Shown here: positions 1 to 64,000 of the stretch, in pieces
Layout of the letters: each line of letters opens with the position of its first letter
Position numbering within the stretch: the first letter of the stretch is position 1
From: Raillietiella orientalis
Lineage: Eukaryota
DNA: 64,000 bases
Reading direction: 5' to 3'
Assembly (NCBI GenBank): GCA_036172245.1
Contig: JAYWIR010000034.1
Location: 2,232,001 to 2,296,000, forward strand
The notes under the pieces: model-generated
What the model saw: only the letters and a program-made list of their open reading frames with translations
Told to the model about the DNA's origin: nothing
Database searches by the model: none
Program-made: the position numbers and the translations under genes

Positions 1-69
1 GTACCCTGGAGGGTAAATGGGGCAGCTGGGTCCAATTCTCTGCAGTCTTCCCGAGGGGGACTAATAGGT

Positions 70-3000
70 TTATCACCCAGTCACCCCGGGACGTTTATTA
101 TAAAAAATAAACATACGTGTGTAGGGCAGTCGTCTCCGTATTGTCCGAAAATGCTCGGAACCTTCCGAGTAAGCGGCACGCGGGCCGGAGAGGTTCGCCT
201 CGGAAGCGGGAGGGGAGGGGGGCAAGGGCGCAAACGAAAATGAAAACAAAAACAAAAAAACACTATATACAAAAAATTGGGAGCGTAAGGGAAGGGATTA
301 CTGTCCTCTGGAGGGTCTCATCCCCATCCTTTCCAGAATGCTGGCAAGTTTCCTCAGATATGTCTCGGGCGGGGCCATCTCGGGCTGCCGTTCTCATGAA
401 GCGCAGGGTGAAGCAGATGACGCTCCTAGCGCGCTGTCCTCTTCTCGCGTAGCTCCAGGTCTTCACAATCCCTCGTAGGCAGCAAAGAGCTGCTGGGATC
501 CGGCAGGCGAAAGGGCATCGGGCACGAACAGGTAATTCATCAAGTCCCTAGCATTGTTCGTCAGTGCACCAAGGGGTGTTGCATAACGCAACCACAGGAG
601 CCGGAGGGCAACACAGTCTACAAGCAGGTGCGCGAGGGATTTCCGTTCCCCGTACCTGCAGCGGTTGGGATCCACAGTCCCCCAAGTCCAGTGAGACCAG
701 CGGGCGTTGCACGGGAGACCCCAGTGCAACCGCAGAAGTGCCGACTCCTGCCACTTTAGGGGGAGGACTCGGTTGTTCTTCAGCGCTTATGGCCACTCGA
801 GGTCATTCTGTAAAATTCCCAGCAGCTCACCCTAGCTCAATTGGTCACTTGACGTCGAAGCGTCCATGAGCTAGCCCGTGGTACAACCACCTAATTCCTT
901 CGTCCGAAGACCTATTTCGCAACTCTCTCGTTTGGCAGACTGGTTACTGCCCAATTGCTTCCTGAGGGACAACAGTGCCACGGTTAGGGAGGTTCTTTGC
1001 GCTCATGCGCACGTGGTTGGCTGCATGATGATGTCCTGCAGCGAGCGGTTGCTGTAGAAGGAATGCAGTAGTCGCTGCCGCATCTCCAGGCTCGCTTCTT
1101 TGTTCTTGACTCATGTGAGAACGGTTTGCTGCAACCAGGCACTACCGCTCGCGGTCCGGCAGGGAAGCTACTTCGGGTGTCTTCCTATCGCTTCGAGCGT
1201 ATCTCCACGGAGAGGCGGGATGCCAAACTACCTCTGCGACTGCCTCTCTACGTGAAAGCCCGTCGCGCTCGAAGAAGCGTCGCAGAGCAGGTTCGGGAGC
1301 AACGGAGTCAGCTCCCGTCACCCGAGAGGAGGAGGCTGACTCCAGCGCCTGAGGTTCCCTGAGGACATCAAGCAGCGGGTGCGGGAACAATTCGACAATC
1401 TCGCACCTGGAATAGTTATCCTGGAAACGACCGGAAGCCCAGTGAAGAAAGATCATCACCCGGTTTTTCGTTTTTCCACCTGACAGAGAGGGTCGAAGGA
1501 TCCATGCTAGGGGCAGGGACCACCAGTTTCGCAAGGGACACGTCGAAGAGTCTTCCCCGTCGAAGCAGTCCTTTAGTCGTGACCGTAGCGTGGCAGCGTC
1601 GACCGGCTCGCTTGTGCTCCGGCCGTCTTGGAGTTTGGCCACTCCAGCAATGCTACGGAAGAACCTCCGACCTTGTCGATTAAATGCTGCCGTCGCTTTC
1701 TCTGGGGGAAGGCAGCGTTGCAGCAGGCGGTCTGGGTCTCTTCCTCGGAGTACTGCAGCGGATCTTCCAAGGGGATGCTATGCGGACTCATCAGCTCCTC
1801 AAAAGGGCGAAACGGATTGCACTGGGAGTAGAGGGATGCATGGACAATGACGATCGACTGTGGGCCACATCGAGCGATGCGGCCCACAGTTTGCATCCTA
1901 AGGCAATCGGTAATCGCAATACCCGGTGCACAGCTGACGTCAGCCGTGCTTTTCCAGCGGAGTCATGACAAAGGACAGTCTCTTCCTTGCACGTTCTTCA
2001 CGAGATCGATGCCCGTGGACCCATGGAAGCGGATTGAACAGGAGCTGAGGGAAGCTGGTCAGCCATTCCTCTCATCCCCTAAAGAGCAAAAGCAAATTCC
2101 AATTCTTTTCAAGGAGAAGAGTATTTTTTTTCTTCCTGCCCTTGGAGGGCAAGAGACGTGGCTCAAAAGACAAAACTCCTGCGCCCGCTCTGCCCTGAAT
2201 CATTTTCCGTGAGGTTTCACTTCCGGTTCCCTAAAACAAAACTGAATATTTGATGACTCCAGCTTCGCAGCTTCCTGTCAGCTAACGGTTCGTGCTAGAT
2301 GCACGGTTACAGCATTTTTCATGAGATCTGCTTTCGATGGAACGCGCTCCGCATTTCAGCATCTGGACCTAGAGTCCTTCTTACTCGGGCTGCATTACGA
2401 TGCGAACCTCAGCGCTAACGCGAGGTTCCAGACAGTTTCCGATGCTGTGGAGATGCGGCAAGTCGAGCAGGTTGCCACTTGGCCGAGTACGAGGGAGATG
2501 CAGGATGCCCGCGAGACCGTGTCCCCTTGTCGGTGAGGGGGCGAATTAACTTAATTAAATCATTTCCCATTTTATAGTGAGGTTTACAGCCCTCGTTGGG
2601 CTCCCGACCACGTGATGCAGGCCGTAATGCTCGGGAGTTCATCTTTTACGAGCCACTCTATCCGCAGGCACCGGGAGAGGCCCTTTCGCCGCAAAGCCGG
2701 AGGGGCAGCTCGCACTAGAGGGGAGCGCAGGAGGGGGTCTGCTCCGATGTTTTCGCATGTCGGAGGCTCGAGATCAGTTCCTCTGTGCTCGGAGCGCACC
2801 CCAGGCAACGCGCCTCCCCCACCAGGGGTTCCAGTCGTCCTCTCGAAAGAAAGTGCGGCCATCGGAACGTTCTCCGCGGATGCCCTCCCTGGTGAGGGCC
2901 GCCACCGGCAATGGAAGGGTCGCTCCTTCTCCGCTTCGCTGCCGATCCGGAAGTGCTGATTCGCGGTCGCATCAGCAAGTCCAGTGACCTCTGGCGCGAG

Positions 3001-3200
3001 ACCCCAGCTTCGGAATCCGGACCGCGTCCATCCCCAGAGTCATGTGATCGGAGGGCTCCTCGGAACGCTCGGCCCTCAAAATGAGAACGTGTCTGGCGGT
3101 CGCGTGGAAAAGCGCTCGACAGCGAAGACCCCACCACTTGGGGGCAGGCGTCCCGGTGGTTTCGTAAACGGGATCCAATGATTTCGGGACGAAGGACAGG
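70..3200 (-). mobile_element. Decayed L1/Tx1-like LINE (family A): EN remnant, RT, C-terminal zinc finger, 3' UTR and terminal motif
   Basis: Minus-strand motif remnants in canonical order: VWNLALAL (~2410-2440), NPFRPFEEL (RPISL-like, ~1800), AAFPQRK (Q.GF..GR-like), LKDCFD (motif A, ~1560), then HWGLP...RCRYGERKSLAHLLVDCVALRLLW (zf-RVT, ORF 463..729), a T-rich UTR and the terminal motif at 70-99. The 5' boundary is approximate. Confidence 0.7.
263..796 (-). pseudogene. Frameshifted C-terminal zinc-binding (zf-RVT-like) region of LINE ORF2
   Basis: ORFs 463..729 and 263..466 align by eye with ORF 50912..51412 (WQESALLLLHWGLPCNVRWSHW...CGERKSLPHLLVDCVALRLLW) and with 38970-39450. Confidence 0.8.
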
Positions 3201-3363
3201 TAAATAGATGAAACCAAAAAGAAAATTCACAGGGGTCTCTTCAGCGATAGAATTTGTAGAAGGAATAGTAGATCTATCGAAAAGATTCGGGATTGACACA
3301 AAGGAACGCATGGGGAGAATCTCCTTCTCACACACAGGCATTGCGCCTACTACTCGACCTAAG

Positions 3364-5850
3364 GGGCGACTTGGTCACATTGGGATGTCCATTAAATAAG
3401 CATATATACAAGGAATAGCTTATGTACTGAATACATTGAACGTCGAGACGCAGGTCGGCATAAGAGAACGGGCAAAGCAGAAATTGCAAAAGAAAAACAA
3501 AAAAACAGGCAAATAAATAAATAAATTATAAAGATTGACGGAAGTGGGACAGGAGAGGGCTGAATCACGTCTGTTCGTCCCGCCGTTTTCTCCGCCTGCC
3601 TGCGATGCAGGAGGCCTTCTCTCAGCTCCTGGAGGAGGCGAGGTCATCATGCTGGCGTCCTCGTCACGGAGAGAGAGCTCCAATCGTCTCGCTGCTGCTG
3701 CCTCGCCAGGTGAGGAGGGCGCTCCCGGTGGAGAAAGGTGGCCGCCTCTACTCGCCGCCACCGGCCTTGCAAAAACTGGCAGCCCCACGGCAGATTGGAC
3801 CACGCGTCGCTGGCTCGGGTGCGCAGGGAGTCGGCCCAGCAGGAGTCGGCGCTGATCACATGTGCGTCACGCACATCGTCGCTGTTGGCCAAGGGCTCAC
3901 CTACCAGCGGCACCTCCTCTTGTCGGGCCGAGGGCTTTCTCGCGAGTCGAAACCCGCTGCCCTACACATACGGCACCGGGAGTCTGCGCAACCGAGCCGA
4001 GCCTTCCTGCTCGATTTCCGGCTCCAGGGTATTCAGAGACCTGTGGCCTTCTCGTGAGTTCGAATGTGTAGGCTTGTGCCAGGCCGTGCGCTGACCGGCG
4101 GGTTCAGTAAGTTGCCTGGGATAGACGGCAGCGTCATACTGGTGAACCTCATTCCCAGCTTTACTTCCGCATCTGCGATCTTGTAATCTCCAGCGCGGCG
4201 AGGCGTGGCATTCCCTGATCAAAAATCCACAGGGACCGGAAGGGGAGACGCCGCGCGCTGGATGACACAGGAGGTGGAGCCAATCCTGCACTTCAGAGGG
4301 ATGCAAGACAGCGCATTCAGATTTTCGGATGTGTCCCTGACTCTCGGCTCGATGTCCTCCAGGTCAGGAGCGGCAAAATGAGGTGTCCTATGGTTGCCTC
4401 TGACAACAAATACTGCCTCTATGTGAACCGGTTCCACAGGCTGAAGGGGATAACATCTGGATATTTCTTCAGAGCATCGACTCTAAAGAAGAAATGGTGG
4501 CGGATGTGGACGGGGAAATTTTCGGAAATGACGTCGTAATCTCGCAAGGAGAGAACGAAAGAATGCACAGGACATAGAGATGGTGAGGATGGCAAAAAGG
4601 GACCAGACCCTCTACTATGCGTGCTCCCTGAGTTTACTCAGTGGACTGAGCAGGTTCGCGCACGTTTCTGAAATTTCCTGCTCTTTCAGATCTCCATCGT
4701 GCTTGGGGCACCAGGATTCCAGTGACCGGAGGCGTTCGCTTCAGTTGGCTCTAGGCCTTTTGAAAGCGAAAGGGAGAGTCCATGGTCACCAAGTATTTTT
4801 TCTTTCCTTTCTTTCTGGCCTCTCCTCGAACGCTGGCCAGAACGCCTTTAAATGGTCAGCATGCGTTCCTCATGATGCCCTGCATACGACGAGCCCACCT
4901 AGCAACGACAACTCCAAGCAATTTTATTGTTCCCTGGATCGAATCACCCATGTATCCCCCATGTCACCGCCTTCTCGACGCAACAGATAAGTCGTCGTGC
5001 CTTCTGGTCTGCTGTTGAGGGCGCGTCCCTCAAATGGTGTGTGGAATCCGCAGCAGCGTCCTTATCCCAATTCTGCCATCTGTGGCAAGATCGATCTTCC
5101 ATCTGCTGCCTGCCGACTGAACTCATCTGCATCAGAAATTCATTCGAAGCCACCCACGGTTCCATCCCAAGCAGCGAAACCACACGTCGAGGATGGATCC
5201 CAATTCCGAGGGAGGTGTGGTCAAAGCTTCTCGGATGGCTTCCAGCCACCTGAAGAGCACACAGCAGAAGGGTCTTCCCGTTTGGAGCGTTCGCATTTCC
5301 AGCAGAAAGAAGTTTCGGATGCTGCAAAGTAGCTGTGAACGCGTCGGCTGCTACTCTTTTTTCAAGAAGAACAGTCTGCACGAGGGAAAGGGCTCTGGTG
5401 CCCTGTAGCGGCAAGGAATTCAAGAGGTCAGGGAAAGCTGAGCGTTCCCGGTGACAGCCGTGAGGATGTCGTCCATCGTACTGGAAGAAGTCTAGGAGTG
5501 AACGTGGCAGCAGCCACCAGATCTGCTTCACAGAAGAGGTCGATTCCTACCGGTGCAGCGTGCAGGAATGCTCTTGCTAGAAAAGAACGGAAGAAAGTCA
5601 ACCCATCTCCTTCTCTGCCCTTGCACCGTAGGGCATCTGGGACTCTCATGTAGGTGTTCAAACCTGAAATAGCCGCAGGATCGGTGCTTTGAAAATCAAA
5701 GTGGAGCCTTCGGGAAGAAGCGAAAGGCGGCATGACAATCAGCGTCAACCTTCACAAGAAACGAGTGTCAACCGAGCCATCACGACCGATAACTATGGTA
5801 ACCGGAAATAAGGTGCTCTGCAAACCGAGATTTCAGGAGCCACCTCACTT
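3364..5850 (-). mobile_element. Decayed LINE ORF2 remnant (different subfamily) with 3' end
   Basis: SFDHTSL (endonuclease SDH-like) in ORF 4944..5531; zf-like LRRLPVP...RCRW.GE...H near 3860-3990; T-rich UTR at 3480-3530; degenerate terminal motif at 3364-3393. Confidence 0.5.
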
Positions 5851-6000
5851 TGACATGATCCTTGGATTTTCAATTCAAGCGCCAATCTAAGTGACTGCTG
5901 ATTTAAATCAAATAATGGGTACAGTACTGAATGGGAAGATTTTAAAAGATATGATTTCGATTCAGTTGGTCCAGAACAAGGACCTATTCGTGTTTAATCG

Positions 6001-6039
6001 TTCTAAAAGTTCGACAATCCCATTATCGAACTTTTAGAA
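6001..6039. repeat. Perfect 14-bp inverted repeat with 11-nt spacer
   Basis: TTCTAAAAGTTCGA-caatcccatta-TCGAACTTTTAGAA read directly. Confidence 0.9.
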
Positions 6040-7199
6040 TTCAATTGCAAACTTTGTTTCCTTGGATGGAAATCAGTTTTCTGGTTGGAATTTTAACAAC
6101 GTGTTCTTTTTTTTTTTTAAAAAAAAGCTCATTTTCGGTTATTTGAGATACACTTGTCACACATTTCAGGTGTGCATCTCTTCTGACTCTGGAGCACCCC
6201 CTGCGATTTCAAAATGGTGGATCCCAAGACGGAGAGCATGTTTGCAGCTTCCAAGCATGCTTGCGTTCAAAAGATTGAAGATAAGGTCGTTTCCTGTTTC
6301 CTTTGCACACCGTTGCAGTCGGTGCAGCGTACACGTACACAAAAAAGCATCCTTTCACATGTGTTACCAAGAGGCTGTAAGGGCGTCGGTGGTTTCCTGT
6401 GCCATCCTTTCATTTCATTCTCTCCCAGGTTTTCCCTTCGTAGCTTTAGAGGCCAACACGTTCTCCTTTCTATTCGAATAGTCAACGCCAGTAATTAAGC
6501 GCGCACACACACACATACATTGACACATACTGCCAGCAAAACTCCTAGAAAATAGCAAAGTCGGTGGCAAGGGGGCAGTAGATAGAGCAGCAACGGCGTT
6601 GCTGCTGGTGACCGAAGCCGTCTCGGAAGTAAGCAACAGTAAAGAGAACCTATTCTCCAGAGAGCATCGAATTTTGAGTGTGTGTAGAGCGAGCACAGAC
6701 ACCCTCAATACACAAACACTGCAACCGTAACAGGAGTGTCATTGCTCTGCGTCGGATCCCCGCCGTGTTAGGATTTTATCCTTAAAGCTAACAGAAAGTG
6801 GTTTGGATGGTTTTCTTCGCCTCGAGACAAAGGACCACATTTTCCAGTCCCCGCAGAACGTCATTTGCCGCTTTCCGCCACTTTGACATCAAGATGAATC
6901 GATGTTTGTAGTTGTGGGTCTCAGTATCCCTAATGTCATGCCATTGATGTATTATGGAACTCATTCGCAAGGTGCACTCGCTTTTCTACTGCACCCGATT
7001 GCCTATAAACCAGATTCTACCTCTGCTCATCTTAAGAGACGAGTCTATAAGATTAGCCTATTTGTTATGTGCACCTGCTTTTGCGCACTGGAAGATCCAG
7101 GACGCGAGCAGCCATCGAAGCGCAGAAAATGCTTTCGGTCTTTTGATGCGGCACCCCTCTTGCCACAAGTAAAGCCAGAACCCATCATATGATTAAAAC

Positions 7200-7950
7200 T
7201 TGTGCCTCCAAAGTCTAAGAATAATTTCCGAGGGGAATGAGTTTTCTTTTTCCAGTTTTGAAGTGGTGAGGCTTTCTGAAGAGTTGGGAAAGAAGGAGAG
7301 AAGTCCACTCCATCCCGCTGATGCTGCAGTGCGGCGAAGAAGGCATGGAGCTCTCAAGAAGGATTCCCAGCTACGGGTTTTTCCAGAAGCGGGAGTCCCG
7401 ATTTCCTCTTGCAGCGCAGGGGAAATGAGACTCAAAGGAGAGGAATCTTCCGACGTGGGGGATGCTGAAACGCCGGGAAGACATGGAAAGGAATCAGAAG
7501 CACCGAACTGTGCCACCAGGAACCCAAGGCCATCCGATCTGCGTGAGACAAAATCGGAGGAGCGTGGATTTCTTTATTACGCCCAGTTCTTCTTGACCTG
7601 CTTCCAAGAAACGGGTTGAGCAGCGCGAGGCTGTTAATTTTCGTTCGGGATGGCCGCTGACCTTTTGCAACGGTTTCAAACTCTGGGAAGCAAATGACCA
7701 GCGAAACTTGAGTGGCTCAAGCTGTCCCTTGAGTTGCCCATCAGCAAAGGGATTCAGCGTATGTTCCCCGGATGGTTGCGAGGTGATGCTCAATCTTCTC
7801 AGAGGCCGAATCAGAAACCAAGCTTTTCAGGAAATCAATTTGCGCCGATGAATCCACTTTTTATAGGAGCTAAAGAAATGCTAAGAGGCAAGACTGAAAC
7901 GAAATTTTTGATGAAGATCGTCTCGAGGGACCAAGACGAGAAAAATATAT
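7200..7950 (+). pseudogene. LINE RT N-terminal fragment
   Basis: VPPGTQGHP (KAPGPDG-like, ~7510), GWPLTFCNGFKL (WRPITLLN.DYK-like, ~7650), AYVPR (~7760). Confidence 0.35.
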
Positions 7951-8099
7951 AAACCATCTGATCATAAACCCACTAGGAGTGGGGAAGACAATAAAGTTTT
8001 CAATACAAAAACGGTGCATGCTTGATTGCAGGGAACACCGAACCACTGGATTTTACTGTTTATTTTACTGATTGTACTTTTTACTGCTCGACTAGAATT

Positions 8100-10700
8100 G
8101 GAATAAATTTTTCATCTTCCGTAACAGCCAGAAAGGTTCAGAGAAGCAGTCCAAATAATTTAGCAGCTCGGCCAAATTGTGATTCTTTTTGTACACCAAA
8201 AGGTGCATTCAGAAAACACTCTCCTAGCCGGCACCGGATTAAATTTGCATAGCTGGAGTCCTGGCAGAAATCACCCGGCTGCATCCAAGCCGGCGATGCT
8301 CACAGTACTTCTCGAGAACTTTCTCCTGAAACGTGAGTTTTTTTTCCCCCTCCTTGTCCCCCTCTCCCAGAAAGCCTTCCTGGGCACCAGCTGCAAGGTC
8401 ATTCTGAGCACCTTCAGCAATCTCCAAGGAGCTTCCACACACGCAACTGCTTTGAAGACGCCGACATTTCAGTTCGTGGGAGGAGGGACGTTTCAGGAAA
8501 AGGTCGGAATTCGGGGAAAAGGAAGATTTTAAAATGCACCGAAACCTCGCAAATCGTCGGCAATTCTCATTGGTTCGCAAGAAGCGCAGAAGACAGCTGA
8601 TCTTTGAGTGAGCTGGAAGCAGCTTCGTTCGGGGGATGGAGCAGCATGACCTGCATGGTCAACCGGCAACTGGTAAGGATGCGCTTTGGGCTACAAACTC
8701 AAACGAGTTCTGCCGCGAAAAGAAGTCTCCAGCTTCCATCGCAAACCTTCCAGGCAGAGAAAAATGGCGCGTCTCCGGCAATGATGCCACAGTCATTGAA
8801 GAACGCTCTTTGCGGCTGGTTGCTCATTCTCAAACACGAGCGAAAAAAATCTTCCGGAAATGCTCCTCCCATGATTTGTGGAAAACGTCTTTCTCTTTGA
8901 TGGCATCCACAGTCAAAGATTCCATAGTGTAAGGATTACCGAACGAGTGGTCACTCGTTTTCAAAGTGCTGGTAGTTTCTTGAGGATAGGGAGCTGTGAC
9001 CCCACAATCCAACAGTTAATACGCAGAGTTAGTGCGCGAGTGTTCCTTGCAATGGAAATCGCAAAGAGGTGATGGAAACGCCCTGGCAACGCAATGTGAC
9101 AAGCACATTGCTACCTTGTTTGGTTGGGTTCTTGTGACCTGCTTTCGGAGCATACCGGACCAGTGCTTGTACTTCCCAGAGAGTGCTATCGGCTGGCCTG
9201 CTTACCTCTGGAGCTGATAAGAAAGGATGAAAATTTTTAGCGGCTAATAAGCTGTCGAAGAAGAGGCCTGATGCAGCACTCGAAACGTCATCTCCTAAGG
9301 GCAGGGCAGCGACCGTCCCTTGCCAACGCACATCCGCAAAACTTGTACCCGAACCGGGACATTTAGACAGCTCACGAGAGACAACGCGTCACGCTGCACT
9401 TGCTCATCGTGGTTCTCTCTTCTGCCCACCGTGTGTGATTCAGCATCGAGGGTTCTGCATCAGCAGATCTCAGTGCCGCAATTCTTCCTGCAATGCTCAG
9501 TCTTCCCGCATTGCTTCCTGAAATAGCTGAGCTCCTCGGGAACTGGAGGACAATCCTGACTTTGCAGGGTCGAACCGGTGCGCTTGGCCATGGAGGCTCA
9601 GCATCCGCAAGCAGTGAGGGGAAATTCTTCCCTGCACTGGAGCACAGGAAGCGCAAAGCACGCTCCTGATTTCCAGCGGCACCGTGGAGGTTTCCAGAGC
9701 CTACGAGTCCGTCCTAGTCACCTGCCGTCCCAGAAACCTGCATGGTCCTGCAACCTCCTCACTAAAGGCACCCGATAAATGATGGCTGCCCTGAAATCGA
9801 TGCTGACATCTACAGTTTTCGCCAGCAGTTTGCACGGTGGCTTGTTTGCGGTTTGGCTTCTTGAACTTCTTCCGCTTATCAAATTAAGAAGAATCGCTTG
9901 CCTTCAGGAAGAAATCGCACGTTCCGGACACGAAGAGAACGAAAAATATTAACAGGCGAAATTCTTTCGGTGGCTTGGAGCACTCTCGCGAGACGAGCAA
10001 CGCCCATCGGCGAAGGAAGGGGGGCAAAGGCGAACCAGGAAGGAAAGCCACTGCAGCGCATGCAGCCTTTCGGTCCGAAGCGAACAACCTGTTCCTCTCT
10101 TCATGATCTCGTCATTTTGATGCCTCTCTCGCCTGCCAACAAGATCGTGGGCAGCTTTCAAGGGCTCCGATGCATCGTCTTCGGTTCCCTCCAGGTCAGG
10201 TCTCCTTCGGTTTTGCTCGAGCGAAGGCAGATGCCATCCTAACGAAAATGCGTTTAGGAGATGTTTTCGCAGCTTCCTCTTTGCCATCACAGGAAGCTGA
10301 TTTCTTTCGAATTTCCCAGCATCCTTCGAACAAGACTAGGGAAGGATGCATTCTTTGATAGGCAAGAACCTTTGCGACCAGGAGGCAGCCACACAGCTGC
10401 AGCACGAGAACTGGAGAGGACGGTGTGATAAGACGCTTTCGTCAGGGTATTCCGTGTTTCTTGCAGTCGGTATGAGAAGAAAGTTTATCTCTGGCGTGAG
10501 GGCATTGCAGAAAGAGAGCTCTTGGCAATCCCTCGTTCAAAAGCACCTCAGTCAAGGGAGAGCCATGTAGCGTGTGAGCATGCACCACGCCTCAAGCTTC
10601 CTCCTCACCAATGGGAAGTACCTGTGGTTCCAGGTTTACAGATTCATCCATGCAGCCCGGCTGCTGGGCCAGAAAATGCTCATTTTGGCTCTGCTGGAAG
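8100..10700 (-). mobile_element. Decayed LINE 5' half (ORF1 knuckle, endonuclease, start of RT)
   Basis: Cys/His knuckle-like stretch ~9770-9820; ALQE (~9490); LFFDSLL; LRINCWIV (SRID-like, ~9010); KTSDHS (ORF 8830..9012); QEGFLG (ORF 8239..8580). Confidence 0.5.
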
Positions 10701-11099
10701 AAAGACGAAACCTTACTTCATATCCTCTTGCACCTTGAACTAGTGCAAGAGGCACTCTCATCTGTTCATCGAGCGACATAACGCTATCCAAGAAATGATC
10801 AGAGTGGCCGTAGCGGATGAAGCAAAGTGGACCCTGGTGTCAACAAACCAGAGAGCTCCAGGAATGGAATCCTTCTTGGGACCAGACTTAGTAGTGAAGA
10901 AAGGATATCGAACAACAGAGTTGGACGTATGAAACTGCAAGAAACGGTGAATTCCCCGGCGAATAGAAGATGAGCAGCTGGGAACTACTCAAAGCAGCGG
11001 CCCGCTCCGGATGACACCTGAAAATGTAAAGGGGATGTTTCAACATTGATGGGGAACATTGATCGTAAGATGGCCAAAGCAGCAGCTACCCTACATTGA

Positions 11100-12500
11100 A
11101 AGGAAGGAACCAGAAAATCGCGCAGAGGAGTTTCTAACGTAAATATGTAGGATGAGGAAATCTCTGCATGGGACTCGAGTGAATTTTGAAGTCATTCCAG
11201 TCCAAATAAGAGGTGAAGATCGAAACAGGAGACGGAGACTTACGAGGATCCTTGTTGCTATCAACGGCAAGGGAAGCTTCCAAAGCAAGCTTCCAAGGAA
11301 GGAAGGAAACACGGAGGTACTGGAGACGAAAACAGAAGGCCTCGCATAGGATTCAGGTGCTTAATCCACCACACAGATCTTGGGATCAGGAACTCGAAGG
11401 AATCCACATGATGGAAATGGCAGTTCTGCCTGAATTCGAGCACAGATCTGATCAGAGAAAACGGACTGGAAATCTGGTAAACCTCAAGGTCTGGCGATGC
11501 AACTTACGCAAGCACTCGCGCTTATCGAAAGTTCACGTCACAGCCTGCAGCTTGGTTTGCAGCACGGAACAATTCCTTCCTCCGATGGTGTCGAGAGAAC
11601 TCGCGCACCATCATGAAAATGCTGGATGTTGGCGAGGCGCACCGAACTTTCGCATCGTTCATGTGGTGAGGATGTGGAACCAGCTTCCAGAGGGGTTAGT
11701 GGTCAAAGGCTGTCGGCGACGGGTTGCATAGGAAGTTTCATGAACCACACCAGCCTACCACACGAAACGCAAGACGGGAGACGGGCATCTGTGAAAAACG
11801 CTCACGCACCATGCAGCTTCCACAAATTTCTCAAGTTCAGTGAAGAGTTGGTCTCTTCATGGGCGCTGGCATCCTCTGTCTATAGAAATATCTGCTGACG
11901 AAAAAAAAAAAACGTACCTGGACGCACCCACTTGGTCGAAAACAGACACTTCAAGGAAAACAAACATTCGGAGCTGTTGTTTTAAATTTTCGAAACACGA
12001 AGATGCATGCTCGGATTTTTCGATTCTTAAAGAGAGACGAACGCTTTTAAGACAATTCCTCAGGGTTATGAAGACTGTTGGTGAGGGCCAAAGCGCAGAC
12101 TGATCACTCGAAAGCCAGAAAGGAGCTGAATCAATTCTTGGCTGAGCTGAAGGAGACTTCAGGAAGCATAAAAGACTTCTCTAAGACTTTCTCATGCACC
12201 GGTGTTTTGTGCTACTTCTGCACTTTCTGCAGCAGACATTGCACGGTTCCCTTTCGTCACTGCTCAATTGAAATGCTTCACAAGCACTCTGGAAACCACG
12301 AATGGACAGAAGTTCTGTCTGTACGATTCTCGAAGTCACAGCTTTGTGGATTTTAGTTTTTCACACGGGATCTTGAACGAGCATTTTACGCGTTGGGATG
12401 TACGAGAGATTCCATGTGTTGGGAGAACCGCGCCATCTCTCGGCGTTCGCTGTTAGCAAATGGCTTCAAGTTTCCTCCGACGTTCTGCTAGAATCGCAGC
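11100..12500 (+). mobile_element. Decayed LINE ORF1/endonuclease remnant
   Basis: SRGVSG and VKNAHAP...FLKF (SRGVA and NVYAP..FF endonuclease motifs) in ORF 11626..11898. Confidence 0.4.
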
Positions 12501-12559
12501 TAGAATTCCTCCAGAGATCCGTCGTGGTGCAAGTCTTTTGAGTACTACATGTACAGCAT

Positions 12560-13620
12560 TTTCCAGGTGAAATGATTGGCAATTTTTTTAATGTCTCCAT
12601 ATGTGAGATTATAGTATGGAAGAGGGGGGGGGGGAAATACATGATCCAAGAGCTGCTTTCTGCTATGAAAGAAAGAAGGAATTCGTTTCATACTTTGGAA
12701 AAGTCCAGCGCGTCAGTGGGATTGCCTGACCAAACCAAAGAAAACAAAGTGATGCAAGTTTAGCAATGATGTGCAACGATACAAACCTGGGAGGAGAGTC
12801 CATCCGAACTTGGGCATGGAACCAAATACCAAAGAACTCGGACCTGGACTTTCGTTTCATCTATCTTTATTTGGTATCTATCTTTCCTGTGAGTCTTGCG
12901 GCTTCTGATCTTATAGAAAATTACCAGAAAGATTTCACCAGAGAGTTGCTTTTGAAACTCAGGAGCATCAGCAGCCCAAGGATCGCATCACCTGCACATG
13001 GTAGTTTGAATACCAAGGTGATGAACAAAAGGTGATCTCTAGTATTGAACTCATTGGAACTGGAATTTTTCTCAGATGTGTTCGCTGTTTCTAATAGAAT
13101 TAGCAAACAAATCAGATTTTTCATTCTATAATTCTTTGACTGGCATAAATGACATTAATTAATTTTTGGTGTTCTAAATCCATAGGTAGTACTCTGTTCG
13201 ATAACGAGATTTCACGGAATATTCGGAGCTGAAATATTTTGAAATTTGCTCGAGAGTACAGTGCTTCGGAAAAAAGGTTCAAATTTGCGTCTGTTTATAA
13301 AAAGGGTATTTGCGAATGAAAATGCGTACGTAAGTTGCACAAAAATATTTATTGTGGCTAAATATTTCCTGCTACTTCCACTGAAAAAACTTCCCATCCG
13401 ATACCCTATCGGGATTCATACGAACTTTCTAAGGAAACTAGTTGATCAGTTAGCAAATAGAGGGCAAACCACCTTTACATCGGAACGAACAGTTTTTTCT
13501 TTTTGTAAGAATTTCAGCATTTCCCTTCGCTTTTTCAAGAGAATCGCAAGCATTCGGTGACAGAAAGCTCCTGAAAATCATAAAACTGCTACTTACAATA
13601 ACTGATCAAGAATTACTCTC
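12560..13620 (-). pseudogene. AT-rich non-LTR RT remnant, apparently a different clade from the GC-rich LINEs
   Basis: Ordered remnants IGYRMGS (GFR.GRS), LFINRRKFEPF (FID.KKAFD), LPCAGDAIL (FADD-like) and EFFGIWF (YLG-like) across ORFs 13212..13397, 12921..13124 and 12663..12860; visibly lower GC than the flanks. Confidence 0.45.
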
Positions 13621-14379
13621 AATCCAAAATGGACCTCTGAATGCTCCTATCCAATTTTAAATGAAAAAGTTTTTTTATCAGAGTGCAAAAACTCCTAGGT
13701 TACATGGAGAATCTGCGACCAAATGTATACAGAGGACACTGTTTAGGAAATTCTCGCAAAGGTCATCCATTTGCATCTGAGGTGGTGGTGGTGGATTCAA
13801 GTTGCGGGGAAGGATATCGATATGAAGCTTCTCATGAAAAATAAAATTTCCTTGGAAATTCTTCCGCCATTCCAGTGTTTCTTGGAATCTGTGACAGAAG
13901 AAGGTCCCTTTGCAGATGCGGCCTTCTTCACGTATGGACTCAGGTGTTTTACGCTGCCGATGGCGAACAGAATTGGAGGAGCATCATCATGGAAAGGGAA
14001 GGAAAAGGAACCAGTTGTCTGCACAAGATTTGATACCTGATTGAGCTTAACGCTTTCGAAAGAGTGGTGGTTCTGGGAGGGGTTTTCCAGGGGAGGAGGA
14101 GGAGCTTTGCCGACAACTCAACAAACACTCTGTCGCTCTTCATCGCAAAAAGTCTGCTGGTTGGGATGGGGGAGAGAGCGATTACATGCTAAGCTAAGAA
14201 GAGCAGGTGGACGGAGGCTGCGAACGAATAACAGGGGATCCTTGCAAGGTCCGTTTCGCTTCCGAAAGTTGTCCGAAAGCCGAATCTTTCCCTGTTTATC
14301 TCCCTAATGAAGTCTCAAAGCTGGGGGAAGAAATAAAGGAGTAGGTGACCGCCGACCCTATGTGAGCTGCGAGCAAATT

Positions 14380-16900
14380 CAACATCCTGAGTTCGGAGCT
14401 GGAAACACAGCGAGGAAATCAGAAGAAGGAACCGGTCCAGAACTCAGGTCTCTTCGAACACGGATGCTTTCCGGGGACTTGGAAGGGAGACGGGGGACTG
14501 CCATGGCGACAGCCAAGGTTGGTTTTCTCGTCCTCTCAAGGCGAAACATGCGTTCAGACCTCCACGTGCCTTCCTCGCCTCGAGTTTGGCGCAATTTCTG
14601 GTTTCCTGGAACCGGAAGCGAAGATCCTGTCGAGGATCGGCAGCGCAGCCTGTGATTCTTCTCCGAGGCAGGGAAGCGGTCCCGAAGAGACGGTGGCGAG
14701 CAATGGATAAGGCAGCAGAGTACCGCACCCGGGTCGCTTCGGCCGGCCGCGGTCCATGGTTGCCAAGGGTCCATCCATTTGCCCGCCAGCGTGCAAATGG
14801 ATCGGCTGTGGAACCTGACACTCGGACGCTCCTCGTAGCAGGGGGTAAGAAAGTTCCACTCGGATCTTCGAACCCTGAGGCTTCGATTGTGCCGGGTCGC
14901 CGGTCCCGGTCTGGTCCCGATGCAGGAGTGCCAAACGCCGGTTTCTTTCGAGACCTACCCGCAGCAAGGTGAAGCAGAAAGCTGCAAACAGTGCAAAGAG
15001 CAAAAGAAGAGAAGGCAACAGGTGGGGTGAGGAGGGAAGGCGGTCGCTACTGGTGGTCACCTTTGCACGCGCCCTCCACATCTCCTCAAGCATGACCTTC
15101 TACTCGGGTAAGGTCATTCTTCTGCAGCCCGGAGAGTTAGGGTGGTCAGGTGGAACCGCAGCACGCGCAACGGCAATCTCAGCGGCAGCCATCCGTCCGC
15201 CTCTGGCACTTCGCGAAGGTGTCCTCGAGGCGAAGAAATGCTGTTAAACGCTTCCATCCGCGGTGGAGGGTGCTGCAGTTTAGCAGCCACAAGCACGTTC
15301 TTCTTGGTCAAGTAGCGCAGGAGGCTCCATCTCAAGAAGAGCACTGCCACCGTGTGCTGCCGCCTGAGGGAGGGCACGGCTCTGTCCGCTTCCGCTAACG
15401 CGACTCGAAAGGTGCCTTCCGGTGAGATTGCCAAGAGGTCCGCCCCAAGGTGCAGCCCTTCGGAGTGAGACCTCGTGGTCATCGAGTCGGTCAGCTGGTT
15501 CATCTGCAGCGTCTCAAGCTGTACGGGTACCCACCATACTAGCAGGCCCTGCCACCTCCTGCAGGAATCCCACGGGTAATAAAGCGCTGGAAAGAAGGAA
15601 GAAAGACAGGATGGTAGGGAAGGCAGAACGAGAAGGAAAGCCATCTTCCTGGATGGCCACCCAGTGGGTTGCCCTCCGGGTAGCCACTCAGGGATGGAGG
15701 CTGAATAGCTCCGGCAAACGGGTGGCTGGAGACCAATCCTTGGGAGAAGTCACTTCCCGGGCTGCTGCAGCGTTAGCCCTGGGGACTTCAGTCCTTCTGC
15801 AAGGATCAGTTTGCGATTTGGGACTAGTCAAGTTCGCAGCTTGTCATCAGCCCTTCTCGGTCTGCGTGATCTCCCGAAAGGAACGCACTTCCTCCATCTA
15901 AGCACTCCAACGGCGGCACACTCTTCCAAGGCGTCGTGCGCATGAAAGAGATCAAGTGGTTCCGCGCCCTGGGGCTACATCTGCTCGCGTCCAGTGAGAG
16001 TCACTATTCCTCTGCCTCGTATGGTCGCAACATGCACCCACACGTGAGTGCTCAGACGGGTGCGCAGGTCTCCGGAGACTCGTTCCAGCACAGGGGTGGG
16101 AGGAGAGATGCTCGGCACATGCGTCGATACGGTGAAGATGACGGGGCAGGTCTGAGGGCAAGGCTCGCAAGCCAACTTCGCTTACCCTGAGGACTCGGGT
16201 TCGGACTGACGCAAGACGCTTCCTTGAAGGACGATTAGTGTGCTCAGCTCCCCTCAGGCCGAATGCAGGGACGTGCCGGAGGACCAGTTGATGAGGGCGC
16301 GGACGATGTCGTCGCAGCAGGGTAGGACGAAGCGAACCTGCCCCCTTCTTCCTGTTCTGCAACCGGAAGGTCCCTACTTACGCACCACAGGACACAGCCT
16401 AGTAAAGAGGGAAAGGAGGATGGGTACGCGGACCCTTGATGTACGGTCCAGCCTCTCGTGGAGCTGCCTGCGGGCCGAGGGGAGACTTGCGAGAGCAGGC
16501 GCCCGGACACGCCTCGTGGGCCGACGCTTGTGTGAAGTGGAGGACATGGAGGGGGTCCTCGAAGGTGTTGGAGAGGGGCCGAACAGCACAGGGGGTGTTG
16601 CGCGACGAAGGGCGTCGTGGTGCCTCCTCCAGCGGAGGGTTGTGCAGCGATGGGACGGAGGTCGGCCTTGCCCGCCCGTCCTTCCACCCTTCCTCCGCCG
16701 CCGGGAAGCGCCGCGTCCTCTTCCCTGCCGATCCGCACGCCTTCTCGTTTCGATTTCCCTGCGGCGTCTATCAGACTCAACGGAATCGAGAAGGAAGGCG
16801 GCTGCCGGCGCTCCCTGGAGCAGTCCTACGCCTCCCTCGAGGCGACTGGCGCTGCCAGCGCCCGGTGGTGCATTGGCGGAGTGCTGAACGGAGTCTTCTC
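14380..16900 (-). mobile_element. Decayed DIRS-like tyrosine-recombinase retrotransposon (gag?-RT-RNase H-YR)
   Basis: RALP..CPVIFT (LPFGL..P..FT, 16131-16168); VWW...TDS...QHTVAV (RNase H-like, ORF 15114..15644); NHRLRCRSST...GTWRSERMF (YR HxxR and G.W.S...F boxes, 14544-14657). The domain order matches DIRS. Confidence 0.55.
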
Positions 16901-17940
16901 AGTGGACCTCCAGAAGTTGTCTATGTCTTTTCTGGAGATGTCTTGCGAATGCACGCGCCTCCCCTCACCCCCTCTCTCTCCAAAAAAAAAAAAAAAAAAG
17001 AAGAAACTCATAGATCGGGAAGCAGCCCCTGGAGAGTTCGTCCGCATTGCTGTAAGAGTTAAAAGTTGAGGCGCTGGTTCCGGCATCTTCTGCAAAGGCG
17101 ATTGTCTCTACTCGATCCCCATAGGCGTCCTCCCATTCGAAGGTCTGGTCGCATGAGCACCGGCGGAGGGAGTTTACCGGCGCGGCCTGCGTGTTTTGAG
17201 ACTCATGTGCCATCTCGCGGGGCGTCCCGGAAAACGGGAACGACCGTCGATGTGCACTTTCCTCCAACCTGGAAGACGGGCCTCTCGAGTTTCGCGCGGC
17301 CCCACTGAGAACACCCTGTCTGAGACCTCGGAGATCTTCGCTCGTACGAGGACACTTTTGCAACACGGCCATACCCGAGGGCCCTTCAGCTGACCCCTGC
17401 CGGTCTTCTCAGAGAGGCTGCTCACTCGCCTTGTGGCATGCAGGAAACCACCCTCCCTTCCCTCCCCTAATACCACCGATTTTCCCCCTGACGATGAGGG
17501 ATTTCCCGTCTCTCGGTCAGGCAGTGGAAAAGACGGGTCGGAAAAAGCGAAAGGACTCCATGGACGTGGTCAGTGGTACCCACGAAAAGGGGATGCAGAA
17601 GTGGTCTATCAGCGGTCTGCAATCGAACGGTCCACGCAAAGGGTGAAGGGCGAGACCAAGACTTCGCAGACCCCACGAGTGAATTGGTTTTCAAGTGGGA
17701 AGAAGGGAAGAAGAACAGATTGCCGGACACCGGTTCTCCAGTCGCGCAGCTTTTGTAAGGAAGTGCAGAGACGAGGACCAGACGCGCTGCCGCTGGGGGC
17801 TTAGCCCGAGGCAAGCCATCAGCAGCTCCTGCTGAGGGCGTCCGAGGTCCGTGCACTCAGCTGCCGTCGGGACCTTCCCAAGCCGCAAGGAGGACGGGGG
17901 GTCGAGGGTTTCATGAGCCGCGAGCGTGAGAGTCTCAACA

Positions 17941-18062
17941 GAGGAAAAGGAGGAGGAAGGGAAAAAGAGGAAAAGAGGGGGAGGAGGAAAGAAATGAAGG
18001 GGAAATGAAGAAGGGTTGAAAAGGAAGAAAGGAAAAGGAGGGAGGAAGGGAGGAAGGAGGAG
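17941..18062 (+). repeat. Polypurine (GGA/GAA-rich) low-complexity tract
   Basis: Almost only G and A over ~120 bp. Confidence 0.9.
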
Positions 18063-18420
18063 CTCGAATGTGACATCCGTGGGTATCTGCTGGTTTTGCA
18101 GGCGGACCGTGACTTTCTGCAAGCCTGCAGTCTCTTACGAAGGTCACTTGGATTTTTTATCACTCCGAAAGAGGTAGGTGATGGTGGGAAAAAGTCTCTA
18201 GGTCCGGCTTCTACTGTCGGAACCCTGATCCTGGGCGTGTGGAAGTGGGGAACAATGAGGACCGAAGTCTCGCAAAGAGCAATGGTAAGCTCTTGCTGCA
18301 CCTTGGTCCAGCAGGGTCGTCAAACCGCTATAGCGTCCGGTGGGCCGGCAAAGAAGGGCCGGTTTCTTGACATCGGCCGAGGACTTGGCTCCTGCTGACT
18401 CGCGTGAATTCGAGGTTCGT

Positions 18421-18642
18421 TTATTACCCGGTTGCGCTGGGACGTTTATTAATAAAATGAAATCATCTGGGAACTGGGTTCCCAGGTAAGGGGAACAGAA
18501 GATGGGGAGGAGGGTTCCCGGCACGCAGGCCGGGCACACTGAGAGTTCGGAACGGGTGGGAGGGGACAATAAATAAATAAATAGGGTGGGAGGGCGGGTA
18601 CAGGGGTATGCAGTTTAGCCGTTCCTAATCTCAGAACCGGCG
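18421..18642 (-). mobile_element. 222-bp 5'-truncated LINE 3'-end insertion with 17-bp target-site duplication
   Basis: GTGAATTCGAGGTTCGT is present at 18404-18420 and 18643-18659. The insert carries the terminal motif (18421-18450) and is homologous to 32760-32843 and 46135-46160. Confidence 0.85.
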
Positions 18643-19049
18643 GTGAATTCGAGGTTCGTGGAACGCAGTCCCGGACCTCGAAGTACAAGTCTAGGAAAGG
18701 TGTCCGAGCCTTCCAGCGTCCGGATGAAACCTCCGGGTTCCCTGGACTCCCTGAAGGTTCTTTCGGCTGAGGATTTTTCTGTCGCTTGTTGGTGGTGCAT
18801 GTGATGCTCAGCTACCTCCGATCGAGGCTGGGCAATTCACCTGGTGGTCCCCCGCATCCACCCTTTCAGGGACAACTTGGCCGTTTCCTCCCATAAGGCT
18901 TGGAGCGGATCATGAAATCCACAACCGCACCAACTCCTTCCGATGGACAGATGCTAGATGCTGGTCCTGACCCTGACATCAATTCGCAAGTATCTCCGTC
19001 TTCGACGACTCGGATTCAGGGAAGGTGTGGAGCGTGCGCTGGTAAGAAA

Positions 19050-19836
19050 GCCAAAGGGATTCAGCAGAAGCGAGCTTGCTCGAGATGGTTTGGATTCTCT
19101 GAGTACCTCAAGAACCGTAGCGTACCTGGCGGCACACGCAGTGCTTCAACACGGTTCCACTTTACCCGAGAATGCGCGGGACTCTGGTCCCTATTCTAAC
19201 GCATAATTCTTCAAGCTAGGGGGTACCTCGGGAGAGGACCACCTGTGAATGAAGGAAGGGCTCGGAGTCCGTTCTTCTCACGCCTGGGGAGGGATCTCCA
19301 AAGGGAACCTCCACCCTGGTTGTCTCCGAAGGAAACCTCGAAGGAAATCTCCTTCATTATTCTTTCCGGAGGATCCCTGGGGGGATCTGCTCCATTCTTT
19401 CTTCTCAGGAAGGAAGCGCTCCCTGTTTCCTCCTCCTCTGAAGAGAATCCCTAAGGCGCGCTTCCGAATGTTTTCAGGAGGGGTGCTTCCCGAAAGGAGC
19501 AGCGCGCTTCTTTGCAATCTGAAGGAGCATCATTCCTCTACCAGCTCCATGGAACGAGACGAAAGGCTCCCTTCGAAGGAGGGATCTGCACCTTTGCAGT
19601 ACCAGAGGGGAACCCTGAAGACGAGCAAACTCCTTGATTCCTGGAAGAACTCTGGAAGGTCAACTTCCAGTCCCGGCCAGTAAACGGGCTGTTTCCACCA
19701 GTGCCGCACCTCAAGCCTTCAGCCTAATCTGAGTTATCTTTCAGGAGGAACTCGGAGTCGATCCTTTCCCGGATTCGAACCAGCGACGCCTGGTGCCACG
19801 CGCGGAGACCGTGACTGCGTGGCCTCCGACAGGGGC
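19050..19836 (-). mobile_element. tRNA-headed structured module, copy C (SINE-like)
   Basis: Head GTCGGAGGCC...GCGCGTGGCACC..GGTTCGAATCC (19770-19830, minus); body and tail are homologous to 27378-28380. Confidence 0.8.
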
Positions 19837-21118
19837 GAGAGAGTTTTGGTCAGGCGCTTCTTTGCCGCGAAGGTGTCCGAGCCACGCGTAGGCCATTTTA
19901 TCCGGTGCTCGAGCATTCTTCGTCCACTGCTCACCCTTGCGTGTGGTCAGTTGAGCAGCCGACCACACGTACGGGGAGCTTGCGAGGGGTGCGCTTGCAG
20001 GCGGCAGCTGCGCTGGCGGTGCGACTTCCGCTTCCGAGCCTCGTGGTGGCACTTCCAGCGCCATCTCGTGGTCGAATGATCTGCCCTTCCCCTTCGAGTG
20101 AGCGCATGAGCATGTGCAGATGAATCAGAGCTCCAGCGAGCTCTCCGACCGTAACCTTCCTTGGAAGCAGCGCTAACGAGCTGAAGACAGAACCAGCACT
20201 GATGGGAAAGAGAGAGGGGATGAAACAAAATAGGGACATTTTGTGCTTGTGATCTCCCATTTTTTTGGACCAGGAAATGCCCTTTTAGGGTTCCATCTCG
20301 CCGGAACAGCCTCCATAAAGACGCTGTTAGTGGAGAAACAAAGAGCAAAGGCACTGCCTCTGCATGAAAACAAAATCAAATAAGTCGTTATGGAAACGGC
20401 ACGTTGGATTTTGAGGGGAGCGGCCCGAGGTCGCACACGTATTTCGCTCTTGCTGCGCTTGCTGGGAGCCGAGGAGAGGGAATCTCCTGGATTTTCGTAT
20501 GGAGGGAACGCGCGCCGTGGCTCTGTGGGATAGGAGAAGCGAGCAACCTGATAAATAAAGTGAAAAAGAAAAAAAAAAAAATTGATTTCCAACGAATTGT
20601 CTTCGCTTGTGATCTTTTGTACAGATGGATGGAAAATTAATTTTGAAGATACCATCACTAAATAGAAGCCCCAAGGGGAAATCTGCAGTTGAAACGATCA
20701 AGAACAAATTCTTTGCCTCGCTTGCTTGTTAAAAGTGCAGGAAGGAGGTGAGGAAATCCTTCGAGGAACCCTCGCACATTGTATAAACAGAAAACGGACT
20801 ACATCGGCAAATTGGTTTCTATTCCCTGGATGATTCCGGGATAGTCGCCGATGAATGAAAAATTTCAGAACCGGGGAGCGAGTTGCTGGATGCAGATGTC
20901 AGTGTGATGCTTCGAAACACGGAGACGTACTCATCCCGGCGTAATTTATTACTGCCAGTTGCCAGCATTATTATTTCATTAGGAAGCACAATTCATCCCA
21001 GCAGGAATTCAAATTGGACCGCTCTGAAACGAGCTGCCCCGGGCTCGACGTGCGCAAGTGTGGAGGGAATAGCAGGGTGAGGGAATTATCTCTCTATGCT
21101 TCCGCGCAAACCTTCCTG

Positions 21119-21357
21119 AGGAGGAGGAAGAGGAAGGAGGAAGAAGAGAAAAGAAGGTGAAGGTAAGGTGTGCAAGGAAGAAGGAGGAAGTGAGAAAGAG
21201 GTGGAGGTGGAGGAGAAAGGCTCTTGGGAAGGGAGGAAGAAAAAGGAGGTAGAGGTGGAGGAGGAAGGAAGAAGGAGGAAGAGGAAGTGGAAGTTAAAGA
21301 GGAGGAGGAGGAGAAAGTGAAGGTGGAAAGGAAGAGGAGGAAGGAAGAGAAGGAAAG
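21119..21357 (+). repeat. Polypurine (GAGGAA-like) low-complexity tract
   Basis: Near-pure G/A run of ~240 bp; the Glu/Lys-rich and Phe/Ser-rich ORFs over it are by-products. Confidence 0.9.
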
Positions 21358-21599
21358 TCCAGCAGCTGCAAACGATGCGACCGCGGGACTTTTCCTGCAA
21401 GGCCATTTCCGGACCGAGGTGGTCACAATGTACATGCTGTCCTCCCCCTCCCGTCCTCATCGGTGCAAGAGAGAGGTGCAGAAACCAGGGGACTTCTCAG
21501 CACGAGCGAATGTTCCACGGACGTGAATCGAGGGTGAAACTGCTCGGGGAAGTCATGGGAAGGGGACGCGGGAATCTTCAGAGCAGGGCGATGCCTCAG

Positions 21600-23480
21600 A
21601 TTCAGTAGGAAAAAGAGGAACTTTGCATCGCAGAAACAGCAAGCAGGCTGTCTCTTCTCCACAGCGGCACTCGCGACGGGAGCGAATCGCTTTCCAGTGA
21701 TTATCGCTTTTTTCTACCCGCTTACCTGGATCCTCCTCCAAAGAGACGTGAGAGACGGTCTCCCCTATGGACCGGAAGGAGGACTTACTCTCCTATGGGC
21801 GGAGTCCAGGCTACATCCCTCCCTCATCGCAACCGCATCGTGGAAGGTTCTGAAGATCCCATACACCACTGTTTCCTCGAGGCGCCTTCTGCTCCGAATC
21901 CCAAATGCCCTCATCGAAAACTCTGTTAGTCTCCAAGTAACAAGAGGGCTCCAAATTGTCAATATCTCTTTCCCAGGGGTGAGGAGCCGTGGGCCCATGG
22001 GGGAAGGTTTGCGAAGGAGGAATTAGAGAAGTGAGAGGTAGGGGTAGGTGTGCCCTCCGTCCATCTCTCCAGGCAAAGGGGCTGAAAAAGGTGGGGAGCG
22101 GGCAAGCTGGCAGGTGGGTCCTCTTCAGCTGGTCCGAGGAGGCATAGGTAGCGGCTCCTTTTATTGGGGTTCCGAACTCTGGAGCTCCACAGAGATATCC
22201 AAAGTACTCCATGCTTGTCCGAGGGAAATCCCTCAGGAGGCCAGTCTGCTGCCCTTCCTAGGGGGAGGAGTTCGGTAAAGTCAGGAGGGAGAACGTGGGA
22301 GAGAAATTCCGCGGTCCCGCGGAGTGCCACAGGAGATCCCCTGCCACAAGAGGTTCCCGCTGGATGTCCCTATGGGATTCGCGAGGAGCAACGCTCCCAT
22401 AGTCGTAGGGAGCAACAAGGAAGAAGATGGAGGAAGAAGCGTGGGTGGGAGAGCTAATAGGTCCGGTCCCATGGCTGCCGCTGGTAAAGAAGGGAGTCCA
22501 CAATGGGGTCTTGAGACACCATGGGGTTCGCTGACCACCATCACCAAGGCGGGGTCGGGGATGCGAAGAGAAGAAACTTCCAATTCAACCCGATCAGTTC
22601 CCAGGGAACATCAGTCAAATTCCGGCAGCCTGACAACGGAGCTACTTTGATCTGCGCCCAAAGGGCATCCTGAAAAGGAGAGTTCTTTCGCCGAATCCCC
22701 GGACTTGGCGTGAGGCGGACACGGATCCAGCTATTCACAGCCACTCTACGTTCCTTTTTTTTTATTTTCTGGGAGATCCTCTTGACAGTTCCGGTTGCGG
22801 TTGATTTCTTCCTCTGTCTTTTTATCCCCTGGGAGGGGTCGTCTACAGCGACTGATTCATCAAGTAAGGATGATCGTGGAGATCGCCGGTCTTGGAGTCT
22901 CCTTGTATCCAAGAAAGTGTTCAAAAATGCCTCAGTGTCTTTCTAATCTCGGGACGGATGCTCAAGTCTTCGGGGCCTGCCCGTGGACATCTCTGCAAGA
23001 GCCACTCTGGATGATACATCCCGAGCTGCCTAATGGGCAGAGTCTCTGAGTAGCCTCCATCTGGATGGGATGAAAATAAGCGGTGGACGGAAGATGAGTC
23101 AGCAAGACCTTCCATCGGGATGCTCCGGGTAGCTCCGCCAGTCAGTGGATACTCTCAGATGAATTCGGTTCTCCACGTAGGGAGAGAAACCACGGATCTC
23201 AGCCAAGGAGGCAAAGATCACGGTCAATAAGATGAGCGACCGTTCAAGAAACGATGCCATCTTCCTGGTACACCTGCCAGGGCGCCTACGAGAGAGGGTG
23301 ATCGGCTCTCGGAGACATCACAGCAGCTAGTGTTCCAGACGAAACGCCAAGAACAACTGCTCATTTCACAATCCGGACTACCAAATCTGAGGGGACACTG
23401 CAAGAATCTCACCCTTCCTTCTTTCCTTGGATGGCGTTGGGTCCAGTGACCATGCTTAAAAGGCCCCTATAGGCCTTCAG
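21600..23480 (-). mobile_element. Decayed LINE RT to C-terminus
   Basis: PK.KEG...CPLRF, then LAFRLEH (LA.RL, ~23340), then a motif-A-like region ~23150-23200; C-terminal remnants in ORF 21765..21998. Confidence 0.45.
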
Positions 23481-23499
23481 GTCGACCTCACCGATGCAA

Positions 23500-24950
23500 T
23501 CGCGGCGGATTTCCAGAACGTCTCACGCACGTCCTGGAGCAGGGGCACGCCTGGATGCTGCGAAAACCGGCTGCGTGCAATCCTCAACGACTTCTGGGGT
23601 CTGCGCGCTCCCTGTATCCTGCCGACTTTCTCTCAACGGAACGAAAGACTTGTGCCGTTTCTGACTTTGCAGAGACCACATACACGAAAGAATCGGACCT
23701 GCGTCTTCACAGTTTCCACCATATTGATGCCCGGTCCATCTTTCTGCCTTGCTCGTTTAAAACTGTGGAATCATTCCTGAGGATACCCCATTTCCAAACG
23801 CATCCCGCTGGATGTTCTCGGCGCTTTCTTCATTGGGAGGACGTTCCAGCCTATGTGTCCAGTGTACATGACGACTACAATGGATATTGGAGGCAATAAC
23901 TTGATGCCTCATTTTGCGAAGATACAGCAGTGGTATTTCCACATTTCGCATCATTCCTTCTCTTGGAAAACCTTAGCACCCCAGACATACAACCATTGGA
24001 GGTCGGAAGGTCACCTAACATTCTTCATCTACTGGGACGCAGCACGCTTCTATTCTTGGACTTGTTTCCTTCTTCAGCACGCCTGCAAGTGTCAGAGTGC
24101 CCTTCAGGCACAAGCGATGGCCAGCAAGACCACTCTTCGCTTGGGAGGCAGTTGAGCAACCACTTTGCAACTCCCTCCATTGCCACCTTCAATCGTTGGT
24201 ACAATGAGACGTGTTTTGGGCGACTGCTGAAAACAGTGATTTACCACATGAGCAGCATCCCCAACTCTACTTCCTCCGCAACCGTAGTCCTTTTTGTCTT
24301 GAACTTGGCCTGGAGGACGTCGAGCCAGACAGCATGGGGTGGTTCGAGGAGGCTGATTTGGCAGAGGTTTGAGATAGGAGAGGCCAGTGAGAAGCACGGA
24401 CTGAGAGGACACTGCACACATCGAGCATAAACTCGGCAAAAGGGACCAGAATTCTTGATGAAGATAATCCTCTCTTTTCTATTTGGGAATTTGGGTTCAG
24501 GAAGTGGGAAGAAGCCCCTTGAAGTAAATCGCCAAAGAGAACATCCGTTGCAGTCGGCTCGGCTCTCTTGAGTCCAGGAGCTCTCGTGGAGAAAGGGTAT
24601 GCCAAATGAGCTAAAAGAAATAGCAAAGAGCAAGGAGAGAGTTACGGATTTGAAGCAGACGAGATGCGATGATGAAATCGACTGCTCGTAAGAACGAACA
24701 TGGTGGCCCAGAAGGAACAGCAGGTTGGAGAATGAGGGCCGATCAGATTTTGCTTCTATATAATCTGCTCTTCCACACGTTACACGCGACTTTGCCGGGA
24801 TCACGCGTTCTGGATGTTTTCAGTGGCCACACACATGCCAAGGCATCTAACCTTTCTCTTGCCGCTTGTCATCGCGGGAAGAGAAAGGTTAGATGGAAGA
24901 GAAGCGAACTCTTTCCTCAGCTGAACCACAAGGCAGCATTCAGGACGAAA
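23500..24950 (-). mobile_element. Decayed LINE RT
   Basis: GPFCRVYARCVQCPLSPCF (RGVRQGCPLSP.LF motif B) in ORF 24241..24804. Confidence 0.5.
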
Positions 24951-25649
24951 AGTCCACAAGCATTGATGGAAACTCGAAATAGCAGTGTGCATGACAGCTA
25001 TGAACGACAGGTGAATTCACGCACGTGTTTACCATAAATACACAGGTGTATCTGCATACATGTACACACTCATGTACGTATATACACTTGGATTAATTAG
25101 ATTCCGTTCCTGCATGAGCGCATGAAAGCCTTCATGGCAAATAAATGAGACGCAGATGTTGCAGAAACTTTGTAATAAATGCTAATGACTGAGAGCTAAT
25201 GACAAGAACACTTGAAAGCAGCGTCAGAAGCGAAAATAGATCTCGGTGTTGGTGCTTGAAGGAGGCTGCAAACTGGGAAGTTGGTTCAGATTTGACTATC
25301 CAACGTTCGAGCAGAAGGGAGTCAATCGCTTTGGCACGGAGTCAGTTCTCTACTGCACCACCAGAGATCACTGAGTACCACGTGGAGTTCGATAAATTGA
25401 AGCTTCAAACCGGATGCTGCGTAAAAACAAAGGATGTTCAGGACACGCGAAACGTGGAGTTCTGTCCTCAGCGAAGGAAGCGGAAATTCAAGCCCAAAAG
25501 AAACAACTCGTAATATTTAATCTCATTTCTTGTAACTCGAGTCTTCTCCTTGCACTTAGGGGATGCGCAAGCACTTTGTCATACTATTGCTTTGAGCAGC
25601 AATAGGTCTCATAGTAATAAGCAGAATAGAAGTGTATTTTGAAGCAATA

Positions 25650-27350
25650 TAGTGATGGTGATGTATGGTGATGAATTTGTGCAGTGATATAGTTTGAAAC
25701 TGCTCTCCCAGAAGGGGATGTAGGATGGATGAAAAGCTTCAGAGATTCGTTGAAGACACAAATAGGCAAGTTTCGAATTTGTCTTTTCTCATCCAGGTGA
25801 AGATCATGATAGAATGTCCTTTAGAAGACTGGAGGTTCGAGTTTGTGAAGTATGGGAGATGAACGGTACGCAACCCCTTCCCACAGAGGCTGAACCCTTT
25901 CCTCACTTAACAGCGCTAAAAATGAGTCTGCCATAGCGTTTCCGCTGCAGGATGAAACAGGGAGGAGGCATCAACGTCAGATTCCGTCTTTGCAACTGAA
26001 AAAGATTCATTGCTTAAAGAAACTGATGCTGAGATGTGCACTCTATAGGAATAAATAAGTATGCTATTTCTCAGGATCTACTTACTATATATACCATACA
26101 CCTGGTTACTATACACCGTGATGTGATAAGCACTCACAAAGGAAGAGTAGGAAAGCAGTCGTTTCTAATGAGATTTCCGACCAGCTCGTAAAGGCATGGT
26201 CAACTGCAGGTCAACTGCACCTTGACATGGAAACCGTCCTTTTATTTTCGAGGTTCAAAGAAGTGGGATGCTTGCTCTTAGAAAAGTAGGAAGATGTAAA
26301 GTTCCAGACCACAGCAGAGTAGTAATGCATGCACACCATGTTTCCATGTTTCCGTCATCCCAATTATACGGAAACTTGCAGAGGTTCTGGATTTAGGTTC
26401 GAACTGCAAAGTTCTTCTGAGGTTCGTTCTGCGATGTGTTCTTGTAATTCAAGATATGTTCAATCCTTATCCGAGTATTTAACGGCCGTATATGTGGCAC
26501 GATTTTCATTTATGAATTTGCAGCCTGTGAATTACTGATACACATGCCGTAATATCAAATTGGACTCTGGACTATGCAGACATACACATATGGAATCTTC
26601 TGAATTCTGCTTTGAGTCTCTGTTCCTCATGATTTAATTTCGAATCGGGATAAAGAGCTTAGAGAAAGATTTGCGATTTACTAATGGACATTAATTTTCG
26701 TCTCCAGCATGCAATTGAAAAGGCTTTCAAGGTATGAATATATTTGAAAGAATATATTTGAAATATTACAGGAGATTCACATTCTTTCCATTATCCTTGA
26801 ACTGGATCGTAGACGATGGTGTGGGGAACTATCGTGATGCTATGCAGGGAACAGGGCACTCTTGGAGCAGAGCGTTCCAAGAGTGCCTGCCAGTCATATA
26901 TCTTCGGATTCCAATAGAATTTCGTAGAGATGTGTTGAACCATTGCTCCCATTCAGCACTTAACGCTTAACGTCTAACTCATTCTTGTCGATCTTCAAGA
27001 CATTTTATGCAAGTGCTTCGGAAATTTCATGGCAACAGATATGGTTACTGAGCATCGCACTACATTCGTAGCCCCTTTCTTGTATAAATGTTTTCAAGTG
27101 GAACACACGACTGGTCATCTAGGTTTCCTAGAAGCCACTCGAGTGGGCTTAACATGGTTTGCATTTTGCCGAAGGCAGCGTCCTGCAATGGGAAAACACG
27201 CTGTCCTCATTGAGGACCTTCGCAGACATTGTTCTTTCGAAGGATATGTTCTCAGTGAGTGGGCGTTCCCATGCAGTCGAAGTCTTCATGCACCTAAACA
27301 GCAGCTTGGGCACCAGAAAAGACCCAGCCACGTTGGTGGTGCTTGCTGGT
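25650..27350 (+). mobile_element. Decayed LINE RT, ending at module copy A
   Basis: QSLSEYL (motif B-like, ~26460), LDYADI (TATGCAGAC at 26573-26581), CLPVIYLRIPI (LPVKYLGIP-like, ORF 26734..26970), PSHVGGA (P...GGLG-like, ~27330). Confidence 0.5.
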
Positions 27351-27377
27351 ACGAGCGCGTCGGAGGTCTTGTGGTTT

Positions 27378-28380
27378 GCCCGCGTCGGAGGCCTTGTGGT
27401 TAAGGCTTTCGCGCGTGGCACCATGCGTCGCGGGTTCGAATACTTCGACAGAAACACTGCGTCGTCGGGTTCAGAGTTTCTCCTGCAATGGCGCCGGTTG
27501 GCCGAGACATTCGGGCGTGGCACCGGCGGTGGATAAAGCCCGGAGGTCCCCGATGAAGGCCGGAACAATGGGAATCAATCTTCGGGTCCTCTCAGGAATC
27601 AAGGAGTGGGGATTTCCCTCTCCTGTCGTGCAACGGAGAGGGGACTCCCCCCACCGCAGGACCCCTCCGGTTTCAAGATGGAGCAGGTGCCCGTGAGGGC
27701 ACCTCTCCAGTTGTTCAAAGGAGCGGACCCCTTCCACCCCCCCTCCCTGTTGGGGGGTCCCTCCGAGTCGTCGCCTCTTCACAGAGTGCAAGGAAGCAAG
27801 CGAGAGAGATTCCCTCTGGGAAGCTGCAGCGCCCCTTCTGAATTTCGGAAGCGTCCCTTCGGGTTCTCTTCAGAGGAGTGAATAAAGGAGCGGTTCCCTT
27901 GCGGGTTCCCTCCGGAGAAGAAGTTCCTACAAGCGGATCCTTTCCGGGTTCCCTTCGGAGAAGAAAAAATGCAGAGGACCACCCCCCTCCCAGGGGGTGC
28001 CCCTCCGGAGAGAATGAGGAAGGAGATTCCCTTCGGGGTTCCCCTTCGGAGACAACCAGGGTGGGAGGTGCGATCCCCCCCGTCCGGGGGGATACCTCCC
28101 CAAGCGTGAGAGGAACGGACTCCGAGCCCTTCCTGGATTCATAGGGCGGACCCCCATCCCGGGATGCCCCCTATCCTGAAGAATCACACGCCCCCCTGCG
28201 GGTTGCCGCGGGCGGTGAGGCGTGGAAACAAAACAGTGTGTTAATGTTTAAAGAGCCACGTGCGCCGCGAGGCACGCGACCGGCTCTGAGGTACTTAACG
28301 AACCAAAAAAAAGGAAACTCTTAAAAAAAAAAGCTGAAAGAAAAACAGCGAAGACAGAAGAACCCAAGGATTTCCATCGT
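27378..28380 (+). mobile_element. tRNA-headed structured module, copy A (most complete; SINE-like or LINE leader)
   Basis: A-box/D-arm GGCCTTGTGGTTAAGGC, B-box GGTTCGAATAC (27433-27443), many hairpins, five ~43-bp units at 27851-28057 and an A-rich tail at 28305-28345; five further homologous copies occur in the window. Confidence 0.85.
27389..27443 (+). promoter_or_regulatory. Internal RNA Pol III type-2 promoter (A and B boxes) in a tRNA-derived head
   Basis: AGGCCTTGTGG resembles TRGCNNARYGG and GGTTCGAATAC resembles GGTTCGANTCC, at tRNA-like spacing; a B-box-like sequence is present in five copies. Confidence 0.65.
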
Positions 28381-28399
28381 CGAGCGCCACCGACGTGGC

Positions 28400-30150
28400 C
28401 GTTTCGGTTTGACTGTGCTGCGGAAACAGCTGGTCTCTGGTTTCCAAGTCCAAATGCATGCTGTCCCTGCAGCCGAGGAACGCAATGTTCTCGAGTCATC
28501 ATGTTCTCAGAGCTTCAAGCAGAAAATGAAAAGTTTCAGAACTCTCCGGAATCAGCAAGGAGCCTTGTGTTCCTGCTATGAGAATACGGTTCACGTGGCA
28601 CGGAGGGCTGCTTCCAATGGGTTAACGGTGATTTTCTGCAATAGTCATCTTTCGGGTCGAAATTTCAGTTTGCTTCTGCTATCTCTATCGTGGAGAGTAT
28701 TCCTTTTTTTTTTTTCTTCGTGCCATGGCGGGACACGGAAGATGAATCGAATCCCTGCTTCCTTATGCAACATTCAAGTCTTTCTCTCCCTTCCACGCAC
28801 AACTTTCCAGGGCGGAGCAGGAAATCTCTTTTTTTTTTTGTAGCTATACTGCTCACAGGAAGAACCCTTCCTGAGATACGGCGTCTGTCTCTTTCCTTCA
28901 GAGCGATTACCCGCCTTCTCGAGAATTGAAGTCTCCGAGAACTCACCTTGCAAAGTCATCCACTTGGGTCAAACTTTGATCCTCCCGCGTTCACAGGGGG
29001 CTCACAAACTGATTGATGCACACGGCGTGTGCCGTGTTCACCAGCAGCATGCAAAGCAGAACCGTTGCTTCTGAAAAGGTTATCGGGAGGGGGATGCTCC
29101 CCAAAAGATCTTTTGGTGCATTTTAGCGAGAAATAACAAAGACAATGGTAGCAAGATTCTTCTGGCATGGTATCTGCACGCTCCTGCGACCGGAAAGCGC
29201 CTTCATCTGAGATCAGATTTCATTAGCTCTGGACCGGTTTGTAGAAACTGCCAAACTGTAAAATGGCCGCTGAGCAGGTGACTCTTAACCCACTTGTCGA
29301 CTACCGCGTTCCTAACCTGTGGAAGCATAAACCGCGCTGTGACTATTTGACTCCAATGCCCCACGATTATGATCCGGAACTTGCAGCGAGCGAAGGCGAA
29401 ATTTCCGGGGTTTAAAAAAACGGCGGCCCCTCAAACCGTGAAAGCGAGACCACAGTGGAGGCTCAGCTCGGGAATCTTCCCTCTCGGGATGATCCCCAAG
29501 TGCGATGTATGGAGTCTTGTGGATGAAGATCCAAATGTCATCGCGCGAACATCACGCGTTCCTGCAAGCTATTTTCACCATTTTTTGTTGTTTCATTCAG
29601 CACACACTCGGTGAAATGCACCCAGATTGGGTGTCCACATGGCAGTCTTTCCAAATCTTCTTTCCAAGTCTCTCCTTGTGTTCTCCTGTCTTTCGATGTT
29701 TCGTTTTTTTCTCTGGTCGCAGTTGCTGTTATGAGTTCCGATCTATTCTCTTGCTTGAGCATCTTATGGTCATGCCTTCGCTGAAATGTCTTCGGGTAAA
29801 ATCTACATAACAGCGTGGTTGCTCAAGAGACCAAAATACTGTCGAATTTTGACTCGTAGCCCATGAAACCAATGCATTAAACTCGAAAATTCGATTCTGC
29901 TCAAGAAGCTGTAATCTGCAGCGTGGATCACAAAGTGATTTTCATGGACTAGAGTGCATTGAGAGTACTGCACATGTACCGAATGCTCAGGTGGTGAGCT
30001 CCAGGAATTTCCGGCTCCATTCTGAGGATGAGGGATTTCCAAAGCAACTTTCCTGTAGGAGTTTGCGGTTTCTGAAGGTGAGGCTTCCGACAGCTGGAGG
30101 CTGCACACGATCAAAGGTTCGTTCTCTTCCTTCCACGTTTTATCAGTTTG
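28400..30150 (-). mobile_element. Decayed LINE endonuclease (and possibly ORF1) remnant
   Basis: VLGDFNS at 28922-28942 on the minus strand, the diagnostic APE GDFN motif; extent is approximate. Confidence 0.45.
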
Positions 30151-30949
30151 GCATCTCATCTGGACTGAAGATCAGTGTCCGGAGACTGCATTTGAGAGGA
30201 ATTTCCGTGCCCTGATTTAGAGCACGCGTCTCAAGTGAACATCCAATCATTTTCATCGAATCCGAAACTACATGTTTGAGACCATTCTAGGAGATATGGT
30301 CGATGGATCCATTTTATTTAGTATAAAGCAACCGAATTTTCATCTGGCAAGCACACTGATGGCCATGATTCCGGAAGTAACTGCTTGATGCAACCAATTA
30401 CCAAACTTATTCGGGTGATGTGCAAATTACCCACGGGCAGAAGCCGTTAGTGGAATTATAAAGGAAGTAAAGACGATTGCAGATGACATTTATTGCCGGA
30501 CATTCGATTCTTTTCCATGTCTGTGTCTGCTAACTGTATCGGTCACTGTTTTCTTTTGTTTCGCCCTTTTTCGCATCTCATCGTGGCTGCAACCGTTTTT
30601 TTCTGTACACAACAAAGTTGCATTCCAGCGAGCTACGTGGTGATTCGTTGGTCAGCTATAACGTTGCACATCTCGAACTGAGGTGTTTTCATTCCCAAGA
30701 ACGTCGCCGGCCCAACCAGCTGGCAACAAGCTTCAGCGCTGACATTTCTGGTACGTTTCTTGATGTATAATCATAAATACACGATGGCAAGAGCTAACAA
30801 GTTCCGGCAAAGACGCACTCCGTCGCCCTTCTCCATTCAAAATTTTTGAATATCTGTCTTCCAGACAAACCCGCCTTGGTTTCGACGAATTTAATCCCCA
30901 TCGTGAGTTGATGTCTTCGCTGATTCCCAGCCTTTGGTTTGAAAGAGTT

Positions 30950-32450
30950 TTCGATCCCGACGCAACTCAGCGTGACTCATTCACTCTTGGATCCATTCCT
31001 CCATGGTCGACAGCCCCTGTGAATGTTCAGCTACTCTTTCGCGATCTGCGTGAAACCAGCAGTAATCCACATGAGCGCAATCCTGTTTTCAAGGCGGAAC
31101 AAGCTCATGTGTTCTCCCGTAGACTTGAGGGGCAAAACGATTCGGCTCTCTTGACCCGCGTGTCAACTTGGGTTCCAAAGTCAAGTCGCAATGACCAACT
31201 TGACTTGGGAATCTTCGACGGCCGCTGTGCGCTATTCAGACTTCGTAGATTTCCTTACACCGATAACCTTTTACCACTTCTACTGAGGACCTCACCTGAT
31301 TGTATCGGTTCAATTGCTGTTGATCGAATGAGTCGTTGCCGCGATTTTGATCTCTGCGCTTTCTTATCTCGATCCCTCTTTGAAGGCCCATGGTCCATAG
31401 GCCTTCTGGTGGTGTAGATGATGACACGTTCCTTGAAAGCGAATGGCAATGTCGTCGGAACAGTGTTCATCCGTTCTGTTGCTCGTGTGCTGAAGAATTC
31501 CACGTTGCAGGTTTCGAGGTGACAGACAAGTAGAAATTCTTCAAGAATTCCGCCCAGTCTCGAAAAGTTTTGCCCTCGGCAGAGTTTCATCTCTCGTACG
31601 AGCAATCGCTCTAGCATTTGAGCAGCGTACCATAATTCGAAGCTCCTCGTCCCATCCCCATGAGTATACCTCTCTGCCATGAGTGATGTTCCATTCTGAA
31701 AAAGTGACAAAAGACTCCATATGGTTTTTTTTTTTTTTTTTTATCTTGAGAAATGGAAGAACTAAATCCCCATCCGCTAGCATGATGCCTTCGCCTGAAG
31801 ATCAATTGCAACTTTCGCACCACATCATGGGAGCACTTCATCTCTTCGTTCCGAGTTTCTGCAGCCCTTGTGTGACACATACCTCCGTGCATCTTCACGA
31901 AAACATTAGCCAATTTTTTTTTTTTTTGGCCTTTTCACTGCTCTCTCCTTTCGAACATCACACAAAGAGTTTCCAACGGTTTCTGAATTCTTGAGTCTCT
32001 GCTTGCAGATATTGCGTGCTGTCTGATGGCGCCACTATCGAAAATCGTTCCATCGGCTGCTATAAGATCTCCAGAGATAATGAATCATCGCGATGCATAC
32101 TGGATGAAGCAGGGAGTGGACCGGGAAACTCAGACTGACTCGCAGCGTTTAAACTCGGGGTAGGGCAGTCGTCGAGTCGCGCGTGCAATTAGCGATTTGC
32201 TTTTTCTAATTGTGTGGGCACCCCTTTAGAAAATGAAGTGCCTCGGCACTGCGTTATGAAGAATGGCATGCCGAAGAATCTCTGCTTTTCGGAGCAGCTC
32301 GTCCCGTTTGCATATGAACGACGCGAGAGAAGTCGTATGAGGAGGAGCAATCTTTCTCTCTTCTAATTCCTTTACGTCCAGCTGGTTTCACAACCCGCAA
32401 ACTCAATGGAGCGATGACTTCCATCCACGACGGATTCCTCCATGCGGTAA
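30950..32450 (-). pseudogene. Ty3/Gypsy-type integrase remnant, possibly with upstream RNase H
   Basis: HGGMCHT...CESC (H2C2 finger, 31808-31890), DGDLVLPF...VTFSEW (D.FSKW-like), and the LERLL...ILEEFLL...TTLPF core in ORF 31255..31710. Confidence 0.55.
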
Positions 32451-32479
32451 TAAGAAGAATGGGGAACCGGGAAAGAAGC

Positions 32480-33064
32480 TTCCCACCCGGTCACGCAGGG
32501 GCGTTCATTTAGCGAAAAAAAAACCAGTTGGGAACGCGCAGTTCCCGCCAGGAGGCAAAAGGAGTTCAGGGAAAGGGTCCACCGACGCTCAGGTCGAGAT
32601 ATCTGAAAGTCCGGAGCGGGAGGAAGGGGAATGGAGGCAACAAAAAAAAAAAAATTAGGAGTTAAGGAAGGGATGAGGCAAGGGTCTTTGGTGTCGCTCC
32701 GTATGCACCGGAATCAACACACAAAAACAGGGAAAGTTGCAGAGCGAAAGGGAGTAGGGAACGAGAGAAAAACAAAATGAATACAGGGTGCTTGGGGATA
32801 AGGTCGCCGGTATCGGCCATTCCTTCACTTCAGAACCGGCGCTGGATGTCAGCGATCTTAACCTTTACCCCTCCTTCGAGATGAGGCCACCTTGCAGCCT
32901 CCTTCATGTAGGCAGCAGCAGCCTTCGCTGCGTGGCCGTCTCGAGCACGTGGCAGGAGCCGTGACGATGGCACGGATGCAACCGTTGATTGCCATCATCA
33001 CGCCAGTCGAAAGTCTGGCACGAAGCAGCTGCCGCAGATCGCGGGCGGTATCCTCCTGGTACAA
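32480..33064 (-). mobile_element. LINE family B 3' tail (ORF2 end, UTR, terminal motif) joined to module copy B
   Basis: GGAGGATACC...GACTTTCG and GCCGGTTCTGAAGTGAAGGAATGG match 45912-46162; terminal motif AATGAACGCCCCTGCGTGACCGGGTGGGAA at 32480-32509. Confidence 0.7.
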
Positions 33065-33998
33065 GAACGCTGTTTTCTTTTCTTTCTTTTTTTTTTTTTT
33101 CTTCGGGTTTTCTTTTTTTTGGTTTGCTAAGTGCGCCTCAAGAGCTGGTCGCATGCCTCGCGGCGCACGTGGCTCTTTAAACACTGTTTTGTTTCCACGC
33201 CACTACGCCTGCGGCAGCCCGCAGGGGGACGTGTAAATTCTTCAGGATAAGGGGCACCCCGGAATGGGGGTCCGCCCTATGAATCCAGGAAGGGCTCGGA
33301 GTCCGTTCCTCACATGCTTGTGGAGGGATTCCCCCCCGGACGGGGTGGATCGCACCTCCCACCCTGGTTGTCTCCGAAGGGGAACCCCGAAGGGAATCTC
33401 CTTCCTCATTCTCTCCGGAGGGGCACCCCCTGGGAGGGGGGTGGTCCTCTCCATTTCATCTTCTCCGAAGGGAACCCGGAAAGGATCCGCTAAGTAGGAA
33501 TTTCTTCTCCGGAGGGAACCCGCAAGGGAACCGCTCCTGTTCACTCTGAAGAAAACCTCGAAGGGACGCTTCCGAAACTCAGAAGGGGCGCTTGCAGCTT
33601 CCCAGAGGGAATCGCTCTCGCTTGCTTCCTTGCACTCCGTAAAGAGGCGACGACTCGGAGGGTCTCTCCCCGCAACAGGAGGGTCCGCTCCTCTGAACAA
33701 CTGGAGAGGTGCCCGTGAGGGCTCCTGCTCCATGTTGAAACCGGAGGGGTCCGCTCTCCGTTGTACGATCGGAGGGGGAACTCCCCACTCCTTGATTCCT
33801 GGAAGGACCCGAAGGTCGACTCCCATTGTTCTGGCCTTCATGGGGGGCCTCCGAATTAATCCACCACCGGTGCCACGCCAGCGCCATCTTGCAGGAGAAA
33901 CTCGGAACCCAACGATGCAGTGGAGTCAGTTTCTGCCGAAGTATTCGAACCCGAGACGCATAAGGCCATGCGCGGAAGCCTTAACCTCCGAAGCGGGC
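33065..33998 (-). mobile_element. tRNA-headed structured module, copy B
   Basis: The reverse complement aligns end to end with copy A; B-box at ~33941-33951. Confidence 0.85.
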
Positions 33999-33999
33999 G

Positions 34000-34400
34000 C
34001 TGTACAAGAGCGCTGAAGGCAGCCTTTGCCACAGTTTGTGGAGGGCCTCTCAGTCCAAAGGCAGGTGCAGCGGGATCGATCTCTGCCGACCTGCCGCAGT
34101 TCGAGGATGCAGCTACCCTAGAGACGAGATGGAGGCACTCAATGCACTGGAATCCCCAGCGCAGAATGAGACACAGATGTTGGGAGGGCGGGGGGGATCA
34201 CGAATTCCTCAGGGACAATACCCAAAGCTCGCTTCACCGAAGGAGTCCCGTCGCCAGAGTACGCGGAGTGGCAGCATCCACTAATTCGCGCGTCTTCCAG
34301 CCGCCAAGGAGTTTTGCGTTTCCTGCGATGGTGCAGGAAAACTCGCACCTCGCCGGTAGGCTCTTGTCGTTTCTTGCCCTGAGGGCGGGCAGCACTGCGG
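34000..34400 (-). pseudogene. Possible second DIRS-like RT fragment
   Basis: PAFGLRG peptide and matching DNA shared with 16250-16270. Confidence 0.3.
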
Positions 34401-34402
34401 CA

Positions 34403-34432
34403 TTACCACCCGGGTACGCCGGGGCGTTTATT
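34403..34432 (-). other. 30-nt LINE 3' terminal stem-loop motif (copy closest to consensus)
   Basis: AATAAACGC-CCCGG-CGTAC-CCGGG-TGGTAA. Confidence 0.75.
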
Positions 34433-36649
34433 AAAAATTCTCAATAACGGCGAGGGGTGTGGCATCAGCCAGGGTCGACCAGTTGACCACTTTGCCGTGT
34501 TCTGCATCATCACTTCCAGAGGTAGGGTGAAAAGTCGTGCAGGGGCAAAGTTTTTCCGGACGCATCTTCTGGAATGCAGTCCAGACTCAACAGCCTCCTG
34601 CCTCCAGGCATTGGAGTTTATTGGGCGGTAGAAGATCCATCGATAGGATTCCATTAGGCAGAGAGTTGTCTCAGGGAGAAGCCAAATCCACGCATCCTGT
34701 ACTGGGTGCTGAGCAGCAACGAGAGCAGTCCTTCGCCGCCTGCGTTTGCTCCGAAGGATGACGCGTGCAGGTGCCCAAAACGGGAAAGTCCACAGCTTAG
34801 CGAGAGTGTCAGCATTTGGAATTGCACCTCTTCGAGAGTATCAATTAGGAGAGAAAAAAAACTTACTTACTCATCAATGAAGAAGGTTCCAACCTGAAAT
34901 GCAGAAACTCATGGAACAAGGAGATGCATCATCTTACCACTGGGCAAATCAAAAAAGGCAATCGCTGAAAGCAAGCTGTCTGAGAAGCAGATTGTAATGA
35001 TGGTTATCGAGGCAACAGCAACTCCTACTGCAAGAATGGACAGACGGCGACCTAAGCAACAGCAGAGCAACACTACATAATTGGCTGCTCCATCCGTGTA
35101 CAGCATTCCAAGTACGTGTCGCTCCTAAGAATTACTTGCATTTCGTAGATGTGTTGCTTCCTGGATTAGGGACCCACGCGTACCTGGTCGCAATATGGGG
35201 TCCACGGAACGTCATTCTTCCTTGATTATCTGTCTTATCCACGCTAAAAGCACATACGTGCTAACTTGGCCACATATGTGGATCACAGACTTTTATGAGA
35301 AATAAGGGCCCGGCGTAAAGCGGCCGCTTTCTATAACTGCGTGTTTATTTGTTTTAACAGTTTGTTCGGAATGCAATGCATAACCGTCTCTCGGAGGCAG
35401 AATTCCTTGGGGGCTGCTCCTATTTACTGAAATTTTCATTTTTGTCGCTAAAGTTACAGACTGCCCTTGATCATCTGCAACTGAATAAGGTGAAACAGTG
35501 GAAGGCGTCAAAAGATCCGTTTGCAAAGTGCCGCCATAGATGGAAGCGATGGGAGGAGTGAGCGATTCCAAAAGAAGCGACCCCTCCGTGTCGACGCTTT
35601 CTGAATGTTTGACACGCCTCACTCTGCCGTGTATGTTCACATGGAAAATGATGTGAACATACACGTGAAAATCCTGTCTAAGCAAAGCTCCCGCAGAGCA
35701 ACATCGATACTTCCGAGTCCAGCTCCAGATGCCCACGTGAAACAGGTGCCGAAGAGTGCCCAGCTTCTGTTTTTCTTCTCTTGTAGAAAACTCCATAATT
35801 TACCCTGTGAAAATGTTGTTTATCATACATGCGCCATATATTAATACATTCTTTCTTTATGTATCGATGCACGCTATATTAAATAATGTTCTCAAGGCAT
35901 GAGCATTCTATACGTTTTTGTGATCTATGCGTGCATCTTCCATGAAATATGCTGAGAAGTTGTCATAAGCTGGAAAGAGTTGGTTGTCGTAGGGGAAAAT
36001 TTCACACTTAGCAGAAAAGCCCTAGGAATGCTCGCTTGGATGCTGAATTCTCCATGACAGCGAAAAGATAACATAAAATTGTAGTTGAGAGGGAATTTTC
36101 CTAGGAAATGTTCGACGCTTTATAGAGCAGCAGCCCATCTTCCTTTCACATGGAAGTTGTGCTTTCTATTTGAGAGGCAATGCAGACTACAAAGAAGCAC
36201 CATCTTCCCCTACATAATGAGTGCTTGCCGTCATCCAACAACCAGAGATGCACTACAGATCTTCAAACAGCACCCAAAACGCGCACTCCTGATTTCTTTG
36301 TTGCTGTCTGCTGGTGTGTTTGGACCAATCCATTTCCAATCTAAAGGTTTTTGGAGTTCAACTGGAGGAATAATAGTTCGAAAACAAATAATGCAAACGT
36401 AATAAGATCGAATGCGGAAGATTCGTCTGTCTGAAGCAATGAAATCCGTTTGAAGGAAGAAATGCATCCTTCAAGAAGAATTCGTCACAGAGAAAGCCAT
36501 TAAAGCCAATGGCTTTCAAATGTGGCAGCACTTTCTGCTCCTCAAGATTACTTTCAAAACAGTTAGTATACAACGAAAATAACGCAATACATCTTCCTGT
36601 CCCCCCAGTGAAAAGAAGAAAGCTCCATTCTGCAAGGCGGTAAGATCAG

Positions 36650-38690
36650 AAGTCGTCTCGCAGATTCCTATGAATCAAAGTGAATTCCTGTTTTTGAACC
36701 TCCGCACTCCTGCCAAAGTACCCTTTCAAGACCGAAGCGCAAGAAGAGAGCAGGCTAGAGGGAGCTCATCTGGGCGCGACATGGATGATAGTTTTCGCTC
36801 ATCCTGGTGCCACAACCCTTTGCCTCGAGGAAGAGAAAGTAATCTAGAGTTCCAGGGTCTCTTTTCCAAAGTCCCAGTACATGACCACACAGAAACCAAC
36901 GCGTCTTCGGAGCATTTCAGTTGCATGGGAAGCACCTCGCGATTGAGACTCGTCGCTTGGAGCCACCCCAAGGTCTCGATTGGACGCTTCTGCCTCAGGC
37001 ATCCGCTGCACCTGCCTCTTGCTGGCCTCCGAGCGGGCGTCGAGAGCAGCGGCGCCTTTGAGTCGGCACCCGCAGAAGCCGGGGAGTCGACTGCCATTCC
37101 GACTCCGACCAATCGAAAGCGAACGAGCCAGGGTAGGGCTCCAGGGCCCACCAAAGCCTAAACGATGCAGGCGCTGCTCGCAAGAAGCCAGCCAGTGAGG
37201 TCCGTCCGCCTCCAGGGGAAAGGGAAAAGGAAACAAATGCGAGGATCAGGGTCGCGAGAGGTCACTGGAGCTTCGCACGCGCACCCTGCATCCCCTGAAG
37301 GACAGTGGCAGATTCCTCCTTCAATCTGACTCTTGTCCTCCTCAAGAAAGAGACGGCGTACCTGCTGGAGTGGGTGTTCTGCCTCGACGACGCTTCGTGC
37401 CGCGGAGGAGGAGGAAGAGCGCATCAACAGCCGCGGGGCAGGCGGCGTTACAACGCGCACGAAGGGGCTCGTCGACACGTTCCTGGGGATCAGAAGGGTC
37501 GCCAGAAGACTCTCTCATCCGCAACGGAAGGCAACACCAACATGCGCGCAAAGGATTCCACTCTCCCTCATCTCGCATAGTTCGACGTCACGCGCTTCCT
37601 CTGATGCAGCAGTGCCGGCGCACTGTTCCCTTGCTGTTCCCTTGGTGAACTCGGAAGCCAAGCTCCTGCTCTCGGAACCATGGACCAGGCTCCTGGGGCA
37701 GGTTGAGAACTGCGTCATCAGTGCGGAACGGTGTTACGCTGTTTGCCGGTAAGGGCGCGGAGGACGCCTCGTTCTTTGCGCAAACGTGGCTCCGACCGCA
37801 GGGGAGGGTCGCGCCGCAGGGGCACGGAAGCCCGGAAAGGGGTGAGGCCGATAGAGCGGAAAGCGAGGGAGATGTTTGCAGTCCTGGCAGTCTCAGTCGA
37901 TCTCCGAAAGGCGCTCTGCTGTGTAAACCAAGAGCTGCATCTGTTTCCTATGTAAACCATCAGCTCCTCCTGCTTCTGTTTCCAGGCCGTGTCGGCTTGC
38001 TTAAACCACTTCCTCCTCCTCCTGCGATTCGGGTCACTTGGGCTTTCCGTGGACCACCACCTACGCTCTTTTCAACGCGATGCTCTCACGAAAACTTTCA
38101 GCGGTCAACACGCGACTTTTCACCTGGCCACGACGGGGTGCTCACTGTAAAGATGTGTACGTATCTACAATAAAACAACGAATATACGAAACCATTCGTC
38201 CGTAGAGAAAGTACAATCCCACCTCTTCGGCAGGCCAAGGAGGAATTTGTTGCTCGCCAGCAGTTTGCAGGAAGAGGTCCACCCAAAAGAAAGGGAAATA
38301 AACAAAAAATCAATGTGTCAAAGGAAAAAAAAAAGTTCCAAAAATGCTTCGGAGGCAAGGGAAGGAATCACAGTAGCCTTTTTGTTGTCCTCTGCATCCT
38401 CTGCAGGATGATGGCAAGTTCGTCTTTCGGACGTGGTGAATCTCGCTGCCATCCTCAGCAGGGGGAAGACGATGAAAACGGCATCCCTGCTTCCTATTGC
38501 CTCTGCCGCCGTGGTTTCTTGTCGCTACGACTCCATGCGGGCAGCACAACGCGGCGATCGCTTCCGCGGGAGATACTGCGCCACGGGCACTGAAGCGTCT
38601 CAGCAGGCTTTCGAGGTCGTCACGGATGAGTCCGGGGACGGAGGAAAATATTCCTAAATTTTACAGGTGTAAGGCGTGCCAGTCAGGAGG
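36650..38690 (+). mobile_element. Decayed LINE 5' half (knuckle, EN, start of RT), ending at the next LINE
   Basis: RCRRC (~37165), SSFNL...SRGAGGV...NMRA endonuclease-like, ENGIPASYC (PG.DGIP..FY-like, ~38475). Confidence 0.35.
38117..38370 (-). mobile_element. Short 5'-truncated LINE 3' UTR insertion
   Basis: T-rich UTR on the minus strand plus degenerate terminal motif AGTGAGCACCCCGTCGTGGCCAGGTGAAAA at 38117-38146. Confidence 0.45.
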
Positions 38691-38720
38691 GAGGTTTGTC
38701 ATTCGGATTTTCCGGGGCAT

Positions 38721-38780
38721 TTATTATAAAAAATCACTTATTATATAAAATATTTATTATATAAAATTTATTATATAAAA
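38721..38780. repeat. Four tandem TTATTATA(TA)AAA units
   Basis: Units start at 38721, 38738, 38754 and 38768. Confidence 0.9.
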
Positions 38781-39638
38781 TAACAGTCGTTTATATCAGA
38801 GATTCATGGCAGAACATTTGGTTATACCACGCGCGAAGGACTTGCCAAAAACCGGTACGCAGACCGGTGAGGTCCGTTCTATCGGCGAAGGGGGAGGGAA
38901 AACCACAAAAAAGAACAAAAAATAAAAGGCAGTGGGAGGGGGGTGTTTTGTGGGAGGGGAGGGCGGGGAAGGGATTACTGCTCTCCTGGAGACGTCTTCT
39001 GCATCCTGTCTAGGATGCTGACAAGTTCTGTGTTTCGATCTAAGTGGGAGCCATGGGGAGGCGATCTTCAAGAAGATTCTTGCCCAGTGGATGGCTCTCC
39101 TGCTATTTTGACCCCTTCTGGCGTTCTAGCTTGCTACGATTCCGCGCACACAACAGAGCACTGCCAAAGGCGCAGCGGGGGGCAAGGCGTCACGCATGAA
39201 GAGGCGCGGAAAATGTTCTTCGGATCGCCCCCCGGGATTTTGAGGATCAACGAGAGTCGATTCCAAAGGACACGGAGGGTGTCATAGTCTATTATGATAT
39301 GCGGGAAGGTTTCCCTTTCTCCTCACTTGGCAAAATGGGCATCCACGCTCTCAAATGCCCAATGGGAGAGGGATGCTCTGCATGGGATCCCCCCAGTGCG
39401 ACAACAGCAACGCCGTCTCTTGCCACTTCAAGGGAAGGGTGCAACTGTCCCAACACGCTGGGAGCCACTTTACCTCCTCCTGAGGTAGTGCAGGCAGCTC
39501 GCCCCAGCGTACATATCCTTTAGGAGGGATATTCGGGGTCGCAGTGTCCTCTAGCTGCCGATTTGTCCACGCGCTTAAAAGTTTTTTTTTGCTTTGGATA
39601 CGGCAGGATGCTTCCCATCTTGTCAGGAGGTCGCTGTC

Positions 39639-40265
39639 CTAAGGGTTTTTCAGGGAGGGCAGCATTAAGGCAAGGGGGTGTGGATGAGACCAACAGTAGT
39701 TTGCGGTCTGGGTTGCACACGATCTCCCGCAGGGACTGTCGAGCGAACCTCCCTTTTCGAAGGCAGGCAGGTGCATTCCTCCTCGCTCGAGCCATGGGTC
39801 TTTCCTCATGCGGAGACTGACTCCTGAAGCCAGGAAGTGCAGTTCGCGGGGAGATCCAGCGTTCTCCTGCACCAAGGCAACCATTCGACGCAACTGACGG
39901 TCATATTGCCTCAGGCTGGTATCGATGGCCACGAGGGTCGAGGTCAATCCTTCGCAGCCAGTCGCTCTTCTGGTGAGGAGCCGTGCAGACGCACACCAAG
40001 GCGTATTCCATAGCTGCGAGGGCACGAGGGCGAGTCTTCTGACCTGGAGCTGACGCTCCATCCTCTCCAACGTAAGGAAGCCCAGTCCACCATCCCTACG
40101 CGGAACATACAAGTCTTCTAAGCGAACTCGGGACCTCCCTGTGCCCCAAAGGGCTTTGTTCAGGAGGTCTTCGGTTCGTTTTTTGATGTTGGGTGGGAGG
40201 GGCAAGCAAAAACCAGGGGACGGGGGAGGTGGCCGCAAATAAGTTCCATACCGCGACCCGTTCCC
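39639..40265 (-). pseudogene. Best-preserved LINE ORF2 segment (post-RT GGLG region)
   Basis: About 200 open codons containing LLNKALWG...VRLEDLYVPRRDGGLGF; the annotated ATG lies in the inserted module head and is not a real start. Confidence 0.8.
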
Positions 40266-40635
40266 GCCTGCGTCGGAGGCCATGTGGTTACGGGATCTCC
40301 GCGCGTGGCACCACCAAGGGTCACGGGTTCAACTACGAAAGAAATCGATGCACTGCGTCGTGGGTTCTAGTTTCTCCTGCAAGATGACGCTGGTTGGCCT
40401 ACATTCATTCGGGTGCGTCACTGTTAGGGTTCAAACAGGATGCCCCTGATGAAGGCCGGAATAATCGGAGTCGAACTTTGGGTCCTTCCACGAATCAAGG
40501 AGTGGGGAGTTCCCCTTCCAGTTGTACAAGGGAACCCCCGAATGTGGGGATCCTCCCCAGGTCGCGCTTACGGAGTAGATGTGTAGCCACCTCTCCAGAG
40601 AGCTCACAGCTGGAGGGGAGTCTCGAAGGAAAACG
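40266..40635 (+). mobile_element. tRNA-headed module copy D (3'-truncated)
   Basis: GCCTGCGTCGGAGGCCATGTGGTTA...GCGCGTGGCACC...GGGTTCAA; homologous to 27378-27710. Confidence 0.8.
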
Positions 40636-40871
40636 GACTCCTTGATTTAGTTCCTGGAAGGATTCTGATACCGGTCACTCATCAGGGGACATCCAGTTGT
40701 AACCCCCACCGGTGCTGCACCCGAATAGAGGCCAACCAGCGTCATCTTGCAGGAGGAACTTGAACCTGCGACGCACCCCCATCTCTCGGCGTCGATTCTT
40801 TCCGAGTATTCGAACCCGCGATGCCTGGTGCCACGCGCAGAGACTGCAACCATGTGGCCTCCGACGCAGGA
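40636..40871 (-). mobile_element. tRNA-headed module copy E (3'-truncated, inverted against D)
   Basis: Reverse complement reads CCTGCGTCGGAGGCCACATGGTT...GGGTTCGAATAC...GGTTCAAGTTCC...CAAGGAG. Confidence 0.8.
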
Positions 40872-41514
40872 TAGCGAAGGACTTCATCCGGTCTCGGCTG
40901 AAATGTGGCCATCCCCTAGCGACCGACCACGCGCCTCAGGATGTCACACTCACGAAGACGCCAACTCCGTAGCCCGTTTTCGTCAATGGAAGGCATCTCA
41001 GCGTTGGGCTACCAGGCCTCGAATGTCCTTGCAGGGTAACCGGGTCTTCGAGGCGAACTCTCGGCTTCAGGGCACCTTGAGGTGCTTTTCGCAAGAGAAC
41101 TTCTGGCATGAGCCCCGCTCTCAAGGTGAGGTCGGGACGAATGGAAGGGTCCCAAGGAAAGTTCGCTCCCGCAAGGAAAGCTTCCCATCTCGGAACGGAG
41201 TCAGTCCCGTTGCTGCCTTCTGTAGGCAGCCGGACCAGATTTTGGGGCTCGCAGGAGTCTCTTGAGGGCACGCCAAGGTATTTCTCCGAGTTGACTCTGG
41301 GAATAAACGAGCGGATTCTTCCCGGCAGCCCTCCTCACGCTGCACCCACGGGCACGACTTGGCCGTCTTCCCGCCCATGCCCGCTCCCAGGTTGATCACC
41401 TTGAAGAACTGGCTCTGCAGCGACTCCATGGGGTGGAGATGGCGGCAGGGGAAGGAGGTGACTTCGCATAAGCCGACGTGGCTGGTCGCGCAGGGTCACG
41501 AGGGCGTCCGGTTC

Positions 41515-41595
41515 TACAGAGTTTCCCTGTGTGCTTCTGGCACTCGGTTTGTCTTTATATTTAAAAATGGGCGCCCCGGCGCTACCGGGTGGTAG
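41515..41595 (+). mobile_element. ~80-bp LINE 3'-end stub antiparallel inside the family A LINE
   Basis: T-rich stretch followed by AATGGGCGC-CCCGG-CGCTA-CCGGG-TGGTAG at 41566-41595. Confidence 0.6.
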
Positions 41596-43230
41596 TCATG
41601 CTGGTGGGCGATGCGTGGGAGGTGGAAGAAACAGTTGCAACACCTAGCCCTGCCACTGAAGACTCTGCCCATGAATGAATGCCAGGGGGATCTGCACGCC
41701 TTCCGGAGGGATTCCAAGGAGGTCTGCGCAGAGAAGATGCCCCTTGGGGTGAACATCGCCCCTGCACCTGCTACTGGACCGCGGTGCCTCCCGTGAATTA
41801 TTGAGGAGGCCGGCTCGAGCTCTGCTGCACCCGGAAGACAGAGGACAACGATTTGCCACACGAGGTTGAAACCCCAGCAAGATTCTTGCGTCTATCGTGT
41901 TTGAGATCTCGCAGGTCAACTCTCCCACATGTTGCCGGGCTACTTCTGTTGACGTTTCGCGAGTACAGTAGCGTTTTGCTGTCAGAGGTGGAGGCAGAGG
42001 GACGGATCCACTTACGGGGTGGTTGGGGTGTCTCCTGCGCCCTTTTCGAAAGATACCCCTAAAAGATCTTGAGGGCAGGTTTCAGTGTCCACGTGACAAC
42101 GGGGGCATCTGCCCTCGAGCATCGAAATTTCGTAAAGGTGGCAGGAGATCCGGGGATGTCGCTCCACGAGCGACATCCGGGATGTGGGACTGTGTCGGGT
42201 CCAGCTGGATAGAATGAGTGAGCAGAAGGTTGTTACGCAGCCGGTCACTCTCCCCGGGCAAAGGTGTTCCCGAACACCCCAGCCCGGGACGTTCCTTGAA
42301 AAAAAACCCACTCCAAATAAGAAGTGGAACTCCCATGAAAGGGTGAGTTCATCCGCAGTGATCCCGTTGCTATCCCGTGAGAGTCCTCGAGGAGTTCCTT
42401 CTTGCCAGCAGGCTTTCCGGAGCAGTCTGCTCGGGAAAGATGAGGAAGAGGAAATGAAGTAAAAAATTTACATTTTTGCGAATGAGGAGGAGGGCCAGAG
42501 AAGGGATCACGGACAGTTTCTGTGGTGACCTCTGCATTCTCGTAAAGGATCTTGGCACGTTCCTGCTTGAATCTCGTCAGGCGAGAGATCTTCGGTGAGG
42601 GATGACGTCCCCGTTGCTATGGACCCCTCTGGGCGCGGAAGTGTGCTGTAGGAAAGCGCACGCTGATACGCGGTCGTTGGTAACGTGAGGTCGATCGAGT
42701 TGATGGCCAGATGTCTCGCTCGACCTTCCTCTCTGGAACGCGCACAGCGCTGGCAGCGATAGCCTTTGGCAGAGGGGCGTGACCTCCATCCCGACTCCCT
42801 CGATCTCCGCTCTGAGATCCGGGGGAAATCTTGGAATGATGCCAGAGCGCGCGGATGCAGGATGTCTACATCTCGTCTCTTGTAGACGTGGCGGAAGGCC
42901 CATCGCAGTGTTGCTGGGACAAGAAGGCTGTGGCTCTCGATTCGGACGCGGGCAGGTCCTGTGGAGGCGGAACGAGGACTAGAGCAGTGACAGCGTGGGC
43001 TTCCTCTGCCCTTTGACTCTCCGTTCAGGGATTGCAGGACTCTGTCCAAAGAGGGGCCCCTTCTTCGGATGTGGCTCTTTCACCGGAGGATAGGACTCTA
43101 GGTTTCGTCATCGGCCGCTTCCGTCTCCACCTTCCGGTGTGCTCCCTGAGTAGGCTGTGAACGTGCCCTTTTTTCTTTTTGCTCGTCGAGTCGCACAGCA
43201 TTGCGCTCCACCGCCAACTCCGTGGGGACC

Positions 43231-43345
43231 AGGAAGGTGGCAGCACAGCCGCCGCCATTCCGCGGTATCGATCGCGGTAACTTCTCAGGGATCAGGAAGG
43301 TGGCAGCAGAGGCGTCGCCGTTCCGCGATATCGATCGCGGTTACG
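43231..43345. repeat. 63-bp-period tandem duplication in the LINE ORF1 region
   Basis: AGGAAGGTGGCAGCA...TTCCGCGRTATCGATCGCGGT starts at 43231 and again at 43294. Confidence 0.85.
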
Positions 43346-44119
43346 CGTGCTAACGGTACCTCGCGGGATCCTCTTCGCGGAGGGCACCTGCTTTCTCTGC
43401 CTCTTGCTCCTTCTTCTCCTTCTCAGCCCGACGTCCTGGCCACTCACCTCTGTTTTCCTCCAGGGAATTTTCTCTGGGGAGATTGCGAGATCTCCGTGCG
43501 CTGCTGCAGGTTCGGCCTTTCGCCGGAAGCAATTCTTGCCTGGAATCCCGCATGTGGTCACTTATTCATCCGTCTCGTCCTTCAAATTCGCCTGAGGGGC
43601 TCGCTGCTTCGGTGTGCTTCCGGGTCTCACCGGTGGCGCTCTATCGGGAAACATCCCCCTTCCTCTGGCCTTCCTTCGTTGGCTATAGATCTAAGGCCTG
43701 CTTGCAAACCACTGGTCGGCGAGTTCACTGTCGGCACGTCGTTGGTAGACCTCTGAAGGTCGCTCTCGCCGCCTCCAGGCCGCTGCAAACATTCCCTCAG
43801 AACCACGGCTTCCGCGCGCAGTCCTGTGACGAGGTAGCTGACCGACTGTCACTTTCTTTAATCCCGTGCCCCCTGAGATCCTGCATCCAGAATCCCACGT
43901 TGATCAACCAAAAAAAGGGTAGGCCTCGAGATCGAAGTACTCGAGAAACAAAAAAAGGATAAGAGATGGGAAAGAAAACGGGAGCCTTTCTTGGAGCGTG
44001 GCTCAAGGAAGTGGTAAAGAGCCAAAATTAGTGGCGAGAAGATGGAGTTTCCAAAGAAGAAGAAAAATCAGTGGCTTTTACTGGCAGAGGTGGAAGGCCA
44101 GAAGTCAGTGGAACATCGC

Positions 44120-45100
44120 AAGACCTTCACGACTGACGTCGCACCAAAAAGAATAAGATTCGTCGTCGCCCGGGGAGACCAGCTACGCGCAAGAAAATTG
44201 ATGGTCTGACATTGGCACCTTCCACGTTCAGCTGTTCAAGGGAAAACACGCGTGGTCCATCTTGAAGACATGGGGAAAGGGAACAAACAAGAGGGAAACA
44301 AGATAAAATAAACAAGTGCATGTTAAAAAGGGTTTTTGGTGAGGCTTCGGAGAAGGGTCGCGCTGTGTCCCGAGACTCCCTGCTCACCCTCTGCAGGATG
44401 CTTGAAAGTTGCGTCCGAATGCTGCCCCTGTTGGGACCATCTCGTGAAGAGCTCCACCCGGTGGATGACCCCCCCTGCCTGTGCCAGCCTCTTCTTGCGG
44501 CGTTCCAGGACGGCGCCATCCCGCGAAGACAGCAATCAGCAGCTGCCAGGGATACGCGGCTGGTGGCAGTGCAGAACGCACAAAGATGCGTTTGGTCACG
44601 TCCCTGGGACTGGTCTACGGGATACACAGGGCCGATGAACGTTCCCAAAGAGGTCAGAGGGCAACGTTGTCTGCAAGCAGGTGATGGAGAACGAATTAGG
44701 CATGGTCAGCTGCTGTACAGATTAGTCAGCAACAGCTTGCACTAATACCGGTCTTCCCCATCCGGGCAGTTTGGGTGCCACTTCTGCTATCCTTGGACTT
44801 GACTGCAACTGTTCAAGCAAGGTGGTTTGGTGTTGGTGTCTACCGAGAAGGGTTCTGCCACAGAAACGGCAGTGTTTGCATGCTTGGGCATCACGGACTG
44901 GAGTGACAGCTCAAGCCATCAATATAATTTTTTGCACCCAATTTGAAATTGACAAAAAAAAAAACGCACTGAGACCACAGCCACATGTTAGCGTTGGCGG
45001 CTGCAATGAGAAATGGGGAGGTGCATCATGAGTTTCAAGTTTCACCCACTGGATGACGCTGGCTGGCCTGAAGGCTTCGGGTGCAGAACTGGTGCAATCG
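44120..45100 (-). mobile_element. Older family A-like LINE 3' part
   Basis: LHHLLADNVAL*PLW (~44645-44690) matches HLLVDCVALRLLW; T-rich UTR at 44280-44315. Confidence 0.55.
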
Positions 45101-45149
45101 GATGCTCTCACTGACTGGCCTCCAGCCTCCTTCCAGGTACTAAGGAGTC

Positions 45150-45715
45150 AGTTCCCTTCGGAACCTCCTCCGGCTGTAAAAATGTTTCCGTACCATGGAC
45201 ATGGACGATGTCCCCTTCTGGGAGCACAGGAGAGTTCCAGAGGCATGTTGCTCCCTTCGAGGAGCGACCCCTCTGAAAAATTGGGAAGCTTTCCAGTTTG
45301 GGATTCTCTTCAGAGGAGAATCTTCAAAGGGGGAGAGAAGGAGGGGTTCCCTTGCGGGTTCCCTTCAGAGAAGAAAATAAGGAGCGGTGCCCTCTGGGGG
45401 GTCCCTCCGGCTAGAACAAGGAAGCGGTTCCCTTCTGAGATGCCTCCCAAGAGTAATAGGGGCCGACACCTTCCTCCGAAGCCCTTCCTAGATTCGCAGA
45501 GTGGTTCCTTCGGGGTTGTCCCCATAACTTCAAGAGTCCCACGCACCCTTTGGTGGCGTGGACTCTTCAAGTTAGATCCCTGAGGAGGCGGACGGCCCTC
45601 TTTAAGGACCAAAAAGGAGGGAAAATCTGGAAGGAAAGCAGTGAAAACAGAAGAATCCCAAAGGATCCCCTTGTTTAGTAGATGTCGGAAATCCCAAAGG
45701 ATTTCCTTCATCCGT
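45150..45715 (+). mobile_element. Module copy F (headless, diverged)
   Basis: GGTTCCCTTGCGGGTTCCCTTCAGAGAAGAA, GCCCTTCCTAGATTC and ACAGAAGAATCCCAAAGGAT match 27893-28372. Confidence 0.7.
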
Positions 45716-45719
45716 GAGG

Positions 45720-46333
45720 ATTTCTAGGACGTTTGGCAGCACTTGATTTCTAGGAATGAACCACGATCGAGATTTCTGCTGGGCAAGCTGCTAACAGGAA
45801 GCCGCATACGAGGTGCTGGCCGCTCCAGTCGTCAGTGCGCGCGTTCCCGGACTGAGGTAGCTCCCACCCAGATGAACTGTGGTGGAGGCTGGCTTGAGCG
45901 TCCCTGCATCCGGAGGATACCGGCGAAGATTCACTACAGTGATCCTTCGCGGGCGGAGGACTTTCGGCAGGAGCCACGACTGTGACGTTTTTGCTGCATC
46001 CGCTCCAGCAGAACTGCTTGCCAGTTTCCGGCGCAGCCGCAGGAGGACGCCTCGCATGGCAGCCACTTTCCCAAGGACCTCAGAGATGCAGTCTCGTCTG
46101 AACAAAGAAGTGGCCAGGAAGATCGCCTGCATTCTGAGCCCCTTCTAGAAGGAAGGAATGGTCCAAACCAGAGACCTCCCCCCGCATCTTCCTTCCCATC
46201 CTTTTTTTTTTTTTTATTGTTTCCTCCCATTCCATACTTCTTGAGGGACCAACTAACATGTTCCCACAAACTTGCTGTGTCCCCTGACAGCTGGGTTCCC
46301 GGGTTGCTTCCTTGCTCATATTCCGGCGTGACC
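45720..46333 (+). mobile_element. LINE family B 3' part directly following module F
   Basis: FLLGKLLTGSR...QCAR zf-like (ORF 45743..45985), stop at 46148, poly-T UTR, eroded terminal motif TTCCGGCGTGACC at 46321-46333. Confidence 0.6.
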
Positions 46334-47780
46334 TTCCCATCCCCGATGACCGAGCCATTTATTGGGAATGAATAAACTGAACTGCGCGATCGCAGACAGA
46401 AGGGCCAACGTACACCTTCACCCATCCATCCGCGTGCTCCCAAAGGTACAGCTGCCCTCGCAGATGACACAACTGGAGGAGAGTGGAGTTGAGGCAAAGG
46501 AAACAAATGAATAAATAAATAGGGAATGGGATGGACCGATCTCACGGTATTCCACTTGATTCCCGGGGGCCTGCGTCCGACGGAGAAGGGACCGAAGGGG
46601 TTCTTTTGGTTGCATTGGGTAATTATGCGCACAAGAAGGTCCCCTTGTTCCTTCCTTCCCGGATTGATCCGTTTCACCCCCCTTCTTCGCATGCTGGAGG
46701 CGATGACGACTATCGACAGTTGTCGCTAGCTCGTGCGTGGCAAAGCTGTTGTCAGCTCTGAGGCGGCCGGCAGGTCTAAAGATGTCCCTCTCTCACCAAA
46801 GAGGTCTTCTGGGACAGCAAGGTGGAACCGGGGTGCCTCAGCAACGCACTCTCACCCTTCCACACATCCATACCACCGTCCCGAAATGGGGGTGTTCCTT
46901 AGGCAGTCTCTTCACTCTCCCCGCTAAGGCATGGTAGCCTTCCTTGTTTCGGAGAAGAACCCAGTGGATCAGAAAGATGGGTGGTTGGCTGGTACTTGGG
47001 AAGGAGTGGAAGGCGTCGACCAGGAAGCACGGGATCTCGAAGTTCTTTCGGGAGATCTCCAAAGCTCCCACAGGTACGTGAGCTAGAACTCCTGGAGTGT
47101 TCTCGTTTGCCAGGCGAGAGGTCTTCCACTGGACAATGGGTTCGGTTGACTCCGGAGATACATCACATCACCTCCCACACTGCAGGAGCATCCTATTCCT
47201 CCTGATACTAACGGCGTAGCAATCGACGCATGATGCCCTGAATGGCCTCACGCCGAGATCCGGAGGGTAGGCCCGATATCCCTGCAAGAGGGATTTCCGC
47301 AGACGACTGATGGCGCCATGGTTCCGGAGGGTTATATTTCCCACTCGCGTCCACGCTCCTATCGATTCCCTCCACCAAGCTTTCCTGTTCAGTTGGCAGC
47401 AGGGTGTCCACTCGGGTTCCTCTATCAGCAATGCAATCGGGTGACCCAGACTTCTTTCTGTCCAGCGGTCGAGCGAGCGGATGGAACGCAGTGCTCTTAC
47501 TCATTCTTTGAGCGAACACTCCAGAGGAGGCACCAGTAAGTGTTCCACAGTCTTGCCGCAAGGGTCAGCCGCCCAAGAGGTGCTTCCATCAGCACCCGTT
47601 CGGCGGGGAATAGGTTCAGATCCTACTCTTGAAAAGGGTGAGCCAAGTCTTTCAGTCGTATACAGCGGAGCCGCACAGAGCTCTCCTCATCATGCTGGCA
47701 ACTTCACGGAGCAGCAGTCCCCGGCGGGAACGCGTAAGAAGACCGTCGTCCTTCGGTGCTAACAGGGTTCTTTAACAAAG
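46334..47780 (-). mobile_element. Decayed LINE 3' half
   Basis: P...GG.GL.DL-like ~47260-47300; WMCG...CPRRPLW zf ~46800-46875; degenerate 30-nt terminal motif at 46334-46363. Confidence 0.6.
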
Positions 47781-47789
47781 GTTGAGCGA

Positions 47790-50300
47790 GATCCGCGCCC
47801 TTGCAGGTCACCACTACTGCCTGATCTTCACTCAAGCTGCTACTTCTCTTTCCAGAGCTTCTTCAGCAGTGTTTGTTGGTATTCCTGCCAGTCCAACGCC
47901 TCTAAATAGGCGCCGTCATGCGTGCGGCGGAAGGGGATGCCAAGTTTGATGTTCTTAGTGGAAGTTTTTTGTGCGGATCGGCAACTGTCCATCGTGGAGT
48001 CGATGCAGACTGTGGATTTAGCATTGCGAAGACGGGCGGTGCCAGTCTTTTTGCAGGACTGCATGCCCGCGGCACGTCTTCTAGTCCATGGACATACTGC
48101 TAATGTGGTTCCATGCTGTTTCTCACGGAGTCCTCGATCCGGCAGATGAACCTGATGTCAGATGACTTTAGAGATGTCTTGTGGCTCAAGCTACCTCGGA
48201 CGGAACAGGTCGAAGCATACTCTTCGATCTGCTCCGTCCGAGGTAGCCATGTTTGGCACGTGAGCTCATTGTGGTTTTCCATGACCCCGGATTCCACTTT
48301 TCCGCTTTCAATCCATCTCAAGATGTTCGAGGGGAAATTTCAGGTCGCAGGTTTTTGCTTGTCCCTCTTTTCGTAGCTTTCGTGGCTGTCAGGCAGGACG
48401 GTGCCGAACATCCACGAACTTGGATCTTTGCTGCTGCATCCAGCATTGCCTGGTCGACTTCCCTACACAGGTTCCGTGTGACTCCTGCTAAACGACTGAG
48501 CGCGAGTTTTGAAAGAGGGTTCTGTGCTCCTGGAGCTGCACGAAGCCGTGCAGGTGTTTCGGTCCGTCTTGGCGGCTTCTTAAACCAGGGTAGGAAAGCC
48601 TGGATGGCTACCTCATCCCATCTTTGATGTGCTCCTCCTCACTGGGAGACAGTCTTAAGTACCCTGCGCCACATTCTCTGCCCGGAGCGAACTTTCATTG
48701 GCAGCTGTAGTCAGAATCCCGTAAGGTCTTTCTGTGCTAAGGAGTTCCCGGTGGACTTTACATATCATGGATACGGGTACAGTATGGGATTAATGCTCAG
48801 TGCTAACCCAAAGCATGAGCAGGATACGTGATATCTGCTACCACGTGAGGGGAGAGTGCGACGTATGTCAAGAGATTGCGTGTGGGGTTTCTCTTTTGCG
48901 TACGACCTTGTTGGGAGCAAGCGGAAAGGATGATTGAATGATGAATGCACGTGGAGCTGGGATTGTGGGCTTTCGTAGCGATCGGAAGGTCACACGAAGA
49001 CCGGAGGCTATGCTGCTGCTGCCCAGGAAGCGAAAGTCCTCATCTGGAATTCGTAAGAAAGCGAGGTGCTGTAGGAAAGGAGTTATTGGAGGCGTCGTGT
49101 GCAAAAGTGTTTTGGCAGATTTAGAGGCTTGAGTGCTTCTGCTGGTCTTGTGGTAGAGTTTTCAGTGGATTTGGGATTGAACCACTCTTGTTCAACAGTG
49201 CAGAAGTCTGGTGCTTCTAATCGGATGGAACGAGTTGTCTCGTGAGCATGGCTTCGAAAAAGGGAAACCCACGACGAGGTGGCCGGATCCGAGAGGATTT
49301 TGCGAACTGCTGCGAGTTGGTGAAAATGACAGCTTGTGGGTATTCTCTTGAGCCTACGCCGCATTTGTTTTCTGGAGATAGGCGTGGTTTGGATTGCTAG
49401 GAGGAGCGCGAAGGAAGGAAAGAGCACAGAGCTCTTGGGTGTTCCGCAAGGCAGCGGGAACAAACCCCTCTCCACTGGTTACATCCGGCTATGGCCGGGA
49501 CTTTGTGCCGGAAATCAGCAACAAACGTACAAAACGCAAACCAAAAATCGAGAGAGGTCCAGTCGGATGGAAACGAAATGGTCCTGCGCGAAGAAAGTCT
49601 TTTAAAACAAAACCCCGCTAGGATTCAGCAGGTTGATCCCGTTGTTTTCGGCGTCCCCTGCTTCGTTTGCAGTGGGTAGTGTGACCATACCAGAAATTCT
49701 GCCGGCAGAATAGCTGAATGTTTAGGTCTTGATCTTTTGAGACCACTCTTGAGCTACACCCTACCACAAAACATAGCACGCTCTTGTCCTCACAGATTCT
49801 TGTCCATGCGGATGGGAACTTCACATCGAGGATTTTGCTTGCTGACGCGTGGAATTTCACCTCCCTCGAGCTGATTTCAGTGTGGGCAGAGCAATCGCAG
49901 CCGCGCATCAGTGTCTTGTACTTCCAGTCGGACCGTTTGCGTTCCTCTGGGTCCCTTGGACGTCGGACGGTGCCTGCGCAGCCTCGTCTCGCTCTTGACC
50001 TTGCTCGCGTTCGCGTCTTCGGTTTGCGCTCGTATCTGGCGTGTTCTCCGCTGCCGTCTTCTGAGCTTTTCTGCCCTGTTGTTGCTGCTCTTGAGCTGAG
50101 CTCCGTGACCTCGATGCACGTGTGGTTGCGGCGACTCGCCTCGGAGCTTCCAGACTCCAGGGGGTGTGGGCGGACACAGAACGGGTGCAATCCTTCCGAG
50201 TCGCAGTGCTGTCCAGGAAACGACCAGCTCGAACTGGATTAGAACGGATGGAAGATTCAGATTGTTTATTCTTTTGTCTATTGCAGCGGTACTCAATCCA
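47790..50300 (-). mobile_element. Decayed LINE ORF1-EN-RT
   Basis: FCRQNFWYGHTTHC knuckle (ORF 49618..50190), AYLQKT (~49375), a motif-A-like region ~48380, KLGIPF...DWQEY (ORF 47840..48064). Confidence 0.55.
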
Positions 50301-50329
50301 CGGCCCGCCAAGCTTCTATGTGCGGTCTA

Positions 50330-50625
50330 TATCATTTACAGCCATTAAGTATCTTTTAAGTATCTCGCGGGTTGTTTCGTGATTTGGTTCAATAACGTTG
50401 TTGTGTACAGTTTCGTTTCTTATCACTTTAAGTGTTGGTACGCGGACAGAATACAGTCTTGTGATTAACTCATTACAATTAAAAAAGTGTTTGTTTACAT
50501 CCATATTCTTCAAAATTTTTTGCACAAAATATGTGGATTAAAAAAAAACTATATTGTATTAAAATTAGTAGAATTAATATGTATTAATATATTATTTTTT
50601 TGCATCATTGCATTATAACGTACTG
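50330..50625. other. Sharp AT-rich island containing a short open frame (50316..50525, minus)
   Basis: Composition is visibly far more AT-rich than the flanks; origin unknown. Confidence 0.6.
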
Positions 50626-50691
50626 TGTACAGCCCGCTTGATGATGCAAGGATTAAGCTGGTTGGTCTGCAGGCTTCAAGTGTGGCACTGG

Positions 50692-52380
50692 TTGACACTT
50701 GGTCACACCGGGGCGTTTACTTATAAAACTAACATACATGTCTGTGGCAGGACGTTTGATCCTGTCACTTTACTTATAGCTACGAGAGGGAACCTGCCGG
50801 GATCTGGCACGCAGGCCAGCGGGGGTCGCCTCAGGGGAAGGGGAGACAAACAAAAAGAAAAACATAAAACAAAAAACATAAAGTCAAAAAAATGGGGGGT
50901 TCGGGAAGGGATTACTGTATCCTGCTGGGCGTCCTCTGCATCCTTGTAAGGATGCCAGCAAGTTTCTGTTTCAAGACTCCCAGATGGGGCCATCTTGACG
51001 TGATCTTCATGAAGAGAACAGCGTCCCTGTCGTTCTGGCCTCCTTTGGCGTTGCTCCATGCAGCCACGGTCCCGTTGCATGGGCGGCAGAGCGTTGCCAG
51101 GGATGTGGCCAGCCTGAGGGCGTCGCGCAGGAAGAAGCCCTTCAAAACGTCTCTGGTGTTGCCACCGGGGATTCCCAGGGTCGCGGCAAAGAGTTCCCAG
51201 AGGAGCCGGAGGGCAACACAGTCCACTAGGAGGTGCGGGAGAGATTTCCGCTCACCGCATCTTGCACTGTTTGGATCCTCCCCCCTCTCCCCTCCACCCC
51301 GGGTCCAGTGAGACCAGCGGACGTTGCACGGGAGACCCCAGTGCAACAGCAGAAGTGCCGACTCCTGCCACTTTAGGAGGAGGTCCTGGCTGTTCTTCAG
51401 TGCTGGGGACATTCAAACGCTACGACCCCAGCTGCCCCAGTGAAGGGACTATTTCGCTGAGTTGAGCTACTGAGAATCACATAGGAAGTTCCCGAGTGTT
51501 GCCCAGCGCTGATGAACAACCCAACCCACGCCCTGAAGTGGCAGGAGTCGACACTTCTGCTTTGCACTGGGGTCTCTTGTGCAACACCCACCAGCATCAT
51601 TGGACAATCATTGGACGGACAATCCCAGGGATGTGATGAAGGGCCTTTTCGTGCCCGATGTCCTTTCGCCTGCCGTATCCATAGAAGCTTTTTTGCTGCG
51701 TAAGTGGAATTGTGGCAGTCTGGAGCTACGCGAGGGAGGATGGTGCGATAAAGGCGCCATCTGCTTCGCCCTGAGCTTCATTAGGACGGCAGCTAGATGG
51801 CCCCACCCGAGACATATCTGAGGAAACTTGACAGCATTCTGGGAAGGATGCAGAGGAAACCCTCCAGCGGATAGTGATCCCTCCCCTAACCCTCCCAAAT
51901 TTTTGTATATAGTATTTTTTTATTTTCATTTTCATTTTTATTTCCCTCTCCCCTTCCGCTGCCGAGGCAACCGTCGCCAGCCAGTGTACAGTTTACTCGG
52001 AAGATTCCGTGCATTTTCGGACGATGTAGGGTCGATGACCCTATACATATATGTTTATTTTTTATAATGAACATCACGGAGTTACTGGATGATAATCCCT
52101 ATAACTTGAAGAGTTAACACGCTCCCTCGGGTAGCTTGGGCAGCGCCAGGGCGCTTCGTGATCCGCGCATGCCTTCAACAGCTACAAGAGCTGCCAGAGG
52201 TGTCCCCATCCGCACACGTAAAGACGCAGTACGGATTTTATCCGCATCGTAAAAGTAGCGTTCGGAAGATGGAGAATCGTCTATCGGAGACAACAAGTAC
52301 CAGCTTTGGAGTCGCAATTGTTCTCGGATCTGATACCAAGAAGAGATCGGGCCGTAATTCCAAAAGGGGGCATCCGCTCA
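50692..52380 (-). mobile_element. Family A LINE 3' part, split by a nested copy
   Basis: ORF 50912..51412 contains the zf-RVT; terminal motif at 50692-50721; 52100-52380 resembles 39500-39770 (the upstream continuation). Confidence 0.75.
51455..52095 (+). mobile_element. 5'-truncated family A LINE 3' end nested antiparallel, zinc-finger core deleted
   Basis: Closely matches the reverse complement of 70-840; terminal motif at 52066-52095. Confidence 0.85.
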
Positions 52381-52399
52381 GACGGGCTGGGGACAAACC

Positions 52400-54940
52400 A
52401 GGATGGCGAAATGTGGTGACGCTGCTCTCGAGACATCCTCCGAGAGGATCAAGACCGTCAGAGTGGCCAATCCTCGTGGGATTTCCGGAATCGCGGGAAT
52501 CCAGTCAGCCATCAAGCACTTCAAAACGTGCAAATCGCTCCGTCCTGAAGACATCACCACAGGAAATTCGCAGCGTCAGCCAGCGTCGGAAGCAACAGGA
52601 GCGCCGCCTGGCCGGACGCGCTCCGGCCGGCCGCAGATCCGCTGGCAATTCGATTTGCAAGAGGGAATCGATTGGGCATGCGAGAGGGGGGGCTGCTCGC
52701 AGCTCAGAAGTTTGCCCGCGAGCAGCCCCAGCTACCGACACAAAACCTGGAGCGGAGCAAGGAGGCGCGTGCGTCCGAAGCTCGGACAACCACCTGGAGC
52801 ACGTCGCAGCGTGGTGACAGAGCCGGTATGACGGTCCGCAGACCGAGTGTCAAGCCAGGCAACGACCCTCCTTCCCAATAGCCTCCGACGAGGCTTTCCG
52901 CTCATCCTGAGAGGGAGTTGAGCCTCACGCATGTGGAAGTGGATCTGGACCGTCACGATGCGACCCGGCCCCGAAGGGAACCACCCTGCGATCCAGGGAA
53001 GTTCAGAGGCCAAAGACAGTCCTCAAGTTGATGCGCCGAAGTTTCTAGAAGCGATTCCCTTTCCTCCACTTCTCACAGCAAGCTTCCGTTCACTCATCCC
53101 AGATGAACGGCTTTGCAGTCTGGGACAGGAGCATCACGCCGAGGTGCTCCTTCGCAAGGAATGGGTGCAGCACTTGAGGAACGAATGGTAAGACAAGGAT
53201 TAGAAACGAGGGAGCACTTTCCCTCCTTCTCGAGAGAAGCAGCGCTCTGACCAACAAACGACTGGGCCACGACTGCTGAGTAGGAGGAGTGGACGCGGTC
53301 AATTGACACAGCAAGCTGTCAATCTGCCAGATGGACGGAACGGACCAGCCACATCATCAAAGGAACTAAGTAAACCTCAAGGGAGAAAGCAACTACGGTG
53401 TTCGAGATGACCAGCGAGCCACCCGTCCCGTCAGCACCCGGATTGCCAGAAGTTCCCGTCAGGAAGCAAAAATCCAGCCGCCAAGGCAGGTCAAGGGCAC
53501 AGCGAAAACTCGACAGGAAGGGCACGGGAGGGCGTGGCACTCGAGGTCGGGAACTGATACGAATCAAAGGCGTGCCATCCTCACGTTGGAAAGCACGCAG
53601 GGTGCAGCTGCAGCAAAATACGGCCAGCAGACACAAAATACGGGATTTTGTGTCTGCTGGCAGCCCGACTCCAATTAAACTCTACTGCTGGGACACCCAA
53701 ACATGCTCCGCGAGCAGCCCACACATCGAGCGAAAGCGAGTTCCTGCTAGAAGGACTTTGGAGAAGAGAGGACAAGAACTTACCAGCGCTCCGTCGCCCC
53801 CGGTCAGGGAGGCAGCCCATGGAGCGAAAGGAAGGGGCACCAAACCAGCAAGCACGGAAGCCAGAATGAGGGAAGGCGGCAGTTCCACCACATCCCAGCA
53901 CTCCCGCTTCACCTCACCGCGTGCGCGGTGCAGCAATGCTCTTCTGCACTTTGATCTTAGCCAAAAGGCAATGCTCTTTTGTCGCCGCCCGAGTCGAGCA
54001 GTCCTCCCTCGCACCTCAGCAACGGAAGGCCGGGCTCGGTGGGTTTCCTTCCACCTCAAGAAAGAACCACCTCAAGATCGCTCGCGCTGCACAGCATCGA
54101 GGCTGCTGCTGCGGCTAACTGTCCAAGACGAAGGCGCGGCGCGCGAATGCTGCCACGGGGTACCTTGCACAACGAAGACCGCTGCAGGGCGTCAGGCTTT
54201 TCCGTGCCCTCTGTCGAGAGCGGCCCACCTGAGTTCGTGCGGCCGCGTTTCTGCTGCACAGGAGCGGCTCGTGGTCACTGCGAGAAACCGCTACGAAAAA
54301 CCGAGAGATTGCTACTCGCCACTTGACTCCCATTCCTTCAAGGAAGCCCTCAAATTACGTGTCGCCCGATACCTCCGGGAAGCACGGCTGCTGCTGCTAC
54401 CTCTATAGAAGCTGGTCGCCTGCATGCACTGCCACCACCGTGGAGCAGGAGAGCTGCAGTCGACACCATTTCCATGGAAATTACACATTCGCTCAGTGTC
54501 CGCTCGGACGTCTCACGCCGCAGCAGTTTGCGGCTCTGGCACGAATATCCGACTGACCACATAAGTGGGGGTTTCGAAAGAAGTTCGAACCAGCGCGGCG
54601 GCAGGGCAAGCAAAGGAGGCGTGGCTGCGTGGACGGTGCTCATCCGGTTGCAGCCCTGGAGGATTCTCTAACTCTGTTCTCCGTTCAGGCTGGCGCCATC
54701 TTGCAGGTTCTGGGCGGAGCGCTGAGAGCGCTCTGCCGTCTGCCTCTGGTAAGAGGAATCACCCCCGATAGTGGCCAACGCGCTCGTGCGCTTCAGTGGC
54801 TTGTCTCCGTGAGTCATCTGGTCCAGGTGAGCAGGAAAGTCTTCTTGGAGGTGTGGAGAAATCGCGGCCTGTCTCACCTGGGAGTGCAGGGTGAGAAAGG
54901 AACGGCACAGCCACGCTTCCGTCGCGTCCAATGTCCGTGG
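52400..54940 (+). mobile_element. Decayed LINE ORF2 (EN-RT-GGLG)
   Basis: VANPRG (~52465), LILRG...DLDR (~52900-52950), WRPI-like ~53660, then LLHFDLS.KA, GRQAFPCPLS and RYL in ORF 53398..54408, and SKGGVA ~54610. Confidence 0.6.
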
Positions 54941-54944
54941 TTGT

Positions 54945-55767
54945 GAGGCACCCTTTTGTGTCTGCTGGCAGCTGAGTCCGTTCATCGCGTCTTGTCGATC
55001 CGCAATCCGCCTCAGGACGTTCTTCTTCGACCTGGTAAAACGGCGTGTGGACTCCTCGCATCCACCGCATTTCTTGGGGCTGCTGACACTGGTTTCAGTG
55101 CGACCAAGTCGCCCAATAAGGAGGACGGAGGCATACAGCGAGCTCTTCCGTCTGCCGAAGTGGCTCTGGGAAATGTCGGAAGAGTTCCTCCTTCTTCGAG
55201 GATGTTTTGTGGCCTCCTTTCCCTCCGCTGACCAGTGGGGGTTTGCACACCCCCGCAATTTGGCCTCATTTGGCGCAGGTGAAAGCTCTGCGAACCAACC
55301 CCCTGCGAAGCGAGAGCGGTGGGGTGTTCCATGCCGGAAGGCGTTTCCTTCGGGAACCTCGGCAAATGAAAGCTTCCTGAGCTGAGAAGGAACCTGATGT
55401 GCGAACTTCTTAGCAGCCATGGATTGCAGTGCCTGGGATTGGTGTTGATGGGTTCGTGAGCCATTTGTATTCGAGTCGTTTTTCGCTAGAGTGGTAGTGC
55501 TGTGGTTGGACCGTCTCGTTAGAGTTGAAGTCGAAGGTCCTCCACCAGTAGATGGCTACGAAATAAGAAATCACCTTAGGAGTCTCTTAAGTGGCGAGTG
55601 GAAAATTCAGAAATTTCTGTCTTCTAGAACGAATTCTGTAAGGTGACGACGACACCGAATGAGATAGGAATTTTGTAGGTGAGGTGTGGGAACAGCAGCA
55701 TGCCACCTAGGTCTCTGAGGAAACAAGAATGGGGAAACAAGAAAACCCGCTAGGCGGTGACACTACA
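54945..55767 (-). mobile_element. Probable LTR retrotransposon 5' end: ~220-bp LTR, PBS, gag fragment
   Basis: Minus strand starts TGTAGTG (55767) and ends CATCTAC, immediately followed by TGGTGGAG (55540-55547, complementary to a tRNA ...CTCCACCA end); then KLRGCANPHW (gag L.G.A..W-like) in ORF 54668..55420. Confidence 0.45.
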
Positions 55768-58700
55768 TAATAATTACTATTTTCACATTATACTTGTTTT
55801 CGCCCAAAGATAGCACGTGAATTTGCTCGATTTGTCTTCACACAAACAAATGCAAACACAGCATGTAAACTGAGGAGCATCCCTGGAGTTTGCAAATCAG
55901 AAATGCTTGAAGGATTGTTTCCAAGGCAACATCGAAGTTCATCTCGAGCCCTTTTGCATTAGAATTGCAAAGGGTTTGGAATAAAACTTGGAGGAGTTGC
56001 ATTTTTTCGATTAGTGGAAGACTCCAAAAAAGAACGCTGGAAAAGTTTCCCTCTGATTGCTATTCTGTACTTGTAATTACTTTCGTTTCTTGTACTTCAT
56101 AAGAACGTATGCTTCTGGAAGAAAGAAATCCGTGTTCTACCTTTGATTATGAATCTTGGGATAAAATCTCCTCATTACCGATCGCTTTGATTCATGAAAA
56201 TGAATTCCTCTGATCTTCGGGAAATCGAAGATGCTTCGCCTTAACGACACGGAAGTGCCTGATCATCGACCATTAGTTTGTTCCGCATCTGCATACAATT
56301 AAATGAGAGTGGACTTTTAGACCGTCATCTTCTAGCTGACTCTGCTGGGTAACGACGCATCCTCCATCGAATCCACGTTCAGAACGTTGATCACAAGGTC
56401 TTGATAAGCGAACCATCTAGAAAATTCGCTTTCCAATGCGAGGGGTGAAAATAGGTTCACTCGGCCCGTTGCTTCGGCGAAAATCGAGGCATTGGCTAAG
56501 AATAATATCGCGTTGCCCCGTGTGCAAGATGGATCGGAATGTAGGCAGGGACTTCTACGGTGCACAATCCCGGAATCCGTTTCGCAGCACGATCTCCCCC
56601 TGCCTCCGCACCAGGAAACTTTCTTGAGGAGCCAACGCTCACGTGCTCTCCTAGTCCATTCTGGGTCGTGGAAACCAGAAAGTCCTATGGATAGTCAACA
56701 CCAGGATGAATTGCAGGGCCCTGGTAAGAGAACATGCCGGTAATGTGGACCTTTTTGTGCAGAAACGGAGAACTTGGCAACACCATTTGCCTGTGTGTTG
56801 GAAAGACACGCGGCCTACGAAAGTCGTTATTGTATAGCGCTTTCATTTCACGCCAAGTTTAACGACCTGCAGGAAACCAGATTTGTGACAAATGGTTTGC
56901 TTCCGCCATTTAGATCTTCATCCTTAGTAACTTCTGAGGAACATTAGACCATGAATAATTCCATGGTGCATCGTGCACTCGTTACGTGCCATCGTGGGAA
57001 GGACAGGAATGCTTCTGGAGAGATACTCCATTTCCTTTCCAGCTATTTTGTAGAATAAAGTGAAAACTCTCCCGGAGAGATCCCACGATTCCGGTTCTCA
57101 TATTGCAATTGCAGAAATGATTAACATTAGCTTTCTCGTTCATGAGACCGATCTGTCATCTGCGAGTTCACACTCGGAACAGGTCTAGTAGCGTTGGAGT
57201 GTGTTGAGGAATCGGAAAAGCCTCAATATGCCGGCAGCGAATCAATAAAGATCAGGAGTGCTAATATCATATTCATCTATTAATAAAGTATGAGAATGGA
57301 AATCAGCTAGGGTCCAGCGTTGTCTCCGACGGGAACACGGTTGTCGGCTTCCTGAGACGTCGGCCTAACATTTTCGAAGAGGGGATGATGAGCACCCCAC
57401 GACGCTGAATGTACACAACCATTCGGTATTTCCAAACAGCAGATTCCAAAAGGGGTTCTCAGGCTGCTCCAGGAGAAAACGCACAGGAGACAGAGTCGGA
57501 ATTTTATGAGCGACAAGCTGTCCAGAATTGCTACTAATATTAAAGGAAAACTTGATTGCTAAATTTCAAATTGAGCACTCGAAAATAGACTATAAAATGG
57601 TATAAAATGGAAACTTAAAGGTGAGAAGAAAAAAAAAAAAACTCCCGTTTCCTAAACATGAAGAAAGAATACGAGTAACCTTGACGAACTTCTGATTTGA
57701 TACGACGGAGCGTTTGATGTCCACTGCAGGAAGTCATGGCCGGAGTGTATGTACAATCTGTTTACTAAGAGGATGATGCCATTACGACCGCACGTGCCAA
57801 ACAGAGGTCACGAAGAGAGCCTGCAGCGCTGCCCGTCAAAACTGATGAATTTTCGGGCACTCTCTTCCTTGGAAGGCCTCGAACAAGTGATTTCGGGGCT
57901 GCGCCGGAGATTCAACCGCTGTCTGAAGCTGCTGAAAGACAGAGTCTATGAAGATGGAGACGAGCTTCAAGAATTGCCGCAGTACTTGAAAGAAGGCCGT
58001 CTTGAAGTGGTGCTTTAGAAGGTTTGTCATTTGAAACGACAGCGGGTTCGGATCATGGAGAGAAACAAGGAAAGCAAACAACGATTTTTCCTATGCCGTG
58101 TTGCTCTTCCAGCATCCCAAAAATGCCGAAGCGATCCTGCAAAATCATGTTCTGCATGAATTGACCGTTTTGTCGCACATATATTCGATTCTGGTTCCAC
58201 TGCTCATTGGAGGCACTGACTAGAATACAGAGGCTGCCGTGGTATTCCAATATAGGTCAATTGGGGGAGCACGCTAAGCTGAATTTCATGGCAAGGAGAT
58301 AGGGTATTGGGACCTTAAAAGTCATGCAATAGATAGTTCATTGCTCCTGGAAATCAATACAGAAGCACTTGTCTAGTCAGGAGTGCAAATTTTCGTTTGA
58401 AGCTGCAAAATTTTTCTGGTGCAACAGCGAAGTCGCACATGCGAGTATCCATATGTGAGGAAAAAGAGAATTTTTCTGTTCCCAGGTGGATTCCTTTGCT
58501 TTCATAATTTGCCTTCAGATTCGTAATGATTGGTGCATTTATTGTACTTCCTTGTTCTTTCTCCTCACTCTCGTACAGTTATACAACTTTCGATATGCTC
58601 TCCCTATTGTATGTGTCCTCACTTCTGGTTTCCTGGAAAAATGATGGTCACAGAACGAGTCAGTCATCGCACCGCCCTTTAACAGAGATTTGTTTGCATC

Positions 58701-59999
58701 ACGGCCATAAAGGCTGTCTAATCGCATTTGGATTTTTTTGAAGGAACTGCCAGTGTTTACAAATGCTGATTCGAGACTCGGTCTTTTGACAGCGTCTCCC
58801 ATGCTGTACCTCCGTGCCCAGTGGCAGAGCCGTTGGGGATGAAAAATCTCATATGAAATGCGTGGACAGTTTCCATTTGGGTGAATTCGGACAAGGAACG
58901 ATGGGTTTAGGTGGGTTCTTCAGAATCGGGAAGCCGCGTACCTTGAAAAATGCGACGTAACAGATCTTTGGTGAATCCTGGAATCTGGGTCACAAACTGA
59001 CCAAGTGCACTCTCTTCGATTCAGGACAAGTAGGTCAAGTCACCGAAGCTCGTTAAAAACTTCCAGGTCTCACGTGCACTGTTCGCTACGGTCCTCATGT
59101 GCTTCGATGAGGAGGCTGTCCCGTTCCAGGCCCGGTTTCCACGTCGAGGCAGGAATCTCAATCCGTCCAGACGCCGTGCTAAGCAAATCTGCCGAACGAT
59201 GTCTCATTTGCACACTGGTCGCACTGAGGCTGCATGAGGCGTTTTCTTTTGCTATTTTCTCGTCCCGTCTGCCTCGCCCCCGACCGTCAAAAGATGAGAA
59301 ATTTACCATGCAATTAGAGCACTTTTGTTCAAAATGCCTACCCTAAAGAACACGAGCTATTCCGCTTCCGAGTTCGAAGAGAATGGCTCCAGGATGAGAT
59401 ATCATTGGGCTCGAAAATCAAGCCGAACCGAAGCCTTTTGTGCGAAGAGAATGGTTAGCAAGCAGACCCTCGTTAGGCTGTGAGATAACAAGCCACTGCG
59501 TTCGCTGCTGAATTAGTTTGCATTAGTTTGGAAGAAGTGGGAGCGGAATTCGGAAGCGAGCAGATTCCAGAGTCGGAAGAAAGAATCGGGATAGAATCGA
59601 AGGGAAATGGAAAGGCGGACTTCATGCTTCTCATTTGTTCCGTGTCACATTAATGCCTTTTTAATGCAGTGTTCAACTGCGGAGGAAACCTCATCAGTTA
59701 AGAACTTTAGCAGTTTAATAACTCGACTTTTCATGGTTGATAACCTTATGCAAGTACCAAGGATGCGATTGAAGCAGATCGGCCAGCATGAAGGGTTCTT
59801 CAGATTAGCATCAAAACAGGAAGTGCTGCGTTGAAAATATCTTCCTAAAATCTGTCCTCGAAGCCACAGTTTATCTGCAACTACTAGAATGCCTTATTAG
59901 CAAAAACGAAGAGTTCAAAAGGTGGGTGTCTCAAAAGGCACTTATTGGACGCTACCCCGCTGCTGCCCATTCCATGTAGAAATATACAAGAATAGCCAA

Positions 60000-62900
60000 G
60001 ATTCAGTCCCCATCTCGCAAGTGTCCAGTAGGTGCTCGCCTATCCTGGTTCTCGGATGGCTTCCGCTGGGAATAGGAGAGAAGAAAACTTTAAACGGAGT
60101 AATGATGCAGCTTCCTTTCTCCCGACAGTAAAAATGATTGAAAGAACAGTCTCAAAGGAATCTAAGAAGCTCAAGTGCTCTTGAGAAACCAACGGTGTGG
60201 ATGCTAGCAATCTCTTGTGATAGGAAAATGAACTTTACTTTAGAGGTTAGGCTGAAGGATCCGAAAAAGTGTTAGTGACGTTTGAGGTTGAATTTCTGCT
60301 GGATCGCTTCAAAAAGGAAAAGGAACGACGAAATCGAAAATGTTCAAAAAACACTACTCCATTTGCGAAGCAGTAAGGAAGAGTTCTATCTCTGATCTTT
60401 GTGGATGAAAATCATTGCTGGAGTCAGCAATCCATTTGAACAGGAAGACATTTCGACTCTCGGCTTTATTTCGGGTGGGGACTTAGGAATCCCCCTTTTC
60501 TGTGGCTTTCGGGGTCGGAAGCAGATGCATCAGTCGAGCAAACTGGTTCGTGACATTCGCTGGGCATTCGTGAGTTCCTGGATGGCACCATCAAAGTCAC
60601 AGTGTCTGTCGAATGCTCAAGAAATTCTTAAGAGAGCTCATTCTCGCAAAGACACATCGCCCGCTGTGAAGAATTCAAGATGGCATCTTTATCTGTCTGC
60701 ACTGAAATACTGGATGAACTCCCTGCGTCGGTTCTCAAGTATTCTTGCAAGGAAACAAAAGCAGCCTCCGAAGAGCGGAAACGAAACCGTGATGAAGTAA
60801 TGAGAGATGGAAGGCCGGCATCACTGGTGCCTAAAACGAATTATCTAAAACGAATTCACGGACAGCATGCAAGAAGTGAACCACACCTACTTTTCCCAAC
60901 GCCAGCTTCTTGACTCCCAAAACTGGTGTTCCTCTGGAACCTTCAGAAGAATCGAGGGATTGACAACGATGAAACAGCGCTAACGATCGGTTGTGGTTTC
61001 AAGGTAGAAAGTCTTGTTCAAAGAGGGAGTTGAGAAGCGCCAAAGTGTAGGGTGGAGACGACTTTATTCGCGAGCGAGGTGTTCCTTTGGCTCAAAACTT
61101 TGCTCAGCTTTTTTTCCTTCTGTGCATGAAATACGAAGTTAACTCAAAATGAGAACAGGGAGAACGAGCAGCGATCAGATGACTGGATCTACTTGAAGGT
61201 ACATCACCAGTCTCAAATGGAAGTTTCAGCGACTCCTACAAATAATTCCAGCCTTTTTTCGCACAAATGTGGAAAGACATATCCCCCCCCCCCCCTGAAA
61301 TGAAAGATATGAATAAGCTGCTATGAAGAAGTGATTTGAGGAATAAGAACGGAACGTCGAACAGGAGAGCGCCCTTTGCACTGCGTAGAAGACAACGAAG
61401 GAACTTCCATTGCATTGAGAATTTTGAGATTGCGAACAAATGATGCAAAAGAAGATTCAGCTGAGGGATGGATAGTTGCGAAAACTACGTATGCAAAGTG
61501 CATCGTAAATGTTTATCTGTCAGCATTTCCAAGGAGCTCAAAAGTGTTCGTTACCAGCTGTCAGCATCCCTTATTCACATGGGGTCACTGCTGTCAAGCT
61601 CTCAGCGACAAGCAGATGGAGAGAATCATAGTCACCGGTACCCTTTATCTGAAAGAGGGAAATGGACGGATTTGGATTTCGGAGAATTCAATTTTAAATA
61701 CACTTAATCATTCCGTCATGATCATGGGAATTCATCTTTGCAGTCCTGTATCCCAGTCCACGAGTGAAGAATCGTCCCTAATATTCGCGCACATCGATGA
61801 ACCATCGTGTCTGTACATCATAAAGGTCCCAGAGTTGAGCCTCTTTGGTTTCAAGTTTATCACTGTTTTCTGATTGAAAGTCCATCCCACTAAGAGACTC
61901 ATCTGCCAGCAGATACTCTTCGCATACGTAATGCTCATTTGCAGCTGGAAAAAAAAAAAAAAAAAATAACAATTTTGCCGACTGAAGAAGGAAGCAGTCT
62001 CCTCTGAAGACGAATTCTTTCAGAAGCAGGGATTCAGCTAGCACTAATTAATTATCAGAGGATAATTTTCGACCAACACGAAAGTGTGGCCCGTTGTCCC
62101 TTGAGTTGACCTGGAGAGGTGGTTTTCTTTGATTCTGCCACTTGTCGTATGGTCGTATCAATCACGAATCGGAACTATGCAAAGCGTCCGTGGATAGAAT
62201 GTTGGACGAAAATCTTGATTTGCTGGAGGCAGTCGCGGAAGTCTTTCCAGGAGGACTGATACATGCATTCTTCGGTGCGCTCATACAAATTACCCGTTCT
62301 CACGGTTCGCAGCAGTTTTCGACGCGTGGATCCACAGCTACACGGATGCGTAGCATTCCGGCAGCTCTCGGAGGTTTTTCGGGGGGTGAGCCATCATCAA
62401 CACAGCGCAAGACAAGAAAAAGGGAGTTTAGCAGCCTCCACTCCGAAATGAAACCGGTTTCCGTCGTTACGACTCCTCCTGTCAAGTCATGCACCGGAAC
62501 TCCTCAATTTCGGCTTTCTGGACCCCCTTGCATTTTCCAATCTCGTCTAAGCTTAGCAATCACAGCCGGATTTGCATGCAGATAGCAAGAATTCCGCCAA
62601 GGCGAAGTTAAATTAAAACAGTCCCAGCATCAGTGCGAGGAAATTGTTTTCCCTGTTTCCGCTCGAGAACCCGTCCTTGTTTTGTAGTCCACGTTCCAGA
62701 TCGCTTCCCAGAGCCGGGCGGGAAGTCGAATCGAAGGGTTTCCCACAGGTAACGCTCATTATTCCACCTACGGAGATGAGGAGGGGTCTTCTCCCTCAGA
62801 GAGCGACGCTCTTCCCGAAGACTTCTTCCCACCTACGCACGCGCGGCCCTTTTCCTCATTTCCTTTGCCGTTTAATTTGCGATGCGGTTAAGCCGTCTCA

Positions 62901-63400
62901 TACGCGCATGTTGATCTACACATGGTGATTCCATAAACTGTAAGCGTCGTGAAGTAGGAGGTGGGCTGCTCGAGAAGTGCGGTTGAGAGGAAAGATAGTC
63001 AACAAGCATTTTAACGAGGACAAGAAGTGGATGGCGCACTGTCATCAAGTAAATGAACGGCGTAGAGCAAGCAACAGGCGGATGAAAAAAATTCCTCATC
63101 AGGAAGTGAAACGAGTAACCAAACCTATGAATTACGTAAGCAAAGGGTTGTTGAATTCGCGTGGGAGAACTTGGAAATGATGTGCCCCTCAGGTTCTGCA
63201 GCAGAAGCGGAGGAAGGGTCAGTTTTGGCAGCTTGTTGCTTGGCCGCTCGGGAAAGAAAGCCACTCATCGCCCGTGCTTCAGCAAGAGCCACGCAAAATA
63301 CCTCTCAGATATCCCAGAGGTTGCGAGGGAAACGCGATGTGTCCGAAGGAGCTTCCACGCTTTTCCAAGTTTGTGACACGAAGCTTGAAGCTCACTTCCG
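60000..63400 (+). mobile_element. Old decayed LINE ORF2
   Basis: ISGGDLG and RWHLYLSAL (ORF 60399..60800), DLDFGEF (~61670), SIPAALGGF (ORF 62142..62585), zf-like ~63180-63240. Confidence 0.5.
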
Positions 63401-64000
63401 GGTGGTTCGGTGCATCAGAATGACAGAGTTTAGAAAGAGGTATCGACAGCAACATTTCCAGCTTTACCGATCACTTCTGTGATGCGATGGGGAACACTGT
63501 TCATCCGTTCTCTTATCTTTTTGAAATTCCCGTTCCTCTCTCCTATGAAAGTGCTTGAGAGCATTTTTTGTGTACTGTTGTTAGGGGCGTTTCTTTTAGG
63601 TGTGTTGGAAGATTTCGTTGCCTCCACCGATCAATCAGAAGAGAAAACAAATCCCAAACGAAATGAAAAGTAACGAAATATCTCAAGGATCGCGTCATCT
63701 GGCATCAAGTGGTCCCAAATAGCCGTCATAGAGCTGTCTCCCCAAAGGGTAGCCAGAGACAGCAGCCCACCGGCCGATAGGAGTTTTTCTACAGCGTTGC
63801 AGGAGCGACCAAACACCTGGGAGGCTGGAAGTCGAGAGAGCTGGCGGACACCGGCACTTCTCGTTCCAAGCCGAAGGAATCTTCCTCTGAAGATCTCGTA
63901 GTTCCTTTCCTGTGTGTGGACACTTCGGTGTTTTCCACAAAGTGCACTGCTGTTTCTTCACTGGAGCCATCAGTGCAATTCGCAAAGACATCTTGCTTCA

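What the first reader, a model, noticed from the sequence alone, without database searches (positions are those of the whole stretch)
70..52095. Fixed 30-nt 3' terminal motif (polyA signal plus 5-bp stem, 5-nt loop) shared by different LINE subfamilies, with no poly-A tail
Seen: consensus AATAAA-CG-Y-CCCGG-N5-CCGGG-TG-RTAA aligns without gaps at 70-99, 3364-3393, 18421-18450, 32480-32509, 34403-34432, 38117-38146, 38696-38725, 46334-46363 and 50692-50721 (all minus), and at 41566-41595 and 52066-52095 (plus). Several copies are degenerate, and the loop is the most variable part. The upstream UTRs and zinc fingers belong to at least two or three distinct subfamilies. Established: stringent LINEs such as eel UnaL2 need a 3' stem-loop for RT recognition, whereas mammalian L1 relies on poly-A. 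Inference: a conserved cis RT-recognition or priming signal in L1/Tx1-like elements that could mobilise any RNA ending in it.
Basis: partly seen in the sequence, partly recalled or inferred. Interest (0 to 1): 0.7.

Follow-up and report, generated by a model that had tools for sequence, protein, structure and literature searches.

The report
Tail-less LINE ends with hairpin tag
Many diverged families of L1-like jumping genes in this genome stop at exactly the same base after a shared AATAAA-plus-hairpin motif and carry no poly(A) tail, which is most likely the RNA tag their own copying enzyme recognises, a known strategy seen here in an unusually strict form.

Summary
Confirmed with corrections. 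Ten of the 11 listed copies are real; 3364-3393 is not distinguishable from chance by the motif alone. Three exact patterns find 938 copies in the genome. The motif is the exact 3' end of an L1-group LINE radiation whose ORF2 proteins are 52-68% identical. Target-site duplications of 9-17 bp start at the next base, and the terminal A-run is 0-7 nt. It follows ORF2 in 38 of 45 protein-anchored loci. Corrections: it is 30 or 31 nt, because the loop is 5 or 6 nt; the terminal stem is invariant rather than covarying; and the conserved unit extends upstream, with a covarying CTGCGN hairpin and an AU helix that may pair with AATAAA. A sister lineage (27% identity) ends in a different AATAAA-plus-hairpin. 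Families have their own target sites, one read on both sides of the nick. Best reading: stringent 3' recognition with a fixed, A-independent start of reverse transcription (inferred, no RNA data). No non-LINE passenger was found. Precedents exist in monocot L1 and L2 LINEs. The scan noted this motif before on other pieces of this genome.

The parts
70..99 (-). 3' terminal motif of a decayed LINE; ORF2 C-terminal remnants at 508-1654
   Evidence: 35.2 bits; tblastn; about 73% identical to young 3' ends over 900 nt
3364..3393 (-). doubtful, very decayed 3' end
   Evidence: -5.8 bits; no significant upstream match; CTGCGT hairpin remnant at 3442-3459
18421..18450 (-). 3' terminal motif of a 222-nt 5'-truncated copy
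   Evidence: 30.3 bits; 70-75% to the family of L006
18421..18642 (-). whole 5'-truncated copy, bounded by a perfect 17-bp TSD (18404-18420 and 18643-18659) that starts at the base after the terminal AA
18517..18534 (-). upstream CTGCGT-loop hairpin, 6 of 6 pairs intact
32480..32509 (-). 3' terminal motif of a decayed LINE whose ORF2 remnant (32833-33073, 34002-34830) is split by two later insertions
   Evidence: 30.2 bits
34403..34447 (-). 45-nt stub (15 nt of T-rich UTR plus an exact motif at 34403-34432) inserted in the ORF2 of the element ending at 32480; at most a 4-5 bp duplication
   Evidence: host homology resumes on both sides; none of the other 39 listed matches spans the junction
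38117..38146 (-). decayed 3' terminal motif
   Evidence: 18.7 bits; upstream 63-72% to other 3' ends
38696..38725 (-). 3' terminal motif of a LINE with ORF2 remnants at 39206-40250 and RT remnants at 41160-41567
   Evidence: 30.4 bits
38851..38868 (-). upstream CTGCGT-loop hairpin, 6 of 6 pairs intact
41566..41595 (+). decayed 3' terminal motif of a short copy
   Evidence: 23.0 bits; family not assigned
46334..46363 (-). decayed 3' terminal motif; ORF2 remnants at 46910-47661
   Evidence: 16.1 bits
50692..50721 (-). 3' terminal motif; ORF2 C-terminus with zinc finger at 50921-51412; upstream hairpin at 50803-50820
   Evidence: 25.1 bits
52066..52095 (+). decayed 3' terminal motif of a copy related to the one at 70-99
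   Evidence: 19.3 bits; 79% to 67-562 over 498 nt

Best explanation
The motif is the last helix of a structured 3' RNA tag of a stringent-type, L1-group LINE lineage. The tag spans about 130 nt: a covarying CTGCGN-loop hairpin, a variable hairpin, an AU helix that can include AAUAAA, and the terminal GC hairpin followed by 6 nt (UG-NN-AA). SHOWN: exact end, TSDs, no tail, conservation across families, upstream covariation, family-specific targets. INFERRED: ORF2p binds the tag; the endonuclease nicks a family-specific site; reverse transcription starts at a fixed base 6 nt beyond the terminal stem instead of inside a poly(A) tail, without A:T pairing to the primer. The invariant stem and flanks are probably read as sequence, and the family-specific loop may give family specificity as in L2 LINEs. 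Whether the RNA is polyadenylated, cut, or read through beyond that base is open.
For: TSDs begin at the base after the motif in 33 of 39 cases. A-run at most 7 nt in 143 copies. Motif found in 38 of 45 protein-anchored loci, 0 of 45 antisense controls. Core identity 0.93 between 14 multi-copy families, adjacent 30 nt 0.51, with ORF2 52-68% identical. The end stays 6 nt after the stem with 5- and 6-nt loops, so it tracks the hairpin, not AATAAA. Upstream hairpin: 6 of 6 pairs with double changes, 31 cells, 0 of 500 shuffles as high. Sister lineage D has its own AATAAA-hairpin-AAA end. The empty-site flank does not resemble the tail (9-36% match per position), and TSDs do not start with A-runs. 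Known analogy: stem and loop are needed for ZfL2 retrotransposition, and four L2 LINEs at 60% RT identity share one stem-loop (PMC4176376, passages).
Against: No binding, transcript or retrotransposition data. The terminal stem shows no family-level covariation and folds only modestly better than shuffles (z -0.3 to -1.4), so a hairpin is not proven for it. The upstream hairpin passed the 5-bp test in only 23 of 65 clusters; the 39 rows aligned were hand-picked partly by stem, and relatives share changes. No SINE partner sharing the tail was found, the usual mark of stringent LINEs.
Confidence: 0.62

Rival explanations
1. The motif is mainly a host 3'-end formation signal (AATAAA plus downstream element, or a stem-loop cut site as in histone mRNAs). 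It makes an RNA that ends exactly at the AA with no or a very short tail; the RT simply starts at the RNA end, with cis preference but little sequence recognition.
For: AATAAA lies 24-25 nt before the end, a usual signal-to-cleavage spacing (recalled). AATAAA is the one element kept verbatim in lineage D at 27% ORF2 identity. Invariance across all main families fits a slowly evolving host factor.
Against: The end tracks the stem, not AATAAA, when the loop length changes. AATAAA is predicted paired (0.58-0.69 against 0.28-0.36 with shuffled upstream), with G before an upstream T-run in 30 of 37 clusters having C at position 7 but 5 of 20 having T or A. Canonical polyadenylation would give tails; none is seen. 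Lineage D has a different hairpin in the same host.
Confidence: 0.2
2. Read-through priming: the RNA runs past the motif into the parent's own TSD, and these first bases pair with the nicked primer, as reported for R1Bm. The hairpin positions the RT and the family-specific TSD starts are inherited through the RNA.
For: The first bases after the motif are family-specific: TC in 16 of 16 (TCG in 15) for one family, CA at +2/+3 in 18 of 19 for another, ATTTCAAT in 10 of 10 for a third. [quoted passage not shown]
Against: The TCGA family also has G at -4 of the empty site in 9 of 9 insertions, a base the RNA cannot supply, so the protein reads the target. Four of the six repeats starting at a positive offset were examined as mutated or chance TSDs; none was a clear 3' transduction. 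This model can coexist with the best explanation.
Confidence: 0.13
3. The motif acts as DNA (a palindrome-like site bound during second-strand synthesis or integration, or spread between families by recombination), not as an RNA tag.
For: No covariation in the terminal stem. The families insert into each other constantly, which favours exchange of ends.
Against: Loops and position 7 are family-specific while the arms are shared; upstream helices covary with G-U pairs; lineage D keeps the architecture with another sequence.
Confidence: 0.05

Closest known systems
Stringent L1-clade LINEs of monocots (monocot 1a, LINE1-1_ZM with ZmSINE2/3) and Chlamydomonas L1-1_CR (PMC3472496, parts 1-2 of 3 of the text read)
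   Same: L1-group ORF2; the last ~45 nt far more conserved between families than the rest; hairpin in the tail.
   Different: There the stem covaries, SINE partners share the tail, and L1-1_CR ends in poly(A). Here the terminal stem is invariant, there is no 3' repeat, no SINE partner was found, and the RT groups apart from plant L1.
L2-clade stringent LINEs UnaL2, ZfL2-1, ZfL2-2 (PMC4176376, passages; PMC3747384, passages)
   Same: 3' stem-loop shared by families about 60% identical in RT; shared stem with variable loop.
   Different: Different clade; UnaL2 ends in TGTAA repeats, whereas these elements have no repeat and a fixed end with 9-17 bp TSDs; binding is shown there and only inferred here.
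Tx1-clade target-specific LINEs (Tx1, Keno, Tx1-Mar; PMC4494074, abstract and passages)
   Same: APE-RT-zinc finger ORF2, zinc-knuckle ORF1, sequence-preferring insertion into other transposons, tandem copies at one site.
   Different: Tx1 is described from animals; these RTs form their own branch (which holds no verified Tx1 reference); the targets here are other LINEs; the passages read describe no shared terminal hairpin.
Mammalian L1 (closest solved structure, human ORF2p, E 3e-45)
   Same: Domain order, AATAAA near the end, TSD length.
   Different: L1 primes in a poly(A) tail at T-rich nicks (PMC3649969, abstract start in the listing); here no tail and GC-containing targets.

Membership tests
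L1 group non-LTR retrotransposon (L1/Tx1) | ORF2 with N-terminal APE, RT and C-terminal zinc finger | tested here: met
   PF03372, PF00078, weak PF13966; open frames of 1198-1227 aa; best PDB match human L1 ORF2p
L1 group non-LTR retrotransposon (L1/Tx1) | ORF1 upstream of ORF2, 5' truncation, TSDs | tested here: met
   ORF1 with zinc knuckles; full-length copies of 5.65-5.9 kb with 9-13 bp TSDs; truncated copies from 78 nt up
L1 group non-LTR retrotransposon (L1/Tx1) | RT falls within the L1 group | tested here: met
   Quick ML tree, 51 rows: inside the branch with plant and vertebrate L1-like proteins (SH-aLRT 97), as its own clade with lineage D (98); careful search not finished
Tx1 clade (strict sense) | RT nested among Tx1 families | tested here: inconclusive
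   No verified Tx1 reference was in the tree; the deep forks are unresolved
Tx1 clade (strict sense) | Target-sequence preference, often for other repeats | tested here: met
   Family-specific sites; lineage D at one ORF1 site in 9 of 15 ends
Relaxed (poly(A)-primed) L1 | 3' poly(A) tail and A-rich TSD start | tested here: not met
   A-run at most 7 nt in 143 copies; TSDs start TCGA, ACA, CNYC, ATTTC
Stringent-type LINE | 3' end more conserved than the adjacent UTR across families | tested here: met
Stringent-type LINE | 3' stem-loop supported by covariation | tested here: inconclusive
   Upstream hairpin covaries; terminal stem is invariant
Stringent-type LINE | 3' tail required for retrotransposition and bound by ORF2p | not testable with these tools
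   needs an assay
Stringent-type LINE | SINE partner sharing the 3' tail (common, not required) | tested here: inconclusive
   None among 15 short TSD-bounded copies; no A-box/B-box head within 500 nt upstream of 143 copies; the sample is small against at least 938 copies

The most novel reading that the evidence does not exclude
An L1-group lineage has replaced poly(A) priming altogether: its RT starts without any RNA-primer pairing at a base measured from a hairpin, and a portable tag of about 130 nt with a family-specific loop code pairs each RNA with its own ORF2p, while the endonucleases have diverged to different 6-10 bp sites in other LINEs. This would be a natural panel of tail-less, exact-junction, site-preferring insertion systems and a direct test of whether ancestral L1 was stringent.
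Probability: 0.25. Interest if true: 0.7.

Novelty: new variant of a known kind. Interest (0 to 1): 0.42.

Why it matters
How L1-group elements pick their RNA, and whether strict 3' recognition is the ancestral state, is an open question posed in PMC3472496 and PMC3747384. This genome offers at least 14 multi-copy families, several with open ORF2 frames of about 1200 aa, that share one end, differ in loop and target, and have a sister lineage with a different hairpin: a ready set for swap experiments. Exact, tail-less 3' junctions are also of interest for RT-based gene insertion. The principle (a 3' stem-loop tag) is known, and L1 families without a 3' repeat are on record (9 of 233 plant and 5 of 15 green-algal families, Table 1 of PMC3472496), which caps the surprise.

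Tried and rejected
RNA evidence: no RNA holder was listed for L038:4300-8200; this is no evidence either way, and no reads were laid. Motif in other organisms: 10 metagenome matches, none with an ORF1/ORF2 match and most looking like prokaryotic terminator context; no relative in viral contigs. One JGI protein (P0001, 61%) nests in the main lineage, but its DNA could not be read. Rfam: 0 matches in the window. Covariation of the terminal stem: tested at 2 of 5 pairs genome-wide and at all 5 in 26 copies; not found. 3' transduction as the cause of shared downstream DNA: rejected, because TSDs and tandem copies show these are targets and the flanks are more diverged (about 70-80%) than the elements (about 90%). 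The 34403 copy as an internally deleted master: rejected. Terminal AA as target-derived: rejected. The flank table had an off-by-one error for 12 rows and was redone. The UTR alignment was uninformative and partly cut from view. Literature: seven searches found no description of this motif; Repbase and most subscription papers were not searchable, the R1Bm paper PMC1074724 was not held, and the supplements of PMC3472496 that show the monocot tail were not opened.
Full report
OBSERVATION. Eight match the consensus with at most 5 mismatches, against 0 in each of 50 block shuffles. A weight matrix trained on copies from elsewhere in the genome scores 10 of 11 at 16.1-39.7 bits, where shuffled DNA gives 0.4 hits at 16 or more per 264 kb; 3364-3393 scores -5.8 and stays doubtful. 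The 200 kb to the left hold only 2 copies at that score, so the window is a LINE island. In the 210-Mb genome three disjoint exact patterns give 220, 306 and 412 matches, with reversed controls at 0. The general form is AATAAA-N-G-Y-CCCGG-N5/6-CCGGG-TG-NN-AA, so 30 or 31 nt.

WHAT CARRIES IT. Young copies are two-ORF LINEs of 5.65-5.9 kb: ORF1 with zinc knuckles, ORF2 with APE, RT and a C-terminal zinc finger; the closest solved structure is human L1 ORF2p. The 135 copies clustered fell into 65 groups by their last 260 nt, 14 of them with more than one member; many singletons are short or old copies, so 65 is not a family count. ORF2 proteins of five families are 52-68% identical (two subfamilies of one family 84%). 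To avoid picking copies by the motif, I took 45 loci from two protein searches: 38 have the motif downstream of the zinc finger and 0 of 45 antisense controls do; the 7 misses are 4 places, all interrupted or truncated. In a quick ML tree of 51 RT domains these families form one branch inside the L1 group, apart from plant L1; no verified Tx1 reference was included and the careful search did not finish. The window's own copies are old remnants, about 63-75% identical to young ones.

IT IS THE EXACT END, WITHOUT A TAIL. Among 143 distinct copies with at most 2 mismatches, the A-run at the end is 2-5 nt in 139 and never above 7. A flanking repeat of 10 bp or more was found for 39 of 143 (most loci were too short to hold the 5' end); 33 start at offset 0 to -2, the negative ones through shared bases, while 33 of 544 control anchors show such a repeat at any of 13 offsets. 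TSDs are 9-17 bp. In the window, 18421-18642 has a perfect 17-bp TSD and 34403-34447 is a 45-nt stub inside another ORF2. The end lies 6 nt after the stem whether the loop has 5 or 6 nt. The empty-site flank does not resemble the tail, so the terminal AA belongs to the element.

CONSERVATION AND STRUCTURE. Between 14 multi-copy families the motif core is 0.93 identical, the loop 0.53 and the adjacent 30 nt 0.51 (shuffled 0.48); in 10 protein-anchored copies 0.83, 0.60 and 0.55. But the terminal stem does not covary: in 26 distinct protein-anchored copies no pair shows a double change, and genome-wide double changes at two pairs are 11 and 9 copies spread over different loop types, mostly transitions. 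It folds at -8 to -12 kcal/mol, z -0.3 to -1.4. Its arms are thus kept as sequence. The third refutation test is partly met: structure extends upstream. A hairpin with a CTGCGN loop lies mostly 70-130 nt before the motif; a stem of 5 bp or more around such a loop occurs in 23 of 65 groups, against 0 of 65 on the reverse strand and 1 of 63 and 0 of 62 in ORF2. In 39 of the 65 representatives, hand-picked as homologous (26 left out as truncated, interrupted or unplaced), all 6 pairs show double changes, 87% of cells pair, and 0 of 500 shuffles reach this; selection partly by stem and shared descent inflate it. A variable hairpin follows in most families (folds). AATAAA may be half of a helix, a poly(A) signal, or both.

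A SISTER LINEAGE. A second LINE lineage (D; 26-29% ORF2 identity, sister branch at SH-aLRT 98) lacks the motif: one match in the 1.5 kb after 20 D ORF2 ends, belonging to another element. It ends instead in AATAAA, 4 nt, a bulged hairpin (CCCCA/TGGGG outer stem) and 3-4 A, in 15 distinct ends, with a 13-bp TSD on a 5656-nt copy. The architecture is kept while the sequence has turned over.

TARGETS. The bases after the motif are family-specific. In the TCGA family all 9 empty sites also have G at -4, six of them in unrelated DNA; the RNA cannot supply that base, so the protein reads the target. One family sits at ATTTCAAT in 10 of 10 loci, inside another family's ORF2 or in tandem; D sits antisense at one ORF1 site in 9 of 15 ends. 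Such insertion into other transposons is typical of Tx1 elements (PMC4494074).

MECHANISM. Most likely (0.62) ORF2p binds the structured tail and starts reverse transcription at a fixed base 6 nt past the terminal stem, on a primer that cannot pair with A residues. The sequence facts are shown; binding and priming are inferred from ZfL2 (PMC4176376, passages). Rivals: host end formation with an indifferent RT (0.2), read-through pairing as in R1Bm (0.13; PMC7265360, passage), a DNA-level role (0.05). The claim that any RNA ending in the motif would be mobilised has no support so far: all 15 TSD-bounded copies under 700 nt match LINE 3' ends, and the tRNA-headed repeat in this window ends in an A-rich tail.

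COMPARISON AND NOVELTY. It works like a stringent LINE; membership awaits an assay. A conserved 45-nt hairpin tail is known in monocot L1, and L1 families without a 3' repeat are listed (PMC3472496). New here are the absence of any repeat with a base-exact end, an invariant stem over a whole radiation, the multi-helix tag, and a sister lineage with an analogous end. Seven searches found no description of this motif, but Repbase was out of reach. The scan has noted the motif and the LINE-in-LINE targeting on other pieces of this genome; these notes are not independent evidence. Verdict: real, new variant of a known kind, interest 0.42.

Noticed in passing
window 33078-33986 (-) and 27378-28344 (+); fragments at 19205-19836, 40266-40533, 40679-40870, 45008-45435: A ~950-nt repeat with a tRNA-like head (B-box-like GGTTCGAAT), a 3' hairpin and an A-rich tail; the 33078-33986 copy sits in a LINE ORF2 with a duplication of about 14 bp. 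It looks like a long SINE that does not use the motif; its partner LINE is unknown. ARAGORN calls no tRNA.
   Followed up: partly
L038:5639-5675, L206, L111-L130: Lineage D, an abundant young LINE (108 scored matches at 85-100% identity), inserts antisense at one site in ORF1 of main-lineage LINEs and forms tandem arrays there.
   Followed up: partly
L041, L042, L049, L196-L205: One main-lineage family inserts at a single site between the endonuclease and RT regions of another family's ORF2, with 9-bp TSDs and head-to-tail copies.
   Followed up: partly
L031, L032, L036, L037, L210: The most common family often sits antisense at the ORF1-ORF2 junction of other LINEs.
   Followed up: partly
G000 contig ends, e.g. 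C1:2346, C1:12166045, C2:10020, C2:7446768, C5:6234809, C6:5991825: Many young copies lie near contig ends and on small contigs, which suggests LINE-in-LINE islands that break the assembly; not tested against a random expectation.
   Followed up: no
L081, L082, L100, L106, L109 (GCGTAC loop family): The two bases NN before the terminal AA vary within this family (AT, TA, GC, GT, AC, TC, GA in the list), unlike in most others; subfamilies or imprecise initiation.
   Followed up: no
P0001 (JGI, 2870-nt contig): A metagenome protein nests inside the main lineage, so the lineage exists outside this assembly; its 3' end was not readable.
   Followed up: partly
L212:4445: A lineage D end whose 5' hairpin arm differs from the usual one; decay or a subfamily.
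   Followed up: no

What the first reader, a model, noticed from the sequence alone, without database searches (positions are those of the whole stretch)
27378..28380. Kilobase-long tRNA-headed, hairpin-dense RNA module repeatedly coupled to LINE bodies
Seen: six copies (19050-19836, 27378-28380, 33065-33998, 40266-40635, 40636-40871, 45150-45715). Five keep a tRNA-like head with a Ser/Leu-type D arm (GGCC..GTGGTTAAGGC) and a B box; copy F is headless. The body is ~850 nt of stems, several closed by UUCG or GNRA loops on the head strand. Copy A has no TTTT run. Three copies continue directly into same-strand LINE sequence at different points: B into the ORF2 end, UTR and terminal motif (a ~1.5 kb unit, 32480-33998), F into the zinc-finger region, and C into EN/RT remnants. 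Established: tRNA-SINEs often borrow partner-LINE 3' tails but are usually a few hundred nt long. Inference: this is either an unusually long structured SINE that recruits LINE tails, or the Pol III-driven 5' leader of an autonomous L1/Tx1-like family whose internal-deletion derivatives are seen here. The second case would be unusual.
Basis: partly seen in the sequence, partly recalled or inferred. Interest (0 to 1): 0.8.

Follow-up and report, generated by a model that had tools for sequence, protein, structure and literature searches.

The report
Long SINE-like repeat, no LINE link
This is an old, decayed family of roughly 1-kb mobile repeats with a tRNA-like start and an A-rich end, most likely an unusually long SINE, and the claimed fusion to LINE genes is not there.

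Summary
A (27378-28380, +) and B (33059-33998, -) are near full length. C lacks the tail, D and E are 5' parts only, and F is headless.

The unit has four parts: a ~70-nt head with A-box-like and B-box motifs, a GC-rich body holding a degenerate array of ~43-nt hairpin-forming sub-repeats, a templated A-rich tail, and in A and F a short terminal motif. B is flanked by a 13/14 direct repeat. The flanks of the copies are otherwise unrelated. Contigs from two other sequencing runs carry the same unit.

No reverse transcriptase, endonuclease or zinc-finger domain was found next to any copy or anywhere in the window. The LINE coupling is therefore not supported.

The head is tRNA-like only at motif level: ARAGORN, Rfam and folding all fail to see a tRNA. 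Hairpins are dense on both strands and show no covariation.

Best reading: a dead, unusually long SINE-like retroposon family.

The parts
27378..28380 (+). Copy A, near full-length unit (head, body, A-rich tail, terminal motif)
   Evidence: nhmmer profile 1-1018. Contigs of two other runs lie on 27378-28381.
27353..27377 (+). Partial tandem duplication of the first ~24 nt of the head, just upstream of copy A
   Evidence: Read from the sequence. It resembles 27379-27403.
27384..27449 (+). tRNA-like head of A. The A-box-like motif is at 27389-27399 and the B box GGTTCGAATAC at 27433-27443, so the box starts are 44 nt apart.
   Evidence: No tRNA call by ARAGORN or Rfam and no cloverleaf in the MFE fold. 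The box consensus sequences are recalled.
27505..27524 (+). Second copy (85%) of the head segment 27403-27422, 102 nt downstream; a possible quasi-dimeric head
   Evidence: the repeat finder family D6.
27846..28055 (+). Degenerate array of ~43-nt sub-repeats, each a short GC hairpin followed by CC(T/C)TCGGAGAAGAA
   Evidence: the repeat finder D1 and D2 with spacing 42-43. A unit profile finds 4 clear units in A, and fewer in C and F.
28305..28360 (+). Templated A-rich, purine-rich tail of A
   Evidence: The tail aligns with those of B and F.
28363..28375 (+). Terminal motif CCCAAGGATTTCC, shared with F (45694-45706, 1 mismatch)
   Evidence: A3-F3 local alignment, z 5.5.
33059..33998 (-). Copy B, near full-length, with an 8-nt gap in the A-box-like part. 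It ends in the A-rich tail.
   Evidence: nhmmer profile 1-1017 and alignment.
34002..34015 (-). 5' flanking direct repeat of B (CAGCGCTCTTGTAC)
   Evidence: 13/14 match to 33059-33072. 2 of 20000 shuffles reach it.
33059..33072 (-). 3' flanking direct repeat of B (CAGCGTTCTTGTAC). Its first 5 nt also match the tail of A, so the duplication is 9-14 nt.
19089..19835 (-). Copy C, an older copy with a head (B box GGTTCGAATCC), fewer sub-repeats and no A-rich tail
   Evidence: nhmmer profile 2-947.
40266..40606 (+). Copy D, 5' part only (profile 1-347)
40584..40870 (-). Copy E, 5' part only (profile 2-277). It converges tail-to-tail on D.
   Evidence: D-E 73% over 202 columns.
45022..45715 (+). Copy F, 5'-truncated and headless, with the tail and terminal motif
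   Evidence: nhmmer pieces 45263-45419 and 45385-45666, plus a weak piece at 45022-45157; sequence.

Best explanation
The module is a family of non-autonomous retroposons of SINE type, about 925 nt plus a ~80-nt A-rich tail. All copies seen here are old and dead.

Inferred mechanism: a source copy is transcribed from the internal A-box and B-box-like promoter in the tRNA-related head, probably by RNA polymerase III. The near absence of T4 terminators on the sense strand would allow this. The transcript, with its templated A-rich 3' end, is then reverse-transcribed at a nicked target by the enzyme of an unidentified partner LINE. That process leaves a target-site duplication and, in some copies, a 5' truncation.

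The long body is not a designed RNA fold. It is a minisatellite-like array of degenerate ~43-nt GC-rich palindromic units, grown by internal duplication, whose number differs between copies.

Shown here: the repeat family, its limits, the motifs, the sub-repeats, the direct repeat around B, and the absence of LINE coding sequence.

Inferred: Pol III transcription, retroposition, and dependence on a LINE.
For: - **Six copies on both strands with common limits**.
- **Unrelated flanks.** The 5' flanks are unrelated: all 10 pairs score z<2. In the 3' flanks, 11 of 15 pairs score z<2. The four higher pairs are the D/E pair (each is the other's flank), the A/F pair (z 5.5, the shared tail motif), A-B (z 5.1, a T-rich low-complexity match) and B-F (z 3.8, 21/26, probably chance).
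- **Direct repeat around B.** A 13/14 repeat abuts both ends of B; 2 of 20000 shuffles reach it.
- **Tail.** A, B and F (3 of 6 copies) have an A-rich tail.
- **5' truncation.** F keeps its 3' end but lacks the head, as target-primed reverse transcription tends to produce.
- **Promoter-like motifs.** The B box is exact or near exact in 5 of 5 heads, with the A-box-like motif starting 44 nt upstream of it.
- **Few terminators.** There are 2 TTTT in 3771 nt of sense strand over the six copies, against 7.5 per kb in the window.
- **The unit exists elsewhere.** 97 contigs of run X1 and one 955-nt contig of run X2 lie on 27378-28381. The X2 contig lies on 27394-28312 over its whole length. 78 of the 97 X1 contigs lie only partly on the stretch. 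Loose ends behind 28345 run into other sequence. Several X1 contigs skip 76-184 nt inside the sub-repeat zone.
- **Non-coding.** A-B substitutions fall 18, 15 and 20 by codon position, and gaps are not multiples of three.
- **Sub-repeat array**.
Against: - **No tRNA is detected in the head.** ARAGORN finds 0. Rfam finds nothing at E<=10 in 4 of 4 heads searched. None of 5 heads folds as a cloverleaf. SINEBase states that A and B boxes are only an indication, not proof (PMC3531059, passages).
- **Target-site duplications are scarce.** Only 1 of 6 copies has a convincing one. A has at best a 7-nt match, and C, D, E and F have none.
- **D and E are atypical.** They keep the 5' part and lack the 3' part, the opposite of normal truncation, and form an inverted pair.
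- **Length.** About 925 nt without the tail exceeds the 75-662 nt range of the 175 SINE families in SINEBase.
- **TTTT.** Its absence in A is not significant by composition: 40% of shuffles also lack it.
- **No partner LINE** was seen in the window.
- **Copy number** in the genome is unknown, because no genome is held.
Confidence: 0.6

Rival explanations
1. It is a deletion derivative of a LINE (5' leader joined to 3' UTR, no ORFs). It would be transcribed by Pol II or by read-through and mobilised in trans by its parent LINE. The tRNA-like motifs would be incidental or a captured fragment.
For: - The length of ~1 kb is typical of such derivatives and beyond the SINE range in SINEBase.
- The tail is templated and complex and ends in a specific motif shared by A and F. 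This is how stringent LINE 3' ends look.
- No tRNA is detectable in the head.
Against: - No LINE coding remnant occurs anywhere in 64 kb for comparison.
- The A-box-like and B-box motifs sit at the very 5' end at tRNA-like spacing in 5 of 5 heads.
- The sense strand is poor in T4 runs.
Confidence: 0.15
2. It is a DNA-level dispersed repeat, such as a fragment of a foldback or other DNA element or of segmental duplications, and was not spread through RNA.
For: - Hairpins are equally dense on both strands: 35 sense and 42 antisense in A; z -3.5 and -2.2.
- D and E form an inverted pair.
- Another repeat family in the window (R2) also occurs as an inverted dimer.
- Only 1 of 6 copies has a clear flanking repeat.
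Against: - The unit has no terminal inverted repeats (read).
- The unit is polar, with a head at one end and an A-rich tail at the other.
- F is 5'-truncated but keeps an intact 3' end.
- The 9-14-nt direct repeat around B abuts the A-rich tail.
Confidence: 0.1
3. It is the Pol III-driven 5' leader of an autonomous L1/Tx1-like LINE, and the copies here are internal-deletion derivatives.
For: None from the tools.
Against: - None of the 6 copies is followed by a detectable ORF.
- All 170 stop-free frames of 110 aa or more, 413 of 435 frames of 62-109 aa, and 70 of the 87 frames (35-61 aa, in the flanks of A, B, C and F) were scanned. None gave an RT, EN or zinc-finger hit.
- B is closed by a direct repeat at its tail.
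- The X2 contig begins in the head and ends at the tail.
Confidence: 0.03
4. It is a family of functional structured non-coding RNA genes.
For: The sense strand folds better than shuffles (z -3.5). CUUCGG occurs 5, 6 and 1 times on the sense strand of A, B and C and never on the antisense strand.
Against: - Copies are truncated, differ by 17-30% and carry many indels.
- The covariation term is unfavourable, at +7.4 kcal/mol, with 18 of 230 pairs changed on both sides.
- No Rfam family matches.
- The strand bias in CUUCGG stems from duplicated sub-repeats.
Confidence: 0.03

Closest known systems
tRNA-derived SINEs of the head-body-tail type, as defined in SINEBase (PMC3531059; passages read)
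   Same: A 5' head with A-box and B-box-like motifs, a body of unknown origin, a variable A-rich tail of degenerate simple repeats, a flanking direct repeat (copy B), a 5'-truncated copy (F), and no coding capacity.
   Different: It is about 925 nt without the tail, against 75-662 nt in the 175 listed families. The head is not recognisable as a tRNA by ARAGORN, Rfam or folding. Copy number and Pol III transcription are unknown.
CHRS/CHR-2 'quasi-oligomeric' SINEs (described in PMC3531059)
   Same: The body contains a short degenerate motif repeated in tandem, and variants differ in repeat number.
   Different: The unit here is ~43 nt and palindromic with about 4-5 copies, against a ~20-nt motif repeated more than 10 times. 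No sequence comparison could be run.
SVA (SINE-VNTR-Alu) composite retroposons of hominids (PMC3287187; only the abstract start in the search listing was seen; the rest is recalled)
   Same: A kilobase-scale non-autonomous retroposon with an internal variable-number tandem-repeat region and an A-rich 3' end, mobilised in trans by a LINE.
   Different: SVA has no tRNA-like Pol III head and is considered a Pol II transcript (recalled). There is no homology.
ORF-less LINE deletion derivatives such as RIME or SIDER of trypanosomatids (recalled, not checked in any call)
   Same: Size of 0.5-1 kb, non-coding, and a 3' end shared with a parent LINE.
   Different: Those elements share their ends with a known autonomous LINE. 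No parent LINE could be found here, and they lack A-box and B-box heads.

Membership tests
SINE (SINEBase definition, PMC3531059) | Short interspersed, non-tandem repeat: <700 bp in the general definition, <1 kb in the working criterion | tested here: inconclusive
   The copies are interspersed on both strands. The unit is about 925 nt without the tail and 1003 nt with it. This is above 700 bp and the 662-nt maximum, and right at the 1-kb limit.
SINE (SINEBase definition) | [quoted passage not shown] | not testable with these tools
   No genome is held. There are 6 copies in 64 kb, and 97 contigs of run X1 lie on the unit. Neither figure is a copy number.
SINE (SINEBase definition) | Head at least 60% identical to a tRNA, 5S rRNA or 7SL RNA over at least 60 nt | tested here: inconclusive
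   No tRNA bank of the host was available, so the criterion itself was not run. The surrogate tests failed: ARAGORN found 0, Rfam found no tRNA, 5S or 7SL match at E<=10 in 4 of 4 heads searched, and 0 of 5 heads gave a cloverleaf. Only motif-level likeness remains.
SINE (SINEBase definition) | [quoted passage not shown] | not testable with these tools
   The A-box-like motif (27389-27399) and the B box (27433-27443) are present. The paper says boxes are only an indication.
SINE / non-LTR retroposon | Retroposition hallmarks: target-site duplication and an A-rich or simple-repeat 3' tail | tested here: inconclusive
   Met in B: a 13/14 direct repeat that 2 of 20000 shuffles reach. A, B and F have the tail. 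A, C, D, E and F have no convincing duplication.
SINE | A partner LINE supplies the reverse transcriptase, often with a shared 3' end | not testable with these tools
   No LINE coding sequence occurs in the window. The terminal motif occurs only in A and F.
Autonomous LINE (L1/Tx1-like) with this module as 5' leader | Fixed junction of the module to ORF1/ORF2 (RT, endonuclease, zinc knuckle) | tested here: not met
   None of the 6 copies is followed by any Pfam-detectable domain. The 3' flanks are mutually unrelated. B is closed by a direct repeat.
tRNA gene or pseudogene | Cloverleaf recognised by tRNA detectors | tested here: not met

The most novel reading that the evidence does not exclude
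The module is a true Pol III-transcribed, tRNA-derived SINE whose body has grown by expansion of a palindromic ~43-nt minisatellite to almost 1 kb. That would place it beyond the length range of catalogued SINE families, as a tRNA-headed counterpart of SVA. It would imply that Pol III can produce, and a LINE can mobilise, a kilobase-long GC-rich, hairpin-laden transcript. It might also be the first SINE family described for this (unidentified) lineage.
Probability: 0.2. Interest if true: 0.55.

Novelty: new member of a known kind. Interest (0 to 1): 0.3.

Why it matters
If it is a Pol III SINE, it stretches the accepted length range of SINEs. The SINEBase maximum is 662 nt without the tail.

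It would also give a second example, besides SVA, of a non-autonomous retroposon that grows through an internal tandem-repeat array.

In practice it is a repeat family that should be masked and annotated in this genome. The copies here are old, differing from each other by 17-30%, so any effect is historical.

The more exciting idea, a Pol III-driven leader fused to LINE bodies, is not supported.

Tried and rejected
- **Read-through six-frame translation for Pfam.** Stop-free frames were scanned instead. 22 of the 435 frames of 62-109 aa (all of 62-63 aa) were left out, and frames under 62 aa were scanned only in the flanks of A, B, C and F.
- **Weak Pfam rows.** Nine rows appeared, all below their curated cut-offs and none LINE-related: X, Fcf1, BNR_3, Herpes_ICP4_C, DUF3640, DUF591, putAbiC, Hormone_6 and Tat.
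- **Sequencing runs.** Only two holders were listed, each with a share of 0.09, and no RNA holder was listed. This says nothing about expression.
- **Flanks in the laid runs.** When the runs were laid, the window's flanks 26800-27367 and 28433-28900 had no cover. I draw no conclusion from this.
- **Metagenome scans.** Two exact-pattern scans of metagenome contigs with conserved 20- and 25-mers found 0 loci.
- **Earlier findings.** Look-ups by place, sequence and words gave nothing relevant.
- **R2 repeat ORF.** A homologue search with the longest ORF of the R2 repeat gave no hit.
- **Coding test.** The 227-aa open frame on the sense strand of B was tested as a possible coding remnant and rejected.
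- **Upstream motif.** A GGCAAAG-like motif ~38 nt upstream of the heads of B, C and D looked like a leader. Local alignments of the 5' flanks are at chance level.
- **B-F flank match.** A 21/26 match between B's 3' flank and a site 257 nt downstream of F (z 3.8) is probably chance.
- **Head conservation.** The head is not better conserved than the body: 77-88% against 80-97%. This gives no evidence either way about the promoter.
- **Organism guess.** I guessed the window might be coccidian and read passages of PMC4337577 and PMC9141347. Nothing ties the window to those genomes, so the organism stays unknown.
- **Dfam, Repbase, SINEBase.** No search of these is available, so I cannot say the family is undescribed.

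Full report
**Setting**

The window looks like eukaryotic non-coding DNA. GC content runs from 41% to 60% in 2-kb windows. ARAGORN finds no tRNA and Rfam finds nothing at gathering thresholds. No stop-free frame gives a Pfam match above its cut-off. I scanned all 170 frames of 110 aa or more, 413 of the 435 frames of 62-109 aa (22 frames of 62-63 aa were dropped), and 70 frames of 35-61 aa in the flanks of copies A, B, C and F. No whole genome is held and the organism is unknown.

**The observation**

The repeat family is real. blastn of 27300-28420 against the window finds a minus-strand copy at 33078-33986 (83% over 970 columns) and partial copies near 19.2-19.8 kb, 40.27-40.53 kb, 40.68-40.87 kb and 45.26-45.67 kb.

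A profile built from A and B gives the limits:

| Copy | Coordinates | Strand | Profile positions |
|---|---|---|---|
| A | 27378-28379 | + | 1-1018 |
| B | 33998-33059 | - | 1-1017 |
| C | 19835-19089 | - | 2-947 |
| D | 40266-40606 | + | 1-347 |
| E | 40870-40584 | - | 2-277 |
| F | 45263-45419 and 45385-45666 (possibly from 45022) | + | 459-1010 |

Over aligned columns, identity to A is 80-97% for B and 68-85% for the other copies. There are therefore at least a younger pair (A, B) and older copies (C-F).

**Limits of the unit**

- The 5' flanks of the five headed copies are unrelated. All 10 pairs score z<2.
- The 3' flanks are also essentially unrelated. Eleven of 15 pairs score z<2. The D/E pair scores high because each is the other's flank. 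The A/F pair (z 5.5) shares the 27-nt tail end ...AG(C/T)GAA(G/A)ACAGAAGAA(T)CCC(A)AAGGAT. The other two are a T-rich low-complexity match between A and B (z 5.1) and a 21/26 match between B and F (z 3.8), both probably chance.
- B is flanked by CAGCG(C/T)TCTTGTAC at 34015-34002 and 33072-33059, a 13/14 match. Only 2 of 20000 shuffles reach it. The first five letters also match the tail of A, so the duplication is 9-14 nt.
- Two other public runs hold relatives of the unit. 97 contigs of X1 lie on 27378-28381; 2, 14, 30 and 51 of them fall in the likeness classes 99+, 95-99, 90-95 and under 90. One 955-nt contig of X2 lies on 27394-28312 over its whole length.
- 78 of the 97 X1 contigs lie only partly on the stretch. 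Loose ends behind 28345 continue into other sequence. Several X1 contigs skip 76-184 nt within 27610-28323.

**Anatomy**

1. *Head (27384-27449 in A).* It has an A-box-like AGGCCTTGTGG at 27389-27399 inside a Ser/Leu-like GCC...GGC arm. The B box GGTTCGAATAC lies at 27433-27443. It is exact in A, B and E, has one mismatch in C (which makes it the canonical GGTTCGAATCC) and two in D. The box consensus sequences and their usual spacing are recalled, not taken from a call. The start GTCGGAG can pair with CTTCGAC just after the B box (read).
   The head is nevertheless not a detectable tRNA. ARAGORN finds 0. Rfam finds no tRNA, 5S or 7SL match at E<=10 in the heads of A, C, D and E. None of 5 MFE folds is a cloverleaf. 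Instead the first ~30 nt form one long hairpin.
   B lacks 8 nt of the A-box-like part. A carries a ~24-nt partial duplication of the head start at 27353-27377. A 20-nt head segment recurs 102 nt downstream at 85% identity (D6), which hints at a quasi-dimeric head.
2. *Body.* It is GC-rich (59% in A) and full of short palindromes. Its centre (27846-28055) is a degenerate array of ~43-nt units of the form AGCGG-TTCCC-loop-GGGTTCCC-T(C/T)CGGAGAAGAA (D1 and D2, spacing 42-43). A unit profile finds four clear units in A, three to four in B, and fewer in C and F. C lacks about 55 columns there. Looser relatives of the unit occur through the rest of the body (D3-D9).
3. *Tail.* The A/G-rich stretch is templated, since it aligns between A, B and F. 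In A and F it ends with CCCAAGGATTTCC.

**Is it a structured RNA?**

A folds better than shuffles on the sense strand (z -3.53), but so does the antisense strand (z -2.21; 20 shuffles each). Tetraloop hairpins with stems of 4 bp or more:

| Copy | Sense | Antisense | Mean in shuffles |
|---|---|---|---|
| A | 35 | 42 | 19.1 |
| B | 29 | 38 | 18.7 |
| C | 29 | 25 | 14.9 |

UUCG loops number 0, 1 and 0 and GNRA loops 1, 1 and 1 in A, B and C, close to shuffle expectation. CTTCGG is sense-specific (5, 6 and 1 against 0), but it is part of the duplicated unit.

RNAalifold on A, B and C gives an unfavourable covariation term of +7.4 kcal/mol. Only 18 of 230 pairs change on both sides, although three sequences give little power. 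The hairpin density is thus a DNA-level property of a palindromic minisatellite. It is not evidence of a selected fold.

The 227-aa open frame on the sense strand of B is not coding. A-B substitutions fall 18, 15 and 20 by codon position, and gaps are not multiples of three.

**LINE coupling**

I found none. Beside C (16.5-19.3 kb), A (28.3-29.6 kb), B (32.0-33.1 kb) and F (45.6-47.6 kb), frames down to 35 aa give no RT, endonuclease or zinc-finger family. Only chance-level rows below cut-off appear. The rest of the window is equally empty. A protein-level self-comparison of the window shows only this family and two other non-coding repeat families. Very decayed LINE remnants could escape these tests. 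Even so, the direct repeat closing B and the unrelated 3' flanks argue independently against co-mobilised LINE sequence.

**Interpretation**

The polar unit (head at one end, A-rich tail at the other), the direct repeat around B, the 5'-truncated F and the unrelated flanks fit a non-autonomous retroposon. So does the presence of the same unit in other runs. The A-box and B-box-like motifs at the extreme 5' end make a Pol III SINE the most likely kind (0.6). The scarcity of T4 on the sense strand points the same way: 2 in 3771 nt against 7.5 per kb in the window.

Several facts weigh against this reading:
- The head fails every tRNA detector.
- A lacks TTTT no more often than chance (40% of shuffles).
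- Only one copy has a good target-site duplication.
- D and E are 5' parts in an inverted pair, the opposite of normal truncation, and this remains unexplained.

By the SINEBase definitions (PMC3531059, passages read), the length of about 925 nt without the tail lies beyond the 75-662-nt range. Boxes alone are 'an indication, not a proof'. The criteria on copy number and tRNA identity could not be run.

The rivals are an ORF-less LINE derivative (0.15), a DNA-level repeat (0.10), a LINE leader (0.03) and a functional RNA family (0.03).

**Novelty**

All the features are known from SINEs: a head-body-tail layout, internal tandem motifs as in the CHRS quasi-oligomers, and a VNTR-bearing kilobase retroposon as in SVA. 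Only the size is unusual. Dfam, Repbase and SINEBase could not be searched, so I cannot say the family is undescribed. My literature searches were not aimed at this organism, which is unknown. I rate it a new member of a known kind, of modest interest.

Noticed in passing
window 1-870; 50789-51404 (+) with 52098-51463 (-); 38950-39460; 44555-44683: A second non-coding repeat family (R2). Near 51 kb it forms an inverted tail-to-tail dimer with arms about 73% alike. It has no Pfam match, and the homologue search with its longest open frame found nothing.
   Followed up: partly
window 34154-34440; 1512-1664; 39507-39689; 63772-63867: A third short repeat family (R3), seen only as protein-level self-matches. 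It has no consistent position or orientation relative to the SINE-like copies.
   Followed up: no
window 40266-40870: Copies D and E are both 5' parts (profile 1-347 and 2-277) that converge tail-to-tail and overlap at 40584-40606. Together they form a ~600-nt imperfect palindrome whose arms are 73% alike. The origin is unexplained; it could be two insertions or an old foldback duplication.
   Followed up: partly
window 1-64000: No Pfam domain above cut-off appears in any stop-free frame of 64 aa or more across the 64 kb. The window seems to be gene-free or to hold only very short exons.
   Followed up: yes
window 21120-21355 and 38719-38782: Purine-rich (GGAAGA-type) microsatellite arrays, and an AT-rich 14-16-nt minisatellite.
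   Followed up: no
window 27686-27703 versus 33731-33714: The same hairpin in A and B carries loops that are reverse complements of each other (GTGA against TCAC). This looks like a flip of a small palindrome's loop at the DNA level (read).
   Followed up: no
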